A DNA stretch of 64,000 nt from Fonticula alba ATCC 38817 (taxonomy: Eukaryota > Protista > Nucleariida): assembly GCA_000388065.2 (NCBI GenBank), contig KB932204.1, one strand, 5' to 3'. This document shows positions 1 to 64,000 of the stretch, one piece after another (the stretch's first letter is position 1; each line of letters opens with the position of its first letter). Position numbers and translations under genes: made by a program. The notes beneath the pieces were generated by a model. That model saw only the letters and a program-made list of their open reading frames with translations, was not told the origin of the DNA and searched no databases.

Positions 1-552
1 TCCTGCCCGGCGACCAGGTACTACACGGACCATGAGGCGCGGTTTTCCCCGGTGCCGGCGTGCCTCCGGTGTGCTCCCATGTGTGACGCGTGCTCCGGGC
101 TCGGGTCTGAGAAGTGCACCGCCGGCCTGCAGGCCGTCATCAATGCCAGCGTCGGTACGAGAACAGCGCGGCATGCCTGCGGGACATCGACATGTTGGCT
201 TTGGCTGGCCCCTCCCCCCCCCCCTTCACACCCCACTGTCATCGGCGTCCTGACCCTCTCCCTCCCCCCCCTTGGCCCGCCTTGTGTTCTCCTCCTCGAA
301 TGCCCGCCCTGCCGGCCGACAGTGGTCATTATGAGCATCCTTCTCGCGGTCATGGGGACCTTCTTCGTTGGATCCGTGGTGGCCATGATCATCATGCGGC
401 ATCTGAATCAGCAGCGCCGGAAGCGGAAAGCCCCCCCGGCTGCGGAGGCACCCTCCTCGGGAAAGGTTGACTCCGACCGGTCCCGGCGCATGGCACCTCG
501 CAAGGGGCCTTCGGATGAGGCGATCCCCATGGACATGCTGCTGCCTCGATGA
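1..552 (+). CDS. 3' end of furin-like (CxxC) repeat single-pass membrane protein with short cytoplasmic tail and no kinase; exons <1..154, 323..552
   Basis: Frame 1 reads SCPATRYYTDHEARFSPVPACLRCAPMCDACSGLGSEKC (furin-like repeat). A phase-1 intron 155-322 (GTACGA...CGACAG, C-rich) joins ASV-V-VIMSILLAVMGTFFVGSVVAMIIM (TM), followed by basic RRKRK and tail ...DEAIPMDMLLPR*. The 5' part lies outside the window. Confidence 0.85.
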   Translation, partial: SCPATRYYTDHEARFSPVPACLRCAPMCDACSGLGSEKCTAGLQAVINASVGTRTARHACGTSTCWLWLAPPPPPSHPTVIGVLTLSLPPLGPPCVLLLECPPCRPTVVIMSILLAVMGTFFVGSVVAMIIMRHLNQQRRKRKAPPAAEAPSSGKVDSDRSRRMAPRKGPSDEAIPMDMLLPR

Positions 553-3500
553 GCTGCATCCGAATAACCTGCCTGCATGTTTCTTGCCCATTGGTGACCG
601 GCATTGGCCTCCCTTCGCCGGGCCTGCCTCGGCTGCCGGTCGACGGGCCCGGGGGGGGGAGGGGGGGGGGGTCGCCGCGCGACTTACCTTCAGAGGATAT
701 CCCGTCAGAAGGGGCCGGGGTGGATGGGGCTACACCGAGCGAGGCGGCCAAAGGGCAGGGGCCCCAGGCGGGAAGACGAGGAGAGGGAGCCCTGCCGGGG
801 GGAAAGTGTCTAGCGGAGTGGCTCTGCGGGGTGGCGTCCGGTGGCCCAGCACGTTCAATGGCCCTTGGCCGGGCCTTTCCGGGTCAGTACATTCCGCCTG
901 GCAGTCGGGCCCGCCGCTCCGAACGAAGAGGGCAGTCGTCGGCGCCCATCCAGGCAGATGGGGACCCCGCGAAGGGAGACCGGGTTTGTTTTTTATTTTA
1001 TTTTCAGCCCCCCCCCCCTCCTCCCTACAGCCCCATTACTGGGGGGCATTTGAGGAAACTCCCCTGGCAGGGGTGGGGGTCACAAGCGCCGGTCGGTATT
1101 TGCCCGTGTGGGAATGAATCCCCCTCCCCCCGGACTGGCATGTCAGCAGGAGTGCATCCCTGGAGCAACCCGCCGCGGGCTTCGTTGATGAGCTTGCACA
1201 TGCCGCGGACTTGGAGGGGGGGGGGGGAGGGCGGGGACATTGGTTTCCGGCGATACCGGTCTATCGTGCGGAGGATGAAGAATAAGCCTTGGGGCGGCCA
1301 AACATCCGGCTACCTCGAGGGGGGGCGGTATTTGTACTTGGCGCCCGGGCCCAGGGATAAGGGGGCCGTAGTCCTGGCCAAACACGATGGATGCATGCAC
1401 GGACGCATGGCACTCGGCTGACGGTCGGACAGCGGCAAATGGTTTATTTTTTCACACGCCTCGCATGGCAAGCCAGGGGAGGGGACATAAACATGCCCCC
1501 CCTGGGGAAGTCGAGCGCGCGGCCAAGGGGAGGGCACCTGCAGACGCACCGGCAGGAGGTGGGCCACCCGGCCCGGGGGCACTAAGCCAAGCCAAGAGCA
1601 GGGGTCTTCGGCAAGAGCGGCACCGAAGTCGCATCCCTCGACCCGGGTGCGAGGCCGGCATGCTGATGTCAAACTACCGCCAGGAAAGCCGCCCTTCTGG
1701 GCCGTCCGTCAGTCGGGCTTCGGGCTATTGGGGGGGGGGGGGGGGTCGTATGCACGGGGCACATGTTTTTGTCTTCTCAACAGCGGGACATCCGCCCAAA
1801 AAAGGGCTAATGATATTCCCACTTTTTGAGGCGCGCACGACGCTTCGCTCGGCCCGGTGCGCTGGCTGTTCGTGAGCCCCGGTCCGTTGGTGTTTCGTCG
1901 CGTCCCCTCCTCCGTGCCGAGACCCGCCCCGGTCCCCGAGCCGCGGGACTGTGGGCTAGCCAAGTGCTTGGCTCGGGGCGGGTGGGCTCCCCCCTGTGGG
2001 CGTCTCCGCCGATGAGCGGGCAAGCCAACATGCTCTCCCGCACCCCCCCCCCTCTGGATCTCGCCCCGCTCTGTGTCTGTGCCTCGGCGATGTGCTCCGA
2101 GTGTTCTTCGCTTGGTGCCCCTTTGTCAGGGGCCATTCGGGTCCATGCGGGGGATCGGTCGATCGGGGGCGGTGGGCTCCGCGACCATGGCCCCTCCCCC
2201 TGCCGGGGGGCCGACTCACGGCGGCCGGCCACTCGCCGAGCGCGGCATGGGCGCCCCAACAGCCTGGGGCAGGCGCGCCTGTCGGTGGTTCCCCGCCGGG
2301 TCGGCGATGCCCTTGTTGCCGGGCACCGACTGGCAGGCAGGTGGGCGTCTCCGGTGGAGTTTTTTTTTGTCTTGAGCATGGGCGAGTCATCCACCCTGGC
2401 GGGTGTGCTGTTTTCCGTGTGGGCTCACCGGACAGCATCGGATTCCAAGCCCACCCGGATATTGGCGGGCCCGGGCTCTTGCCATTGGTGGCGATGCGGA
2501 CGTGCGTGTCGGCCGGGCCATTCGGCTGCCATTGTCCGAGTGCTCTCTGGCCGAACACGATCGGCTTCTGCTCGTCAGGTGGTGCCTCCACATGACAGCG
2601 TCCGCGGTCCCAGGGGCGCCGTGCGACGGGGTCTCGCTGCCGGCCGGTAGTGGCGCACCAGGCCGAGGGGGCTGTTGGCCTGGCATTCGGGCCTCCCAGT
2701 TCGACGCTCAGCGTGGGCCCGGCGCCACACGGCCGTGGCCATGGTGGCTTGTTGATCGGATAATGAGTGGGGTGCGCCCAAAAAAAAAAAACATCGGTTG
2801 GGCCGCTGGCTGGGCTTGTTCCCGAAGGCCGGAATTTTCGGTGTGCCGCTCGGGCAGAGCCGATCTGGCGTTTGGGCTTCGGAGTGCCGCCTTTGATGAC
2901 GCGCGACTGGGCGCTGGCCCGCATGGCCACCAACAGAACGGGCCATTTTTACCTCTGCTTGTCTCCCATGCGATGGGGAGCGTGCACCACCCAGCCCGGT
3001 GGGCCTGCTGCCGAGGGGCCGGCGCAGCCAGCTTGTCGGCGGTCTCTGAGCTGACCAAGGCCTCGAGGACGGGGCTGGCCTGCTGGAGGGCCGGGCCGGC
3101 CCTGGTGGGTCTGTCGTGTCTCCCGCGAGCAGGGCTGGCATAGGACCATCTGCGAGTGGAGCATGTCCGTGCCGGGGGGAAAAAAAACCCTGTCCTTGGG
3201 ATGAGCCTGGTAGTTGCCCTGCCTTGCGCCATGGGACGACCTGCGCCTGGCATCCAGCCTCGGGCATCCCCCATGCCCACGCCCTTGGGACAGGGCTGGC
3301 AGCGGCGTGGGTAGCGAGGTCGGCTGTGGCCGAGAGCCAGGCCACCAGGCACTGGCTGGCGCGATTGTCGGGCGCGAGGGGGGGGGGGGGGGGGGGGGGC
3401 AGCGATCCTGGGCGACATCCGTCCTACGGGTAAGAAGCGTTGACGTATGTCTCGCAGAAAGCTGGCAGCCCCCGCTTCGCATGGGGTTCGCATGACCACG

Positions 3501-4318
3501 GCACCCTATCGGAGGCTGCCGCGCTGGCGGGTCGACGAGCTGCGAGGACTTGAAGTGCCCACTTCCGGCTGGACCGGCAGCCAGGCCCGGACGGATGGTG
3601 TTGCTCGCGCTGGGTACCATCCTGGCAGAAGTCATCCATTGGCCTGGCGCGTTCAGGGGAGGGGGGTCCCGGTTTCGGGGGGTCTGTCCGCCTGTGGGGA
3701 ATCTCGGCCATTGGCTTGGCCCTGCAAGGGGGCGCGATTTTGATCATGCTCGGGGGTGTCGGGACCATGTGTGGACGCCGGGTGGGCGGGCCGCCGACCC
3801 ATCCGGGGCAGCGACCTCGCAGGAGTGCGGGGCCTGCAGTCGACCGGCCGAAACGGCAGTTCGCAGGTGGGGCGCGGGCGCGAGGCCCACAGCCATGCTG
3901 ATGGTAAGGTGGCCCCGTGTGAGCACTACTGGTGTCGAATGGTGGGATCCTTCCACCGGGGCCTCTCCAGCGCACACTCCGAGAGCCCACCAATCGGGGC
4001 CCTGTCCGCTCGAAGCACCAGCACCCGACGAGAGAGGCCATGTCTGCCGGCCCGAAAACCGGCGAGGGCCAGGGGGATGCCGGGGGGACGGCTGCCGAAA
4101 AAAAGGCTTGGCACCCTTGGTCTTCGTCGAGTGTCGGTGGTCCGCGTGCAACAACGCAGCCACAAGGCCGCTGACTGCCCCCCCTCTCTCGTCTGCCGAG
4201 ACCCCGTCGTGTGCTGGCCCCGCCCCGGGGCGGCAGGAGGGGGGCCTGCGCAATGCGGGCACACAGAACGCCAGCCAAGGCATGTTGATCGCGGGCACGC
4301 TACAAAAAGAAGGAAGAT

Positions 4319-4391
4319 AGCCCACTGTGGGGCTCGAACCCACGACCCTGGGATTAAGAGTCCCATGCTCTACCAACTGAGCTAAACAGGC
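4319..4391 (-). tRNA. tRNA-Lys (anticodon CTT)
   Basis: Reverse complement GCCTGTTTAGCTCAGTTGGTAGAGCATGGGACTCTTAATCCCAGGGTCGTGGGTTCGAGCCCCACAGTGGGCT folds as a 73-nt cloverleaf. Anticodon loop CTCTTAA, T-loop TTCGAGC, Pol III terminator T5 at 4304-4308. Confidence 0.97.
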
Positions 4392-6836
4392 TATACATGA
4401 TACACGAGAGCGTTATTGTCTTTTATTTCACCCCGTTCCCCTCCATCACTCAAGTCGCCGTGTCTCGTGCTCCCTGGAGCCGGCTGTGTGCTCCGCCCCT
4501 CGCCTGACCGGAGCACTGCCGGCCCTTGAGTCCATCGAAAAGACCCGCCTCTGCCTCGCAGCCGCCGCCGAAGGGCATCCTTCAATCCGTCTCCCGGCCG
4601 GTCAGGCATTCCTGCGCCCGGACGCAACCCACGGCAAGACCTGACGCCCGGGTCATCTCTTTCCTCGGTGTCCTCTCCCTGCCAAGTGACAAATGCTTGG
4701 TCTCGACCGAAGGCTGTCTCCATGGAGGCAGCCCGGGCGCGGCTGTGGTTTCCTTCGGCGGTTGATCTTCCCTTGGGCAGGGGATCTTCTGGATGCCCCG
4801 GGTCCTACCTCTCGCCCGGGGAGACGCTTCACATCGGGCTCGGGCCCGCTCTTTCCGCCTGTGCCAGCTCACCCCGTGAGACCGGGGTTGCGTGCCTGTG
4901 CCGCCGACGAATCGCGGCGAATGTGGCCCCTTTCCTCGGGCCAGTAGGCCAAAGACCCCTGCGCTGCCTGCCGGGCAAGGATGGGTCGCCCGGGCGATGG
5001 TCGGAAGGTCACCCCAGCGAGCCCCTGCGGCCTCGTCTCGCAGCCAAGTGCCCAGGCACGGGACCTCCGATGGGCTGGTGTTTCACGGTCGAATGACATG
5101 CGATCACCGCTCGCTGGTGGCCGCGATCCCTCCACGGCGGCGTCCGGCTCCTCTGGTGGACCTCCCCCTCGGCATGGGTCGTTGTTGCTTCGGCATCGGT
5201 GTGTGGCGCTTGCCGCGGCGACCGCGGATGCGGATCGCAAGCGAGGCGCGTTCCTCGTGACCTGATCACATGCACACATGGCGGTCGGAGCATGATCGCG
5301 TCACGCACTTGGCCACCCACAGCGCTCCAGGCGGTATCGTGTTGGCGCGCGGGATGCGGGGGGGGGGGGTGCGTTCGCCAGGGCGTGTCGTCTGGCACCG
5401 GTGGGGTGGGAGGACCGGTTCGCGCCCGGCTGCGGAGCCGCCCAGGAAGGGTCTCTCACTCTGCCTTCCGGGAGCGGGCGTGCCTGGAACGGACACTTGG
5501 CCACCGCCTCGCAGCCCGTGGGGCTGGGGGGCGGGGGGGGGGGGGGGGGGGGGGGGCTGAAACATTGGCCGTCTCCGAGCCGCGCACGGTTTGTGATTGT
5601 CTTGCTCCGCAGTTGGCAGACATCCCCCGGCCGAGGGCTTCTGGGCCGGGTTCAACGTTGGGGGCAGGGCAGGGTGTTTCAGGGGGTCGCGTGGGAGGCA
5701 ACCACCGGAAAGCCAGCGTGGGCGACGAAAAAAAAAACACCCTCCTCTGACTACTTTGGTGTGCGCCTGGAGCGGCATCCCTGCGGCGGGGGGGTGTCGT
5801 TCTCCGGGGGCCATGAACAGGACCTAGAACCTGCTGTGCGGGGGCCGGCCACTTGCCCTGTCGGCACCAGCGCCCTTGTCGAGAGGCGCACGCGGATCGG
5901 CCGGAGGCCTGGTGCTTCTTCCTGCTGGCCCCCCCCCCCCCCCCCCCCGGGGCGAGGAGCCTGTTGCTTGGGGCCTTCCTTGAGCCGCCCTGTGCCCTGC
6001 CTTCGGGAAGCATGGTCGGGGTCCCCTTGGCTGGAGGCCCTGGGCAGGCTCCCTCGGTTGAGAGAGTGTGTGTGTGTGTCTCCTTCTTGTCTCGCCCCTC
6101 CCCCCGGGGCCCCCGGTGGCTGGCGCGTGGGCGATCTGGGCCGCGTTGCGTCTGGGCGCCCGTTGGCAGTCTAGGATGGTTGCCCCTCGGAAAAATAGCC
6201 CCACACCGCTTCGGCACCCGGGTCCCTCTGCTCGATGAGTCTTCCTGCGCGGGGGTCGGCGAAGTCGGCTCCGCCCCGACCGATGTCCGGAAGTTGTGCC
6301 TGTTGCTGCCGAGCGCGCAGGACATGTAGGAAGGACGCCGGCTCGCTCGCCCCGGCGGCGGTTTACCCGGGAGCGATGGTTGTCATGGTCGGTGAGTGTC
6401 GGCCCTCGGGCAGATGTGTCCCCATTGGTCCCCCCCCCTCCCCCCCTAGACCGAGCACCGAAGCCGGGCGGGTGCACGCCGGTCCAGATGGCTGGCTGCT
6501 CGTCGCCCACACTCCCCTTAGAAGATGCCGCCCTGATGGGGGGCCTGCCCTCGCCGGCCAGACATCTTCCATCTGATCCCCCGATTCTGCTCATTTCCCG
6601 CCTCCCCCCCCACACGCCTGGCTGGCCGATTGCTCGCCCCTTCCCATTCGCTCGCCACCTGTGACCTCCCTGGAGGTGGATTCCCTCGCCGGCCCCGGTG
6701 TCAGCCTCCGGGCGCGGCCCTGCTTGCCGTCCTCTGGCCAGCTGCCTGTCCACTTGGCCCTTGTGCCGGGCCCCTGCCGGGGTGTTGGTATTCCCTCGGG
6801 CCCCTCTCGCTGAGTCCGGCCAGGGCGGCGCCCGCC

Positions 6837-6870
6837 NNNNNNNNNNNNNNNNNNNNNNNNNNNNNNNNNN
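6837..6870. other. Assembly gap (34 N)
   Basis: Run of n in the sequence immediately 5' of the 7TM-RGS gene. Confidence 1.
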
Positions 6871-6880
6871 CGTTCGAATC

Positions 6881-7228
6881 ATGGTGGTCTTTTTGTTCGT
6901 CGACTACATGGCTGCGGTCACCGTGCCGATTCAGCTGCTCTTCTTTGGGCTCTACTTCCTCCGCTTCCAGCAGGAGCCCATCACCCCTCGGGGCCGGTTC
7001 CTCACCTCAGTCACATTTATTTTCATCTTGATTCACCACATTGTCTTGCTGGTGACCCTGTATGACCCTCGACGGTTGATTGTCTCCTGCTGGGGCGTTC
7101 TCATCACCTCCGGGCTATACCCCCTTTTTTGGGGCCTGGTACGCGATGCTCCGGCCCCCGATTGCTCCTTTTTTTACGTGCCTGCCAAACTGACCTGATC
7201 TCTCGCTCTCTCTCTCTCTCTCTCTATG

Positions 7229-7269
<41 letters not shown>

Positions 7270-7322
7270 GTCGCTCTCTCTCTCTCTCTCTCTCTCTCTC
7301 GCGCTCTCTCGCTCTCTCGCTC

Positions 7323-7353
<31 letters not shown>

Positions 7354-9337
7354 TTGTCCCCCGCTGTGTTTACTCCCCGCGACCATCTTCCCCGACTTGC
7401 ATTTCTGCCTGCGTCGAGCCAGCCATACGTCCTCCGGGCGTTGGTTGTTTACTACCGGCACATGCACAACAAGCATGCCATGTGCATGTCGCGCCTGAGC
7501 ATGTTGCGCGACTCGTCATCGGCTTCCCAATTGCACGAGGATACCTTGCTTTTGCCGGCCAGCCCGGCGGCCGGTGGGCGGGAGATGCCCCAGGAGGGCT
7601 CGCGCTTCTGGAGCTTGCTGATGCCGTGGAGGACATCCGGCCGATCGGGCGAGGCCAAGGCTTCGGATGCCCTTCCGGAGGGGAGCCACCCGCTGGAGCC
7701 GCTGACCTCGAAGGTGGACCCGGCGCCCGGGGCAGCGGGCGCATGCGCCTCGGCCGGGCTCCCGGAAGGCACTGCGAGCTCCACCAGCATGGAGCCCGTC
7801 TCGCCGGGGGGGTCTCTCTGCCAGTCCAAGCACAAGACCTCGGCCTTGAGCTTGACCATGGATGCCCCTTCGCCGACCAGCGAGCAGCCTGGCGAGGTGG
7901 TCGATGTGTACCAACTTAAGCAGAAGCTGGCGCAGGAGTTGAACAAGGCCATCACCTTTCGCAAGACCAGGAGCTTTGCCCTGCTGAAGTGGGTTCAATC
8001 GTCTCGCAACCAGGTCATCATCTTCCTCGGGACCAGCCTCGTGTCATTGATCTTTGTGGTGATGGCCATGATCCTGTGCGTTGGACGTTCGGGAGGGGGA
8101 GTCCCCCTTGGTGGCGGGAGGGCCCATTGAGTTGGTGTTGCCGCGCGTTCGCTGTCTCGCGCGTCTCTCCTTCTCCCGCCTGGGCATGCACCTCCCCATC
8201 CTCCGCCCCGAGCCTGCTTGCTGACCATCCCGCGCACATGCACACCCGTACTCGCGCGCGCCTGTCTGTGCCCTCAATCGGGTCCCTCGGCCTGGCCCAC
8301 CGCCGGCCTTTCTGCCGCTTGCATGGCCCGGCCCTCAGAACCATCGACACCCCTTTCGATAATTACACCAACGCCAACCCCAGCTGCATCTATGGCTCGA
8401 AGTATGTCATCATGCTGGAGGTCATTGTCCTGATCCCGATTGTGGCCATACCGGTGACCATGGTTTGGTCCGCGCGGGACATCTACCTCATGAAGCAGGA
8501 GCTCTACATCAATACATCGGCCTCCTTCCTGGTTGCCCTGCTGTGGGGCATCTCGGCGGCGATCGGGGATATGGGCTGGTTCCGGCCGGAAATCATCGCC
8601 ATCTTCCTGACAACCTTCAACAATCTGCTGATTGTCATCTTCCCCGTGACCCTGTCCTTCCTGCCCTTCTACCGGAATTTGACGTGCGTGCTTGGATGTG
8701 TGGTTGTTTTTCTCCCCGGCCCACAGCACTGACATGCGATGCTTCGCCGAATGCCTTCTCCTCTTCACCATGCCATGGGATCGGGGTGCTGCGGGATGGG
8801 CCGCCTCCGGAAAAAAAAATATCCCCCCAAACAAACCCCAGGCACCAGCGGAACTGGAATCCCCTGTTCATGAGGGAGAGCCAATCCGCGGAGGAGCCCC
8901 GGTCGGCTGTGAATGGGATCTTGGACTTCGAGACATTCCGGCACTTCCCCGGGCCGGCCATGCAGTTCGAGCAATTTTGCGTGGAGTCCTGGTGCGCGGA
9001 GATCCACCTCTTCCAGACCCGCTGCCTGAGGTACCTGGACAATTACGACCGCATGTCCCCGATGCAGCGGTACCGGGAGGTGCTGGAGATGCGCGACCAG
9101 TTTGTCCGCATCGAGTCGCCCTTCGAAATCAACATCCCCGGCAACATGCGGCAGAAGCTCCTGCGGACCTTTGACGAGGTGGCCGTTTTGGACCAGGACG
9201 GCCAGCCGGGGCCCATCCCCCGGGACATCTTCCTGCCGGCGCAGCAGGAGACCAGCGAGCAGCTGAATCGCCTGCTGCACATCTGGCGCGACACGCCGGC
9301 CGGCAAGCGCGAGACCCAGGAGCTCCTGGTCCTCTGA
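6881..9337 (+). CDS. Seven-transmembrane receptor-like protein with C-terminal RGS domain (7TM-RGS); exons 6881..7138, 7423..8075, 8339..8683, 8842..9337 (583 aa if ATG 6881 is the start)
   Basis: Three GT-AG introns with compatible phases (0, 2, 2) give one frame. It has seven hydrophobic segments, a long Ser/Pro-rich loop after TM3, and an RGS-type region FEQFCVESWCAEIHLF...FVRIESPFEINIPGNMRQKLL...DIFLPAQQE. An N-gap at 6837-6870 just upstream makes the start uncertain. Confidence 0.85.
7199..7352. repeat. Compound (TC)n microsatellite with repeated TATGTCGC interruptions, inside intron 1 of the 7TM-RGS gene
   Basis: Directly visible (TC)n-TATGTCGC-(TC)n-TATGTCGC-(TC)n. Confidence 0.95.
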
Positions 9338-12300
9338 CGGGCGACGGCCGGGGGATTGGCTGGCCAGGTGAAGTTGCCCGGGCCGCCTCCCTTCCCGGTC
9401 GTGTGTGTGTGTGGCTCTCTCTCTCTCTCTCTCTCTCTCTCATACAGTCCCTTTTTCGCATCGCCGTTGGTTTCTCGGTGTGCTGCCGGCGGGATGGGGT
9501 GTGTGGCAACAAAGGCGTGTCTTCGTGGCCCTTCGGGGTCCGTGTGGTCGGTCTTCGGGAGATGCTCGACGGCAACCCGGGTGAACAAAGGCATCCTGGT
9601 TGGTGGTTTTTTTCCCCCGCGACGCCCACCGACATACTGGCAGGTGGGAGCTTGGGCGGCAGACACAGCAGCCTCACTGGGATGGCCTGGCCATCGGGCG
9701 GGAAGGCCGGTAGCTGTGGCCCTGCAGCGACAGAGGCTCCGGCTTGCGATGGAGACGTGGCACGGAGACATGTGCGGGGACGCCGCCACCGTGTTCCTGC
9801 TTGCGTGTTGCCGCGTTCTCCGGCGAGAGGGGTTCGGACCGCCACCAGGGGAAGGTCGAATACTCGGTTATGGTTCATCGCCGGGCCCGGCCAGCCAGCT
9901 GCACAGGACCACCTGCCCGTCTGGTGGCTGTGCAAGCGCAGCCCGTGCTACGGGAGAATGGGATCGCTCGTCGGGACTCGGGGGAGGGAGCCACGGGGCA
10001 CCTTAGCCGTGGCGCAATTTCCTGTGGATCGCAGTGGAGATGGCTCAGACGGGCTGCATGGTCGGATGAGCGGCCCGGCAATGGATGGCCTCTTCGGCTG
10101 GGGCCGTTGCGACGGCGGTCATCATCGCCCAATGGCCGCCACCAACCAAATGCCTTCCTAGCGGGAGGGCTACTTTGCCGGAGGAGCAGCCGACCCTTCG
10201 GGCATGCGATTGGATGTGTGCCAGCACCGGCCAGTAGGCCGGCAATGGACAGCGTCATGGTGAGCAGTCGGTGCTGGAGGTCGGGTGTGTGCGAGTGCCT
10301 CGGGAGGTGAGGGTTGCTGGTGTGCTTGGGCCCCAAGCATCTGGCGAAGAGGCTCCCCATCGATGGCTGAGGCTGTGGGACATGTCAGCCTGGGCACGCT
10401 TGTCGAGAGGATGGATTCCATTGAACGGGGTGAACTCCATCAGCTCGGGCTCAGAGTGGCCCATGCTCGGGAGTCGACAGGCTCCGATGGTTGTCTCCTT
10501 GGACCGACCATCTGCCCCGGGAGCCGGGATCGCCCATTACCGATGTGGAAAGGGCGCTTGCGGCAGGGTGAATCCCAAGCATCGCACCTTCGCCGTCGGG
10601 CGGGACGTGGTGATCTCTGTCCGGCTGGATGTGTGCCGGGTTTCCGCCCGTGTGCGGATCACGCGGCCCCGACGAGTCACCCTGGCCGGAGATGGGACGC
10701 TCGTCGGGGGGACTGCGAATCGCAAGGCTGATGCTGCCATGCGCGTAGGATTGCCTTGTTTATTCCGGTGGCCTTGGTGATGGTTCGCCTGACGGACCAG
10801 CGACAGGTCATCCCCATGCAAGTGCACAGCCCGGTGGCGGGGGCCCGCGCTCCGTGCAAAATGCATCACCCTGCATTTGGCATGGTGGGATGCCGCGCGG
10901 CGAGGAGGCCTTCACGGCGCATGTGTCCCGGGGGCCAGCGGCCCTGTTCGAGGGAGGCGCTGGGAAATCGGCGCCTCCAAGCCGCCCACGGCGCCCTTCC
11001 CTCAGAGCCCGCAGAAGCTGACCCCTGAAGGGGGAGATCGGCAGACGCTGGTGACATTTTTTGCACGGGATCCGGGGAGCCATCAATCCGGGGGGTTGAC
11101 TACCAGGCAGATCCCGGTTGGGCGGGGAGGCCCGCCCTTCGGCAGGGGAACCCTCATGCTCGGACTGATGTATGGCAAGTGGCGGCGGGGGTGGGCCCAC
11201 GGCGATGGCCGGCAGGCATTGCCCTGGGTCGGCGAGGAGAACGGCCCTCGTGGATGGGACCATCATCCAGCTCATCGCCGCGTGGTGGGGCCCCTCGCTC
11301 CCCCTCCCTCCCCCGAAGAAAGTGCCACGCCTGGGGTGGGACTCTACCCCCCCCCGCGCCCCCCAAAGACGGCGCCTCGAATGGGGTATGCCTGTGTCCG
11401 AGCGAGTGAGGGCGCCTGCTGTGCAGTGAAGCCCTCTCACCGAAACAGCCGCCCGCCCGGTGCCGAGGGGGGTGACCCCGGTGGGGCATGGTCCCTCGGG
11501 GAGGCCGCGCCGGACCCTTGGCCAGGGTGCTCGATCAGACTTGCCTCCTGCGGCATTGGGCCTCAGCTTGGTTGAGGCGGGTGGGCCCATTTTTCTCCTC
11601 GCTCCTGCGGCCATCCTTGCAAGTGGGAGTGTGGGGCCCTTTTGACGGTCCGAGCCCGAGCATCTGGGTCGACCGAGGGGCCGGCGGCTATGGGAGATCG
11701 GCTGATCGGGATGATGGTACCCGTCACTTTCCTGCAGGGGGTCCTGTTGAGAAATGCCCCGGGACATGGCACAGCATGTGCGGCATCCCGGAGCGGGGCC
11801 GCCGCCCCGCCGGGCATGGGTGCGCGCCTCTGCCTGCCCCGAGGCTAGTATGGTGTCAGAATTCACTCGACGCTGGTGCGGCACCTCGGGCGGAAGGGGG
11901 CCTGCGTGAAATGCGGCGAGTCGTGGCGGCGCAGACTGCCCCCCCCCCCCCCCGAAGGTCTTTCGAGAGAGTTGGGAAAGATGGGCGGCTATCCCCACAA
12001 GCAATGGAGCCGAGGAATGATGCGCCGCATGTGCGCTCCTCAGCCGGGGACAGGGGAGACGCTCCGGGGAGGAAAGGATAATAGACCGGGCCATGTGTGG
12101 GTGCACTTGTGGAGCCTGCAGCAAGAGGGTACAGGCCCGGCACGCACATGAAACTCCGGGTGATCCGAGCTCGGCCATTGTCCCAATGCTCTGCCTGATC
12201 ATGGCGTGCGATTGGGGAATTGTCAAACCACCAAGGGCATTCTGAAAGGTGCAGCCTGCGCGGGCGATGCTTCGGTTGAGCGGCCGCCGGGCGGCTTGCG

Positions 12301-13549
12301 CTGAACGCATGTGGCCCGCCATTCGGTCGTGGGCCGGCGACCCTTTGCCAATCTGGGACACCTGCCCCGAGGTCGCCTGGCACGGGTGCTGGCAAATTCA
12401 CGCGCCGCTCAGCTCCTGCCCGCCTGCCTCGTCTCAAGCGGCTTTGTCCACTCCTCCGGTTGCCTTTACGCAGATCCAAGGTCTCGTCTCCGGGCATGTG
12501 TGTTTTTTTTTTCCCCATGAGCATGACCCTTTTCAGCTCCCTGTGAAAGGAGGGAGGGTGCGCATGTGGACTCCCCTCAATATGACCGCCACCAGCCCCG
12601 TCCTGCGGCCACTTTCCTGGGTGTCTCTTCTCCGATGGGGACTCCAATGGAGGCGGGCCCTCTTGTGGCCTCCTCTCCAAGGTCCTAACACACTCAGCTG
12701 TCCTCCTCACTTGCCAATGCCCGGTGTGCCTGTCCACCTCCTCTCCGCCCCTGCCCCCCCCCCCCCTGGGGCGGTGCGACTCGGTCCCCGATGGACGCCC
12801 CATGAAGGTGCAGATCAGGAGCCATCCTTTTTCTTTGTTGGTGTTTCTATGTCCTCGGTGGTGGTTTTTGTGGGATGGAGGGTTTTGGGAGGCTCGGGGA
12901 GACCTTCGCCGGTTGCCAGAAGCACATGTCAGAACCGAAGTGCTTCACCGGGCTCCGAGGTCGATGACGCGGGCGTCCCGCTGTCGATTGGCCACGATGC
13001 AGCCATGTGCGTCGAAGAAGTGACGAGGTCCGGTGGATGGCGGCGATTTGTCGGAGTTCAGCCCAAATCGCGAGGGGCTTGACATTCCGCAGTGTCGAGG
13101 AGCCCGGCAGCCCGCCAAGCTTCCGAGCTTGCTCCTGGCAATCAGGGAAGATCGGGCCCCGTGAAAAGGGAGCCTGGGTTCGGGCATGACCTAAGAACTC
13201 GGCACCGAGGGTGGCGTCAAATCGAAGATGTGGCGGAGGGGCGGGTGGAAGGCCCCCCCCCCCTCCAGCGTGCGCTCGAGCGAGCTGGAGCGGGATGTTT
13301 TTTTTTCCCCTAACAGGTCCCCTACAACGCAGGGAGCAGCGCCTTGGCTGGATGCTTGCAGAGGAGTGGACCACGCAGGGGGTTGCCCGTGGCATAGAGG
13401 CAGGTGCGCACGGGTCCTGTGTTGCGAGCGTCGAGGGTGATCGCGGTGGGGTCCCGGCAGTTCGCGGGCGGGTCCAGCAACCTGTGCAGCGGAGAGAGAG
13501 AGAGAGAGAGGTCGCGTTGGGTCGGAAGGTAAACCTCCGGGCAGTCGCA

Positions 13550-16107
13550 CGAGGGATCAGGAGAGCCTCGGCCCCCGGCGCCGATGACGCACTCGCGGGC
13601 GGGCCCGGCGTCGGCGTCGGCGTCGAGGAGGCCGGTGTTCGAGGGGCGCGCGGCCTCCCGTGCGATCGAGGCCTCCCCGGCAGCGGTGGCCGCCTGATTG
13701 TGGCTTGCCTGCGCCGGCGCTGTGGATTGAGCGCGGGCTCGAGTCGTTTTCAGTGGGAACGAGGGCCCTTGGCGGCGCCTCGGTTCTTGTACTGGCGCCG
13801 GTGGGTCGCGCCGGCCGCGGCTTCGGGCGCGCCGGCGCCGCGCCCTTGCTCCGGGTGGTCGCCCGAGGCCGCCTTGGCATTGTTGGGCTTTGAGGGTGGA
13901 GGCGGGCTCGGGCCCAGGGTAGCGAAGTGGCATCTCTTCGGGAACGGGCAGTCGAGGCACTTCAGGAAAGGGGCACGATCTGGGATGATGCCCAGGAAGT
14001 CGCCTATGGGCGGGATCTCGCCCTTTAACTTGCACGAAGGCACGCGGAAGGGGGATTGCTTGGTGAAGTCCGGCGGCTGGGAAGATTGCCCCCGGGTCGG
14101 AAGGGTTGTTTTGGCCAGGAGCGTCTGCCAGAACAGTTCATGCGGCGGGCAGAAGCGGACCTTGGCGCACAGGGTCGCCGCGGCGCATGCAAGATCCAGG
14201 CTGGACATCGAAAACTCCCAGCAAGTCATGGAAATGGCCGACAGCATGTTGACGTCCCACAGGGTTGACAAAGTTGCAGATGTTCTCGTAGAAGTCGTCC
14301 TGGTACATGTGCGGGAATAGGCCAATGCTTCTGACCACCGGAGAGGGGAGCGTCTTGAGGAACCCATTTACCGTCACCGGCTGCCAACAGGTGGCGCAGA
14401 TGGCCATTCGAATCTGCATGATTGAGCGGATGTGAGACGTGGTGTCCGGGTGTTGGGGGAACGCCGGGCGGGTATCTTCCTTGCTCGCGACAAAGGCACC
14501 CCGCAGGAGCTCTTGAACGTGGGCCTCCGACAGGTCGAAGAAGATGTCCAGACGAGTGGGCTTGAAGTCCGGGTGCCGGGGTGCGAACAGCGCGTCGAGT
14601 CCCCTCTGGCGTTGATAATGAATTTCCGGGGCGAAATAGATGATCGACTTGGTGGCGGGCACCTGGTTGAGGAGGGCGGGCGCGGTGGGCTCGGGCTGAG
14701 GGGCCACCATCATGGTGCTGCCTGGCCTTGGGGCCGGGGTGGGTGGGGGGCTGGCTCCGGGGCCGGTACAGGCGGGAGGGCTGGCTCCGGGGCCGGTGCA
14801 GGCGAGGGGTCTCGCTGTGTCGGCGTGGACAGAGCCGTCCTGCTGGGCGGGCCTAGCTGCTGAACATCCCAGGACAGTTGTAGAATGCGGAGCTGGATGG
14901 CCGTCATCCGGGCCAGTGTGGCCGAGGGGCCGAGGGGCTGCGGCTCCTGCGTGGCGGGATCCTCGTTCACGGGCTGAGGGTGCCGGTGCCGGGCGGTCTG
15001 CATCGGGTCGAGCATGTGGCGCATGCTGTCCGGGTCCTGCGCCGCGCCATTCTCGGGCTGGCCGGCGCGCATCTCGGTGTGCCACAGTTGTCGGAGAGTC
15101 CGGTTCTTGAGGTCCATGTTCCCAGGGGCGTGCTTCACCAGCTCATTCAGGATGAGGGCAAGCGATTCCCCCGGAGGGGTGGCTTCGCCTCGCAGCTGTC
15201 GGAGTTGCTGGATGTAGTCGAGCAGCTCCTCCTGCACCAGGCTGTGGCCGTTGTACACAACTTGGCCGAGCGCCGTGAACAGCCGCTGGCCCGGGCTCAT
15301 GGGCAATTGGTCGCGCCGACTGGCGGTCAGGATCTCGGCGCGCTGACGCGAGAGGACGATGGCCCGTGACATGAGGCCAGCCAGGCTCTCATGGCGGAAG
15401 AGCGGATGAAGGGCGGGCTTGCGATTTTGCCAGAGGCGCCAAAGGTCCGAGGGATTTGGCAGGAGCCCGTATCGCTGCTGGAGCCGGCTGATGGCGGTTC
15501 GGTCGGATGCCTGGAGTGCTGGCCAATCCAGGAAGTCCCTCGGCCGATGGCCCGAGATGTCTGGGCGAGCCGCCAGCAGGTCCACCAGGGCGCTGGTGAA
15601 GATGTCATCGGCCTTGCATAGGCCGGGCACATCGCCGACGGCGCCCAGGATGACGCGGGAGTGGAAGAAGCCCAATGCGAAGCAGTCCTCTGGGTCCAGC
15701 CGCAGGAGCATGTGCAAAAAGCAGCTGCTCGGTTCGGTTCGGGATCACGTCCGGGAAATTGTGGCCGATCGCCGCGTAGATGGTCAAGATGCTGGCGCCG
15801 AGGTCCATGCTGCGGTTGGCGGAGGTGAAGTGTCGGGCCATGATGGGCACGTCATTGAGCGCCATGTGCACGGGCTGCGGCAGGGCGTCCAAGAAGCGAA
15901 CGATCTGGGCGTGGAATTCCTCCAGGGTGTCATCGTCGGGCAGGAGACGATCGTTGATGATGGTTACGCGCGCTGGGCACAGTGGAGTGGACACGCGCCC
16001 GGCGTCGCGAGTAGGGCGAGGAGGCCGACGAAAGAGGGAAGGCAAGGAGGCGGGGAGGGAAGGTGGGGGCGGGGGGGCCAGGCTGGTTGGTCTTGCGGTT
16101 CCAACAT
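13550..16107 (-). pseudogene. Intronless orphan coding region of ~780+ codons broken by several frameshifts (pseudogene, mis-assembly or TE-derived gene)
   Basis: Successive minus-strand ORFs with gene-like codon usage (15605-16045, 14710-15717, 14138-15085, 13750-14367) overlap in different frames. They join by single-base changes at short homopolymers (C7 ~16073-16079, T5 15716-15720, C6 ~14745-14750, T4 ~14211-14214). No family recognised. Confidence 0.55.
14748..14804. repeat. 30-bp tandem duplication encoding a PAPAPEPALP/PVPAPEPAP linker
   Basis: GGGCTGGCTCCGGGGCCGGT(A/G)CAGGCG occurs twice in tandem. Confidence 0.85.
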
Positions 16108-16266
16108 TATCTTAGAGCCTTTTGAAGGAGGACGAGCCCCTTCGGGATGCGTCGGTTACGGTTCGGGGCGGACTCCCGTGTCGGCGGGGTAGGACCAAAT
16201 GCCCCGACACGGCAGTGTGTGCGTGTGCATGAATACGCCCCTGGAGTGGAAGGACTCCACATGGGA

Positions 16267-16338
16267 TCCCGATTAGTATAGTGGTGAGAATCCCCGCCTG
16301 TCACGCGGGAGGCCCGGGTTCAATTCCCGGATCGGGAG
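16267..16338 (+). tRNA. tRNA-Asp (anticodon GTC)
   Basis: TCCCGATTAGTATAGTGGTGAGAATCCCCGCCTGTCACGCGGGAGGCCCGGGTTCAATTCCCGGATCGGGAG forms a 72-nt cloverleaf with loop CTGTCAC. T4 terminator at 16343-16346. Confidence 0.97.
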
Positions 16339-16792
16339 TATCTTTTGTCCCTCCGCGGCGTCCGGGCTTTTGTTGGCACGGTTGTCGTGTTCTCGAGGGC
16401 GCGGGGGAGAGGCGCCCGGGCGGGGCGGGGGCGGGGGCGGGGCGGGTGTTGCTGTTCCCCTCGTGTTGGCTGGAGGGGGATGGGGACAACGGAGACCGGG
16501 GGGGGGGGGGGGGGGGGATGGCACGCACAGTCCACACAGCCGAGAGCCGCGCGAGATCCTGCTGCAGGCGCTGGTGAACACCGGCCACCAAACGCCGGGC
16601 CCCGAGCGGCAAGCGCCGCCGGGCCTGCGGGAACACCTGGGGGGGGAGGGGCAGAGGCGGCGCGGGACGTGCGGAGGGTGTGGGGGCCACGAAGGGGATC
16701 GATCTTGGATTGTTGTTTTGTGATTGGGAGTGTGTTTTTCCATGTGGCCGGGGCGAGGGCGAGCGTCGCGATCGCGCGAGGGAAAAAAGAAA

Positions 16793-16865
16793 TTCCCATA
16801 CCGGGACTCGAACCCGGGTCTCGTGGGTGAGAGCCACGTATCCTAACCACCTAGACTATATGGGA
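16793..16865 (-). tRNA. tRNA-Glu (anticodon CTC)
   Basis: Reverse complement TCCCATATAGTCTAGGTGGTTAGGATACGTGGCTCTCACCCACGAGACCCGGGTTCGAGTCCCGGTATGGGAA, loop CTCTCAC. T6 terminator at 16783-16788 on the minus strand. Confidence 0.97.
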
Positions 16866-16949
16866 GGGGTAATATACCGCCTCGAGATGGGTCTTTTATT
16901 TGACGGCCCTGGGTGCAATGGAGCTGTGGGGGCCAAAAATGAATGCAGT

Positions 16950-17022
16950 AGCCCACTGTGGGGCTCGAACCCACGACCCTGGGATTAAGAGTCCCATGCT
17001 CTACCAACTGAGCTAAACAGGC
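16950..17022 (-). tRNA. tRNA-Lys (anticodon CTT), identical to the 4319-4391 copy
   Basis: Same 73-nt sequence as the first copy, with a T5 terminator downstream at ~16935-16939. Confidence 0.97.
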
Positions 17023-18859
17023 TGTACATGGTGGCATGCACGGTGTGCGGAAATAAAAATGAATGGTACGCCGTCGGTGGCGGACCTGGGCCGCCGGCCC
17101 TCGGCACTGCGGTGGTGGGGGAAACATGGGCCTCTCTGGCTCCCAGGGCGCGTGGCTGGCGGAGAGGGCCCCCGGCTCGTCGGGAAGCTTTCCGCCGGGG
17201 CGCGAGCATCAAGAAAAAGGGTCCTGCCCCATTCCGCGATCCGGGCGCCGGTTCCTGTCATGCTCGCGGGCACATGGTTTCCGCCCGGGGTTGGCGCCTC
17301 ATTCTGCAGGGGCCCAAGAGGGGGGGCTATCATCTCCGGCAGTTCGGCCAGCGGCCTGGCCATTGTTGGGTGTTTTTTTTTTTTCGTGCGAGACACATGT
17401 CGCCCGTCAATCGAGGGGCCGGGCCCGGGGGATGGCGGTGCCCGGAAAGCGCCACAAGGAACGCTCCCTTGCTGGGGCCGCTGGGCCTGTGTGGTCCGCC
17501 GAGGCCGAGAGCCCTCGGGGCCGGCTCGGAGGGCATGCGCTTGGTCATCTCGGTTGTTCGACAGGCACAAAGGCGGGCCCACGCTCTCGGGCCGAGGGCT
17601 TGCCGCGCTTCGGGTGTCGTCCCTGGGTGGCGCATCGCCGCCGGCAATCACACATTCCTCCATGCCTGTGCGGGCCCTTGGCTGGTGGCGGTGTCGGTGT
17701 GCTCCTCCTCCAGGCGAGGCGCATTCGGGTGGGGACGAGCTCCGCGGGGACATGCCCTGGTATCCTTGGCCCGGGAGATTCTCCCCGTCAGGCAGGCTGG
17801 AATTTCGGGGTGGCGCGCGGCCGGCTGCCTGGCCCCGAGCAGCGTGGTTCCCCCGAGAGGGGATTGCCTTTTCTTTTTTCGGCGTTCATTCTCCTTCAGG
17901 CGACGACGCGCCGAAGGGTGGGAGGGCATCGACTCGGGGGTGGCCCGACCACTCCGGATGCCCGATGCCGGGTTTGCTGCCAGCAACCGGGGCTCGGTCA
18001 TGCTGCTGGCAGCTGCTGGGGCCGATGTCCACGCCCGGGAAGCACCGTCGAGGCGGTCCCCAGCCCCTGAGAGACATAGTGCTCTCGGGAACCACGGGCC
18101 GGGGGCGGGTGCCCCGGGGACTTTTGCCGCGACGGGGACTGGCGGACATGGGTCGCGGCATCGGTGCTCTTGACGCAAGTGGAAGGCTTGGCTTTTCGGT
18201 GCATGCCCCACCGACCAGGGGCCGCCGGGGGGAAAGGCGGGCCTTTGGCCCATCGCGATGATGCAGCGGCATTGATCCCGCGCGGCGGAGGGCCGCCTGG
18301 CGGGGCATGTGAAGACACGGCCCTGCCCGTGTGTTCACAGGGCGGCACGCCCCGTGCTTGGGGCATGCATGGCTGCCGGGTGGCTGAATGGGGTGGCGCT
18401 CCTGGTGGCCGCCCGGAGGGGCCAGGGGGGGGGGGGGACCTTGGGCCCGACGGGGGATGCCGAGCATGTGGCACCTCCCTGCCCAGGGTGTCGAGTCATC
18501 TGCTGCATGCCGCCGGCCCGGGCCGTAGTCGCCGCTCGGAGAAAGGGCGATTGGAGGCCCGCATGGGCGCGGGCATTTTGCCTCGCCGAATGCGGCCGAC
18601 GCCCTCCGCGCCGGATCGCCAGGCTGAGCCCTTATTCCCCGGGAGTTCTCTCGCCCGAGAGGAGCTTCACCAAGCACACCCGGCCCGGCGGGGCTGGAAA
18701 GGGCACCTGCCAAGAGCCGGCATCGGGGGGCCCGGATGGCTTGGTCCGGAAGCGCGCTCCTCACTGGGGATCTCTCGGGACCGTGTCAGGCAGTTGTGTA
18801 TTGGATGAAGGTGCCGAGGGCGGGGCTGCTTGGCGCGCGAAGGGGCAGACCGAGCACAT

Positions 18860-19125
18860 TCAGAGCGGCGCTTGGAGCTGGCCCAAGGTGGCGGCCAGTT
18901 CGTCGGCCGTGGGGCGGTCGTCGGGGTTGGTGGACCAGGCCCGGCGGTACGCCTGGCAATAGGGCTCCAGCCAGGAGGCTGACGAGACCACGGGCACCAG
19001 CTTCCGCGGCTCGCCGGTGGACAGGTCCCTGTCTGGGCGCTGGTCGGCCATCACGGCGCGAGGCAGCTCGCTCGACGGCGTGGCTATCGAGCCAGGCAGC
19101 GCACGCGGGCCGATTAGCCAGGGGG

Positions 19126-19170
<45 letters not shown>

Positions 19171-22100
19171 CCCCCAGAGATGCAAANNNNNNNNNNNNNN
19201 NNNNNNNNNNNNNNNNNNNNNNNNNNNNNNNNNNNNNNNNNNNNNNNNNNNNNNNNNNNNNNNNNNNNNNNNNNNNNNNNNNNGGGGGGGGGGGGGGGGG
19301 GGGCCAGTCGGGAGCCACGTACCGATATCGGCCGCCAGGCCGAGGATCTGGCCCGGCGGCAGGGACGAGGGCCAGAGCAGGCTAGACAGGACCCCGGGAT
19401 AGTGCGGCATGACCAGCGCCTGGGCCGGGGCGGCCGAGTACCCAAGCAGCCGGCAGACAAAGGGCGACCCGTCGTTGGCCAGGAGCAGGCCCAAAATGGC
19501 GATCTCCTGGTCGAGGAGCGACTCGAAGTGCGCGCGAGCCGGCGAGTCTGGGTCGACCGCGATGCGGTGGCGGGACGTGGGTTAGGCGAGGGCCGGGGGC
19601 TGAGGGGGGGGGGCGGGGGGGCGGGGCGCGGGGTGTCCACACACCAGCGGGGATCATCTTGACGGCGCCGGCCGACCCGCCAGCCAGCGAAGCCAGATCC
19701 GGTCGGAGCAGGGTGCAGGGCAACACCACCGCCTGGGCCCCGGAGCCCAGGGGCTGCTGCTGGTGTTCCAGGCGGTAATCGGTCTCTGCGCAGAGGAGCA
19801 GGTGCCCGGGGAGGGACATTTCTGGATGCCAGTGGGCCGGCCAGGGGGCGGGGCGGTTAGCCGGGACCGGGGCCTGCAGCCAGCGAGCCATCGGGTCGGG
19901 AGGGGGCAAAAGGCCGAAAAGCAAAGGGAGAAGCATGGTCACGCACCGAGCATGGTATTCATGACGGTCATATCCTCCTGGGGAGTGGTGCATTGCGTTA
20001 GCCCGGGCCAATCGACAGGAGTATGGTATGGGAGGGGGGGGGGGACCGTGTGGGTGCACGCGCGTACCGACTGGCCGAGATGCTCCATGGGGATGGCGTC
20101 AGATTGCTTGAGGGCGCTTGGGCGGCGCTGCCGCCACAGCAGGCAGAGAGCCGCCAGCGCAACCAGGAGCAACAGCAGCAGGCCCAATGGCAGGGCGATG
20201 GCCAAGACAAGCCAGCGCGAATCTGCACGGAGGAGGTTAGACATGGCAGGAGGGGCACAGAGGCGGCAGGCGTCCCGGCCCTCAAGGGGCCGAGGGCTTG
20301 GGGGACATACTTTGCTTGGGACAGCCGCCCGGCGACTCGCAGTGGGGGGTCAGGCAGCCGTCGGGCCCGGGGCCGAGGCACGTGGCACAGGTCATGTCGC
20401 AGGGGGCGCACGCGTCGTCGGTGCCTGTCGAGATGAACCAGCCATCCGGGCAGGTGTCGACGCAGGTGCGCGGCCCGGAGCCGACCGGGGCATGGTCGGT
20501 CGGGTGGCGGTCCGCCAGCCGGACGGCCAGCAGGTCGGGCTGGCATTGCTCACAGTCGTCGGGCGACATGCCACACACCAGGCACCCGGGAGAGGAGCAG
20601 GGCAGACAGCGTCGGCCAGCGGCGTCCGTGTGCCAACCGGCCGGGCAGGTGTCCGTGCCGAGGGGCAAGCATCCCCCGGGGCCGAGCAGCAGGAGCCGGT
20701 CGTCGATGCAGCCGGTGCAGTGGCCGGCCTCGGGCCCGGTGCAGCTGGCGCAGGGGGCCGAGCAGGCCACACACTCATGCTGCCCGGGCGTGAGGGCCTC
20801 CCGTTGGAAGAAGCCCTCCGGACAGGAGGCCAGGCACCCGGTGCCCGGCAAGAGGGCCGATCCCGGCCGGCAGCCGAGGCAGTGCCACGGCTGAGGCCCC
20901 CCCTGGCAGGAGGTGCAGTCCCGATGGCAGGGTGCACAGCGCGCCGAGGGCGGCGAAGAGAGGTCGGGGAATTCGTCGGGCTCGCATGCGGCCACACAGG
21001 TGCCCGGGTGGCGCCCGAGGAGCATGCCGTCCGGGCATTGGACACAGTGGTCGGCGGTGCCCTCGCAATGCTGGCATCCCGGGGCACAGGGGAGGCAGCT
21101 CTTCCCCGAGGCCAGGTAGCCCCGGCCGCAGGTGGCCAGGCAGCCGTGTGCCGGATGCAGGGCCAGATCCCCGGCACACTGGGAGCATTGCTGGCCGGCG
21201 GGGCCGGCGCAGGCGAGGCAGTAGGGCCCGCAGGGCAGGCAGGTGCCCCCGTCGGGGAAGGTCCGCTCGGGGCAGGCCCCCATGCAGGCGCCCTCCCAGA
21301 GGTTGGGCCGGGGCATTGGGCAGGCGGAGCATTGGCCGGCTGTCGGGCCGTGGCACTCGGCACAGGAGGTGTCGCAGGGGACGCACGCGCCGGCCAGCGG
21401 GGTGCTTGTTGGCGGGCAGCTGTCCAGACAGCGCGCTTGGTGGAAGACATGCGACCGGGGACACAGGTGGCATTGGTGGGCCTCGGGCCCGGCGCACGAC
21501 AGGCAGGACTCGTGGCAGGGAATGCACCGGCCGCCCTGCTGGAAGAAGCCCAAGGCCGGGCAGGCCGGGCGGCAGTACCCGCGATCCAGGACCCGGGCCG
21601 GGGGGCAGGCGGTGCAGGCGTTCGACCGGTGCGCGGAGCACTCGGCACACGAGCCATGGCAAGGGAGACAGGCATCGCCGCTGGCGGCCGGGAACATGGC
21701 CTCCGGACAGGCCTCGACACAGGTGTGGCTGCCGGGCAGGAGCAGCCAGCCGGGCATGCACACCAGGCAGAGGGCCGGGTCGTCCGGGCTGCATGCGGCG
21801 CAGGCGGCATCGTCGCAGGCGCACGCCGGGCAGGGGTCCGGCAGGCAGGCATTGTCCTGCTGAAGCGCCCAGCCGGCCGGGCAGGAGAGGCAATCCGTTG
21901 ACAGGGGCCCGGAGCAGGTGGCGCAGCGCGGGGCGCATGCGTCACAGGCGGCCCCCGCGGCATGGGTCCCCGGCGGGCAGGCGCCCACACAGGTGTCCTG
22001 GTGGAGCATGAGCCCCGGGGCGCAGGTCAAGCACGCGCCAGGGCCGGGGGCGCCGCAGGTGGCGCACGATGCGTGGCACTGGAGGCACTGGGTGCCGGAG

Positions 22101-24200
22101 TCATCGAGCTGGAGGCCGGGGCCACAGGCCCGGCAGAGGGCCCCGGCCTGGTCGGTGACGCAGGACAGGCAGCCGGCGTCGGCGCACGGGGCACACTGCT
22201 TGGCATCGGAGGACGAGATGCCGGTGCCGTCGGGGCAGGAGCGCACGCACGCGCCGGCCGGGGTCCGCAGCCAGCCGGCCGCACAGGCCAGGCAGTCGGC
22301 GGCCGTGGCGCCGAGGCACCGGTCGCATGCCGGGTCGCAGGGCCGACAGGCCCCGGGCAGGCCGGCCGGCAGGAAGCGATTTCCCGAGCACGCGGTGCAT
22401 TGGCCGGGGCTGGGCCCGAGGCAGGAGGCACAGGAGGCGGCGCATGCGAGGCACTGTCGGCCATCGGGCCCGGGCCCGAAGCCGGGCCCGCACTCGGCCA
22501 CGCAGATGCCAGCCTGGAGGAGCTGCCCATCGGGGCAGGTGGCACACAGCCCCGGCCACATGGCCGAGCAGGTGGCGCAGCTGCCATGGCAAGCCTCGCA
22601 CCGGGGCGGGGACACCCCGAGCCCGGTGGAGTCGTTGGCCACCGGCAGGAGGCCCGGCTGGCAGGTGCAGGCCGACGGGCCGACCTGCATGCCGGCCGGG
22701 CAGGCACAATTGTCGGCCCCCGGGCCGGGCTCCGGGACGGCGTGCTCCACACACTCACACCGATCGGTCAGGGGGCTGATGAAGCGCCCGGCCCCGAGGC
22801 AGGTGCACTGGCCGCTGGCCCGGTCGAAGGGGGCATCCGAGGGACACCAGTGCTGGGCCTGGTCGGCTCGGGCCATGACCGTGAGACTGGCCTGCCCGTC
22901 GGGCGAGTGCTCCAGCACCACCACTTCCACATGGTCATCTTGATTGACATCGGCCAGGAAGATGGTCGGCGGGGGGGTGCCGTCGGTGGACATGGTGGCT
23001 GTGGCGCGGCCCGGGCGGATGACCACGCGACGGAAGGCCGACCGCCGGCTGTCCTGAGCCAGGTAGGCCACAATGCGCCCGGTGTGCCGATACACCAGGA
23101 CGAAGTCCGCATTGTTGTCGCCATCCAGGTCATGCGTCTGGAGGTCGACATCCTCATTGATGGGGTCACTTTCGAGGTTGACCATGTCGCAGCCGTAGTC
23201 ATGGCGATGGCCCGGCTGGGTGGTGGCCGTGGCAGGGCCATGGCCGGGGCGGGCCGGCGTGGCCGGGACCCGGGTCATGGGGCTGGCAAAGGCGCCGGCC
23301 GCGGCAGCCTGGCCGGGGTGGACCAGGCGCTGGCAGTGATGCTGCATGATGCACATGAAGTCCAGCAGGGTGATGCTATTGGGCTGGCCATCGGCCCGGA
23401 GGAGGGCCACCTCGTTGTAGCTGGCGTGGTTGGTCGCCACGAAGACGACATTGGTGATGTGCCGGTCGGAGGGGTCCAACAGCCAGGCGCAAGACCAATT
23501 GATTGCGACAAAGAAAATGGCCGGCTGGCGGACCGGGTGCCAAGGGATCAGGTCTTGGATGGACTCCACATGCAGGAGGTCCGAGGTGCCGGAAACCGAG
23601 CCCAACATGGTGCTGTGCAGCCTCCGGGGCAGGGCCCCGGGACCCGGTCGGGGCAGTTCAACCACCACCCGCTGGCACTGGCCATCGGACAGGTAGCTGT
23701 CGGCCAGGATGCCAGGAGCCAGGAGGATGACATCGCGCCAGTCATCGGGCGAGGTGGCATCCGGCGCCACGCGCACCAGTCGCAGGATGCTGGGAGCCAT
23801 GCCCCGGGCAAGGCGGGCCGGCTGGAGGAACACCTCCTCCAGGGGGTACGGCAATGGCAGGGCCTCCACCTGGCAATGGGCCATCAGGGCCGAGCTGGGG
23901 TCGAGCAGGGACACCGACTGGATGCTGGCCAATTGCACGTGCGATTGGACGGCGATCGGCTGGCCGGCCAAAGTGCACACCCGGGTCGGGGTCGGAGGAT
24001 CAATGCCCACACTGGGCGGGGGAGGGCCCCGGGCCAGGGTCAAATGCACCGGCAGGGCATTGCCCTTGTGGCTGATGGCTTGCCAGGAGAGCCCGGCCGG
24101 CGGGGTGGCGGATGTGGCGGCCGGCGCCCAAGGCAGCCCGGCCGGAGTCCTTGGCCCGGGGGCGCTCGTGTCCGTCGGGGGGGTGGATCGGAGGAGCGAG

Positions 24201-24232
<32 letters not shown>

Positions 24233-27200
24233 GGCATGGGCCAGGTCCCCGAACCAGGGCATCCGGATGATCATCGACGGGCGGGAGACGTCCTCGATGG
24301 TGAGGGTGTCCCAGGTGAGGTCCGCTCCGAGGCCCAGGTGGGAGGGATCCGGGGACATGCTGCTGGCAGTAGTGATGCTCCGGCGGGGCGACCGGCCGAT
24401 GGAAAGGCCTCCCGTGAAGAGGCCCGGCGAGTCGGGGGAAGGGGCATGTGCCGGTCCCGGCGGACTGGCGCTCTGGTCCGGCATGTGGCCCGGGTCCTCG
24501 GGCGACGGCTCGGCGAGGCTGTGGATGAATGGGGGATCGAAGTTGGGCCCGCGGCAGTAGCGGCGCATGGAGTCCATGGCCTCATTCAGGGGAATGGCTC
24601 GCGGCTCGGCTGGGCGGGCATTGGGAAGCAGCTGCCCCGCGGACACGGTCCAATCTTGGCGTTGGCCATCCTCCAGCCGGGTGTGAGCCAGGTGCAGGGA
24701 ATACCCGGCAGCCATGACGAGCCCGCGATCGCCGGCCGACGAGTGGACAACCCGCAGACGCGACACCTGAAGGGGCTCCATGGCGGCCCAGGCCGGGTGA
24801 AGGGTCACACGTCGGGCAATGGTCCAGACGTCCCCCGGGCGGGGGGTGTCACACTGGCGCCCGGCCACCAGCGGGGCATCCGGCCGGTCGCACTGGCCGG
24901 CACACCGGCCGTCCTCCGTCAGCACCAGCCCCGGCTGGCAGTCGATGCATTGGGCCCCCTGGCAAAGGCGACACCCGGGGTCCGGGCAGCCGGGGCAGGA
25001 TGACTGCTGGATGGATGGGGCTGGGGCTTCCTGGCCCGGCGAGGGGGCCCGGGAAGAGGAGGCCCCGGGGGTGTCGGCCTTGGCGGGCCGGGCACGGGTG
25101 GCACTTGCATTCGCGGGGGAAGAGACACCGGATGCCGGGTCACAGGGCGAGCAGAGGTCCGCCGACGAGTGTCCCGGGGTCGAGACGCCCGGGATGCACT
25201 CGCACAGGTCCTCCACCAGCAGGCCGGTGGCCCGATGCAGGCACCCGGGCGCGGGGACTTCGGCGCCCGAGGCGTCCTCCGAGCAGGGGGGCCCCGGATG
25301 CCAGTCGTCGTGTGGTGTGCACCGGCCCAGGAGGCCGCAGCCGCAGCCATTCTCCGCGTCGCTCTGGTGGAAGAGGGCCCCGATGAAGTTGCTCCGGCCG
25401 ATGAGGGCCACCTGCGAGCGGAGGGTCTGGTGAATGTCCAGCACGGCCAGCACCACCGGCTGGCCGATCCACGGGGCGAAGGACACCCGCGGGACCAGGG
25501 GCTGGTGTTGGACATGGACCGCATGGGTGGCTGCAGGCTCGGCGCCCTGGTCGAAGAGCAGATCCAGCCGGTGCAGCCAGTTGCCGGTCCAAAGGAAGAT
25601 CCGCGCCTGGCCCGGGCCCATGGCCAGGGGATCGGACACGGCGGCCAGGTGCCCGGTGCCCGAGGGCCCCGGGTCTCGGCCCAGGTCCAGTAGGGTGAGC
25701 AGGGGCACCGGGGCCGGGAAGTCCGGCCGAGCGGTGGACCCGATGGCCACATTGCGCAGGAGGAAGAGCACGGCCCCGGTGTGCGAGTCCGGGCTATAGG
25801 GAACAAGCAGGAAGCCCGGGCGCCGATCGGCCGGGCCGGCCATCACCGGGATAAGCTGGCCACAGGGCAGGTCCGGGTGGAGGACCTCCGCCGGGAGGGC
25901 CGGCAAGCTCTCCCGGTCATAGGCCTGGAAGGGGAACCAGAGGAGCTGGCACCGGGCCGCCGGGTCGAAGGGACTGCCAGTGCCACTTCGCTCGGGCGGC
26001 AAATGGCTCAACACCACCATGGTTTCAATGCCAAAGTCATTGTCCACGGCGGCCCAATGGACCGAGACAAGGGTGTCGTTGGTGACTTGGCGGTGGAGGA
26101 AGGCGGGCCCACGGTACACGTGCACGAGGGCCTGGGGCCCCGGGTCGCCGGCCACACGGCCGACAGTGATGTGATCGTGGTTGAGCGCCGACCCTTCTTG
26201 GATGCGGTGGCAGCCGCTGGCCCGGTCGGGCTCTGTGCAATGCTTCAGCAGGCTGCCCTCCACGAAGTAGGGGATCTTCCGGTTGTACTTGGCCAGCGGC
26301 CGCGAGGAGCGACCCCTGGCGGGGGTCTCCGCGATTTGGAAGCCACCATGCAGGGAGCTGCGCCGGAAGGACACCTCGCTGACATGGAGCAGGCCCTGGA
26401 AGAGGGACAGCCCCTCGGAGGTGGGCATGAGGGAAAACCGCTGACGGATGCGGATATGTCCCTCGAGGAGATATTGCTGTGTGTAGGTGGGGCTGTCGGT
26501 CCAGACGGGCAGAACCGTGTCAAAGACCTTGGTGGAGCTGGCGAAGCCCCCGGCCGGGGTGGCCTCGTAGAAGGCCTGAGTGCCGGGGGGCACGCGGGTG
26601 ACCAGCACCGCGGGCGTGACCGGCGAGGCACAAGCCCCGCCCTGCAGCAGCATGGCCCCATGGCAGGACCGGCACTCGTTGGGCCCGGGTCCGATGCAGG
26701 AGGCACACGAAGTGTGGCACGGTTGGCACAGTCCTCCTGTGCGCCAGGAGGCAGGGCGTTGTACGGAGGCAGGGGGGGGGGGGGCATTCAGTGCGATTGT
26801 CAGTGCGCGTGCGATGGCATTTGAAGTCCATTGAATCATTGCACACCGGGCGCATCGTCAATCGGGCAGCCCGGGGCGCGGAGGGATCATTGCCCGAGGG
26901 CAGGAGCGACGAAGGTCGGTCAGGGGGCAGGTCAAGGACACACGGCGTGCGTGTGAATGGGAGGGGACAGGAAGAGGGACCCGGGGCCGGCAGCCCGGGC
27001 GGGGGAGGGACTTTCCAGGCGCACCGGTCGAGGGGAAGTGGCCGGCGCGGCAAAACTCGCATGGGGCAAAATCGGTCCCGGGATCGGCGTTGGGGCTCAG
27101 GCAATGGCACGTCGGCGGGTGGAAGAAGCCTCCGGATGCGGGGCGGCATTCGGCGTGAGGCCCACAAAGGCAGGAGGGCGAGGCGTGCACCTGCGACAGG

Positions 27201-28552
27201 AGCAACACCTGGCCCGCCATGGATCCATGGGCCAGGGCCAGGTCCAGGTGACCATCCCCGTCGAAGTCCCCGGTGGCCACCGACCACCAGACGCTGCTGG
27301 CTGAAGGGAAGTCCGGCAGGAGGCTGGAGGCGGCGACAGCCGACAGGTCCAGCGGGGGGGAGGCCGGGCCGCCGGTCGGCTGCACGGGGCCCGGGATCAG
27401 CCACACGCGGCTTCCGTGGGCCACAATGAGGCTGGCGTGTGCGGGAGAGCCAGGAGCCGGGGCAAGCCCCGGGGCCGGGGCGATCTTGGGCTGGCGCGCA
27501 GTCAGGGGGACTTGCGCCAGGGCCGGATCCTCGGCGGCCATGTCGCCGAGGGACAAGTGCACCGGGGCGGCGAAGTCCGAGGAAAGGAGGAACACCACCT
27601 GCTCGGGGATGGAGGACCCCGGGCCGGAGGCCACGGCCAGGTCCGAGGCGTGGCCATCGCCGTCGAAGTCGCCGACGGCAATTTGCCCGGCCCGGAAGCC
27701 GGCCGGCAGCCGGTACAGCAGCGTCAGGTCGGCCAGCGGGTGGGCCCCCCGGGGTTGGGCCACATTGGACAGCCAATAGATGGATTGGCCGGCGCCCGGG
27801 AGCAGGGGGTCGGTGGCGGCCACCACCACGGCATCGACCAAGCCATCGTCATCCAGGTCGGTGGCCGTCAGCAAGGTCAGGCCCACCAGGCCGAAGGAAT
27901 CCCGAGGGGGCGAGCCGTAGCGCGAGTCGACCTGGTCCAGCTGGACCGAGCCCTGGTGGAGGGACAAAATGAGCGTCCCGATGCGCGGAGGGGAACGCCG
28001 GTCGAAGATTGCCACATGGCCATGCCCGGTGAGGGTGAGCGAATCCGATCTGTCGGCATTCATGAGGATGGCATGGGTGCCGAGGATGACCAGCGAGTCG
28101 AAGGAGTTCGACGGACTGTACAGCATATTTCGGTTCATCCAAAGGTCGGTGGGTCCTCCCAGGGCGAAGGGGTAGTCGGTGAAGCAGGCCACCGGGCCGA
28201 GTGCGCCGGCCATGAAGCGCACCGGGCGCGAGCCGATGAAGTCGCCCCGGCGCTTGGCCTCCGGGCTGGTGCGCACGGAAAAGTGCGTCTGTACGTAGGC
28301 AACATCATCGAAGCCATCCGGGCCGCCGACGGCCAGTCGGCCCTGGTGGAAGAAGTCGCAGAAGCGAATGTCCTCGGCCTGTGTGGGGGATGCCTGGCTG
28401 CCGAGGAGCCATACCGTGTGGAAGGCGGGCACGGCGCCGGCCAACGGGGGCAGCATCAGCAGTGGCAGGGTGAGCAGCGCGAGGACCACCGGGAGGAGCA
28501 CCAGCCTCGGCGAGGGGCCCGGAGGGAGCCGGCCGGCCGGCGAGGGGGGCAT
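18860..28552 (-). CDS. Giant (~3000 aa) receptor-like TKL protein kinase: signal peptide, FG-GAP/VCBS-type repeat modules, EGF/furin-like linkers, >15 furin-like repeats, TM, kinase. Exons 28552..27025, 26736..20311, 20222..20068, 19977..19947, 19821..19645, 19547..19323, [gap], last exon ending 18860
   Basis: Signal peptide MPPSPAGRLPPGPSPRLVLLPVVLALLTLPLLMLPPLAGA. DxDxDG-type motifs DLDDDGLVD, GDFDGDGHASD, GDFDGDGHLDL, DLDGDNNAD, DVNQDD. Long CxxC array, then TM WLVLAIALPLGLLLLLLVALAALCLLW. Kinase GSGAQAVV, GAVK, alphaC QEIAIL and C-terminal AWSTNPDDRPTA. All six introns have GT-AG ends with phases that keep the frame. The catalytic core falls in an N-gap. Confidence 0.88.
19187..19282. other. 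Assembly gap (96 N) inside the kinase domain, flanked by poly-G tracts
   Basis: Run of n, with G41 at 19128-19168 and a G-run from 19283. Confidence 1.
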
Positions 28553-28987
28553 GGCGACCGAGCGGGTCGGAGCGACCAGTCGGCGGCCGCAGCGAAGGCA
28601 CGAGGGCAAGCAGCCGACAGGGCAAGGGGCCGGGCAAGAGGCGGGATCAGGGCAATGCCAGGGGGGCGGGGGGGAGGGGGGGAAGGTGGGGAGGTCTTTG
28701 GGCCACGTCTCGAGCGGCGCGGCGCCCGAAGCAGGGGGGGCCTCTTCAAGGGGCGCCGGGCGTCGCCCCCCTGCCCCAGGAAGGGGTGACTGCGTGAAAC
28801 ACTCGGCCGGGCCAAGACACAAGGGGTTGGGAACAGGTGTGGGGGAGCTCGGCCGCGTTGCAAGCCCCTGCGGCGAGAGAGGGGCCCTCGATGGGCCAAT
28901 ATACTTGGCGAATGCACGCAACCATGTGAGCATGCGTGCGATTGACGATGCCTTTCGTGTTATTGCTTGAGAATAAAAGGGCGAGCA

Positions 28988-28990
<3 letters not shown>

Positions 28991-29022
<32 letters not shown>
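28991..29022. repeat. (GA)16 microsatellite upstream of the giant receptor kinase
   Basis: Directly visible. Confidence 0.95.
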
Positions 29023-29028
<6 letters not shown>

Positions 29029-30222
29029 TTGTGGGTGTGCGTCCTGGTGTGTTGAGCCGTCGAGCCGGGCCCGACGCCTGGACTGCGGTCGGGGGTGGTT
29101 TCGCCGTGCATCGATGGACTGGGGCGAGGGAGCCGGGGAGGGGCCCGGGGTCAAGTGCAGTCGATCCTGGAAACTCATTCCCAAAGGGCGTCCTCGAGCC
29201 ACGGGGACCAGGGAACAACATAGTGATGCCTGGGGAGAGGGAGATTCTCCGAGCCGGTGCCTCAAGCAGCCCAGGATCGTCGGAAGCCGCCGCCGGGCGG
29301 ACCGGATCCGTAGTAGGGCCGTTTGCACTGCCCCAGCGACGGAGGGCCACCCCGGGCGCAGGGCCGCCCTATCCACAGACGAAAGGGGCGCTCGTCCAGG
29401 CCCGACTCATCGGACTGCAGCCGGGTGAGAGTGGACACCCGGGCCGGCGTGTCGAGACTGCTCCCGGGTCCCGGGCTGGCCCGCAACACGCTAGTACCAA
29501 CGGATTATGGTTACGAGCTGGCCGACGCACTAGGCCGGGGAGTAACAATACGCGCTCGGACGAGGGCCGTGTTGTTATGATTTTCGTACGGGGCTGCCCG
29601 ACTGCCTTGGATCGGGGGCACATACCACCAAGATGTGAAACGTGACCTGAGCGGCCCACAACGTGTGACACCTCGCCCCTTGGGGACTTGGGGGTATGAC
29701 CATTCATGTGATTGGGCAGTTGCCAATCCTCGCGTCTCCCGGTCCATGGAACAATGGTCTTGGCGATCCCCTGGCACGCCCCCTCCTCGGGGGATTTAAT
29801 ATTCCCTCCAACATGCAAATGGCTGCTCGGCAGCATGATGTCTGGTTTAGCATGCACAGGGTATATCATTCTGTTTCACATCCCTGCACCCGAAGGGAGG
29901 ATTATGGGCAGGTATTTCGTGCCTGGCTCCGGCACACGGCATGCCCTTGTTCTTGGAGGCCGGTTCGCTCGAGGCGGCCGAGCCGCCTCGGGCAGGGCCG
30001 GGCAGGCATCACATCACACCCCCCTTTGGAGAAACACATATGTGTCGGGGCAGGGGTGCACCGAGAGTCTGATTGACACGACGTCGGGCGGGCTGCTGGG
30101 GGCCCGTGTCTGGCGCGTCTGTGGGGATCGGGTGCCCGGACCAAAGGTCGAGCGCCATCTAGATGTATGGTTGTCCTGGCCATGGGGCGGCCGGCATGGG
30201 ATGTAAGCAGCGGCAGCGGCAT

Positions 30223-30288
<66 letters not shown>
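30223..30288. repeat. (CAG)22 trinucleotide microsatellite with degenerate flanks
   Basis: Directly visible pure CAG run, flanked by CAGCGG and CATCAG variants. Confidence 0.97.
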
Positions 30289-30294
<6 letters not shown>

Positions 30295-33200
30295 CATTAG
30301 CATCAGCATCAGCAGTATGGATGATGACCCGGCTTGTGCGATGTAAATGCCTTGCTAGCGCGATCTTTCTCTAGGAACTTACTTTGGGTGCCGTTCCGAC
30401 GAGTCAGCTCCATCGACCTGCCCCCCGGTGGGCTGACTGGACTTCGGGCCCTTCGTCTTGATGGCAGACGGCTACTTTGTCCGTGAGCCTTGAGGAGGAA
30501 AGGCCGAGCGCCAGGTGGTCGGATTTTGCGCGGTCGGCCGGCCCCAGCAAGAGGCAAATGCGGAGCCAGGTCATGCTTGTGGCCGATAGGCAAGTGCCTG
30601 GCCGTGGGTGGTCGAGTGATGCACGTCGCCGCGACAGGGCATTCGGATGGCGGCGCTGCATATTGATGCGCCACAAGGGGGCCGTGCCGGGGGCCCAAGG
30701 CAGCTGGCTCGGCCTCCTGTGGGCCTGTGCCCGGGGGCCGATGAACACCCGAGGAGAGCATGTCGGCATCGAAGCCGTCCCAGGAAGCGCCCGGACATGG
30801 CTCAATGAAAGGGGCCACGAGGAGGAGCCGAGCAAGGAGCCACGGGCGGCCAAGTGCAATCCGGCTCCTCGAAGCGGGGCCTTTTTTGGGTGGATGGTCC
30901 TTTTTGTGCCGGCTTTCCCGCTGGGCTCGATCGCCGCCGGAGATGTGCCGCTCGGAGGCGCGGTGGGGGGGGGGGCGCATTCTTTGGGAGGACCTGCCCG
31001 GTTTCCAGGGCCGGAGGATGTGGCACCGGGCGCGGCCCATGCCGCTGGTGCGCTTAGATTGATGATGAAGAAGGCGTGGGCCGGGACCATGGGCTGATCC
31101 CCCGTCAATGGGCTTGGCGGAGTGAGAGCCATTAGCCGAGGCAACACCGGCTCGTGAGGTCCTTGGCGGCAGGCATGTCCGCATACAGGCCGGTGGACTC
31201 GCCATCGAGGAGTCCCACCACAAGGAGGGCGTGGGGGAGGAGGCGCATAGAAGGGGCCGCCGTGGCGAATCTGGAGAATGCCTCGGCGAGGGCGGCCGAG
31301 CGTGTGGCTGGGGCTGCGGGTGGAATGCGCGCCACTCGGGAATGCCCGAGGGAAGATGTGCGTATGGATGGCAGGCCGTGCGTAGGGGTCCTGGTGCCAG
31401 GTATGATGCCAGGCAGCGGCCCGCAGATCAGGCAAAGAGGTGACCCCCTGCTTGAGGAGAAAAGGAGGCGAGCGGAGGCTAGCATGTGGGGCGCCCGGCG
31501 GGAAGCCGGGCCCAAAGGCAAAAGGCGTTCAACACCGGGGCCTTGAGGGCGGAACGCCGTTACCCCGGCTGCTCTTCGGGGGGAAAGGCTTTCGCGGCTC
31601 GAGTGAGGGGGCACAGGAGGGAAATTAGCCGGGGCCCCGCCGGCGCGGTCCTCCCCCGGGCCTAGGCCCTGGAGTCGATGTCGCCGGATGTCACCAAGCC
31701 TGCCATTCGGAGACGGAGGACCACCGGGCAGAGCCGGCCCCACGATCAGCCCCCCCGCCCAATGAGGCTCCTGCCCTTGTGTGCAGGCTCCGCCCCAGCG
31801 GCAGACGGTGGATGTCTGCCGCGCGGCCCGGAGGAGGTTCCCCTCGCTCATTCCCCCGGCTCGGGGTGGCTTTTGAGCGCGGAGAGGGAGTACTTGCCGG
31901 CGCCGTGCGCCCCGGCCGGGCACTTGGGAGCTGGACTGGACATTGTCCAGTCAGGAGGCAGATGGACCAGTGGTGGATGCATGGAAGTCGGGCTTCCGGC
32001 CGCGAGCCCTGGACGGTGGCAGGGCTCGATCCGAGCATGCGGCAACCTGAGCCGGAACACCCGCAAGGCCACCGCCGAGAGGTGGCCCCCTCCCAGCTGG
32101 AGCCCGGACGAGGGGAGCTGCGGGGCCTCGCGTCGCCGGACCGCCGCGCCTGCGCATCCTTTCCCAGGGCCGCGGGACTTCGGCAGGCCGGGAGCGAGAG
32201 AAGTTCGATTTTGGATTGTGAGTTAATATTTAAGTTTTGCAAGGGGCCTGGCGGCGTGCAACCACCAGGCCGTTTATTCCGGCGGGCTCCCCCCCCCCCC
32301 CTCCCCGGTGCTGTCCAGGACGCTGTGAGTGCGCCCTTGCGCGGTTGTCCGGTCTCTGCGCGTCGACATCGCTCTTCTGACACCAGTCGCGCGGGGGCGG
32401 GGGAGACGAGAGCGGTTGCCACATTATGCTGGTGTTATTCGCGGGTCCTGTCGGGCGAGGGATAACCTCATTCTTCGGAGAGGCTAAGGCATGGGCCCCG
32501 CGCCGACGGTGGGGTGCCCCTTGCTGGGGACCATTCCCGGGAGCGGGAGGAGATAAGTGCCCTACGGGGAGGCTCCTGTGCGGTGGGGGCTTGGCTGCGG
32601 GGGGGGGGGGGCCGGGGGGCTGAGGCTACTTTGATGCTGGGGGCGCACGGGGCGGGGCGTGTCACCGAGATGCTCGAGCGCGGAGGCCGGCGAAGGAGAT
32701 CATCCACCCGCCGGAGGGACTTGGATTGGCCGCGAGTGGCACGCAGGGATGGGACATACAGGAGTGGGGGGCGGCGGTCGCGACGGTGGATGACTGGTGA
32801 AGGTGGCCGCCGCCCCACCCCGGCCCGGCCTCCGGCCTCCCCCCCCCCCTTGCAGCCGGGGTCCCGGTGACGTCCTTCATCTCGCCCCACGCACCAGGCC
32901 GAGGGCATGGGTCCTGGCTGCTCCTTAAAAGGAGGCCCACTGGGGCGCGTGGAAAGGATGCCACTCGTGCATAGTTGACCGAGCTGATGCTTTTCATCTG
33001 GCCCTGTCAAGGAAGGCCCCTTCTCTTTTTTGGTCCCCCCCCCCCCCGCCCGCCGAAGACCTCTCTTCTTGTGCACTCCGCCCGCCGCTCCGTGGATAGC
33101 TGGCTTTGAGGTCCGTTTGTCTGCTTGTGCTGCGCCACCATTGTGCTCTTCCCTCCCGAGGTATGTGGATGTATCTCCCTGCTTGGCGCTCGTCTTTCCG

Positions 33201-33339
33201 CTTGGGGCCCGTGTGTCGGCAGACCAACTAACACCCTCGCCCCCCCGCCCCCTCGGGCATCTGGCGCTCTTTGGTCGCGGGGTGGATCCCCCCTGGGCCA
33301 TGGTTCGACAGCTCGAGGACGTTTCCCCCCCCCCTCCCC

Positions 33340-36300
33340 ATGTCCCATTCGGAGATCGACCCGCTTCCCGAAGAGGGCTGCCACGAGGGCTTCCTCGCCA
33401 CGGTGCCCCCAAATGACGGCAGCTGCAATGTGGCATGTGCCGGCTCGGCACCCATGCCCGAGGAGCAGCCCGACGCCCTGGTGGAAAAGATGGCCGCGCT
33501 GCAAGTGAAGCATGATGTCGATGGCTCCCAAGGCCCGTCGCCGGGGGAAAGCCACATGCCGGAGCCGGGGCCCTTGGTGCCGAGTTGTTCCAAGTGCAAC
33601 AGCACCGCGATCTCATGCCTGGCGCAATGTGGCGACTGCCGGGACTGGTTCTGCAACATCCAAGACTCCCGACAGACCCATCTGTACGGGCACTTCGTGG
33701 ACCATGGCGTGCGTTTGATGGGACTTGCTCGGGTTTTTTTCTGGATTTTATTGCCCCACATGCCCCAGCCCGGGCAGGCTGGGAAAGGGCCGCGCGTGTG
33801 TGGGGCGCGGCCGCAGTCGCTTTGTTTTCCCCCCCCCCCCCCCCCCCCCCCGCTCCGAGCGACTGATCTTTCCTCATGCTCGGCCCGTGGCGACCCGGCT
33901 GCCCGGATGGCTGACGGCAGCACAAGAGCCTGATTTTCCCCAAGAGCCATCATTCCGACGGCGGGATTGCCAAGTGCAGTATCTGCGGGAGGAGCGACAT
34001 TTTCGATCTCCGCTTCGACGAGAGAATCTCCAAGTACCACTTCTTTTGTTTTTCCAACTGCCTGGCGCTCTGGGATTGCATCATCCACGAGTTACGATGG
34101 GTGCCTTTGGTTGGGAATCGGTGCATTTCACCGGTGGTGCTGTCGACGTGCCCGTCCGAGGTACGCCCCCTGGTCACCCTTCCACCGGAAGGCCGGACGG
34201 CGGAGGATCTCCCAGCTGACTTGCCCCACCCGCTCGGCCGCCTGCCTGCCCGTCCACATGAAAAGGCGCCGGAGTTGCGCGACCCGGTGAAGGACCGGCG
34301 GCATACGGGCTCCCGGATGGAGTCCACGCAAAGGGCGACACTCATGGACTCGACCTCGGCCCGGATGGCGCAGGGCCGCGTGCCGGACATGTGCGTTTTT
34401 GTTTGCCGGCACAGGCGGCCGCCATTTGTGCCGGCCGACGGTGCTCGGCTCGCGCTTTCATGCCCCTCCCTTGCTCCTTGTGTCTGGAGGTCCCCTGGGG
34501 TCTGCTTTTTTTTTTCTTCGCCCCGCATAAGTGTCCCCCTTCCGGGATCATTTCGAGGCATGCCTGCGGCCGCTGGGGCTCCAGCCTCCCCCCCGGGCTT
34601 CGGCTCCTAATTGACGCCTTCCTTGCCATGTCGAAGCTTCCTCTCGCCGGGTCACTATCGGAGTGTCTTCGAGCCGCTCATCAAGATGGAAATGGAGAGC
34701 GCCAGCCAACTGTCCAACGCGCATGTCGAGCAAAATGTGGCAGGCTGTCTGGTGAATGATCGTCCCGGCCACATTGACCTGCCTCATGACAGTAGTATGT
34801 CCTCCTGGTGGTGTTGCTTGCCTGTAGCATGTGGGGCGTCCGGGGGGGGGGGGTCCGTACGAGCAAACTATGACGTCTCTAACCACCCTCGAGGGGCCAT
34901 CGCGCTTGCCGGGCAGTGCTGCGGGTGAAAGTGGGCAACTTCCTGGAGATTTCCCACCCGCCTAGTGGCAGAGAGGTCTACTACTTCCAGGTGATCAAAA
35001 TCGTCGACGGTGCGTACACCGGCATGGCGGCCTGCTCAGCTTGCCTGGCAGCGGGGGCTCATGCTTTTCCCGAGCCGGCCGCCCGAAGATCGAGGGAGAG
35101 GGAGTGAGGGAGCGAGGGAACAAGGGGGCGGGGGAGCGAGGGAGTGAGGGAGCGAGGGAGCGGCAGCGAGAGAGAGGCAGCGAGAGAGAGAGAGAGATAG
35201 AGATGGCCCTTTCGGCCGTCCGCCTCTCCTCCAACTGGCGGTGGGCATGGAGCTGGTCACTGTTCGGGCTTTTGTTTGATGGTCTGACCCTCTCTCCTTG
35301 GACGGGCTGAACCGGGTGGCAGATTACCCTGATGGCCAAACGGTTGTCATTGTACTGAAACATGGTTCCCTCCCCGGGGGCAGTCACAGTTGGTGGGAAG
35401 GTGACTTCGAGGTGAAGCTCAGTGACAATCCCATCCACTATCTGCGTATCGTCAGGGCACTGCAGCATTCCGCCAGGCTATACAAGCCGAGCTTCGGCCT
35501 CTTGGAGTACATCTTGGGCTACCCTGACGACGTGATCGAGCCGTGGCATGACTTCCAACCGCTCGAGATGCCGGACACTTTCCAAGCCCCGGGCATCAGC
35601 CCGCCCAATGCCTCGCAGCTGGCCGTCATGCAGAAGGTGGTCCAGCGGCCATTCAGCCTGATTCAAGGCCCCCCGGGCACCGGGAAGACCGCTACCATTG
35701 CCAATTTGGCTTACTTCTTCCACTCGCAAGGGCGGAGCGTTCACCTTTCGGCCCCTTCCAATGTGGCGGTGTCCAACATGTGCGGCCGGGTTCATGCTTC
35801 GGGTCTGGATGTGCTGTGGATGGAGAGCGACTCGCGAGAGTATGTCGCATCGCCCCACAAGCATCTGACCATAAAGGAGAAGGTGCGCCTGGGGCCAGAA
35901 CGGGCGTGGGGGCGTGGGGGGCGGGGGGGGGGGAGTGCCCGGTCGCCGGCGAGATGGTGGCCATTGGGCTGGTTGCCTTGCCTTGCTTCTTGCCGCCCGT
36001 GTACAGGGGGATTGCCCCTCCCGTGCAGCCGGTCCCCGAGATGGCCACTCACCAGCAGAGCATGCCGCTTTGCCGCTCAATCCCCCTTGGTCGCAGATGA
36101 AGAACCTGGATTTGACTCCTCGGATCTCCCTCGAGTCCGCGCGGAGCGGCTTGTATTCACTTGAGCACAAACGTAAAAGGCCTTCGGATCTTCGCCGGGC
36201 TCGCCGGGAGGAGATCCTGAAAGTGCGTTGTTTCGGGACCCACCTTTTTTCCCTCGAAAAAGAAGGCTGCAGGGGGAGGCCATACGGCCGGCGTAGGCAT

Positions 36301-36617
36301 CTCCGACCAGGCTCACCCTTGGCCCGAGCCCGGGTCGACGGTGTTTCGGCCAGCATGGGGTTTATTTTTTTTTGGGTGGCAATCTACGCCCCTGTCTCTG
36401 GGTCTCTCCTTGGCTGGCTGCCGCTCTCGCCCTCTTTCTCCCGCTGACGTTATGCGTGCATCTCGATCTGCCGGTGTTCGTGGCGGCCCTCCCCGGTCTG
36501 CGGGTGGCGGTGTCTTCGGGCCCTTCGGCATCAACACCGGGCGCCCGGTCATGGGGATGTGTGGGGGCTCTTCTGCCTGCGGGCATCTCCGCCCATGGTC
36601 CTCGCGACTGTGCCATC

Positions 36618-36651
<34 letters not shown>

Positions 36652-37971
36652 CTTGACTGCGGTCCGCCCTCGACCGGGGCCCCTGCCCGATGGGCCTGGC
36701 CGCGGGGGCGAAATGGACATCGGGTGGACTCCCCCGGTGGGTCCGGCTGGGCCGGTCGGCGTGCGATCGGCCGGGGGCGGGGGCTCTGACAGGAGGCCAG
36801 CATCGTCGGGGCCACGCTGTCCTCGTCGGCCGCCATGGAGCGGGAATTCGACGTGCTGATCATCGATGAAGCCACCCAGTGCACGGATCCGGAGGTGCTG
36901 GTGGCGATGATGCATGGGCACAAGACGATCATCATGGTTGGCGACCAGATGCAGCTGGGCCCGGTGGTGTTGAATGCCCGGTGCATGGCGGCCGGGCTGA
37001 ATCGCTCGATGTTTCAGCGGTTGGTGGCACTCCGAGGGGATCCCCTCCGGCTGGACATTCAATACCGGATGCATCCCTCGATGGCGGCCTTCCCGGCGAA
37101 GGTCTTTTACCAGGGGACGCTGGAGAATGGCGTGACGGCCGAGCAGCGCACCCCGGCGGAGGTGGAATTCCCCTGGCCCGACCCCAAGACGCCGATGATG
37201 TTTTGGAAGAACCATGGCAGGGAGAAGCCGGACCACCGGGATACCTCCTACTACAATCCCTCCGAGGCGAGCCGGGTGCTGCAGGTGCTGAACCGGCTGC
37301 TGGATCGGGGAGTGTCGCCGGACGAGATTGGCATCATTTCGCCGTACAACGGCCAGTGCCGGCACATTCGCTCGCTCATGATGCAGCCGGCCAACTATGC
37401 CAAGAGACAGCTTTACAAACGAGTCGAGGTGGCCAGCGTCGACGCCTTCCAGGGGTCCGAGCGGAATTACACCATTCTGTCGTCCGTTCGCACCGATCAC
37501 CCGGGCTTCCTGGCGGACAAGCGCCGGCTGAATGTGGCCATCACGCGCGCGCGCTTTGGAATGGTCATCATCGGCAATGTTGAGCTCCTGCGACAGGTGC
37601 GTTTTCGCCCGGGCACGGGGAGAGGGGGCCAACAAGCGCGGGTGGGGTTTTCGCGGTCCGAGTGACACCGGCCGCACGGGGGGGGGGAGGGGGGGAGGGG
37701 GGATTGCTTTCCCCGGCACATCCCGGCAAGGAGTTAACCCGTGACACGCGCGCCGCAGATCCCCGTGTGGCGCAGGCTTATCGAGCACTATCAAGAGCAG
37801 GGACTCCTGGTGGAGGGCAAGCTCGACGAATTGCGGGTCGTTCAGAGGGAGGAGGCCGGCCCGGCGTCGGGGCCCGACACACTGGATGACGCCGGCGCAC
37901 CCTCGTCCCTGGGCACCACGGGGACCGGCGCCCCCGAAGGGGCCGCCGTCTCGCCGACCGACCGCGACTAG
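33340..37971 (+). CDS. Divergent UPF1/NAM7-family SF1B RNA helicase with N-terminal CH zinc domain; exons 33340..33708, 33921..34160, 34266..34390, 34637..34794, 34917..35009, 35323..35882, 36097..36222, 36793..37596, 37759..37971 (895 aa)
   Basis: Eight GT-AG introns with consistent phases (exon 3 is the least certain). CH domain CSKC...CLAQCGDCRDWFCN...HLYGHFVDHGH...CSICG...C...C. Helicase motifs LIQGPPGTGKT, APSNVAV, IIDEATQ, VGDQMQLGPVV, QYRMHP, IISPYNGQ, SVDAFQGSE, RRLNVAITRAR, and the UPF1-type tail VWRRLIEHYQEQGLLVEGKL. No symbol given because orthology to canonical UPF1 is uncertain. Confidence 0.9.
36619..36650. repeat. (CGA)10 microsatellite in the longest intron of the UPF1-like gene
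   Basis: Directly visible. Confidence 0.9.
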
Positions 37972-38899
37972 CCGGGACGGAGCATGCTGGCGCTTGGTCG
38001 ATGGCGGCGGCCAGGCACGGCTCGGGGCCTGGGTCTCTTCCACGCTCGGGCAATCGGGCGCGGGAGTGGCTGAATGTGCCCTGGCAAAGTGCGGGCCGGG
38101 CCCGGGCCTGGCTTTGCACCGGTGCTCGCCGGGGGGGGGCCCCTGCCCTGCGGCTCCCCCGGGGCCGGGCGGCGGGGGGCGGCCGCACCCGGTCGGGGGG
38201 CTGGCCGTCTCGGAGCCCTCCACCGCATACAAATGCACACTTTTGGCATCTTTCATTTTTCTTCGCGCAGACCGGCCAAACAAGGTGCCGGCCCTTGGCG
38301 AGAGTGTTCCCGGAGGAGGGGTGGAGGAAGCCGCCCTTGAAAGGGTCCTCGGTCGCGGCAGTCCACATGGTGGGACACTTGTCGGGGTGTTCATCGGGGT
38401 GGGGTTTTTTTTTTTTCGTGGCTCCCCTGGCCATTGTCTGGCGGCTGGGGCGGGTGGCCATCGATGCACATTGCCCGCGATGGCTTGCCATGAGTCATGC
38501 TCGCGGCCGAGGGCCTTCCCGGTCCCGATGCGGCCTTTCTTTGGGTGGCGAGAGCTCTCGTTTGGGGGCTTGCCCCGTCGCCGACCGATGGAGGCGCGAA
38601 GCCACTGGGCGACCGGGACGGGTGCCCCTTAGTGGTCGACCGTCCCGGTCGCCGCTTCACCTTGCAGACGGTGCAGACACTGACCTGCCTCGCTTGTGGG
38701 AGGAGATACCACCGGGGACATGGGGCACCGGAAGTGCAACATGGCCGAGGACCTTCTCGAGTGGCGATGCAGGGCCCACGGTCGGTGAGCCTGAGGCGGG
38801 GGGTGGGGCGCGGGCGGCTCCATCGCAATGCGAACGACCATCGGGGAAGGCGCAGCTGCATGGTGCCGAGGGAGCGGGCAAGGCCGTGGGGCCGGGGGG

Positions 38900-39450
38900 A
38901 CTGGCTTCCGGCGCCATGTCCCCCTTGCCCGCAAGCTCGGATGCCAGGGCACAACGGTTGGATGGCCGAATCAGCCTTCGCCTGGCTGGTAGGGGCGGGG
39001 GCGGACACACCAGGGGCCTGGGCAGCGATGCTCCAGCGGCTGTCCGAGGCGATGCCAGCCACCGAGTGTGTCGATGTATGTGTTTGTAGCCGTGCGCGCG
39101 GGCCGGCTGGAAGGAAGTCCCGATGGTCGGGCCTGCAGTATGGGGCCTCGGGCGACCGGGGCTCCGAAGGGGGGTCCCGGCTGTTTGAGTTTCCGCCAGT
39201 GCCGGGGCGAGGCGCGCGTCGGACCGAGGCGGCAGATGCCAGTCGCAAGGAGGAGGCACGGAATGCGCGACCGGGGCTTTGGGCGGGAAATAGGGCGCCG
39301 TCCGGTGTTCTGGCATACACACCGGGGCCGGTGCGCCGGGGCCATGGAGGACGAGCGTCCTTTTTCCAGGGCCAGGTCCTGTCAGTGGGAGGAACGCGAT
39401 CGCCGTGTGATGCCAGATGTGGAAGACAATCTGGCGGCATAAGGAGAAGC
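38900..39450 (-). mobile_element. Possible highly decayed Ty3/gypsy reverse-transcriptase fragment
   Basis: Across frames the motif order is GITRRSRSS (39388-39414; cf. GIIRPSxSP), KKD (~39357-39365), RCVCQN, LLLATG, PFG (39163-39171), TYIDT (39070-39078; cf. YIDD), EH, LIRPSNRC. Spacing is imperfect. Confidence 0.45.
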
Positions 39451-40139
39451 TTCCGCGAGGTGGTGCCCTGCCGGCATGATGATCGAGCAGGGCGAAGCAA
39501 GGCGATGTGGCTGGGACCGCGCAGACACCCCCTCCCGGCGCGGGGCAGGGGCTCGCCAGAGCGCCAGATGTCGTGAGGCGCGAGCCCCCGGTCAGACGGC
39601 CGGATCACCACTGGCTGCACATCTGGCGTCTGCTCCAATCCGGGCACCTGCTGCTGGCGGGGGCGAGGCTCGCCGTAAGTGCCGATGCCAGTGGCCATCG
39701 GCCACACTGGGCGACCTGGGACAGCAGCGCAGACGGCAACCGGTCGGCCGGGGCCGGCGCATGGCGGCCAGTCGCTGCCCCGTCCCTCGCCCCGTGGCGG
39801 ATGCCCCTTGCGGCTGGGGCAGCACCAACTGCTTCTCGAGCTGAGGCTGTGCTCGATCGGTGGGTCGCCCATGTGCGTTGCAAGATCTTCTCATCCCGGC
39901 AAAGGGTTGATTCGGCATCAAACGACGGCCTGGCGGCCTTCGCGAGGGGGTCGCCATGACCGACGTAGGCCCCTTGGCCGGCAGGGCGAGGGCCATTTAG
40001 CTGGGTCGCAATGGCTGGTTTGCCTGCCGCGCGGCACTGGGGCTGCTTTGGCAAGTGCAGTGACCTGGTTGCCCCGGCCTGGCTCGCCGCAGCTGGGGCG
40101 GGGAGGGGGGGCACTGGGATAGAGGGCTCGCCTCGTCCG

Positions 40140-43100
40140 GCGTGATGAGGGATGGATTTGGATGCGGCGGAGGGCTGTGGTAGCCTCGGGGGCATGGGGG
40201 TCGTGCCGGGAGGCCGGCCACACCGGGCCGTGAGCGGCTGCACCCGAGCGGGCCTCGGTCCCGGGGACATGGGATGCTACGGCCGTCGGGCACCGGGACC
40301 GGTCGTAAAAGCGCCCATAGGCATATGCCAGGCCCATCGGGCGCCAGTGCACTTGGCAGACCCCCGCCCGCTAGGACGCATGATCAGCGACAGGCTCCCC
40401 TGGGCCGAGTCACTGCCTCGAGGCAGAAGGAGCGAGGGTCCGCAAGAGGCCACAAGGGGAGAGGGGAAAGTGCGTACGCGCGGGAATGACAGGAGTGAGT
40501 GTGGCGCACCGCCACGACGGAGGGCCACCGGTATTCGACGGGTGGGCCGAGCGGAACATGGTATCCTCCTTGGGCCTTGCCCCACCAGACGCAGGGTCCT
40601 CATCAATGGCAGGCCTTGAAGCGTGTCTCCTCGCGTGGTGGAGGCCACCTTCCATGGTCAGGTGCCAGGAGCCACCGTATGAACCGCATGGTGACTCAAG
40701 TATGCCGAGTGATCGACGCAAGGGACAGAAGGCGCAGGCAGGGGGGCAGTGGTGGCGAAAAGAGCAATGAGTCCCATGGCCGCCGAATTCGAGGTGGCCA
40801 CAACAAGGGGTCGCCATGCATGTGGAGAAGGTGCCGATGGGCGCCGGGCATTTGGAGGGATGGTGGGGGCGTTTGACGAAGCAGAAATCACCGGCCAGCG
40901 GCTCGAAGGGTCTCGGTGGGATGTTGGCCGGACAGGGAGGCACAAATGAAGAGCTCTTGGGCTTGAAGCGGTTGCATAGGAGGCTGCACCCGGGGACTGC
41001 GCGTGCTGCATGATGGAGTCCCTGGCCGGAGAAACCACGCATGAGGATGCCGTTGAGGAAGGCTGAGCTTGTGTGTTTAATCCCTGATAGTTCGTGCTGG
41101 AGAGGGGCGAGGGCATGGACGCGGGCCTGGGGAATCCAGATTCGACCGTCGCGCATGAGGAGCCCCCCTTCGGCGCAGATCAATGTGTCGAGGGAAGCCA
41201 GGACCTCCGCGTTCTGCCGGTGCAGCCCGCGAGGTCTGTGTCTGAGGGGATGCCGAAGCCGAGAGCGGATGCCCGGGTAACGCTCCGCACAGAGTCGGCC
41301 TCGAAGCAGGCATTACGGAAAGGAGCCTCGTCTTTGGCCGGAAGCGAGGAGGGAGGCGGGCTCGGAACATCTGGCGAAGGGGGCTGCTCCTGGTTGCCGC
41401 GAGCGCTTTCGGTGAGGGAGAAGATCCGAGGGAGGCGAATGCTGCCTTCGGAAGGGGTGTCGAAATCAGCAATCGAGGGGTCGAAGCTGACTTGCGAGTC
41501 ATGGGGATAATCGGCAGATTGGATGGTGAAGAGGCTGCCCTCCATGAGCGGCCTGGCTGGAGACTCGGAATCGCCGATGAATGGAATGCATGGGAAAATG
41601 GTCGGGCCACCGGTGTTCCGCGCGGCGGGAGGGGATCCAGCCACTTGGCTCCACGCGCGAGGGAGGAGAGAGGGCGGATGGGGAGATCATGAGTCAGGTG
41701 GGGAGGCGAGACAGGTAATCGGCTGCAGTGCCGGTGCTGCCCTTGATGCATGGGAGTGAGCTTCGAACACTGCTTTCCATCGGATGGATGTGGCCGGGAG
41801 CTGGTCATGGGGGCGTCCTTGAATGGAGGCTTCGCTGGCCGTGTAGAAGGTGATCGGGAGGCCGTTCCAGAGGGGGGGGGGGCATTGCTTTAGGGGCTCG
41901 ACGGCCGCCAAGGCCTCTCTCTCTGTCTCGTGAGTGGTGTCGTTGATTTGGGCTCTGTTCGGGGCTTTGGGGAAGAAAGAAGGGAGGATGGCATGTCGCC
42001 GGGGTGCGAGGGGCACTGGCCGATGACAAACGTTCGGGCCTCTTTGAATGCTGGATGCCGGCTGCATTAGTACCGCCCCGATGCCGAACTCCGAGGGGTC
42101 GATGCATACGGAGAAGGGTTTGCCGTGGGTGGGAGCTGGTCGAGGGCGGGCCTCGGCGATGACGAGTGCGCTGAGGTGCTGCGGGAATTCGTCGGACTGT
42201 GTGATCATGGCCCCCGATCTCTTGTCCGAGGTGATGTCCACGACAGGCAGGGTGAGCATGGCGAAGATGGGGGTGCATTTTCTTCCACAAAGTTAGCCGT
42301 GCCCATGAATGAGCGGATGCCCCTTACCGGTGAAGGGTGGGGGGCGATGTCCGTGATCAGGAGGGAGCACTGTTGACCGATGGCTAGCATGCCACTACCG
42401 ATGTCCACCCCGAGGAGGCTCGCCCTCCTGCCCGATGAAGTGGCATTTTTCGGGACCGAGTTTGACTCGTGCTTCGTAGAGAGTGCGTAGGAGGGCCCTG
42501 ATGTGTCCAATGTGCTCCCCTCTCGAATTGAACCCACCCAAAAACGGCGTCCACCCATGCACGGGTGCACTCGTGGTGCTTGTGCAGGAGGCCGGACAGG
42601 GCGCAGGCAACGATATGCGACTCTGTTTGGAGGCGCCAGGGGAGGCGGGACCTCGTGTGGCGTTGGCCTCGGTGGCGGAAGGCCCGGAGATGCTGCGGTT
42701 CGGGGGCAATATGGCTGAAGGCGCGCTGGCCGGGCCCAGCGTGGAGAGGAACCTCTTGCCGGTGGTAGCGGAGGAAACTTCTTCCGCCCGGGCGAGGTGC
42801 CCTTCGACTTCTTTGATGCTGCCATTCATGGATGCGCAATCGAAGACAACCCGGAGGGGGGGGGGTTGCTTTTGGCGTTGACCGGCTACGCACTTGGCCG
42901 AGAGGTCTCTAAGTTGGAACATGTGGATGGTGCTTGCTTTGAGAAGAGATTGGAGATGCGAGGGGTAGGGGGTTGGCCTCATTCTTGTACTCTTCTCCGG
43001 AGCGGACGAAGGCCGGCTTGTCGATGGTGCCGAATGGCCATGGCGGAGGGGGTGATCGGGTATTCTGCGCGCGCCTCGCACTGACAAGATAAGGTGGGCC

Positions 43101-44858
43101 CAGGATGGGTGGAGGCCCTCCGCCAGGCCGGTAGGCGTGATGGCCCTCGGCATGACCGATCAGCTGAAGAGGGCAGTGACTGTGAGGGGAGGGCCTTTGG
43201 TTGTGAGGGACACGCCGCATGGCCATTGATGTGTTCGGGTGCCTGGCGCTGGCGTCGATTCGCGGGAGAACCTTTGCCAGGCCGGGAATGAGGGGCATGG
43301 AGGCGACCCTGTCCAGCAGGACGAAATCGAAGGATGACTCGGCCGGCATGGCTGACACAGTGATCTCGGTGCCTCTGGCGGGTCGAATCGAAGAGGAGAC
43401 TGCATGGTGGGCAGGGGCGGCGGAGCCCGTCGGCGAGTCTGTGGAAGGTGTCCAGCTGAGAGGTTGCCAGGTTGAACTTGCGAGCCCTCGAGTGGGCGAT
43501 GACCCACATCCCCGCACCGGTGTCTATCTTGAATAGAACTCTGCCACGGAAACTTGTGGAGGGAGAGAGAGGAACGGAGAGAGAGGGACAAAGAACTCCG
43601 CGAAGGTGGGATTGCGCGCTGTGAGTGGGATGGGGGTGGAGAGTGGGATGGTGGCAAACGGAGAAAAAGCCAGAGCTAGGGAAGGGGACGAGGTACTCTT
43701 GGTAGTATTCTTGGTGGGGGGGAAGAGGGGAAGAGGGGGCTAAGGTGTAGATTGCTTCCTGTTGGCTCGGCCATGGTGCCTGCGAGCGGGGCGGGACGAG
43801 GGGGGTGGTGGACGCCCGTGAGGTATGTCAGACCATCCCAGCGTGCGATCTGGGCGCTGCGGTGCAGTGTGACTGTGACGTCAGAGGTGGCGTCTTGGGC
43901 TGTCCGTCGAGGGAAGAAGTGGGCATCGAAGATGGAGGTACAGCAGGAGGAGCGCAGCGCGTGGAGGCTGATCGAGCCATGCGCTGGACAGTGGGGTGAC
44001 ATAGCGTCCCGGAACCGAGCGGGGTCGGGAGAAATACCCCACTCGGTGGGAGTCAGAGCAAGGGCCCTGACTCTGAGGGGAAAAGCCATGTCCTCCTTTG
44101 TGCCCCAAACTTGGCAGAAGAATTCGATGCAAGCACAGAGGGTGCCGGTGGCAGGGGGGATGAGCTTGGTGGTATCCATCCGAGGGATCGGTGCATAGAT
44201 CCCCTTGAGTTTGGAGAGCTCTGCGAAAGCGCCTTGTGACACCGGGTTGGACATGAACATGACCATGGCCGCCCGGAATGCGACCGGCCGAGGTGACGGA
44301 TTGGTAGTGCTGTCCGGCGGGAACGCCTCCGACGCAGATCGAGGGGGTGTCGACCTGGGTCTCGGAGAAGGGGGGGGGGGGGGAAGCCATCGGCCAAGAT
44401 CCTTGTCAAGTGTTCTGCGTCCTGCTAGAACAGTGTAACGTGGACCAGTCCTTCGGCCGACTCAGGTGGCCAGTGTGGTCTGAGGGTGTCCATGTGGTGT
44501 CCGTCGAGCTCGAGGCTCCAGGAGGGTCGGTAGTACGATCCTGGGAAGTCCGAGGGGGGGTATTGTGGGTGGTGGCTGGGGTGATCGAACTGGGGGCCTT
44601 GTGGTGGGTTGTCAGGGGGGTGGTGAGGCAGGGAGTGGGTTTGTTGGGGGGGGGAGTGCTGAGGGAGGGGGGGGAGGCCAACAAGGAGGAGGCTGCTGGG
44701 GAGGGGATGAGGAGGCCGGAGGGTGTTGGGGAGGAGGGGTTTTGTGCGTTCGGCAAGCCGGAGACCGGTGCTAGGGCGATGGACGGAGAATGAGGGGAGA
44801 GAGCCAGTGTGATTGGAGTCGACGTGGGGGGCGGGGGGGGAAGGGGGCGGGACATCGG

Positions 44859-44902
<44 letters not shown>

Positions 44903-45736
44903 CGGGGCTGGGGCCGGCTGGTGAGGGGGCATTGTGCTGATGCTGCTGAGGACGTCCGCTGTGGGTCGAGGAGGAGGAGTCATGTTTGTGGGGAACGGGG
45001 TCCGGCATGGTGGGGGCCCCTGTCGACTGGTCTGAGGGGGTGCGAGCCGATCGTCTGCGGCGACGCTGATGGGGGCCGCGATCGGAGCGTCGGAGGCGAT
45101 TGAGGAGTCTGGCGGAGGATGGGGCGTTGGCTTGGGGCAGAGAGCGGGGATAAGATCGAGAGTATCGCGGTTGGATTGCGAGAGGTGGTCCATTTGCGTC
45201 TTCAAGTGGAGTAGGACCTCGTCTGGGGTATGTGCTTCGGCCGGTCCATCATGGACGTTGGTGCGTTTGCTGTTGAGGATGGAGATCGTGTCGGAGAAGT
45301 CTCCTTTCGCCTCGGGAGCCGCCGCGACGATGTTGTCCACCTCCATGGCTCGCGAGGCAGTGTGGTCTGCCTCGCGGCTGAAGGCGTCGTCGCGACGAAG
45401 AGCCATGCTGGTGTGGGAGCTGGCAGCGTGCTGAATCACCTGTGGCCCATGGAAGGGGAAGATGAGGGCCGCACAGTGGGTCTGGCGGGAAAGTCCCTCT
45501 GTTGCGAGGAATTGAATGGACGATGGGCCTTGGCCCGCCACGGCGACGAGGACGCGAGCGGGAGTGCAGAAGAGGGGAGCAGAGGGGGGGGGGGAAAGAG
45601 AGGGGCTAGAGCCAACGGACAATGGACCAAGAACCTCGCTCAATCCGATATCAACGCGAAGCGCCGAATCAAGGATGAAAGTCGATGTGTCATCCAGAGG
45701 CACGCACGATGATAGTCTGAGCAATGGGTTATTCAT
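40140..45736 (-). mobile_element. Degenerate Ty3/gypsy LTR retrotransposon (gag-like?, protease, RT, RNase H, integrase) with many frameshifts
   Basis: Protease LFKIDTGAGMWVI (DTG at 43516-43524). RT LRVVFDCASMN, LPWRL, AWVDAV (decayed YxDD), EHIGHIRALLRTLYEARVKLGPEKCHF, GIRSFMGTANF. RNase H PFSVCIDPSEFGIGAVLMQ and ETEREALAAV. Integrase GLLMRDGRIWIP...H...H...CSLLC...PRPFEPLAGDF. The PR-RT-RH-INT order is Ty3/gypsy. LTRs were not recognisable and the gag assignment of ORFs 43676-44266 and 44771-45736 is tentative. Confidence 0.85.
44860..44902. repeat. Poly-G tract (G43), the longest homopolymer in the window
   Basis: Directly visible. Confidence 0.95.
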
Positions 45737-47045
45737 GGTTCGCAGGGATTACTCGACGGCTGGGATCCGGGATGTTCCTCGGGAAGCATCGTGGGCACTT
45801 CCTTTGCGGCACGTGATGTCACCTTTCAGTAGCCAATGCTCGGGCCGGCGCCCTGATCTGGACATCGAGAGCTATGCCTCTCCGCCGCGTGCCCTGATGC
45901 TTCGGCATGGCTGTGTTTCAAGTTTGTAACTCACCCATCGATTTGGTTAATGGGTGTCTCGGGGATACTGCCCCAGTCCGGCGGAAGGAACATGCATGGG
46001 TGCCGATTTTCCAGCCCCGGCGCCGCCCCCTAGTGCCGATGGACCACGCCATGTTCGAAGGCCAGGGAAAGAGCTGGTGGCATGTCACAATCGCCCTGGG
46101 CATGAGGTGTTCTCTGCATTCTCAAGGAGCGTGCAATAAAGGGCTTTTATATTCCCGGCCCCCCTCCCCTTAATATACGCTTCGACTCTGGACGTTCTGC
46201 TTCCGTCGTCCTTCTCGGTCCGGGGAAAGCGTGGTCCTCGCTCTGGGCCGCGGTCGGGCGAATTCTTCCAAGCGTGCCTTTGCCCCGATGATGCAACCTT
46301 TCATGGCTTCGCCCCGATTCGATCGTCTACCAGCGACTCGGGACATCACCGCACACATCCAGTGCACCGGCCGACTCCGACCAATGCGTCCGCCCACACG
46401 GCACATCCGCTGGCCGTGTGGCATGTTCCGGGTGTCCCCACGCCTGGCGGTGGTGGTTGCCGGCGTTTGCCCGGGACTTCGGGCCGAAGTGGCTTCCGGC
46501 GATGTGACAGTGTGTCACTGATGGTGTCTCATTTCCCCCGGCCAAGTTCCTCCCCCCCCCCCGCCCCGTGAAACGGCCACCGTCCTCCGGGCCCCTGAGC
46601 TTGGTTCGTCGAGCCCACGCGCTGGGTGTCCCCCCCCCCCTCCACCCGGGCCACGGAGGCCGAGTTCTTGTTGCCTGCAGAAACATTCGCACGCGAGGCC
46701 GACTCCAATGTCCCGGCCCGCCCCCCTCCCCCGAGACTCAGCCGCTTGAGAGGGTGTGATTGTGGATCGCGGCCAACGTTGCTGGGCACCACCCACCGGC
46801 GCCTTGTCGTGCGAGGGGGTGGGCGGGAGGTGCTTCTTTAGGGGGAGATCCTCCCAGGGTCCGCACTTACGCGCCTTTAGACTTCCTTCCCTTCCCTTCC
46901 CTCCCCCCCCCCCCCCCCCCCCCCCCCCGTTTCTCGCTTCTCGCCATTTCCCCTCCTGCCGACCGGTTCGCACCGGGGAGAAAAGAGGACCCGAGGGCGC
47001 ACCTTTCGGCGGATGAGCAGCCCGCCACTCACGGCCCATCGGCCC

Positions 47046-50000
47046 ATGACAGCCATGCAGCCCTTGGTCCTGCTACTTTCGCTGGCCTCGCTGCACCTGC
47101 TGACTCTATTCGTTGGTCCTTCTCGAGGCCAGGATCTCTTCTTGCACGCGGCTAGCTACCCCGTCCTGCAGGGGCTTGCGCCGGTGTCCTTTGCCACGGC
47201 GGCCAACCAGGGCTCAGTGGCCGGGGTGTCGACGAGTGCCGAGTTTTTCCACATCAAAGCACAGGAGGACGGTGTGGCCGGCCTTTCGGAGGTTCGGTGG
47301 GGTCTCTTCTTTGATGGGCACAAGTCTTCCATTTCACGGTTACGCTCTGGCGATCCCTGGCCGGGACAAGTCATGATGCTCCCTGTGGGGGATTCCCTGG
47401 AGCCCGTGCTGGTGGAACACACCTCGAGCCATGTGGGTCTGCTCTCCTCGATGAATGCCTTTCCCCTGCCCGGGGCGAGTGCTGAGTTGCTGGCTGGCAT
47501 TGCCGTTAGCGATGAATCTGTCGAAGTGCTTGGTGTGTCCAAACAGGCCGCCGGTTCGGAGGGCAGTGTTTTTATGGGCAATCTGACGCCAGCCAGCCTG
47601 AACTTGAAGCAGGACCCTGTCATCGCCACCGCCGGCCTGGTTGTGGCGGCCCCCGGCATCGGGCGGACCTTCTTCCTGGGCAATGGCGATCGCCTCTTGG
47701 CCGCCAACTGGCAACGGAACCCCGTGGTGGACTCTCTCAATGTCTCTTCGGATATTCGCGATCTGGCGGCCACGCGTTTCTTTTCCACCGCGGCCGACTG
47801 CCCTGATGGCTTGGATGTGGTTGTCCTTCTTGAGAGCGGGACAGTGCTTGTGTATCAGTGTTATGATCTTTGGCCGGATACGTCCTTCACCTCGGTGGCA
47901 TCCCCGGTCCGGCCGTCTCCGGCGGAAGGTCGGATCTTGGCTCCGCCGGGCCGGGCCATGGCCGACAGCACGGCGCCCTTCTACCTGGTTCTTGCCGAGG
48001 CGGTGGATGCTCGTGACCGATTGTGGATGGCCGTGGCACATGCCGGGGAATTCTCCTGGCGTCGGGTCATCCTGCCGCCGGGCTTCGCCGATGACCTGGA
48101 GGACTTGCAGCTAGTGCGCTTGAAAATCACCGCCACCGGTTCTGGCGAGTGGACCCTCGTGTCGGGAAACACCGCGCTATTTCCGCCGGAGGTCTTTGGC
48201 TGCGGCACCGATCACACCATCGTCTGCGAAGATGGCACCCCTCCCATCAGCTCATCGCGCGGGTGGTCCTGTGCTCTTGGGCATGCGGCGTCGCCTTTCG
48301 TGTCGCCTGCCTTCCTGTGTGCGGGCTGTGCTGATGGCTGGTATTTGGACCGGCCCACCGGTATGGCCATGGCTATTTGCCAGGGTTTTTTTTTTTTCTG
48401 GCTCTCTTTCCTCACCGATGTTGATGTCATCGAGTGGGTCTTTTTTTTTCCCCCATGTCCTTGCTGCTCCTGACGCTTCTGCTTTGCACACGCGCACACC
48501 CCGTGCCCTCTTATTCATGCCCCTCTCTTTTGCTGGCCAGATGGGGCACCCTTCTCCCAGCCGGATCATGTGTGTCGGCCCTGTCCCTATCCCCATTGTC
48601 GGACTTGCAGTGCCGATGGCTGCCTCGTGTGCGAGGACTCCTTTTTCCCGGAAAATAGCGGCCAATATGGGCAGACCCTCTGCGTGGAGACCTGCTCAGT
48701 GGGCTTCACCGAGATCGCCGGCACCTGTCAACCACGCGGCCTGTCGCCGACACCGTTGAGCATCACCGTTCCCCTGGGCGAAAGTTTGCCGGGCTTGCCG
48801 TCGGGCGTGACGGTGGTCGCCATCGGGCCCACCTGGCTGTCGGTGGATGGCAACTCCTCGCGCCCGATCATTCCACGAAGCCCGGGGCTGGGTTCCCCCC
48901 CGCCCGGGGTGCTTCTCTTTGCCTCCTCGCGAAGCGTCTACTTCCTTCCGGCCAGTGCCATTGGTCAGTTGACGAAGCCCCCACTTCAGCCGGTGTCCCT
49001 CCTTGGCTCCTCTTTAAATGCTGATTTTCGGTCTTTTGCCGAGGCCGGGCCGTTCCTCCACAACGGCCGATTGAGCCACTTGCTATTAATGTGCACTGAC
49101 GGGGGATTCCTCTTCCTTGCGTGGCTCAATTGCGAGCCCGGCGAGGCCGCCATGTGCGTCTCCGAGCCTGCCTATGCCGAGGGAACCTTCATTTCCGGCT
49201 GCATCGAGGTCAGACGTCTGGATGCCGGGCGTGCTCTCGTCCTGACATCGGATCAGGCGCAGTTTGTCCTTGAAGCCGATCCCAGCACCAAGACTGTGCT
49301 GACCGAGGTCGTCCAAGGGGTGGGCTTTGTCAATCTCTTCGCGCCGGGGGAGACGTCGGCCGGCCGTGCGAATCCCGCCCTCGGGGACTGGCTACTGTGG
49401 AGCACCTTCTCGGGCCGGGCCACGGTCAGCCCATGGTCTCTGCTGGGAAGCGACTCACGCAAGCAGGCCATCACCGGTGCCCTCCTGCCGGGGATGCCGG
49501 ATGAGGGCAGCCTCTTCGCGCCAGTCCTTCTCCCTCGAGGGGCGGGAGCCTGGCCGGAGTTAATTCTGACCAAGGCTCAGGGCCCCGAGTGGCTGGTTCT
49601 CCAGGTGCCCGGCGACATGCTGCCAGCTGGCCGGTCCATCGACCTGGCATACAGCCGCCATGTTTTGGGGGTCTTCCCCCAGGGGCTGGCCAATCCCGTG
49701 GGCGGCCGGCTGGATGCCCTGTTCCAGGGGGTTGCCCTGCCAAATGGCGGCCCGGAGTATCCGAGTGTGCTGCTGGTCTTGGCGCGGGCTTTCCTGGGGG
49801 CTTCGCTGCTCCGTTGCCCGGATGGCGTGGCCGGTCGGTGTGCCCTTCAGCCGGCGGTGTTTGTCAGCCTGCCGGCCGAGCTGCGCCTTGCGTCCGGCAC
49901 GGGGCCCTGGCTGCCGGTCATCGCCCAGGCCGGGCCGGGGCCATCCATCGAGTCGGCACAGGCGCCACCGCGGGGGACGATCTTGACCTTGCTGCTCCTT

Positions 50001-53000
50001 TCCCCCAGCACCGGGCAGCTGGTCTTCTCGCTGGATAACAGTTGCCCGGTGGGCACGTATGGCGATGTGTGTCGTGCGTGCGATGGGACCTGCCTCGGAT
50101 GCAGTGGCCCGGGCCCGGGAGCGTGTACATCCTGCTCGGCGGGGCAGCTGCTCCATGGTGGCGCATGTGTGGGCGTCTGCCCGGGTGGCATGTGGCCCGA
50201 TGTGGGTGCCGGTGTGTGCCGGGCTTGCCCGGTGGGCTGTCTGGCGTGCCAGTCGCCGACCCATTGCACGGCGTGCGGTGGGGCTTTCTTCCGAGCCGAT
50301 AACTCCTGCTGGCCCTGCCATGGGTCGTGTGCCGAATGTGCCAATGGGTCCAGCTGTTTGTCCTGCAAAGTGGGACTCATCTTCCTGGAGGTGGATGAGC
50401 TGGTGGACTCGCTGTGCGGAAGTACCTGCCCGCCTGGGGAGTTTGTCGGGAGCGACCGGTGCACCGAGTGCGCCGCCAGTTGCGAGCTGTGTGTCGGCAG
50501 TGCGACCGCGTGTCAGGTGTGTGCGAGGGGTTTCCGCTGGGCCAGCAAGCCGGCACCCGGGGCCCCTGGCGCATGCGTGCCCTGTAGCCAAGGGTGTCAG
50601 TCGTGCACGGTGGACGGGTGTTTGGCCTGCGAGCCGGCTCTCCTCCTGGCACCAGGGGCCGATGCCTGTGTGCCTGCCTGTCCGCCGGGGAGCTGGGCCA
50701 ATGGCGAGTCCTGCCAGCCATGCGACCTCAGTTGCCGCACATGCGTCGGCGGGGAGAGCACCGAGTGCACTGGCTGCGATGTCGGGCTGGAGCTTCTCGA
50801 CAGTGCCCCCGGGGTGGGGACCTGTGTGTCGGGCTGCGGTGATGGCCAGTTCCGGGATCCGGTTTCCGGCCAGTGTGTGCCCTGTGCTCCGGCCTGCGCC
50901 ACATGCAATGGCCCGACGGACCGGGATTGCTGGCGGTGCAAGGATGCCCTGTTGCAGGATGATGGCTGTGTCCAGCATTGTGCCACCCGGCATGTGGCCG
51001 TCAATGGGCGGTGCCTGCCTTGCCATGCTTCGTGTGCGGCATGCACCGGTGTCCGAAGCACCGAGTGCACCACCTGCCTGGGGGGTCTACTGGCGCTGGC
51101 GCCCGGGCCATTGCCCGTGCGCTGTGTGGAGGCCTGCCCGGTGGGGTATAACACGTCGGATTCCGGCTGCACCGCCTGTCGGGACCATTGTGCCACTTGC
51201 CCGAGCGCTCCCGGCACATGTGCGCAGTGTGAGCGTGGGTGGTTTCTCGACCAGGCGGCCTGTGTGGACGCTTGCCCGGGTGGCACGTTCTCCATGGGGA
51301 GCCTGTGCGCCGGCTGCCATGAGACCTGTGCCACTTGCTTCGGGCTGGAGGCCGACCAGTGTCTCGCCTGTGGTGCGAGTGCCCCGTTGGCGTGGGGCAA
51401 TCGGTGTTATGCGGCCTGTCCGGGTGGCACCTACCAGAGCGGCCTCCAGTGCCTGCCCTGCCATGGCACATGTGCCATGTGCTCCGGGCCCGGGGCCAAT
51501 GAATGCACCGGTTGCCATGGCAGCGGCGTCAGGCTCAATGGGTCCTGCCTGGCTGGCTGCCCGAGGGGCTACTTTCCGCAGGGCGACCTGTGTGTCGAGT
51601 GCCATGCTTCCTGCGGCGCGTGCGATGGTCCGGGGCATTGCACGGACTGCCTGCTGGGGCACATGCTCCAGCCGGATGGGGCCTGTGTGGCCGACTGCCC
51701 GGTTGGGTGGCTTGGCTGTCGGCAATCGAAGCGGTGTGTCGCCTGCCCGCCGGGGTGCCTGGCGTGCGAGGCCTCCGGGTCGACGTGCGAGCCCCTCTGC
51801 ACGGTGTGCGATCCGGAGCACGTGCTTTCTGCGGGTGCGTGTCTTTCCTTCTGCCCGGTCGGGGAGTTCCAGCCCCCGGGGTCGGGCTTCTGTCGGCCAT
51901 GCGCGGGGACCTGCTCGAGTTGCTTCGAGGCCGCGGACCGGTGCACCGGTTGCCATGTGGGGCTCCTCCATCCGGCCGAGGGCACTTGCGCCGGGGCCTG
52001 CTCGGGCTCCCTGGTTCCGGTGAAGGGGGTGTGTCTTGGCTGCTTCGCCGGGTGCGAGGCATGCGAGGCGCCTGCGGACCAGCCGGAGTGCGAGCTTCAT
52101 GTTGATGGGTCGTTGGCTTGCCCGGATGTTGCCACCTGCCGGCGCTGCGAGCCGGGGCTCCTTCTTTTGGGGGTCGATCTTTGTGTGGGCTCCTGCCCGG
52201 TGGGCTTCTTCCCGGAGGCGGATGGCGCCGTGTCGCCGGCCTGCCTGCCCTGCCATGTGAGCTGTCGCGCGGGCTGCGTCGGTCCGGCTGCCTCGGACTG
52301 CCAGCAGCCCCCCGGGTCGACCGGGTCTCGCGTTGGCCTGGTCGTGGGGCTTTCCGTGGGCTTGTTGCTTTTGGCCATCCTGCTTGTGGTGGCGGTGGTG
52401 ATCTGGGTGTATCGGCGCCGTGGTGCGGCGACATCAAGGAAGGCCCCCGACACGGAGGACGCCACCATGCTGAACACCATCGTGGAGCTGGCCCTGCCCG
52501 GGACGATCCTGGTCGACATGGCGGTGGACTTTGTCCCGGAGCCCGGGGAGGCGATCGGCGCCGGGAGCCAGGCCAGCGTGGTGGCCGCGCGGGCCATCGG
52601 AGCCGGTATCTCCGCTCGGCTGGGCTGCCCGGAGGTGGTGGCCATCAAGGTGCTGAAGGCCGAGGGCATGAAGCCCACCCATGTGTCCATGTTCCAGAAT
52701 GAGGTTGCCTTGATGTGGCTGCTGCGGGATCATGGCACCATCGTGCGACTGTATGGCTACAGCCAAAGTCCGCCGGCCATCGTGATGGAGCGCTTCGAGG
52801 GGGACTTGAGCACGTTGCTGCATTCGGAGGTTGTCCTGTCGCCGGTGCAGCTGGCGGACATTTGCCGGCAATGGGCCACGGGGCTGGAGGCGATGCATGC
52901 CCATGGGGTTGCTCATTGTGACCTGAAGTCGGGCAATGTATTTGTCAGCCCGGTGGCCGGTTCGTGGCGGGCAGCCCTCGGGGACTTGGGGACGTCGAAG

Positions 53001-53396
53001 AACCTGAACACCGATCGATCCTCGGCCCTCATCACCACCGTGCCGAAGTTGAATGCCATGAGTGCGCGGTACGCGGCGCCGGAGCTGCTGGCGGCCTTCC
53101 GCCGGGGGGTGTCCCTGGAGCCGGGGCTATTCTTCCCGGCGGACATCTATGCCGGGGCGATCTTGCTCAATGAGTGCCTCACTCGAACTGTCCCCTGGGC
53201 CGGGATGAGCCTGCAGCATATTGCGGATGCCGTGCAGACGGACCAGCGGCCGGTGTGTGTGCATTCGTCTCATGCTGCCGAGGGGCTGGTCCAGGCTGCT
53301 TGGCAGACGGATCCCGAGCGGCGCCCCCTGGCGGCCACCTTCCGCCAGCAATGCGCCGCGCTCTTTGTGGCCGCCGGCGGTCTGAATGGCTCCTGA
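47046..53396 (+). CDS. Receptor-like TKL Ser/Thr kinase with large ectodomain and >15 furin-like repeats; exons 47046..48360, 48541..53396 (2056 aa)
   Basis: Signal peptide MTAMQPLVLLLSLASLHLLTLFVGPSRG. One phase-1 intron 48361-48540 (GTATGG...GGCCAG). CxxC array, TM VGLVVGLSVGLLLLAILLVVAVVIWVY. Complete kinase: GAGSQASV, VAIK, NEVALM, HCDLKSGN (52914-52937), DLG (52983-52991), YAAPE, DIYA, WQTDPERRP. Confidence 0.93.
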
Positions 53397-55942
53397 CCGG
53401 GCGCGAGCTCGGCCGGGCTCCGACTTGCCGGCAATCGGGGGACGGCTTCGAGGCACGCTTCGCCTTTTGGAATACAGACAAGCGGCCGGCCAAATGAGCC
53501 ATGGCCGATGGCCGCTGTGTATTTGTGTGTGTCTGTTGACATGTTTGTGTGTTTATTTGCTCATGTCTCCAAGGGTGCATATGTGCCGGTGTGTTGATGT
53601 GCATGTTTGCCTGTGTCTGACGCTGATGATGGCGCATTGTCGGAGAGCGGGAGGAGCGTGGCTGGGACCATTGGGTGGTTGTGCTTTTGGCGGAAAAGGA
53701 GGAGGGAGGAAGCCCCCCGAGGGAGCAGGCTACGCTCTCCCTGGGGACAAGTCGCCAGTGGCGAGGTGTCCCTCCGCCAAAATCCCCCTCTCCCGTTCGA
53801 TGTCTCAGGGCAAGGCCGTCAGCCTCTCCAAAGGGACGCCACAAGATGTCGGCATTGAGCTGGGCGTTGTCGGCCATCAGCCACCCAGGGGCAGGGCGCC
53901 GATGGGCCCCCGGCGAGCCGGACCGAATGGCACCCGGGCGCATGCATGCTGCATGGCCCTGCCTGGAAGCTAACGACCCGAGGGCCATGGCATCCAAGCG
54001 GCTGCCAGTCTGTCGGGGCTCGAGAGGACAGCCCGGATCCCCGCCCGGCCGTCGGGGGCCAAACACACAACCGTTCCCCCCGGCGAGCGGATGCGTTCCC
54101 ACACCTTGCCCTGGCGCCGGAGACCAGCCCCCGATGACCGGGGCGGTGCGGCTGGCGCACGGTCCAGCAGCACCAGAGCATCGACAGTGCGGTCACATCA
54201 CACGCTTCCCCATGGGATCGCGAGACACGGCCGAGGGCCAAAGCAGGGGGCAGAGCCGCCACCTGGACCAGCCGGCGAGGGCAGGAGATGCCTGACCACC
54301 GGCTCCCCTCTACAGCCCGGCCAAGCAGCATGCTTGTGGGCAGACCCCCCCCCCTCCCCGCCGACGGCCTGGCCAGGCGAGGGGCAGCACACGATCCAGC
54401 TCCATCTCCCAAGTGGTGGCCTCGGCTCAAGTAGGGCGCTCACTCGATCGGCGAGGCTGGGATTTTGGTGCCCCGTCGGCCTGGACTGACTGGCACTTGG
54501 GCCTTGACCACCCGGCAGCCAACAGGGGCCCCGCGTCGAGGACCGGCGAAGCCGCACGCGGCCGCGCGTGCCCCACGCGTCGAGGGATGTACAAGCCGGA
54601 AGCCGGGCGGAGGGCGGCCTGGAAGCCGGGTGGAAAGTAACCGGTTTGGGTGATCGGCCTAAGGTGGGCCAGCACCGGCCAGCACCGGGACAGAAAGAAA
54701 CTACGAGAGGGCGAGAGGGCTGGGCGTGGAGGAAGAAGATGAGAAAAAAAGGCGCCTCTTCGAGGTGGTGCCTCTTCGCATGGTGGCGTGAGTGGCGAAT
54801 TAGGCCCGGGAAGCAGGCAAACCACCACTCGGGGAGCGGTGTTGGAGGGAGGCGGGGCATCCTGGGGCAGAGGCCCGACGACGCGCCAGGGCAGGCTGGG
54901 CCTTGGAGCAGGCTGCGTTTGGAGCATGGCCCGGCCGGCCAGCCGAGCCCGATGCTGTCAAGGCATCGGGGCATGCTCGTCCCAGGGACCGATGGTCATG
55001 TCGCACTTGATGTGCTATCCATGGCGCGGGTCATGCCCGGCAGAGCCCTCCCTCGCGTGCAGGGCGACGGTATCGCCGTCAATTGAAAGCGTCCTCCCCC
55101 TGCCGGGGTACCAGCCCGCCGGACGCGCACGCGTAGCCCGGCCCTGTCGGAGGGGTCCCATCGCCACCCTTGGCAATCGGTGCGGGACCGGGCGTGGGAG
55201 GCCCTCTCCCCCTTCCCCGCCCCCCCGATCATGGAGCGACGGCTGGGGGGATGGCAGAGCGGTTTGGCGGAGGCGTCGCCCAAAGGGGCAGAAGACTCTC
55301 TGGGCCGTGGAGGAATCCACCACAAGCGTGGGAAAATGACCGGAGATGCCCTCTAGACGCGTGTTGCATGTGGTTGTCAATGGGGGGATGTCTCGCACAC
55401 CTGCCCAACGGCCTTGGCAGGGGGGTATGCGGGAAAAGTCCCCGACCAACAGGATGCCCGAACGGAGAGGCACATGCGTCGGGGGCACGCCCATCGGCCG
55501 GCCCTGCGGCGGGTCCCCCGATCGGCTCATCGCGACCGAGCCCGAAGGACCCGAGGGAGGTCGTGTGGAGGGCCCGCCTGACTGCCAAGCCCTTGGCGAC
55601 GGAGCGTCGAGGCGTTCTCGGAAAGGCGACTGACACACGCCTCTCGGGCGGACGCGCGGGCCCGTTCTCGGGCCTGCCCTCGAGCTTTTTTGGCGTCCGA
55701 AGGCCCTTGTAGTTTGCCCGCCCGCTCCACCTGGTCGATTTGCCGGAGCCGCCCTCTTCGGCGACACTGGGGCCCGGGCGGAGGCATGTTGGCCTTCGTG
55801 CCTGTGGTCGTTTTCCGGGATGGCCTCCGGCCGGTTCTCCTGCCAAGGGGGCAAGTCTCCGCCGGCGGCAGCCTCGCCGGGGCAGTCTCGTCTTCAGGAG
55901 GCAGGGGTAGGCCCTGCGCGTGGTGCTCGCGAAGCGGCGATG

Positions 55943-55943
<1 letters not shown>

Positions 55944-55973
<30 letters not shown>
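55944..55973. repeat. (TG)15 microsatellite
   Basis: Directly visible. Confidence 0.95.
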
Positions 55974-55975
<2 letters not shown>

Positions 55976-58900
55976 CGAACCGGGCTGCTGCTTCGTGGCC
56001 TTGCGGCTCCCGCACGCGGACGCTTGCCAGCTCTCAGGAGCTTGTACGTCTCATTGGCCGCCGAGGGAATCCCGAGCCCTGCTTCCGGCGGGCCTGCGCC
56101 TGGGCCGGGGGCTGCACTCCCTGGGGGGGCGTGCCGGAGAATAGAACATGCGCGGCTCAGGCTGCAGGCGGGATTCTTTGGCCTGCCATGAACTGACGTC
56201 ATGTGTACAGCAGCCGGCCGGCTGAAGCGATCCAATGCCCAGGCGGGGGCCGACGGTCCGGATGACTGACTGTTGGATGCGACACGAGCGGGGTACACTC
56301 CGCGATGCTGCCCCACCGCGGCTGCCGGGGCGCACCCCGCGGCCGAATGCATTTGTCCCGATGGCGGTGAGCGAGGACCCATGTCGTGCGGCATTCCCCC
56401 GAGAGGGTCGCGCTCGACGTGAGCCACGACGCTGGCATCGAAAGGGGCGGCCGGGTGCCATCGGGTGGCGCTCGGCCCGAGAGGGGTCCCCCACGGCCAG
56501 GCGGGTCCAGGGCCGAGCCCGGCTGGAGCTCACCTCCGGGCGGACTCGGCGCGTCCCTCGGTATGGAGTTGTGCCAATGGTTATGGTTCCGGCATGGTGC
56601 GTCGGTGTGCTCGGGCGGCCCGTGGCGAGGGCGCGCGAACACACGGGAACGCTACCCGGACCCCGGACGATGCTGCCGGCAACTGGCCGCCACGCGTGCC
56701 GGCGCTCCCGGACAAGGAGGCAATATGAGAGCGCACGGGCTTGTGCGCGCGCTCAATGGTGCTGGGGAGGGCGTCGTCCGACACCAGGGCTGGGCATGCC
56801 GCCGCACTTGCTGGCCAGCCTGCTACCGGTGCTGCCTGCGGGTGCTGCCCCAGCAGCGGGCCACTCGTCCAACAGCCAAGCGTGCCACCTGCGGTGCCGA
56901 GTGCGGCCGGAAGCCGGGGATTATGCTTCCCATTCCGCTATCCCCACAAAGGGGTGGGCTGGCGCGCGGCCGGCAGGGTCCGGGGCACCTCTCTGCGCCT
57001 GAGCGCTGACCGAATCTCGGCGCGGCCCGGCGGCCTGTGCGATTTGAATGCTCTCTGCACGCCGACGAAGCTGGCCAACCGGGAGCGCTCGGCTGGCCCC
57101 GAAACGGGGCGCCCCCCTCCCGGCGGCCGGCGAGTCCTCCGATGGCCGAGGCCTCTCCCAATGGGCGACCTGTTCCCGCACGGCGCGGAGGAGGAGTCCC
57201 GCTGGCTTTTCCAGGTGTCCTTTCGCCGGACCCCGGCTATACCACTTCGCCGGTGCATTCTTTGAGGGAACACCTGGAGGTGATGGCCACCGTGCTGGCC
57301 GGATCCGCAGACCCCGTGGCCCACTGCCCAAGGGCGTGGACCATTGTCCCCGGGGCTTGGGGAATACGGGCTGCCCGTCATCCGCCGGGAGCAGCCCAGC
57401 CACCGCCAATGCGCCGCGCAGTGTGGGGCGACTGGGGGCCTCGAGGGTGCCAGCCAAGAGGAGCCGCTGGCGGAACACGCCAAAAAAAAAAAAACAACGG
57501 CCGGGGCTTTCGAGCGCAGCGAAAGACCACAAGAACCACTGCTTCCTGCCCTCTGGCGATGTGGGTGGCTGTCAAGGGCGGCGCCCTGGCTGGCGGCTGG
57601 GGCGACACATCCCCCGTCGCAAGGGCCCAAGCATCCACATGCTGCCCCCCCCCCCCCCCCCCCTGCCCCTGGAGCGGTCGATGCGTTTGCTGCGTCACCG
57701 ACTCGGGCCGGCTTTGTGGCCGGACTTCATTATGGCAGCGTGCGTTGGCGCGACCACCTGCTTTGGCAGAGTCGCCATGGGGTCCGAGGGCTCACCGGCA
57801 CTTGCCTGTGCTTTGCACCATGCAGGGCGATTTTCGAAGGGTACAGCGCCGCCAACAGGACCAACGGGCGTACCGGGCGCGCGCGCGCATGACTGTCGCG
57901 GCTGAGCCCTCGCCAAGGCGCAGGCGGCTGGCGGCCGTGTCAGGGAGCAACAATGTCAGGCTGCGGCAGGCCCCTTCCCGGCCGGTGTGGAGATCACCCC
58001 AAAATCCGAAGGCCGCGAGAAGACGCCCGCACCGGGCCAGGGGGGAGGGGGGGGGGGCGGCAAGCAAAGGGGCCTGGCGGCACTGGTCGAGGGCAGGGCA
58101 CAGTCGGGACCCGTGTCTCGGGGTGCCACTCCGTGCGCATGTGTCTCGAAGTCGAGACGCCGGCTCCGGCCAGCACGCCCTGCCCACGGTGGTGGTCCCC
58201 GAGGCGACGTGAGGGTGTGGGGCCGGGTGACCGGCTTCCGGGCCGGGGGGCCTCTGACGATTGGTCCCGGGAACATGTGCGCAATCGGCCGCCCCGACGG
58301 GCGCCCGGGTTGAAGTGCCGGGCGGCGCATCGCTTCGGGGGCTCCAGAAGGGGGCCAAGATCCAGCCGATGCCACGAGCGCTGCCTATCTTCGGGATCAG
58401 GGGGGTGCCCTCCGGCGGCGCACCCGGTGGGTAGGCGGTCCAGCATGATTCCGCGGCAGACCCCGCCTCTGCGATTCCCTTGACTGGCCGCCTGGGGGCC
58501 TGTGCTCTCGTAGCGGACTCGATCGCGCGCGTGCCTGCGTTTGTCCACGGCGATTCTTCGCTTCCTTCGCCCTCGCCGGTCGGTCTTTTTCGGCGTTCCT
58601 GCCGACGCCCCTCGGTCGGCGCCTGCTGACCTGCCGACCGGCCTTGGCGGGTACCAACTTACCTCAAGCGGGTGCTTCGACGAGCATCTACCAGCCATTG
58701 TGTCGAGGCATCCCGCGGCATGTGGTGCGCCCCTTGGCCATGATGGCGCCCGTTGGCCATGATCGAGAGGCCACGGCCGCCCTGCATCGCGGCCTCGGGG
58801 TCGGGCCGTCGCACGCATCGAGCTTCGGAGAAGCCGCACCATGCATGCCGGCAGCTGCAAGCCGCGGCCATTCGAGCACCGGATCGGGACAGCGTCCATC

Positions 58901-59552
58901 CGCGCGGGTGATCCTTCCGGATCAGTGGTCCCAGGGGGCATGGGGGCCGGGGGTGCCAGGGGGGGTCGGGGCAAGAATCAGCGACTGCCTTGTGACCGGG
59001 CACCGTGGGCAAGGGGCTCCCCGTGGTCGTACCTGGCACGGGAGCGGCAGGGCAAAGACCAAAGGATGGTCCATCACAAGCGCCACGGTGGGGCAACGCC
59101 CGCGCCGGTGCCGAGCGCCCCTCCCGCATGCGAAGTCTGCGCTCGGTGTCTTGGCTTTCCGCGCAAGAGGCCCTTCGGCGAGGGGGAGGGGGCACGGGGA
59201 TGTGCCAAGAAGAAGCGCCGGGAGATCCACCCATTCTTGAGAGTGCCCGGGAAGGGACAGAGACATGTCCCCGGGGGACAGGCGACGCGGCGTTCCGCCA
59301 GTCTGGCTGTGGCGCATGGCCGGGGGCAATGGGCGCCGCCAGGGCATGCACCCGGTCGTGGGTACTCGCGCAGTGGGCGAGTATGGGGCCTCGCCAGGCC
59401 CAGGCGAGAGGGGAGGCCGGCGAAGGCGTCCTGCCCCGGGACGGAGCATCGGCCACCGGCTGATCGGCATTGTCCCGAGCAGGGCGCGCAGTGGGACCAG
59501 CTGAAAGGCGCCCCTTTGAGAGGGGTATTTATTGGGGGCGGGGGGCGGGGGG

Positions 59553-59619
59553 NNNNNNNNNNNNNNNNNNNNNNNNNNNNNNNNNNNNNNNNNNNNNNNN
59601 NNNNNNNNNNNNNNNNNNN
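59553..59619. other. Assembly gap (67 N) next to a G-rich tract
   Basis: Run of n. Confidence 1.
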
Positions 59620-59642
59620 GGGAAACAAAAAGGCAGGGCGAC

Positions 59643-62049
59643 TCAGTCGAGCTCCCGGGGGAGCGGCTTCATGGGCACGTCGCCTGGGCAGGAGCAGCGG
59701 AAGAACAAGGTGGGGGCGGTGAAAGAAGGAAGGTCAGTCAAGGGTGAGGGCCGAAGGGACCGGGTCCGGGGGAGGCAGGTGGAAGGGCTGCGCACCGCTG
59801 GGGGATTTACGCCGACGGTACAGATAGATGCATAGGCCGACGCTGGCCAGCAGCAGGATGGCCAGGGGAATGCCCACGGCCAGGCCGATGGTCAGGCCGG
59901 GATGGCCGGACGGGCCGGACGAGGAGCCGACACAATCATCGACGCCGGGTCCGACACACTCGGAGCAGTCCCGGTGGCAGGCCCCGCACGCAGGGACCGA
60001 GCCATTGGCGTCGGGGAAAAAGCCGGCCGGGCAGGCGTCCAGGCACCGGGCGCCCTGGTGCAGAAGCAGGCCGGGCTTGCACTTGTCGCAGGTGGCGATC
60101 TCCGGGCACAGGAGCAAGCCACTCGGGGCCGTTCGGCACACGGGGGCCGGGCTGGCCGGTGTGCACCGGTCGCAGCCCTCCGGGCAGGGCAGGCAAATGC
60201 GCTCCAGGCCCGGAGCCACTTCGGTCGGGAACTCCACCCGGGCGAAGTGCATCTCGGGGCAGGCATCCAGGCAGAGCCCGGAGTCGACCTGCAACCAGCG
60301 GTCGGAGCCCGCCGGGCAGGAGGTGCAGAAGTCCGCGGCCGTGGCGCAAGTCCGGCAGCCCTGGTCGCAGGGGAGACAGGCACCGGCCCCGGGGGGGAGG
60401 TACTCGCCAGTGGGGCAGGCACTGGCGCAGAGGCCCTGCCCGGTCAGCACCAGGGCATCGGCGCAGCGGGTGCACTCGGTGGCCGAGGTGCACTCGGCGC
60501 AGCCCTCGCCGGGGCATGGGTAGCAAGTGCGGGAGGCCCATTCGGACCAGGTATCCTCGTATTGCCCGGCCGGGCAGTCCATCATGCAGGCGCCCTCGAC
60601 GGTGTGGGCGAGGTCGTTTTCGCAATTATGACAGTCATTCGGGCCGCCGGCCGAGCATGAAAAGCACCCGGCATGACAGGGCAGGCAGGTGCCGGCCTGG
60701 GGGAAGAGCCGGGCCGGGCAGGTCTTCCGACATTCGCCATCCACCACCAGGGGGTAGTCTGACAGACAGGCGAGACACTGCGCGGGCATCGGGCCGAAGC
60801 ACGAGGCACAGCCCTCGGAGCAGACCAGGCACTGGGGCCCCTGGGGGAGGGAGCCCGCCGGGCAGGAGGCCACGCAGCTCAGGCGATTTGGGGCCAGGAG
60901 CCAGCCCGGCGCGCAGATGTCGCACGTGGGCTTGCTGGCGTAGGGGTCGTGGCAGGAGAGACAGTGCTCCGGGCAGGGGAGGCACCGGTCGAAGTGGGCC
61001 AGTGTGCCGGTCGGGCAGCTGGGCACACATGCCACCAGCTGGCTGCCCGGCGTGGGCAGGGAGAACAACGCCGTCGGGCAGCGGTTTTGGAAGCAATCTC
61101 CCGGGCCCGGGCCCTGGCACTCGAGGCAGCCGGGATGGCAGGGCAGGCATCGGCCGGCCTGGATGAAGTGCCGCGGGGGGCAATTGGCCAGGCACTGGCC
61201 TTCGACCAGATATTCCGAGGAGGTCTTGCAGCTGAGGCACTGGTCGTGCCCCGGGCCGTGGCAGGTGAGACAGGAGCTACTGCAGTCGAGGCAGGTGGCC
61301 GAGGCGGCCGAATCGTCGCCATCGTCGATGGGGTACGTCCGAATGGGGCAGTCATGCTGGCAGGTGCCGGGCGGGCCCGGCCGCAGGCCTTCCTGGCAGG
61401 AGGAACAGTCATCCGGGTTGGGCCCGGTGCAGGTGACGCACTGCGGGGGGCAATGCCGGCAGGCGGCATCCCCGGGCAGGGCGAAGGTGCCGTCCGGGCA
61501 GGCGACCTCGCAGGTGCCCTGCCAGTGGAGCAGCCATCCGGCCATGCAAGAGAAGCACCGGGTGCCCTGATTGGGGTCCAGGCTGCATGTGTGGCAGCCG
61601 GCCGGGCAGGCGGCACAGGTGCCGGTCGTGCCGGGGGAAGGGGCCCGGCCATCGTGCCAGCTGAAGCCCGGGGCGCAGGCGGTGCACTGGTCGGGGGCCT
61701 CGGCGCAGAGCTCGCACTTGGCGTCGCAGGCCGTGCACCGGCCGGCCGTGGCCATGTCCAGCACCTGCCCCGGGGGGCAGAGCCGCGTACAGAGAGACCG
61801 CTGGCCGGGGACCGGAGACAGGAACCCCAGCTCGGGCTGGCACCGGTCGCAAGCGTCGGCCTCGGAGCAGGCCTCGCAGGAGGTGTGGCAAGGTGCACAT
61901 TCGCCGGCGGAGGCATCGAAGAAGTGTCCAGTGGGACAGGCCTCCGCGGGGGCATTGGCGAGTTGACGCCCGGCGAGGCTCCCGGCCGCCCGGGCAAGGG
62001 CCGGCACCGCGAGCAACAGCAAGAACACCGCCCGGGTGATGGGGCGCAT
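59643..62049 (-). CDS. Kinase-less furin-like repeat (~13 repeats) single-pass surface protein; exons 62049..59796, 59683..59643 (764 aa)
   Basis: ATG in GCCACCATG context and signal peptide MRPITRAVFLLLLAVPALARA. Continuous CxxC array, TM LTIGLAVGIPLAILLLASVGLCIYLY, RRRK. A phase-1 intron 59684-59795 (GTGCGC...CTGAC...CCCAG) gives the tail SPSGDVPMKPLPRELD*. Confidence 0.92.
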
Positions 62050-62074
62050 GGTGGCGGAAGGGCAGGGGGGGGGG

Positions 62075-62269
62075 NNNNNNNNNNNNNNNNNNNNNNNNNN
62101 NNNNNNNNNNNNNNNNNNNNNNNNNNNNNNNNNNNNNNNNNNNNNNNNNNNNNNNNNNNNNNNNNNNNNNNNNNNNNNNNNNNNNNNNNNNNNNNNNNNN
62201 NNNNNNNNNNNNNNNNNNNNNNNNNNNNNNNNNNNNNNNNNNNNNNNNNNNNNNNNNNNNNNNNNNNNN
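62075..62269. other. Assembly gap (195 N) flanked by G10 and C-runs
   Basis: Run of n. Confidence 1.
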
Positions 62270-63149
62270 CCCCCCCGCTGCCGTCCGAGCCCCGCCGGGG
62301 CGAGGGAAACAGGGCAACAGTTGGCTGGGGTCGGGTCCGGGTGGCAGGAGCTCCGGCGGCTCGTGTTTCAGGTGGCAACGTGGGCGTGGGTCGTCGGAGG
62401 AATGCTTGGCCCAAGTCATCGGCCAGCAGGGCCCGCGTCCGGGAGGGGGGGGGGGGGGGGAACATGCAACGCAATGGCCCTTGCCGGAGAGGGGGGGGGC
62501 GCGCGCGTGCCGCATGCGTGCTTCTGGCGTGTTGGAGACGTGGTATTATGTGATTGGATCTGAAGAATTGGCAATGCTGCGGGAAAAAGACCAAAAGAGC
62601 ACGCATCTTCCCATTTAATGTGTCCCTCTCCACCGGAGAACCAGGGGCAAGTGCTGCCCAACACGGCATCCGGCTGTTCTGGGCAAGCTGATGGGGGGAT
62701 CTGAAAAGGCGGGGACCCGTCCCAGGAGCCCAGGTGCCGACGGAGGTGTCGGCCCCGCGCGCCGGCCTGCCGAGCGTGTGGTGCATCCCCCCTGTGCGCC
62801 ATGACGCGTGGGGGGAGAGGAAGGCGCCGGATCCCCCGAGCCGAGGGAGATCGGGCAGGGCCTTTCCATTATCGGGACTCGCAGTTTCGATGGCTGCCTT
62901 GCTTTCAGGCTGCATTTGAAGGACTGTCCTCCTGTGCGTTCTCTCTGTCCCTCTGGCCCCGGGCGAGGAGTGTTCATCGGCGATTGACGGAGCAAGGGGC
63001 AGTCTACTCCTTGTGCCGCTGGGCCAGGGCGGCGGCGGCGGCGGCGGGGGAGGGGGGGGGGAGAGGTAACTCCCGTGTACCCTGAGTTGGGTGTGGCTGG
63101 CGGGCCGTTGCGCGTGGCCATGCCTTCGGAGGCTGTTCGCACTCGTCGT

Positions 63150-63960
63150 GCTCCGGCGTCACTTCGGGAGTCTGGACGCGCCCCTCCAATGGGGGCCATT
63201 GGACAGGGGCGCCATTTCGAGTGGGTGCGGGGCTCCGACAGCCGATGTGTCTCCAATCTGAGAGGGGCCTCCTCGAGCCGGTCCCTCCTCGAGATGGACA
63301 CCCATCCGGCGGCCGGTGTGCCATGGTGGGGGTGAAAGCCGGTGAGAGTGTCCGTTGTCGGGGATCCGTAGTTCAACGCGGCTGCCAAGATAATCCGGTG
63401 TTCGTGTCGTTCTCCGTCGCCCCGGAGGCCCCTCGTCATGCGTACAATGCTCCATGAGGGCGGGCGCGCGGGACGTTGTGCTACCCTTCGGAAAGGCAGC
63501 GGACTCGGCCAGACCCGCGGCACCGAGTTGCTCATCCCGGTGGAAGGCAGCACTTGTGGTCGCTCAGCAGGGGCAGTTCGCGCGCGAGCAGAGGCGGCTG
63601 ATGTGCCGGCAAGGGGCGGGAGCATCCAACAGGCAGCAAGGACTCCCCACATCGAGCAGGTAGGGGAGAATCCGCGGCCTGCGCCACCGAGGGCAGGGCC
63701 ATCGACGGGCCGTGGGGGGGGGGGCGACACGGCCGATCACGATGGTGGCAGGGCGCTCTCACGGATCCGGCCCTACATCCGCAAAGGGAAGTACACGAGG
63801 CGGCTCCAGGGGCGGGCATCGCACACGCACCTTGCTTTGGGTGTCTCGGGCCCGCTGTGCCTCTCTTTCGGGTCCTTTGGCTCAGGGAGTACATCGCATT
63901 CAGTTGTGTGGGATGTGCGCGCAGACCATTGTCCCTCATCCCCGGGGTTATGGGGTTTAT
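63150..63960 (-). mobile_element. Possible decayed retroviral-type (Ty3/gypsy) integrase fragment
   Basis: Across frames: ECDVLPEPKDP...GP...PLEPPRVLPFADVGPD (cf. CxxC...K...P..RPF..VG.D), LLSD, TSAAFHR..QLG...SAAFP (cf. FTS..F..LG...S.AYHP), RMTRGLR, LAAALNYGS...TLTGFHP (cf. AYN.S....TG.SP). Confidence 0.45.
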
Positions 63961-64000
63961 GGTTGCACCCTCCAAGGCACAGGACCCCAGGGTGTCATGG

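What the first reader, a model, noticed from the sequence alone, without database searches (positions are those of the whole stretch)
1..62049. Four related Cys-rich receptors, two with a kinase and two without: candidate receptor plus decoy/co-receptor system
Seen: four genes (1-552, 18860-28552, 47046-53396, 59643-62049) share the furin-like repeat array, TM and basic stop-transfer layout. Two continue into a TKL kinase and two end in short tails of roughly 20-45 aa. Known: paired kinase and kinase-less receptors with related ectodomains (plant RLK/RLP pairs) form recognition complexes, and the signal peptide/CxxC array/TM/short tail layout also recalls Giardia variant surface proteins. Inference: this is an independently evolved modular cell-surface recognition system (prey, kin or aggregation sensing) in an amoeboid lineage.
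Basis: partly seen in the sequence, partly recalled or inferred. Interest (0 to 1): 0.75.

Follow-up and report, generated by a model that had tools for sequence, protein, structure and literature searches.

The report
Kinase-less cousins of Fonticula receptor kinases
The four genes are real members of a very large family of cysteine-rich surface receptors found in the amoeba Fonticula alba. The two without a kinase probably belong to an old, conserved kinase-less branch of that family, but nothing shows that the four work together as a receptor-plus-decoy unit.

Summary
The window (Fonticula alba, contig end) holds four genes with furin-like Cys-rich repeats, one TM helix and a basic stop-transfer. 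G2 and G3 continue into a RAF-like (TKL) kinase. G1 and G4 stop about 21 and 52 residues after the membrane.

The gap at 19187-19283 lies inside G2's kinase. It hides about 115 profile positions, including the catalytic core, and both flanks are intron. The gap at 59553-59619 lies 23 nt past G4's stop codon.

The four are not a module. They are scattered members of a roughly 100-locus family, separated by tRNA genes and a helicase gene. Making G4 the sister of its neighbour G3 is rejected (p-AU 6e-8).

The new point is that G4 groups, with weak support, with a well-supported clade of head-less, kinase-less "stalk-only" proteins on other contigs. These keep all ~102 stalk cysteines and share a C-terminal motif (acidic-x-aliphatic-P/S-M-x-x-aliphatic). 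G1 carries the same motif.

A decoy role is unlikely because they have no ligand-binding head. An accessory or co-receptor role is possible but untested.

Other reports of this scan already describe the kinase-bearing family on other DNA of this genome.

The parts
1..552 (+). G1. This is the 3' part of a small kinase-less gene whose ATG lies 476-491 nt before the window. Exon 1 ends at 154, an in-frame intron spans 155-322, and exon 2 runs 323-552. The TM is at 322-396. The tail is about 52 aa and ends in the motif D-E-A-I-P-M-D-M-L.
   Evidence: Its 24 cysteines align 1:1 with the last 24 stalk cysteines of relatives.
18860..28552 (-). G2. A giant receptor kinase of about 3000 aa. It has a signal peptide, FG-GAP repeats, non-Cys modules, a furin-like stalk, a TM exon and a kinase split into small exons.
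20068..20220 (-). G2 TM exon. It ends in the juxtamembrane motif S-D-A-I-P-M-E-H-L, which is followed directly by a GT donor.
19187..19283 (.). Assembly gap inside G2's kinase. About 115 kinase profile positions, including the catalytic loop and the activation segment, are missing. Poly-C intron sequence lies on both sides.
47013..53396 (+). G3. A receptor kinase (P0074, 2067 aa) with a head of about 940 aa, a furin-like stalk, a TM at 52329-52412 and a kinase at about 52548-53342. The kinase motifs VAIK, HCD, DLG and APE are intact, and the catalytic loop is of the non-RD type.
59643..62049 (-). G4. A stalk-only, kinase-less protein (H696_03225, 764 aa). The signal peptide is followed directly by a stalk with 102 cysteines. 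The TM is at 59818-59898. An intron spans 59684-59795, and a final mini-exon at 59643-59683 encodes D-V-P-M-K-P-L-P-R-E-L-D followed by the stop.
59553..59619 (.). Assembly gap 23 nt downstream of G4's stop codon, in the 3' UTR. No kinase-like sequence lies beyond it.
62075..62269 (.). Assembly gap 26 nt upstream of G4's start codon.

Best explanation
What it is:
- The window samples four dispersed members of Fonticula alba's lineage-specific family of cysteine-rich ('furin-stalk') single-pass receptors.
- G3 is a standard crown-group receptor kinase: head, stalk with about 102 cysteines, family cassette, TM, and a RAF-like non-RD kinase.
- G2 is a giant FG-GAP-headed member of a different, deeper subfamily. 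The middle of its kinase is hidden in an assembly gap.
- G4 belongs, probably, to an old kinase-less 'stalk-only' branch: signal peptide, complete stalk, TM, and a tail of about 21 residues. G1 does too, less surely. The core members of this branch lie on four other contigs.
- These proteins keep every stalk cysteine and a shared C-terminal motif. The same motif occurs just inside the membrane in some deep-branching kinase receptors, including G2, where an intron follows it.

How it most likely works (inferred, about 35%):
- The stalk-only proteins cannot bind what the heads bind and cannot signal by themselves.
- They act as accessory subunits that pack side by side with receptor kinases. Contact would be through the rigid stalk and the shared tandem GxxxG-type TM motif.
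- They would offer the same juxtamembrane motif to a common cytoplasmic partner, tuning signalling up or down.
- They are not a dedicated partner of the neighbouring kinase genes.
For: The family and its size:
- G4's cassette plus TM matches about 100 loci in the genome (147 matches). A G3 kinase query gives 133 matches.
- Of the 40 best cassette loci, 37 run on into the juxtamembrane segment or kinase, 2 end in short tails and 1 is cut by a contig end.

The kinase-less state is real:
- No kinase piece lies elsewhere in the window.
- G4's annotated product ends at the mini-exon.
- The stop codon precedes the gap.

Selection on the kinase-less proteins:
- 102 of 102 G4 cysteines are matched, at only 26-36% non-Cys identity.
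- The tails of G4, G1, P0003, P0005, P0191 and L019 all carry acidic-x-aliphatic-P/S-M-x-x-aliphatic within about 12 residues of the C-terminus.
- The same motif is seen in the kinase receptors G2, P0168 and P0171.

Phylogeny on about 689 stalk columns:
- P0003, P0191, P0005 and P0190 form a clade at 98/98. G4 joins it at 88/48.
- All six kinase-less proteins, including G1, fall on one side of a branch in the best tree, at 53/65.
- In the earlier data set, before P0190 and P0191 were added, holding the four kinase-less proteins then available (G4, G1, P0003, P0005) together as one clade was not rejected (p-AU 0.36).
- G4 plus G3 as sisters is rejected (p-AU 6e-8).

TM motif: the tandem small-xxx-small motif is shared by G3, G4 and most members.
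Against: - No expression, localisation or interaction data were reachable. No transcript-derived proteins turned up and no paper covers these genes.
- G4's link to the stalk-only clade is weak, and it was not recovered under a site-mixture model.
- G1's position is unstable, because it fills only 24% of the columns.
- G1's TM lacks the GxxxG-type motif.
- Kinase-less loci lie anywhere from 2 kb to about 400 kb from the nearest kinase receptor, so position gives no sign of pairing.
- The census is incomplete.
Confidence: 0.6

Rival explanations
1. The stalk-only proteins are autonomous surface proteins, such as a coat, an adhesion or spacer molecule, or a glycocalyx component. They merely share ancestry with the receptor stalk, as Giardia VSPs and the Entamoeba Igl lectin subunit do, and they do not act on the kinases.
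For: - They have a complete signal peptide, a rigid Cys-rich rod, a TM and a very short tail, which is the layout of VSP-like surface proteins.
- Several lie far from any kinase receptor.
- F. alba is reported to lack obvious cadherins and integrins (PMC9097593), so other adhesion molecules are needed.
Against: - The conserved cytoplasmic motif is shared with the juxtamembrane region of kinase receptors.
- The TM motif is shared with the kinase receptors.
- Neither is explained by a pure coat role.
Confidence: 0.3
2. The four genes form a local recognition module in which the kinase-less members are ligand decoys or dedicated co-receptors of the neighbouring kinase members.
For: - All four lie within 62 kb and share the repeat, TM and stop-transfer layout.
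- Within a first, limited comparison set, G1's best match is G4.
Against: - G4 and G1 have no head domain, so they cannot compete for a head-bound ligand.
- G4 plus G3 as sisters is rejected.
- About 25 kinase receptors elsewhere in the genome are as close or closer to G4 than G3 is.
- G2 lacks the cassette loop that the other three share.
- The genes are convergent and separated by tRNA genes and a helicase gene.
Confidence: 0.07
3. The kinase-less genes are leftovers of birth-and-death evolution. On this view they are truncated copies on their way to becoming pseudogenes.
For: - Truncated copies are common in comparable families, for example Entamoeba TMKB1, where only 6 of 35 copies are full length (PMC2880585).
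- In L036 the motif lies out of frame after the tail intron.
- G1 keeps only the last quarter of the stalk.
Against: - G4 is no more than about 46% identical to any relative, yet it has an intact 2.3-kb ORF, a signal peptide, every cysteine, and a spliced mini-exon that restores the conserved motif.
- The core clade has at least four intact members on different contigs.
Confidence: 0.08
4. The missing kinase is an artefact. The kinase exons of G4 or G1 would be hidden in assembly gaps or reached by splicing that was not seen.
For: - Many annotated 'kinase-less' large family members are simply cut by gaps just after the start of the kinase: P0075, P0077, P0082, P0093, P0122 and P0123.
- A gap lies 23 nt past G4's stop codon.
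Against: - An in-frame stop follows the conserved terminal motif in G4, G1, P0003, P0005 and P0191 at the same relative place.
- No kinase piece lies within 3.7 kb beyond G4, or anywhere downstream of G1.
- There is no gap within 6 kb of G1's end.
Confidence: 0.05

Closest known systems
[quoted passage not shown]
   Same: - An amoeba with a large family built as signal peptide, CXXC-rich ectodomain, one TM and a TKL-type kinase.
- Related cysteine-rich surface proteins and 3'-truncated copies lack the kinase.
- Over-expression of a truncated TMK disturbs proliferation (PMC2880585).
   Different: - The lineage is unrelated (Amoebozoa versus a sister of fungi). Homology of the kinases was not tested here.
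- The Fonticula stalk is a fixed array of about 102 cysteines with its own membrane-proximal cassette. That cassette reached 60 bits or more only in Fonticula proteins among those retrieved.
- The kinase-less forms are TM-anchored with a conserved C-terminal motif. From memory, Igl is GPI-anchored.
Plant receptor-like kinase / receptor-like protein (RLK/RLP) pairs
   Same: Homologous ectodomains occur with and without a cytoplasmic kinase. The kinase-less forms have a short tail and, in plants, signal through kinase partners. This rests on general knowledge and was not tested here.
   Different: - The plant ectodomains are LRR or LysM, not furin-like.
- Plant RLPs keep the ligand-binding ectodomain, whereas the Fonticula stalk-only proteins lack the heads.
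- No partner is known.
Giardia variant-specific surface proteins (Pfam PF03302)
   Same: They have CXXC-rich repeats, one TM and a very short tail. Pfam VSP matches G3 at 58 bits and G2 at 47 bits.
   Different: - The match covers only about 80 of 397 profile positions, and for G4 it is below the cut-off (26.8 against 31.4 bits).
- The tails do not end in the VSP signature CRGKA.
- There is no sign of one-at-a-time expression.
Furin-like cysteine-rich repeats of animal proteins (PCSK5 C-terminal region, R-spondin Fu repeats, EGFR/insulin-receptor CR domains)
   Same: The repeat type is the same. The best non-Fonticula sequence hits are PCSK5-like proteins at 26-31% identity. The only solved structures matched are R-spondin-1 Fu repeats, at E about 1e-5.
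   Different: - There is no protease, L-domain or tyrosine kinase.
- The kinase is closest to RAF (TKL) among solved structures.
- Fonticula has no tyrosine kinases (PMC4342544).
Fonticula 'propeller-headed' receptor-kinase arrays described by other reports of this scan
   Same: It is the same family. G3 falls in its crown clade, and G2 is an FG-GAP-headed member.
   Different: Those reports deal with kinase-bearing members and their variable heads. The head-less, kinase-less clade and its tail motif are what this window adds.

Membership tests
Fonticula furin-stalk receptor family | Colinear cysteine-rich stalk (about 102 Cys) ending in the membrane-proximal cassette with an extra Cys loop | tested here: met
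   - G4: 102 of 102 Cys matched to kinase members.
- G1: 24 of 24 Cys of the last quarter matched.
- The cassette is aligned in G1, G3 and G4.
- G2 lacks the extra loop and matches 93% of the Cys.
Fonticula furin-stalk receptor family | Single TM followed by a basic stop-transfer | tested here: met
   Seen in all four genes. The tandem small-xxx-small TM motif is present in G3 and G4 but not in G1 or G2.
Fonticula furin-stalk receptor family (kinase-bearing type) | Juxtamembrane D-A-T-M-L-N-T type motif followed by a TKL kinase | tested here: not met
   - G3: met (470 bits to the family kinase profile).
- G2: both ends of the kinase are present and the middle is lost in the gap.
- G1 and G4: no kinase.
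G1 and G4 are therefore filed as kinase-less relatives, not as receptor kinases.
Stalk-only kinase-less clade (P0003, P0005, P0190, P0191) | Signal peptide running directly into the stalk, no head, and a tail of about 20 aa ending in acidic-x-aliphatic-P/S-M-x-x-aliphatic | tested here: met
   G4 meets every feature. G1 has the motif but a truncated stalk and a longer tail.
Stalk-only kinase-less clade | Phylogenetic placement inside or beside the clade | tested here: inconclusive
   - The core clade has 98/98 support, and G4 joins it at 88/48.
- With G1 added, all six fall on one side of a branch at 53/65.
- In the earlier set (G4, G1, P0003, P0005 only), one clade of the four was not rejected, p-AU 0.36.
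- The grouping is not recovered under the C20 mixture quick tree.
Giardia VSP (PF03302) | Score over the Pfam gathering cut-off across the profile, and a CRGKA C-terminus | tested here: not met
   The matches are partial (profile positions 72-153 of 397). G4 scores below the cut-off. The tails end differently.
EGFR / insulin-receptor type RTK | Receptor L domains flanking the furin-like region, and a tyrosine kinase | tested here: not met
   - No Recep_L_domain hit.
- The kinase is nearest to RAF.
- No tyrosine kinases are reported in Fonticula (PMC4342544).
Plant RLK/RLP system | A kinase-less member that physically partners with a kinase member | not testable with these tools
   Interaction or genetic data are needed. 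Only the with-kinase / without-kinase split is shown here.
Entamoeba TMK family | Common descent of the kinase and ectodomain with EhTMKs | not tested
   Only the likeness in architecture is taken from PMC2880585.

The most novel reading that the evidence does not exclude
Fonticula has independently evolved a two-tier surface recognition system. About 100 head-bearing receptor kinases provide specificity. A small conserved set of head-less, kinase-less stalk proteins serves as shared co-receptors or regulators. These would dock through the stalk and TM and through a common juxtamembrane motif. That would be a functional analogue of plant RLK/RLP or BAK1-type partnerships in a sister lineage of fungi, possibly used in sensing prey or kin during collective feeding and aggregation.
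Probability: 0.15. Interest if true: 0.7.

Novelty: new variant of a known kind. Interest (0 to 1): 0.45.

Why it matters
Fonticula alba is the aggregating amoeba closest to fungi. It is reported to lack tyrosine kinases (PMC4342544) and obvious cadherins or integrins (PMC9097593). How it senses prey and neighbours is therefore an open question.

A family of about 100 receptor kinases is the obvious candidate, and my searches found no paper that describes it.

Showing that the family has a conserved kinase-less, head-less branch gives a concrete set of six to ten genes. It also gives a short C-terminal motif to mutate or tag. Both can be used to ask whether these receptors work in complexes.

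There is also a practical warning. Most 'kinase-less' annotations among the large family members are truncations caused by assembly gaps, so counts taken from the public annotation overstate this class.

Tried and rejected
- An exact-sequence look-up of G4's gene context returned nothing, because records of the window's own genome are withheld.
- Pfam scans of 20 long ORFs downstream of G1 and G4 found no kinase and nothing else of use. Scans of 20 intervening ORFs found only an SF1 helicase exon and a sub-threshold RGS hit.
- Pfam could not see G2's small kinase exons. A family-specific profile could.
- A codon-usage gene map trained on the receptor genes was biased towards Cys-rich sequence and was dropped.
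- The tree built on the 89-column cassette alone was unresolved.
- The careful site-mixture tree did not finish, and the rerun was killed for memory. The reported supports therefore come from LG+G4 on reduced sets.
- The AU test of G1 plus G2 did not finish.
The census therefore rests on 40 loci plus coordinate tables. The candidate stalk-only loci C6:2445064-2447388 and C4:1021531-1023615 could not be read.
- No telomere repeat lies at the contig end, so 'subtelomeric' cannot be claimed.
- No expression data were found in the papers.
Exons were examined by reference or inside scripts only, so G1's and G2's annotated products were not identified.
- The large representative-protein search and structure prediction were not used, because no claim here rests on them.
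Full report
**Where the window lies**

The window is 66% G+C eukaryotic DNA with short GT..AG introns. It is G000:C4:3004796-3068795, about 5 kb from the end of a 3.07-Mb contig of a 31.3-Mb genome. Database names identify the organism as Fonticula alba. G4 is H696_03225, and G3 is a 'TKL protein kinase' of 2067 aa.

**The four genes**

- G1 starts before the window, with an ATG at L003:9509 or 9524. It encodes a signal peptide, about four furin-like repeats with 24 Cys, then an in-frame 168-nt intron (window 155-322). A TM follows (322-396), then a tail of about 52 residues that stops at 550-552.
- G2 (28552..18860, minus strand) has a signal peptide, FG-GAP repeats (Pfam), long non-Cys modules and a furin/VSP-type array inside a 2185-aa ORF. 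A separate TM exon lies at 20068-20220, followed by small kinase exons.
- G3 (47013..53396) has a head of about 940 aa with no Pfam match, the stalk, a TM and a Pkinase domain (E 2e-28). The VAIK, HCD, DLG and APE motifs are intact. Among solved structures the kinase is closest to RAF.
- G4 (62049..59643, minus strand) runs from its signal peptide straight into a stalk of 102 cysteines, then a TM. The annotated product P0001 uses a 112-nt intron (59795-59684) and an 11-codon last exon.

**The gaps**

- At 19187-19283, the sequence on one side is a GT donor followed by poly-C. On the other side it is poly-C followed by an acceptor.
- I built a 320-position profile from 43 annotated family kinases. 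It matches G2 at positions 12-69 and 74-140 before the gap and at 256-313 after it. Nothing matches in between.
- The gap therefore hides at least one exon holding the catalytic loop, the DLG segment and the APE segment. The two sides cannot be read through in frame, and G2's catalytic competence is unknown.
- The gap at 59553-59619 starts 23 nt after G4's TGA, so G4's coding sequence is complete.
- The gap at 6837-6870 touches none of the four genes.
- A fourth gap, 62075-62269, lies just upstream of G4's ATG.

**Are G1 and G4 truly kinase-less?**

- The family kinase profile was run with all filters off against every six-frame ORF of 15 aa or more. It found G3, the three G2 pieces and nothing else.
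- tblastn with two family kinases against 3.7 kb beyond G4 and 4.5 kb beyond G1 was blank. Pfam on the long ORFs there was also blank.
- The strongest argument is comparative. Read through its tail intron, G4 gives an unrelated peptide. Spliced, it ends in D-V-P-M-K-P-L-P-R-E-L-D.
- That ending matches the ends of other complete kinase-less proteins: K-D-A-M-P-M-N-S-L-H-G in P0003, K-E-S-I-S-M-S-V-I-R-D in P0005 and K-E-S-L-P-M-D-T-I-Q-D in P0191. It also matches D-E-A-I-P-M-D-M-L-L-P-R in G1 and V-D-P-L-E-M-R-V-L-A in locus L019.
- All of these stop within a few residues of the motif.

**The family and a census**

- G4's last 168 residues match about 100 loci across the genome. G3's kinase gives 133 matches.
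- I fetched the 40 best cassette loci. Of these, 37 continue directly into the conserved juxtamembrane segment (E-D-A-T-M-L-N-T type) and kinase, or into its first residues before an N run. Two (L019 and L036) end in short tails, and one is cut by a contig end.
- The public annotation shows many more large 'hypothetical EGF-like' proteins without a kinase. At least six of them (P0075, P0077, P0082, P0093, P0122, P0123) contain the start of the kinase and are simply cut at gaps.
- Real kinase-less members are therefore a minority, roughly 10 in about 100.
- Within the proteins retrieved, the family-specific cassette, with an extra Cys loop before the last furin unit, scores 60 bits or more only in Fonticula proteins. 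The best foreign score is 43 bits, for proprotein-convertase-type proteins.

**Relationships**

- G4's 102 ectodomain cysteines align one for one with those of kinase receptors, while non-Cys identity is only 26-36%. G1's 24 cysteines align with the last 24.
- G4 is therefore the whole stalk without head or kinase, and G1 is its last quarter.
- About 25 kinase receptors on other contigs match G4 as well as or better than its neighbour G3 does.
- In trees on about 689 stalk columns (LG+G4, ultrafast bootstrap / SH-aLRT), G3 lies in a crown clade at 100/99.
- The stalk-only proteins P0003 (contig 10), P0191 (contig 8), P0005 (contig 3) and P0190 (contig 15) form a clade at 98/98. G4 joins it at 88/48.
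- With G1 added, all six kinase-less proteins fall on one side of a branch, but weakly, at 53/65.
- In the earlier data set, before P0190 and P0191 were retrieved, one clade holding the four kinase-less proteins then available (G4, G1, P0003, P0005) was not rejected (p-AU 0.36).
- G4 as sister of G3 is rejected (lnL difference 117, p-AU 6e-8).
- Caveats: a quick tree under a site-mixture model did not recover G4 with the others, and G1 moves between analyses.

**Origin of the tail motif**

- The motif is not peculiar to the kinase-less proteins. G2 has S-D-A-I-P-M-E-H-L right after its stop-transfer, followed at once by an intron and then by the E-D-x-T-x-M-N-T segment.
- P0168 and P0171, deep-branching kinase receptors, show the same order.
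- In G4, and probably in L036 and P0190, an intron lies just before the motif.
- The kinase-less proteins therefore correspond to a receptor that ends after its first juxtamembrane motif. Whether the kinase was lost once or added later cannot be told without a root.

**Genomic setting**

- tRNA genes lie between G1 and G2 (4318-4392, 16267-16338, 16793-16865 and 16948-17023).
- An SF1 helicase exon lies between G2 and G3 (36790-37662; AAA_12 E 2e-55).
- G1/G2 and G3/G4 are each convergent.
- Elsewhere, stalk-only loci lie from 2 kb (P0003, inside the contig-10 array) to about 400 kb (C4:1.02 Mb) from the nearest kinase receptor.
- Being near a kinase receptor is what tandem growth of a family would produce, so it is not evidence of functional pairing.

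**Interpretation**

Shown:
- The four genes exist.
- Two of them truly lack a kinase.
- The kinase-less state belongs to a conserved branch kept under selection, judged by the cysteines, the signal peptide and the tail motif.
- The four window genes are not a related quartet.

Inferred:
- A decoy role is unlikely without a head.
- The shared stalk, the shared tandem small-xxx-small TM motif in G3, G4 and most members and the shared juxtamembrane motif make lateral association with receptor kinases plausible. I put an accessory role at about 35% and an autonomous surface role at about 30%.

**Comparison with known systems**

- The nearest documented parallel is the Entamoeba TMK family, with its kinase-less CXXC relatives and truncated copies (PMC2880585).
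- Plant RLK/RLP pairs are a functional analogy only.
- My searches found no paper that describes the Fonticula family. Suga et al. report no tyrosine kinases in Fonticula (PMC4342544).
- Other reports of this scan already describe the kinase-bearing arrays on other pieces of this genome. One unfollowed note mentions another kinase-less FG-GAP/furin receptor.

Noticed in passing
window 62075-62269: A fourth assembly gap of 195 N lies 26 nt upstream of G4's start codon. It is not listed with the finding. G4's promoter and 5' UTR are therefore unread.
   Followed up: partly
window 4318-4392, 16267-16338, 16793-16865, 16948-17023: Four tRNA genes (Lys-CTT, Asp-GTC, Glu-CTC, Lys-CTT) lie between G1 and G2. 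Three of them sit within 760 bp.
   Followed up: no
window 36790-37662 (+): An exon of an SF1 helicase (Pfam AAA_12 E 2e-55, AAA_11 E 1e-17; UPF1/SEN1-like) lies between G2 and G3.
   Followed up: no
window 19140-19186 and 19284-19300; also L036:~900-935 and L026: Long poly-C runs inside introns border assembly gaps in several family genes. The gaps seem to be caused by homopolymer C tracts, and they repeatedly fall within or just after the juxtamembrane/kinase part of the gene.
   Followed up: partly
genome-wide (P0075, P0077, P0082, P0093, P0122, P0123): Public models named 'hypothetical protein / EGF-like domain-containing' hold the first residues of the kinase and are then cut at gaps. As a result the annotation overstates the number of kinase-less family members.
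   Followed up: yes
P0190 (H696_05957, contig 15): The annotated C-terminus seems to read through the tail intron, giving about 70 unrelated residues after the stop-transfer. The true end is probably a mini-exon carrying the shared motif, but the DNA could not be fetched.
   Followed up: no
L036:~600-935 (C5:262 kb): This is a kinase-less locus with a tail intron like G4's. After the acceptor, the M-P-M-A-V motif lies one base out of frame. This may be a frameshifted copy or a sequencing error beside a 1.6-kb N run.
   Followed up: partly
coordinates; L002: Family loci pile up near contig ends: all of contig 10, the first 400 kb of contig 5, both ends of contigs 9 and 11, and the right ends of contigs 3, 4, 6 and 8. 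The end of contig 4 carries no telomere repeat, so a subtelomeric location is not shown.
   Followed up: partly
C6:2445064-2447388 and C4:1021531-1023615: Two further loci look stalk-only. They match P0003 at 36-39% over nearly its full length, have open frames of about 960-1020 aa, and have no family-kinase match nearby.
   Followed up: no
window 8363-9334 (+): An ORF gives a weak RGS-domain hit (E 0.0098, below the Pfam cut-off).
   Followed up: no
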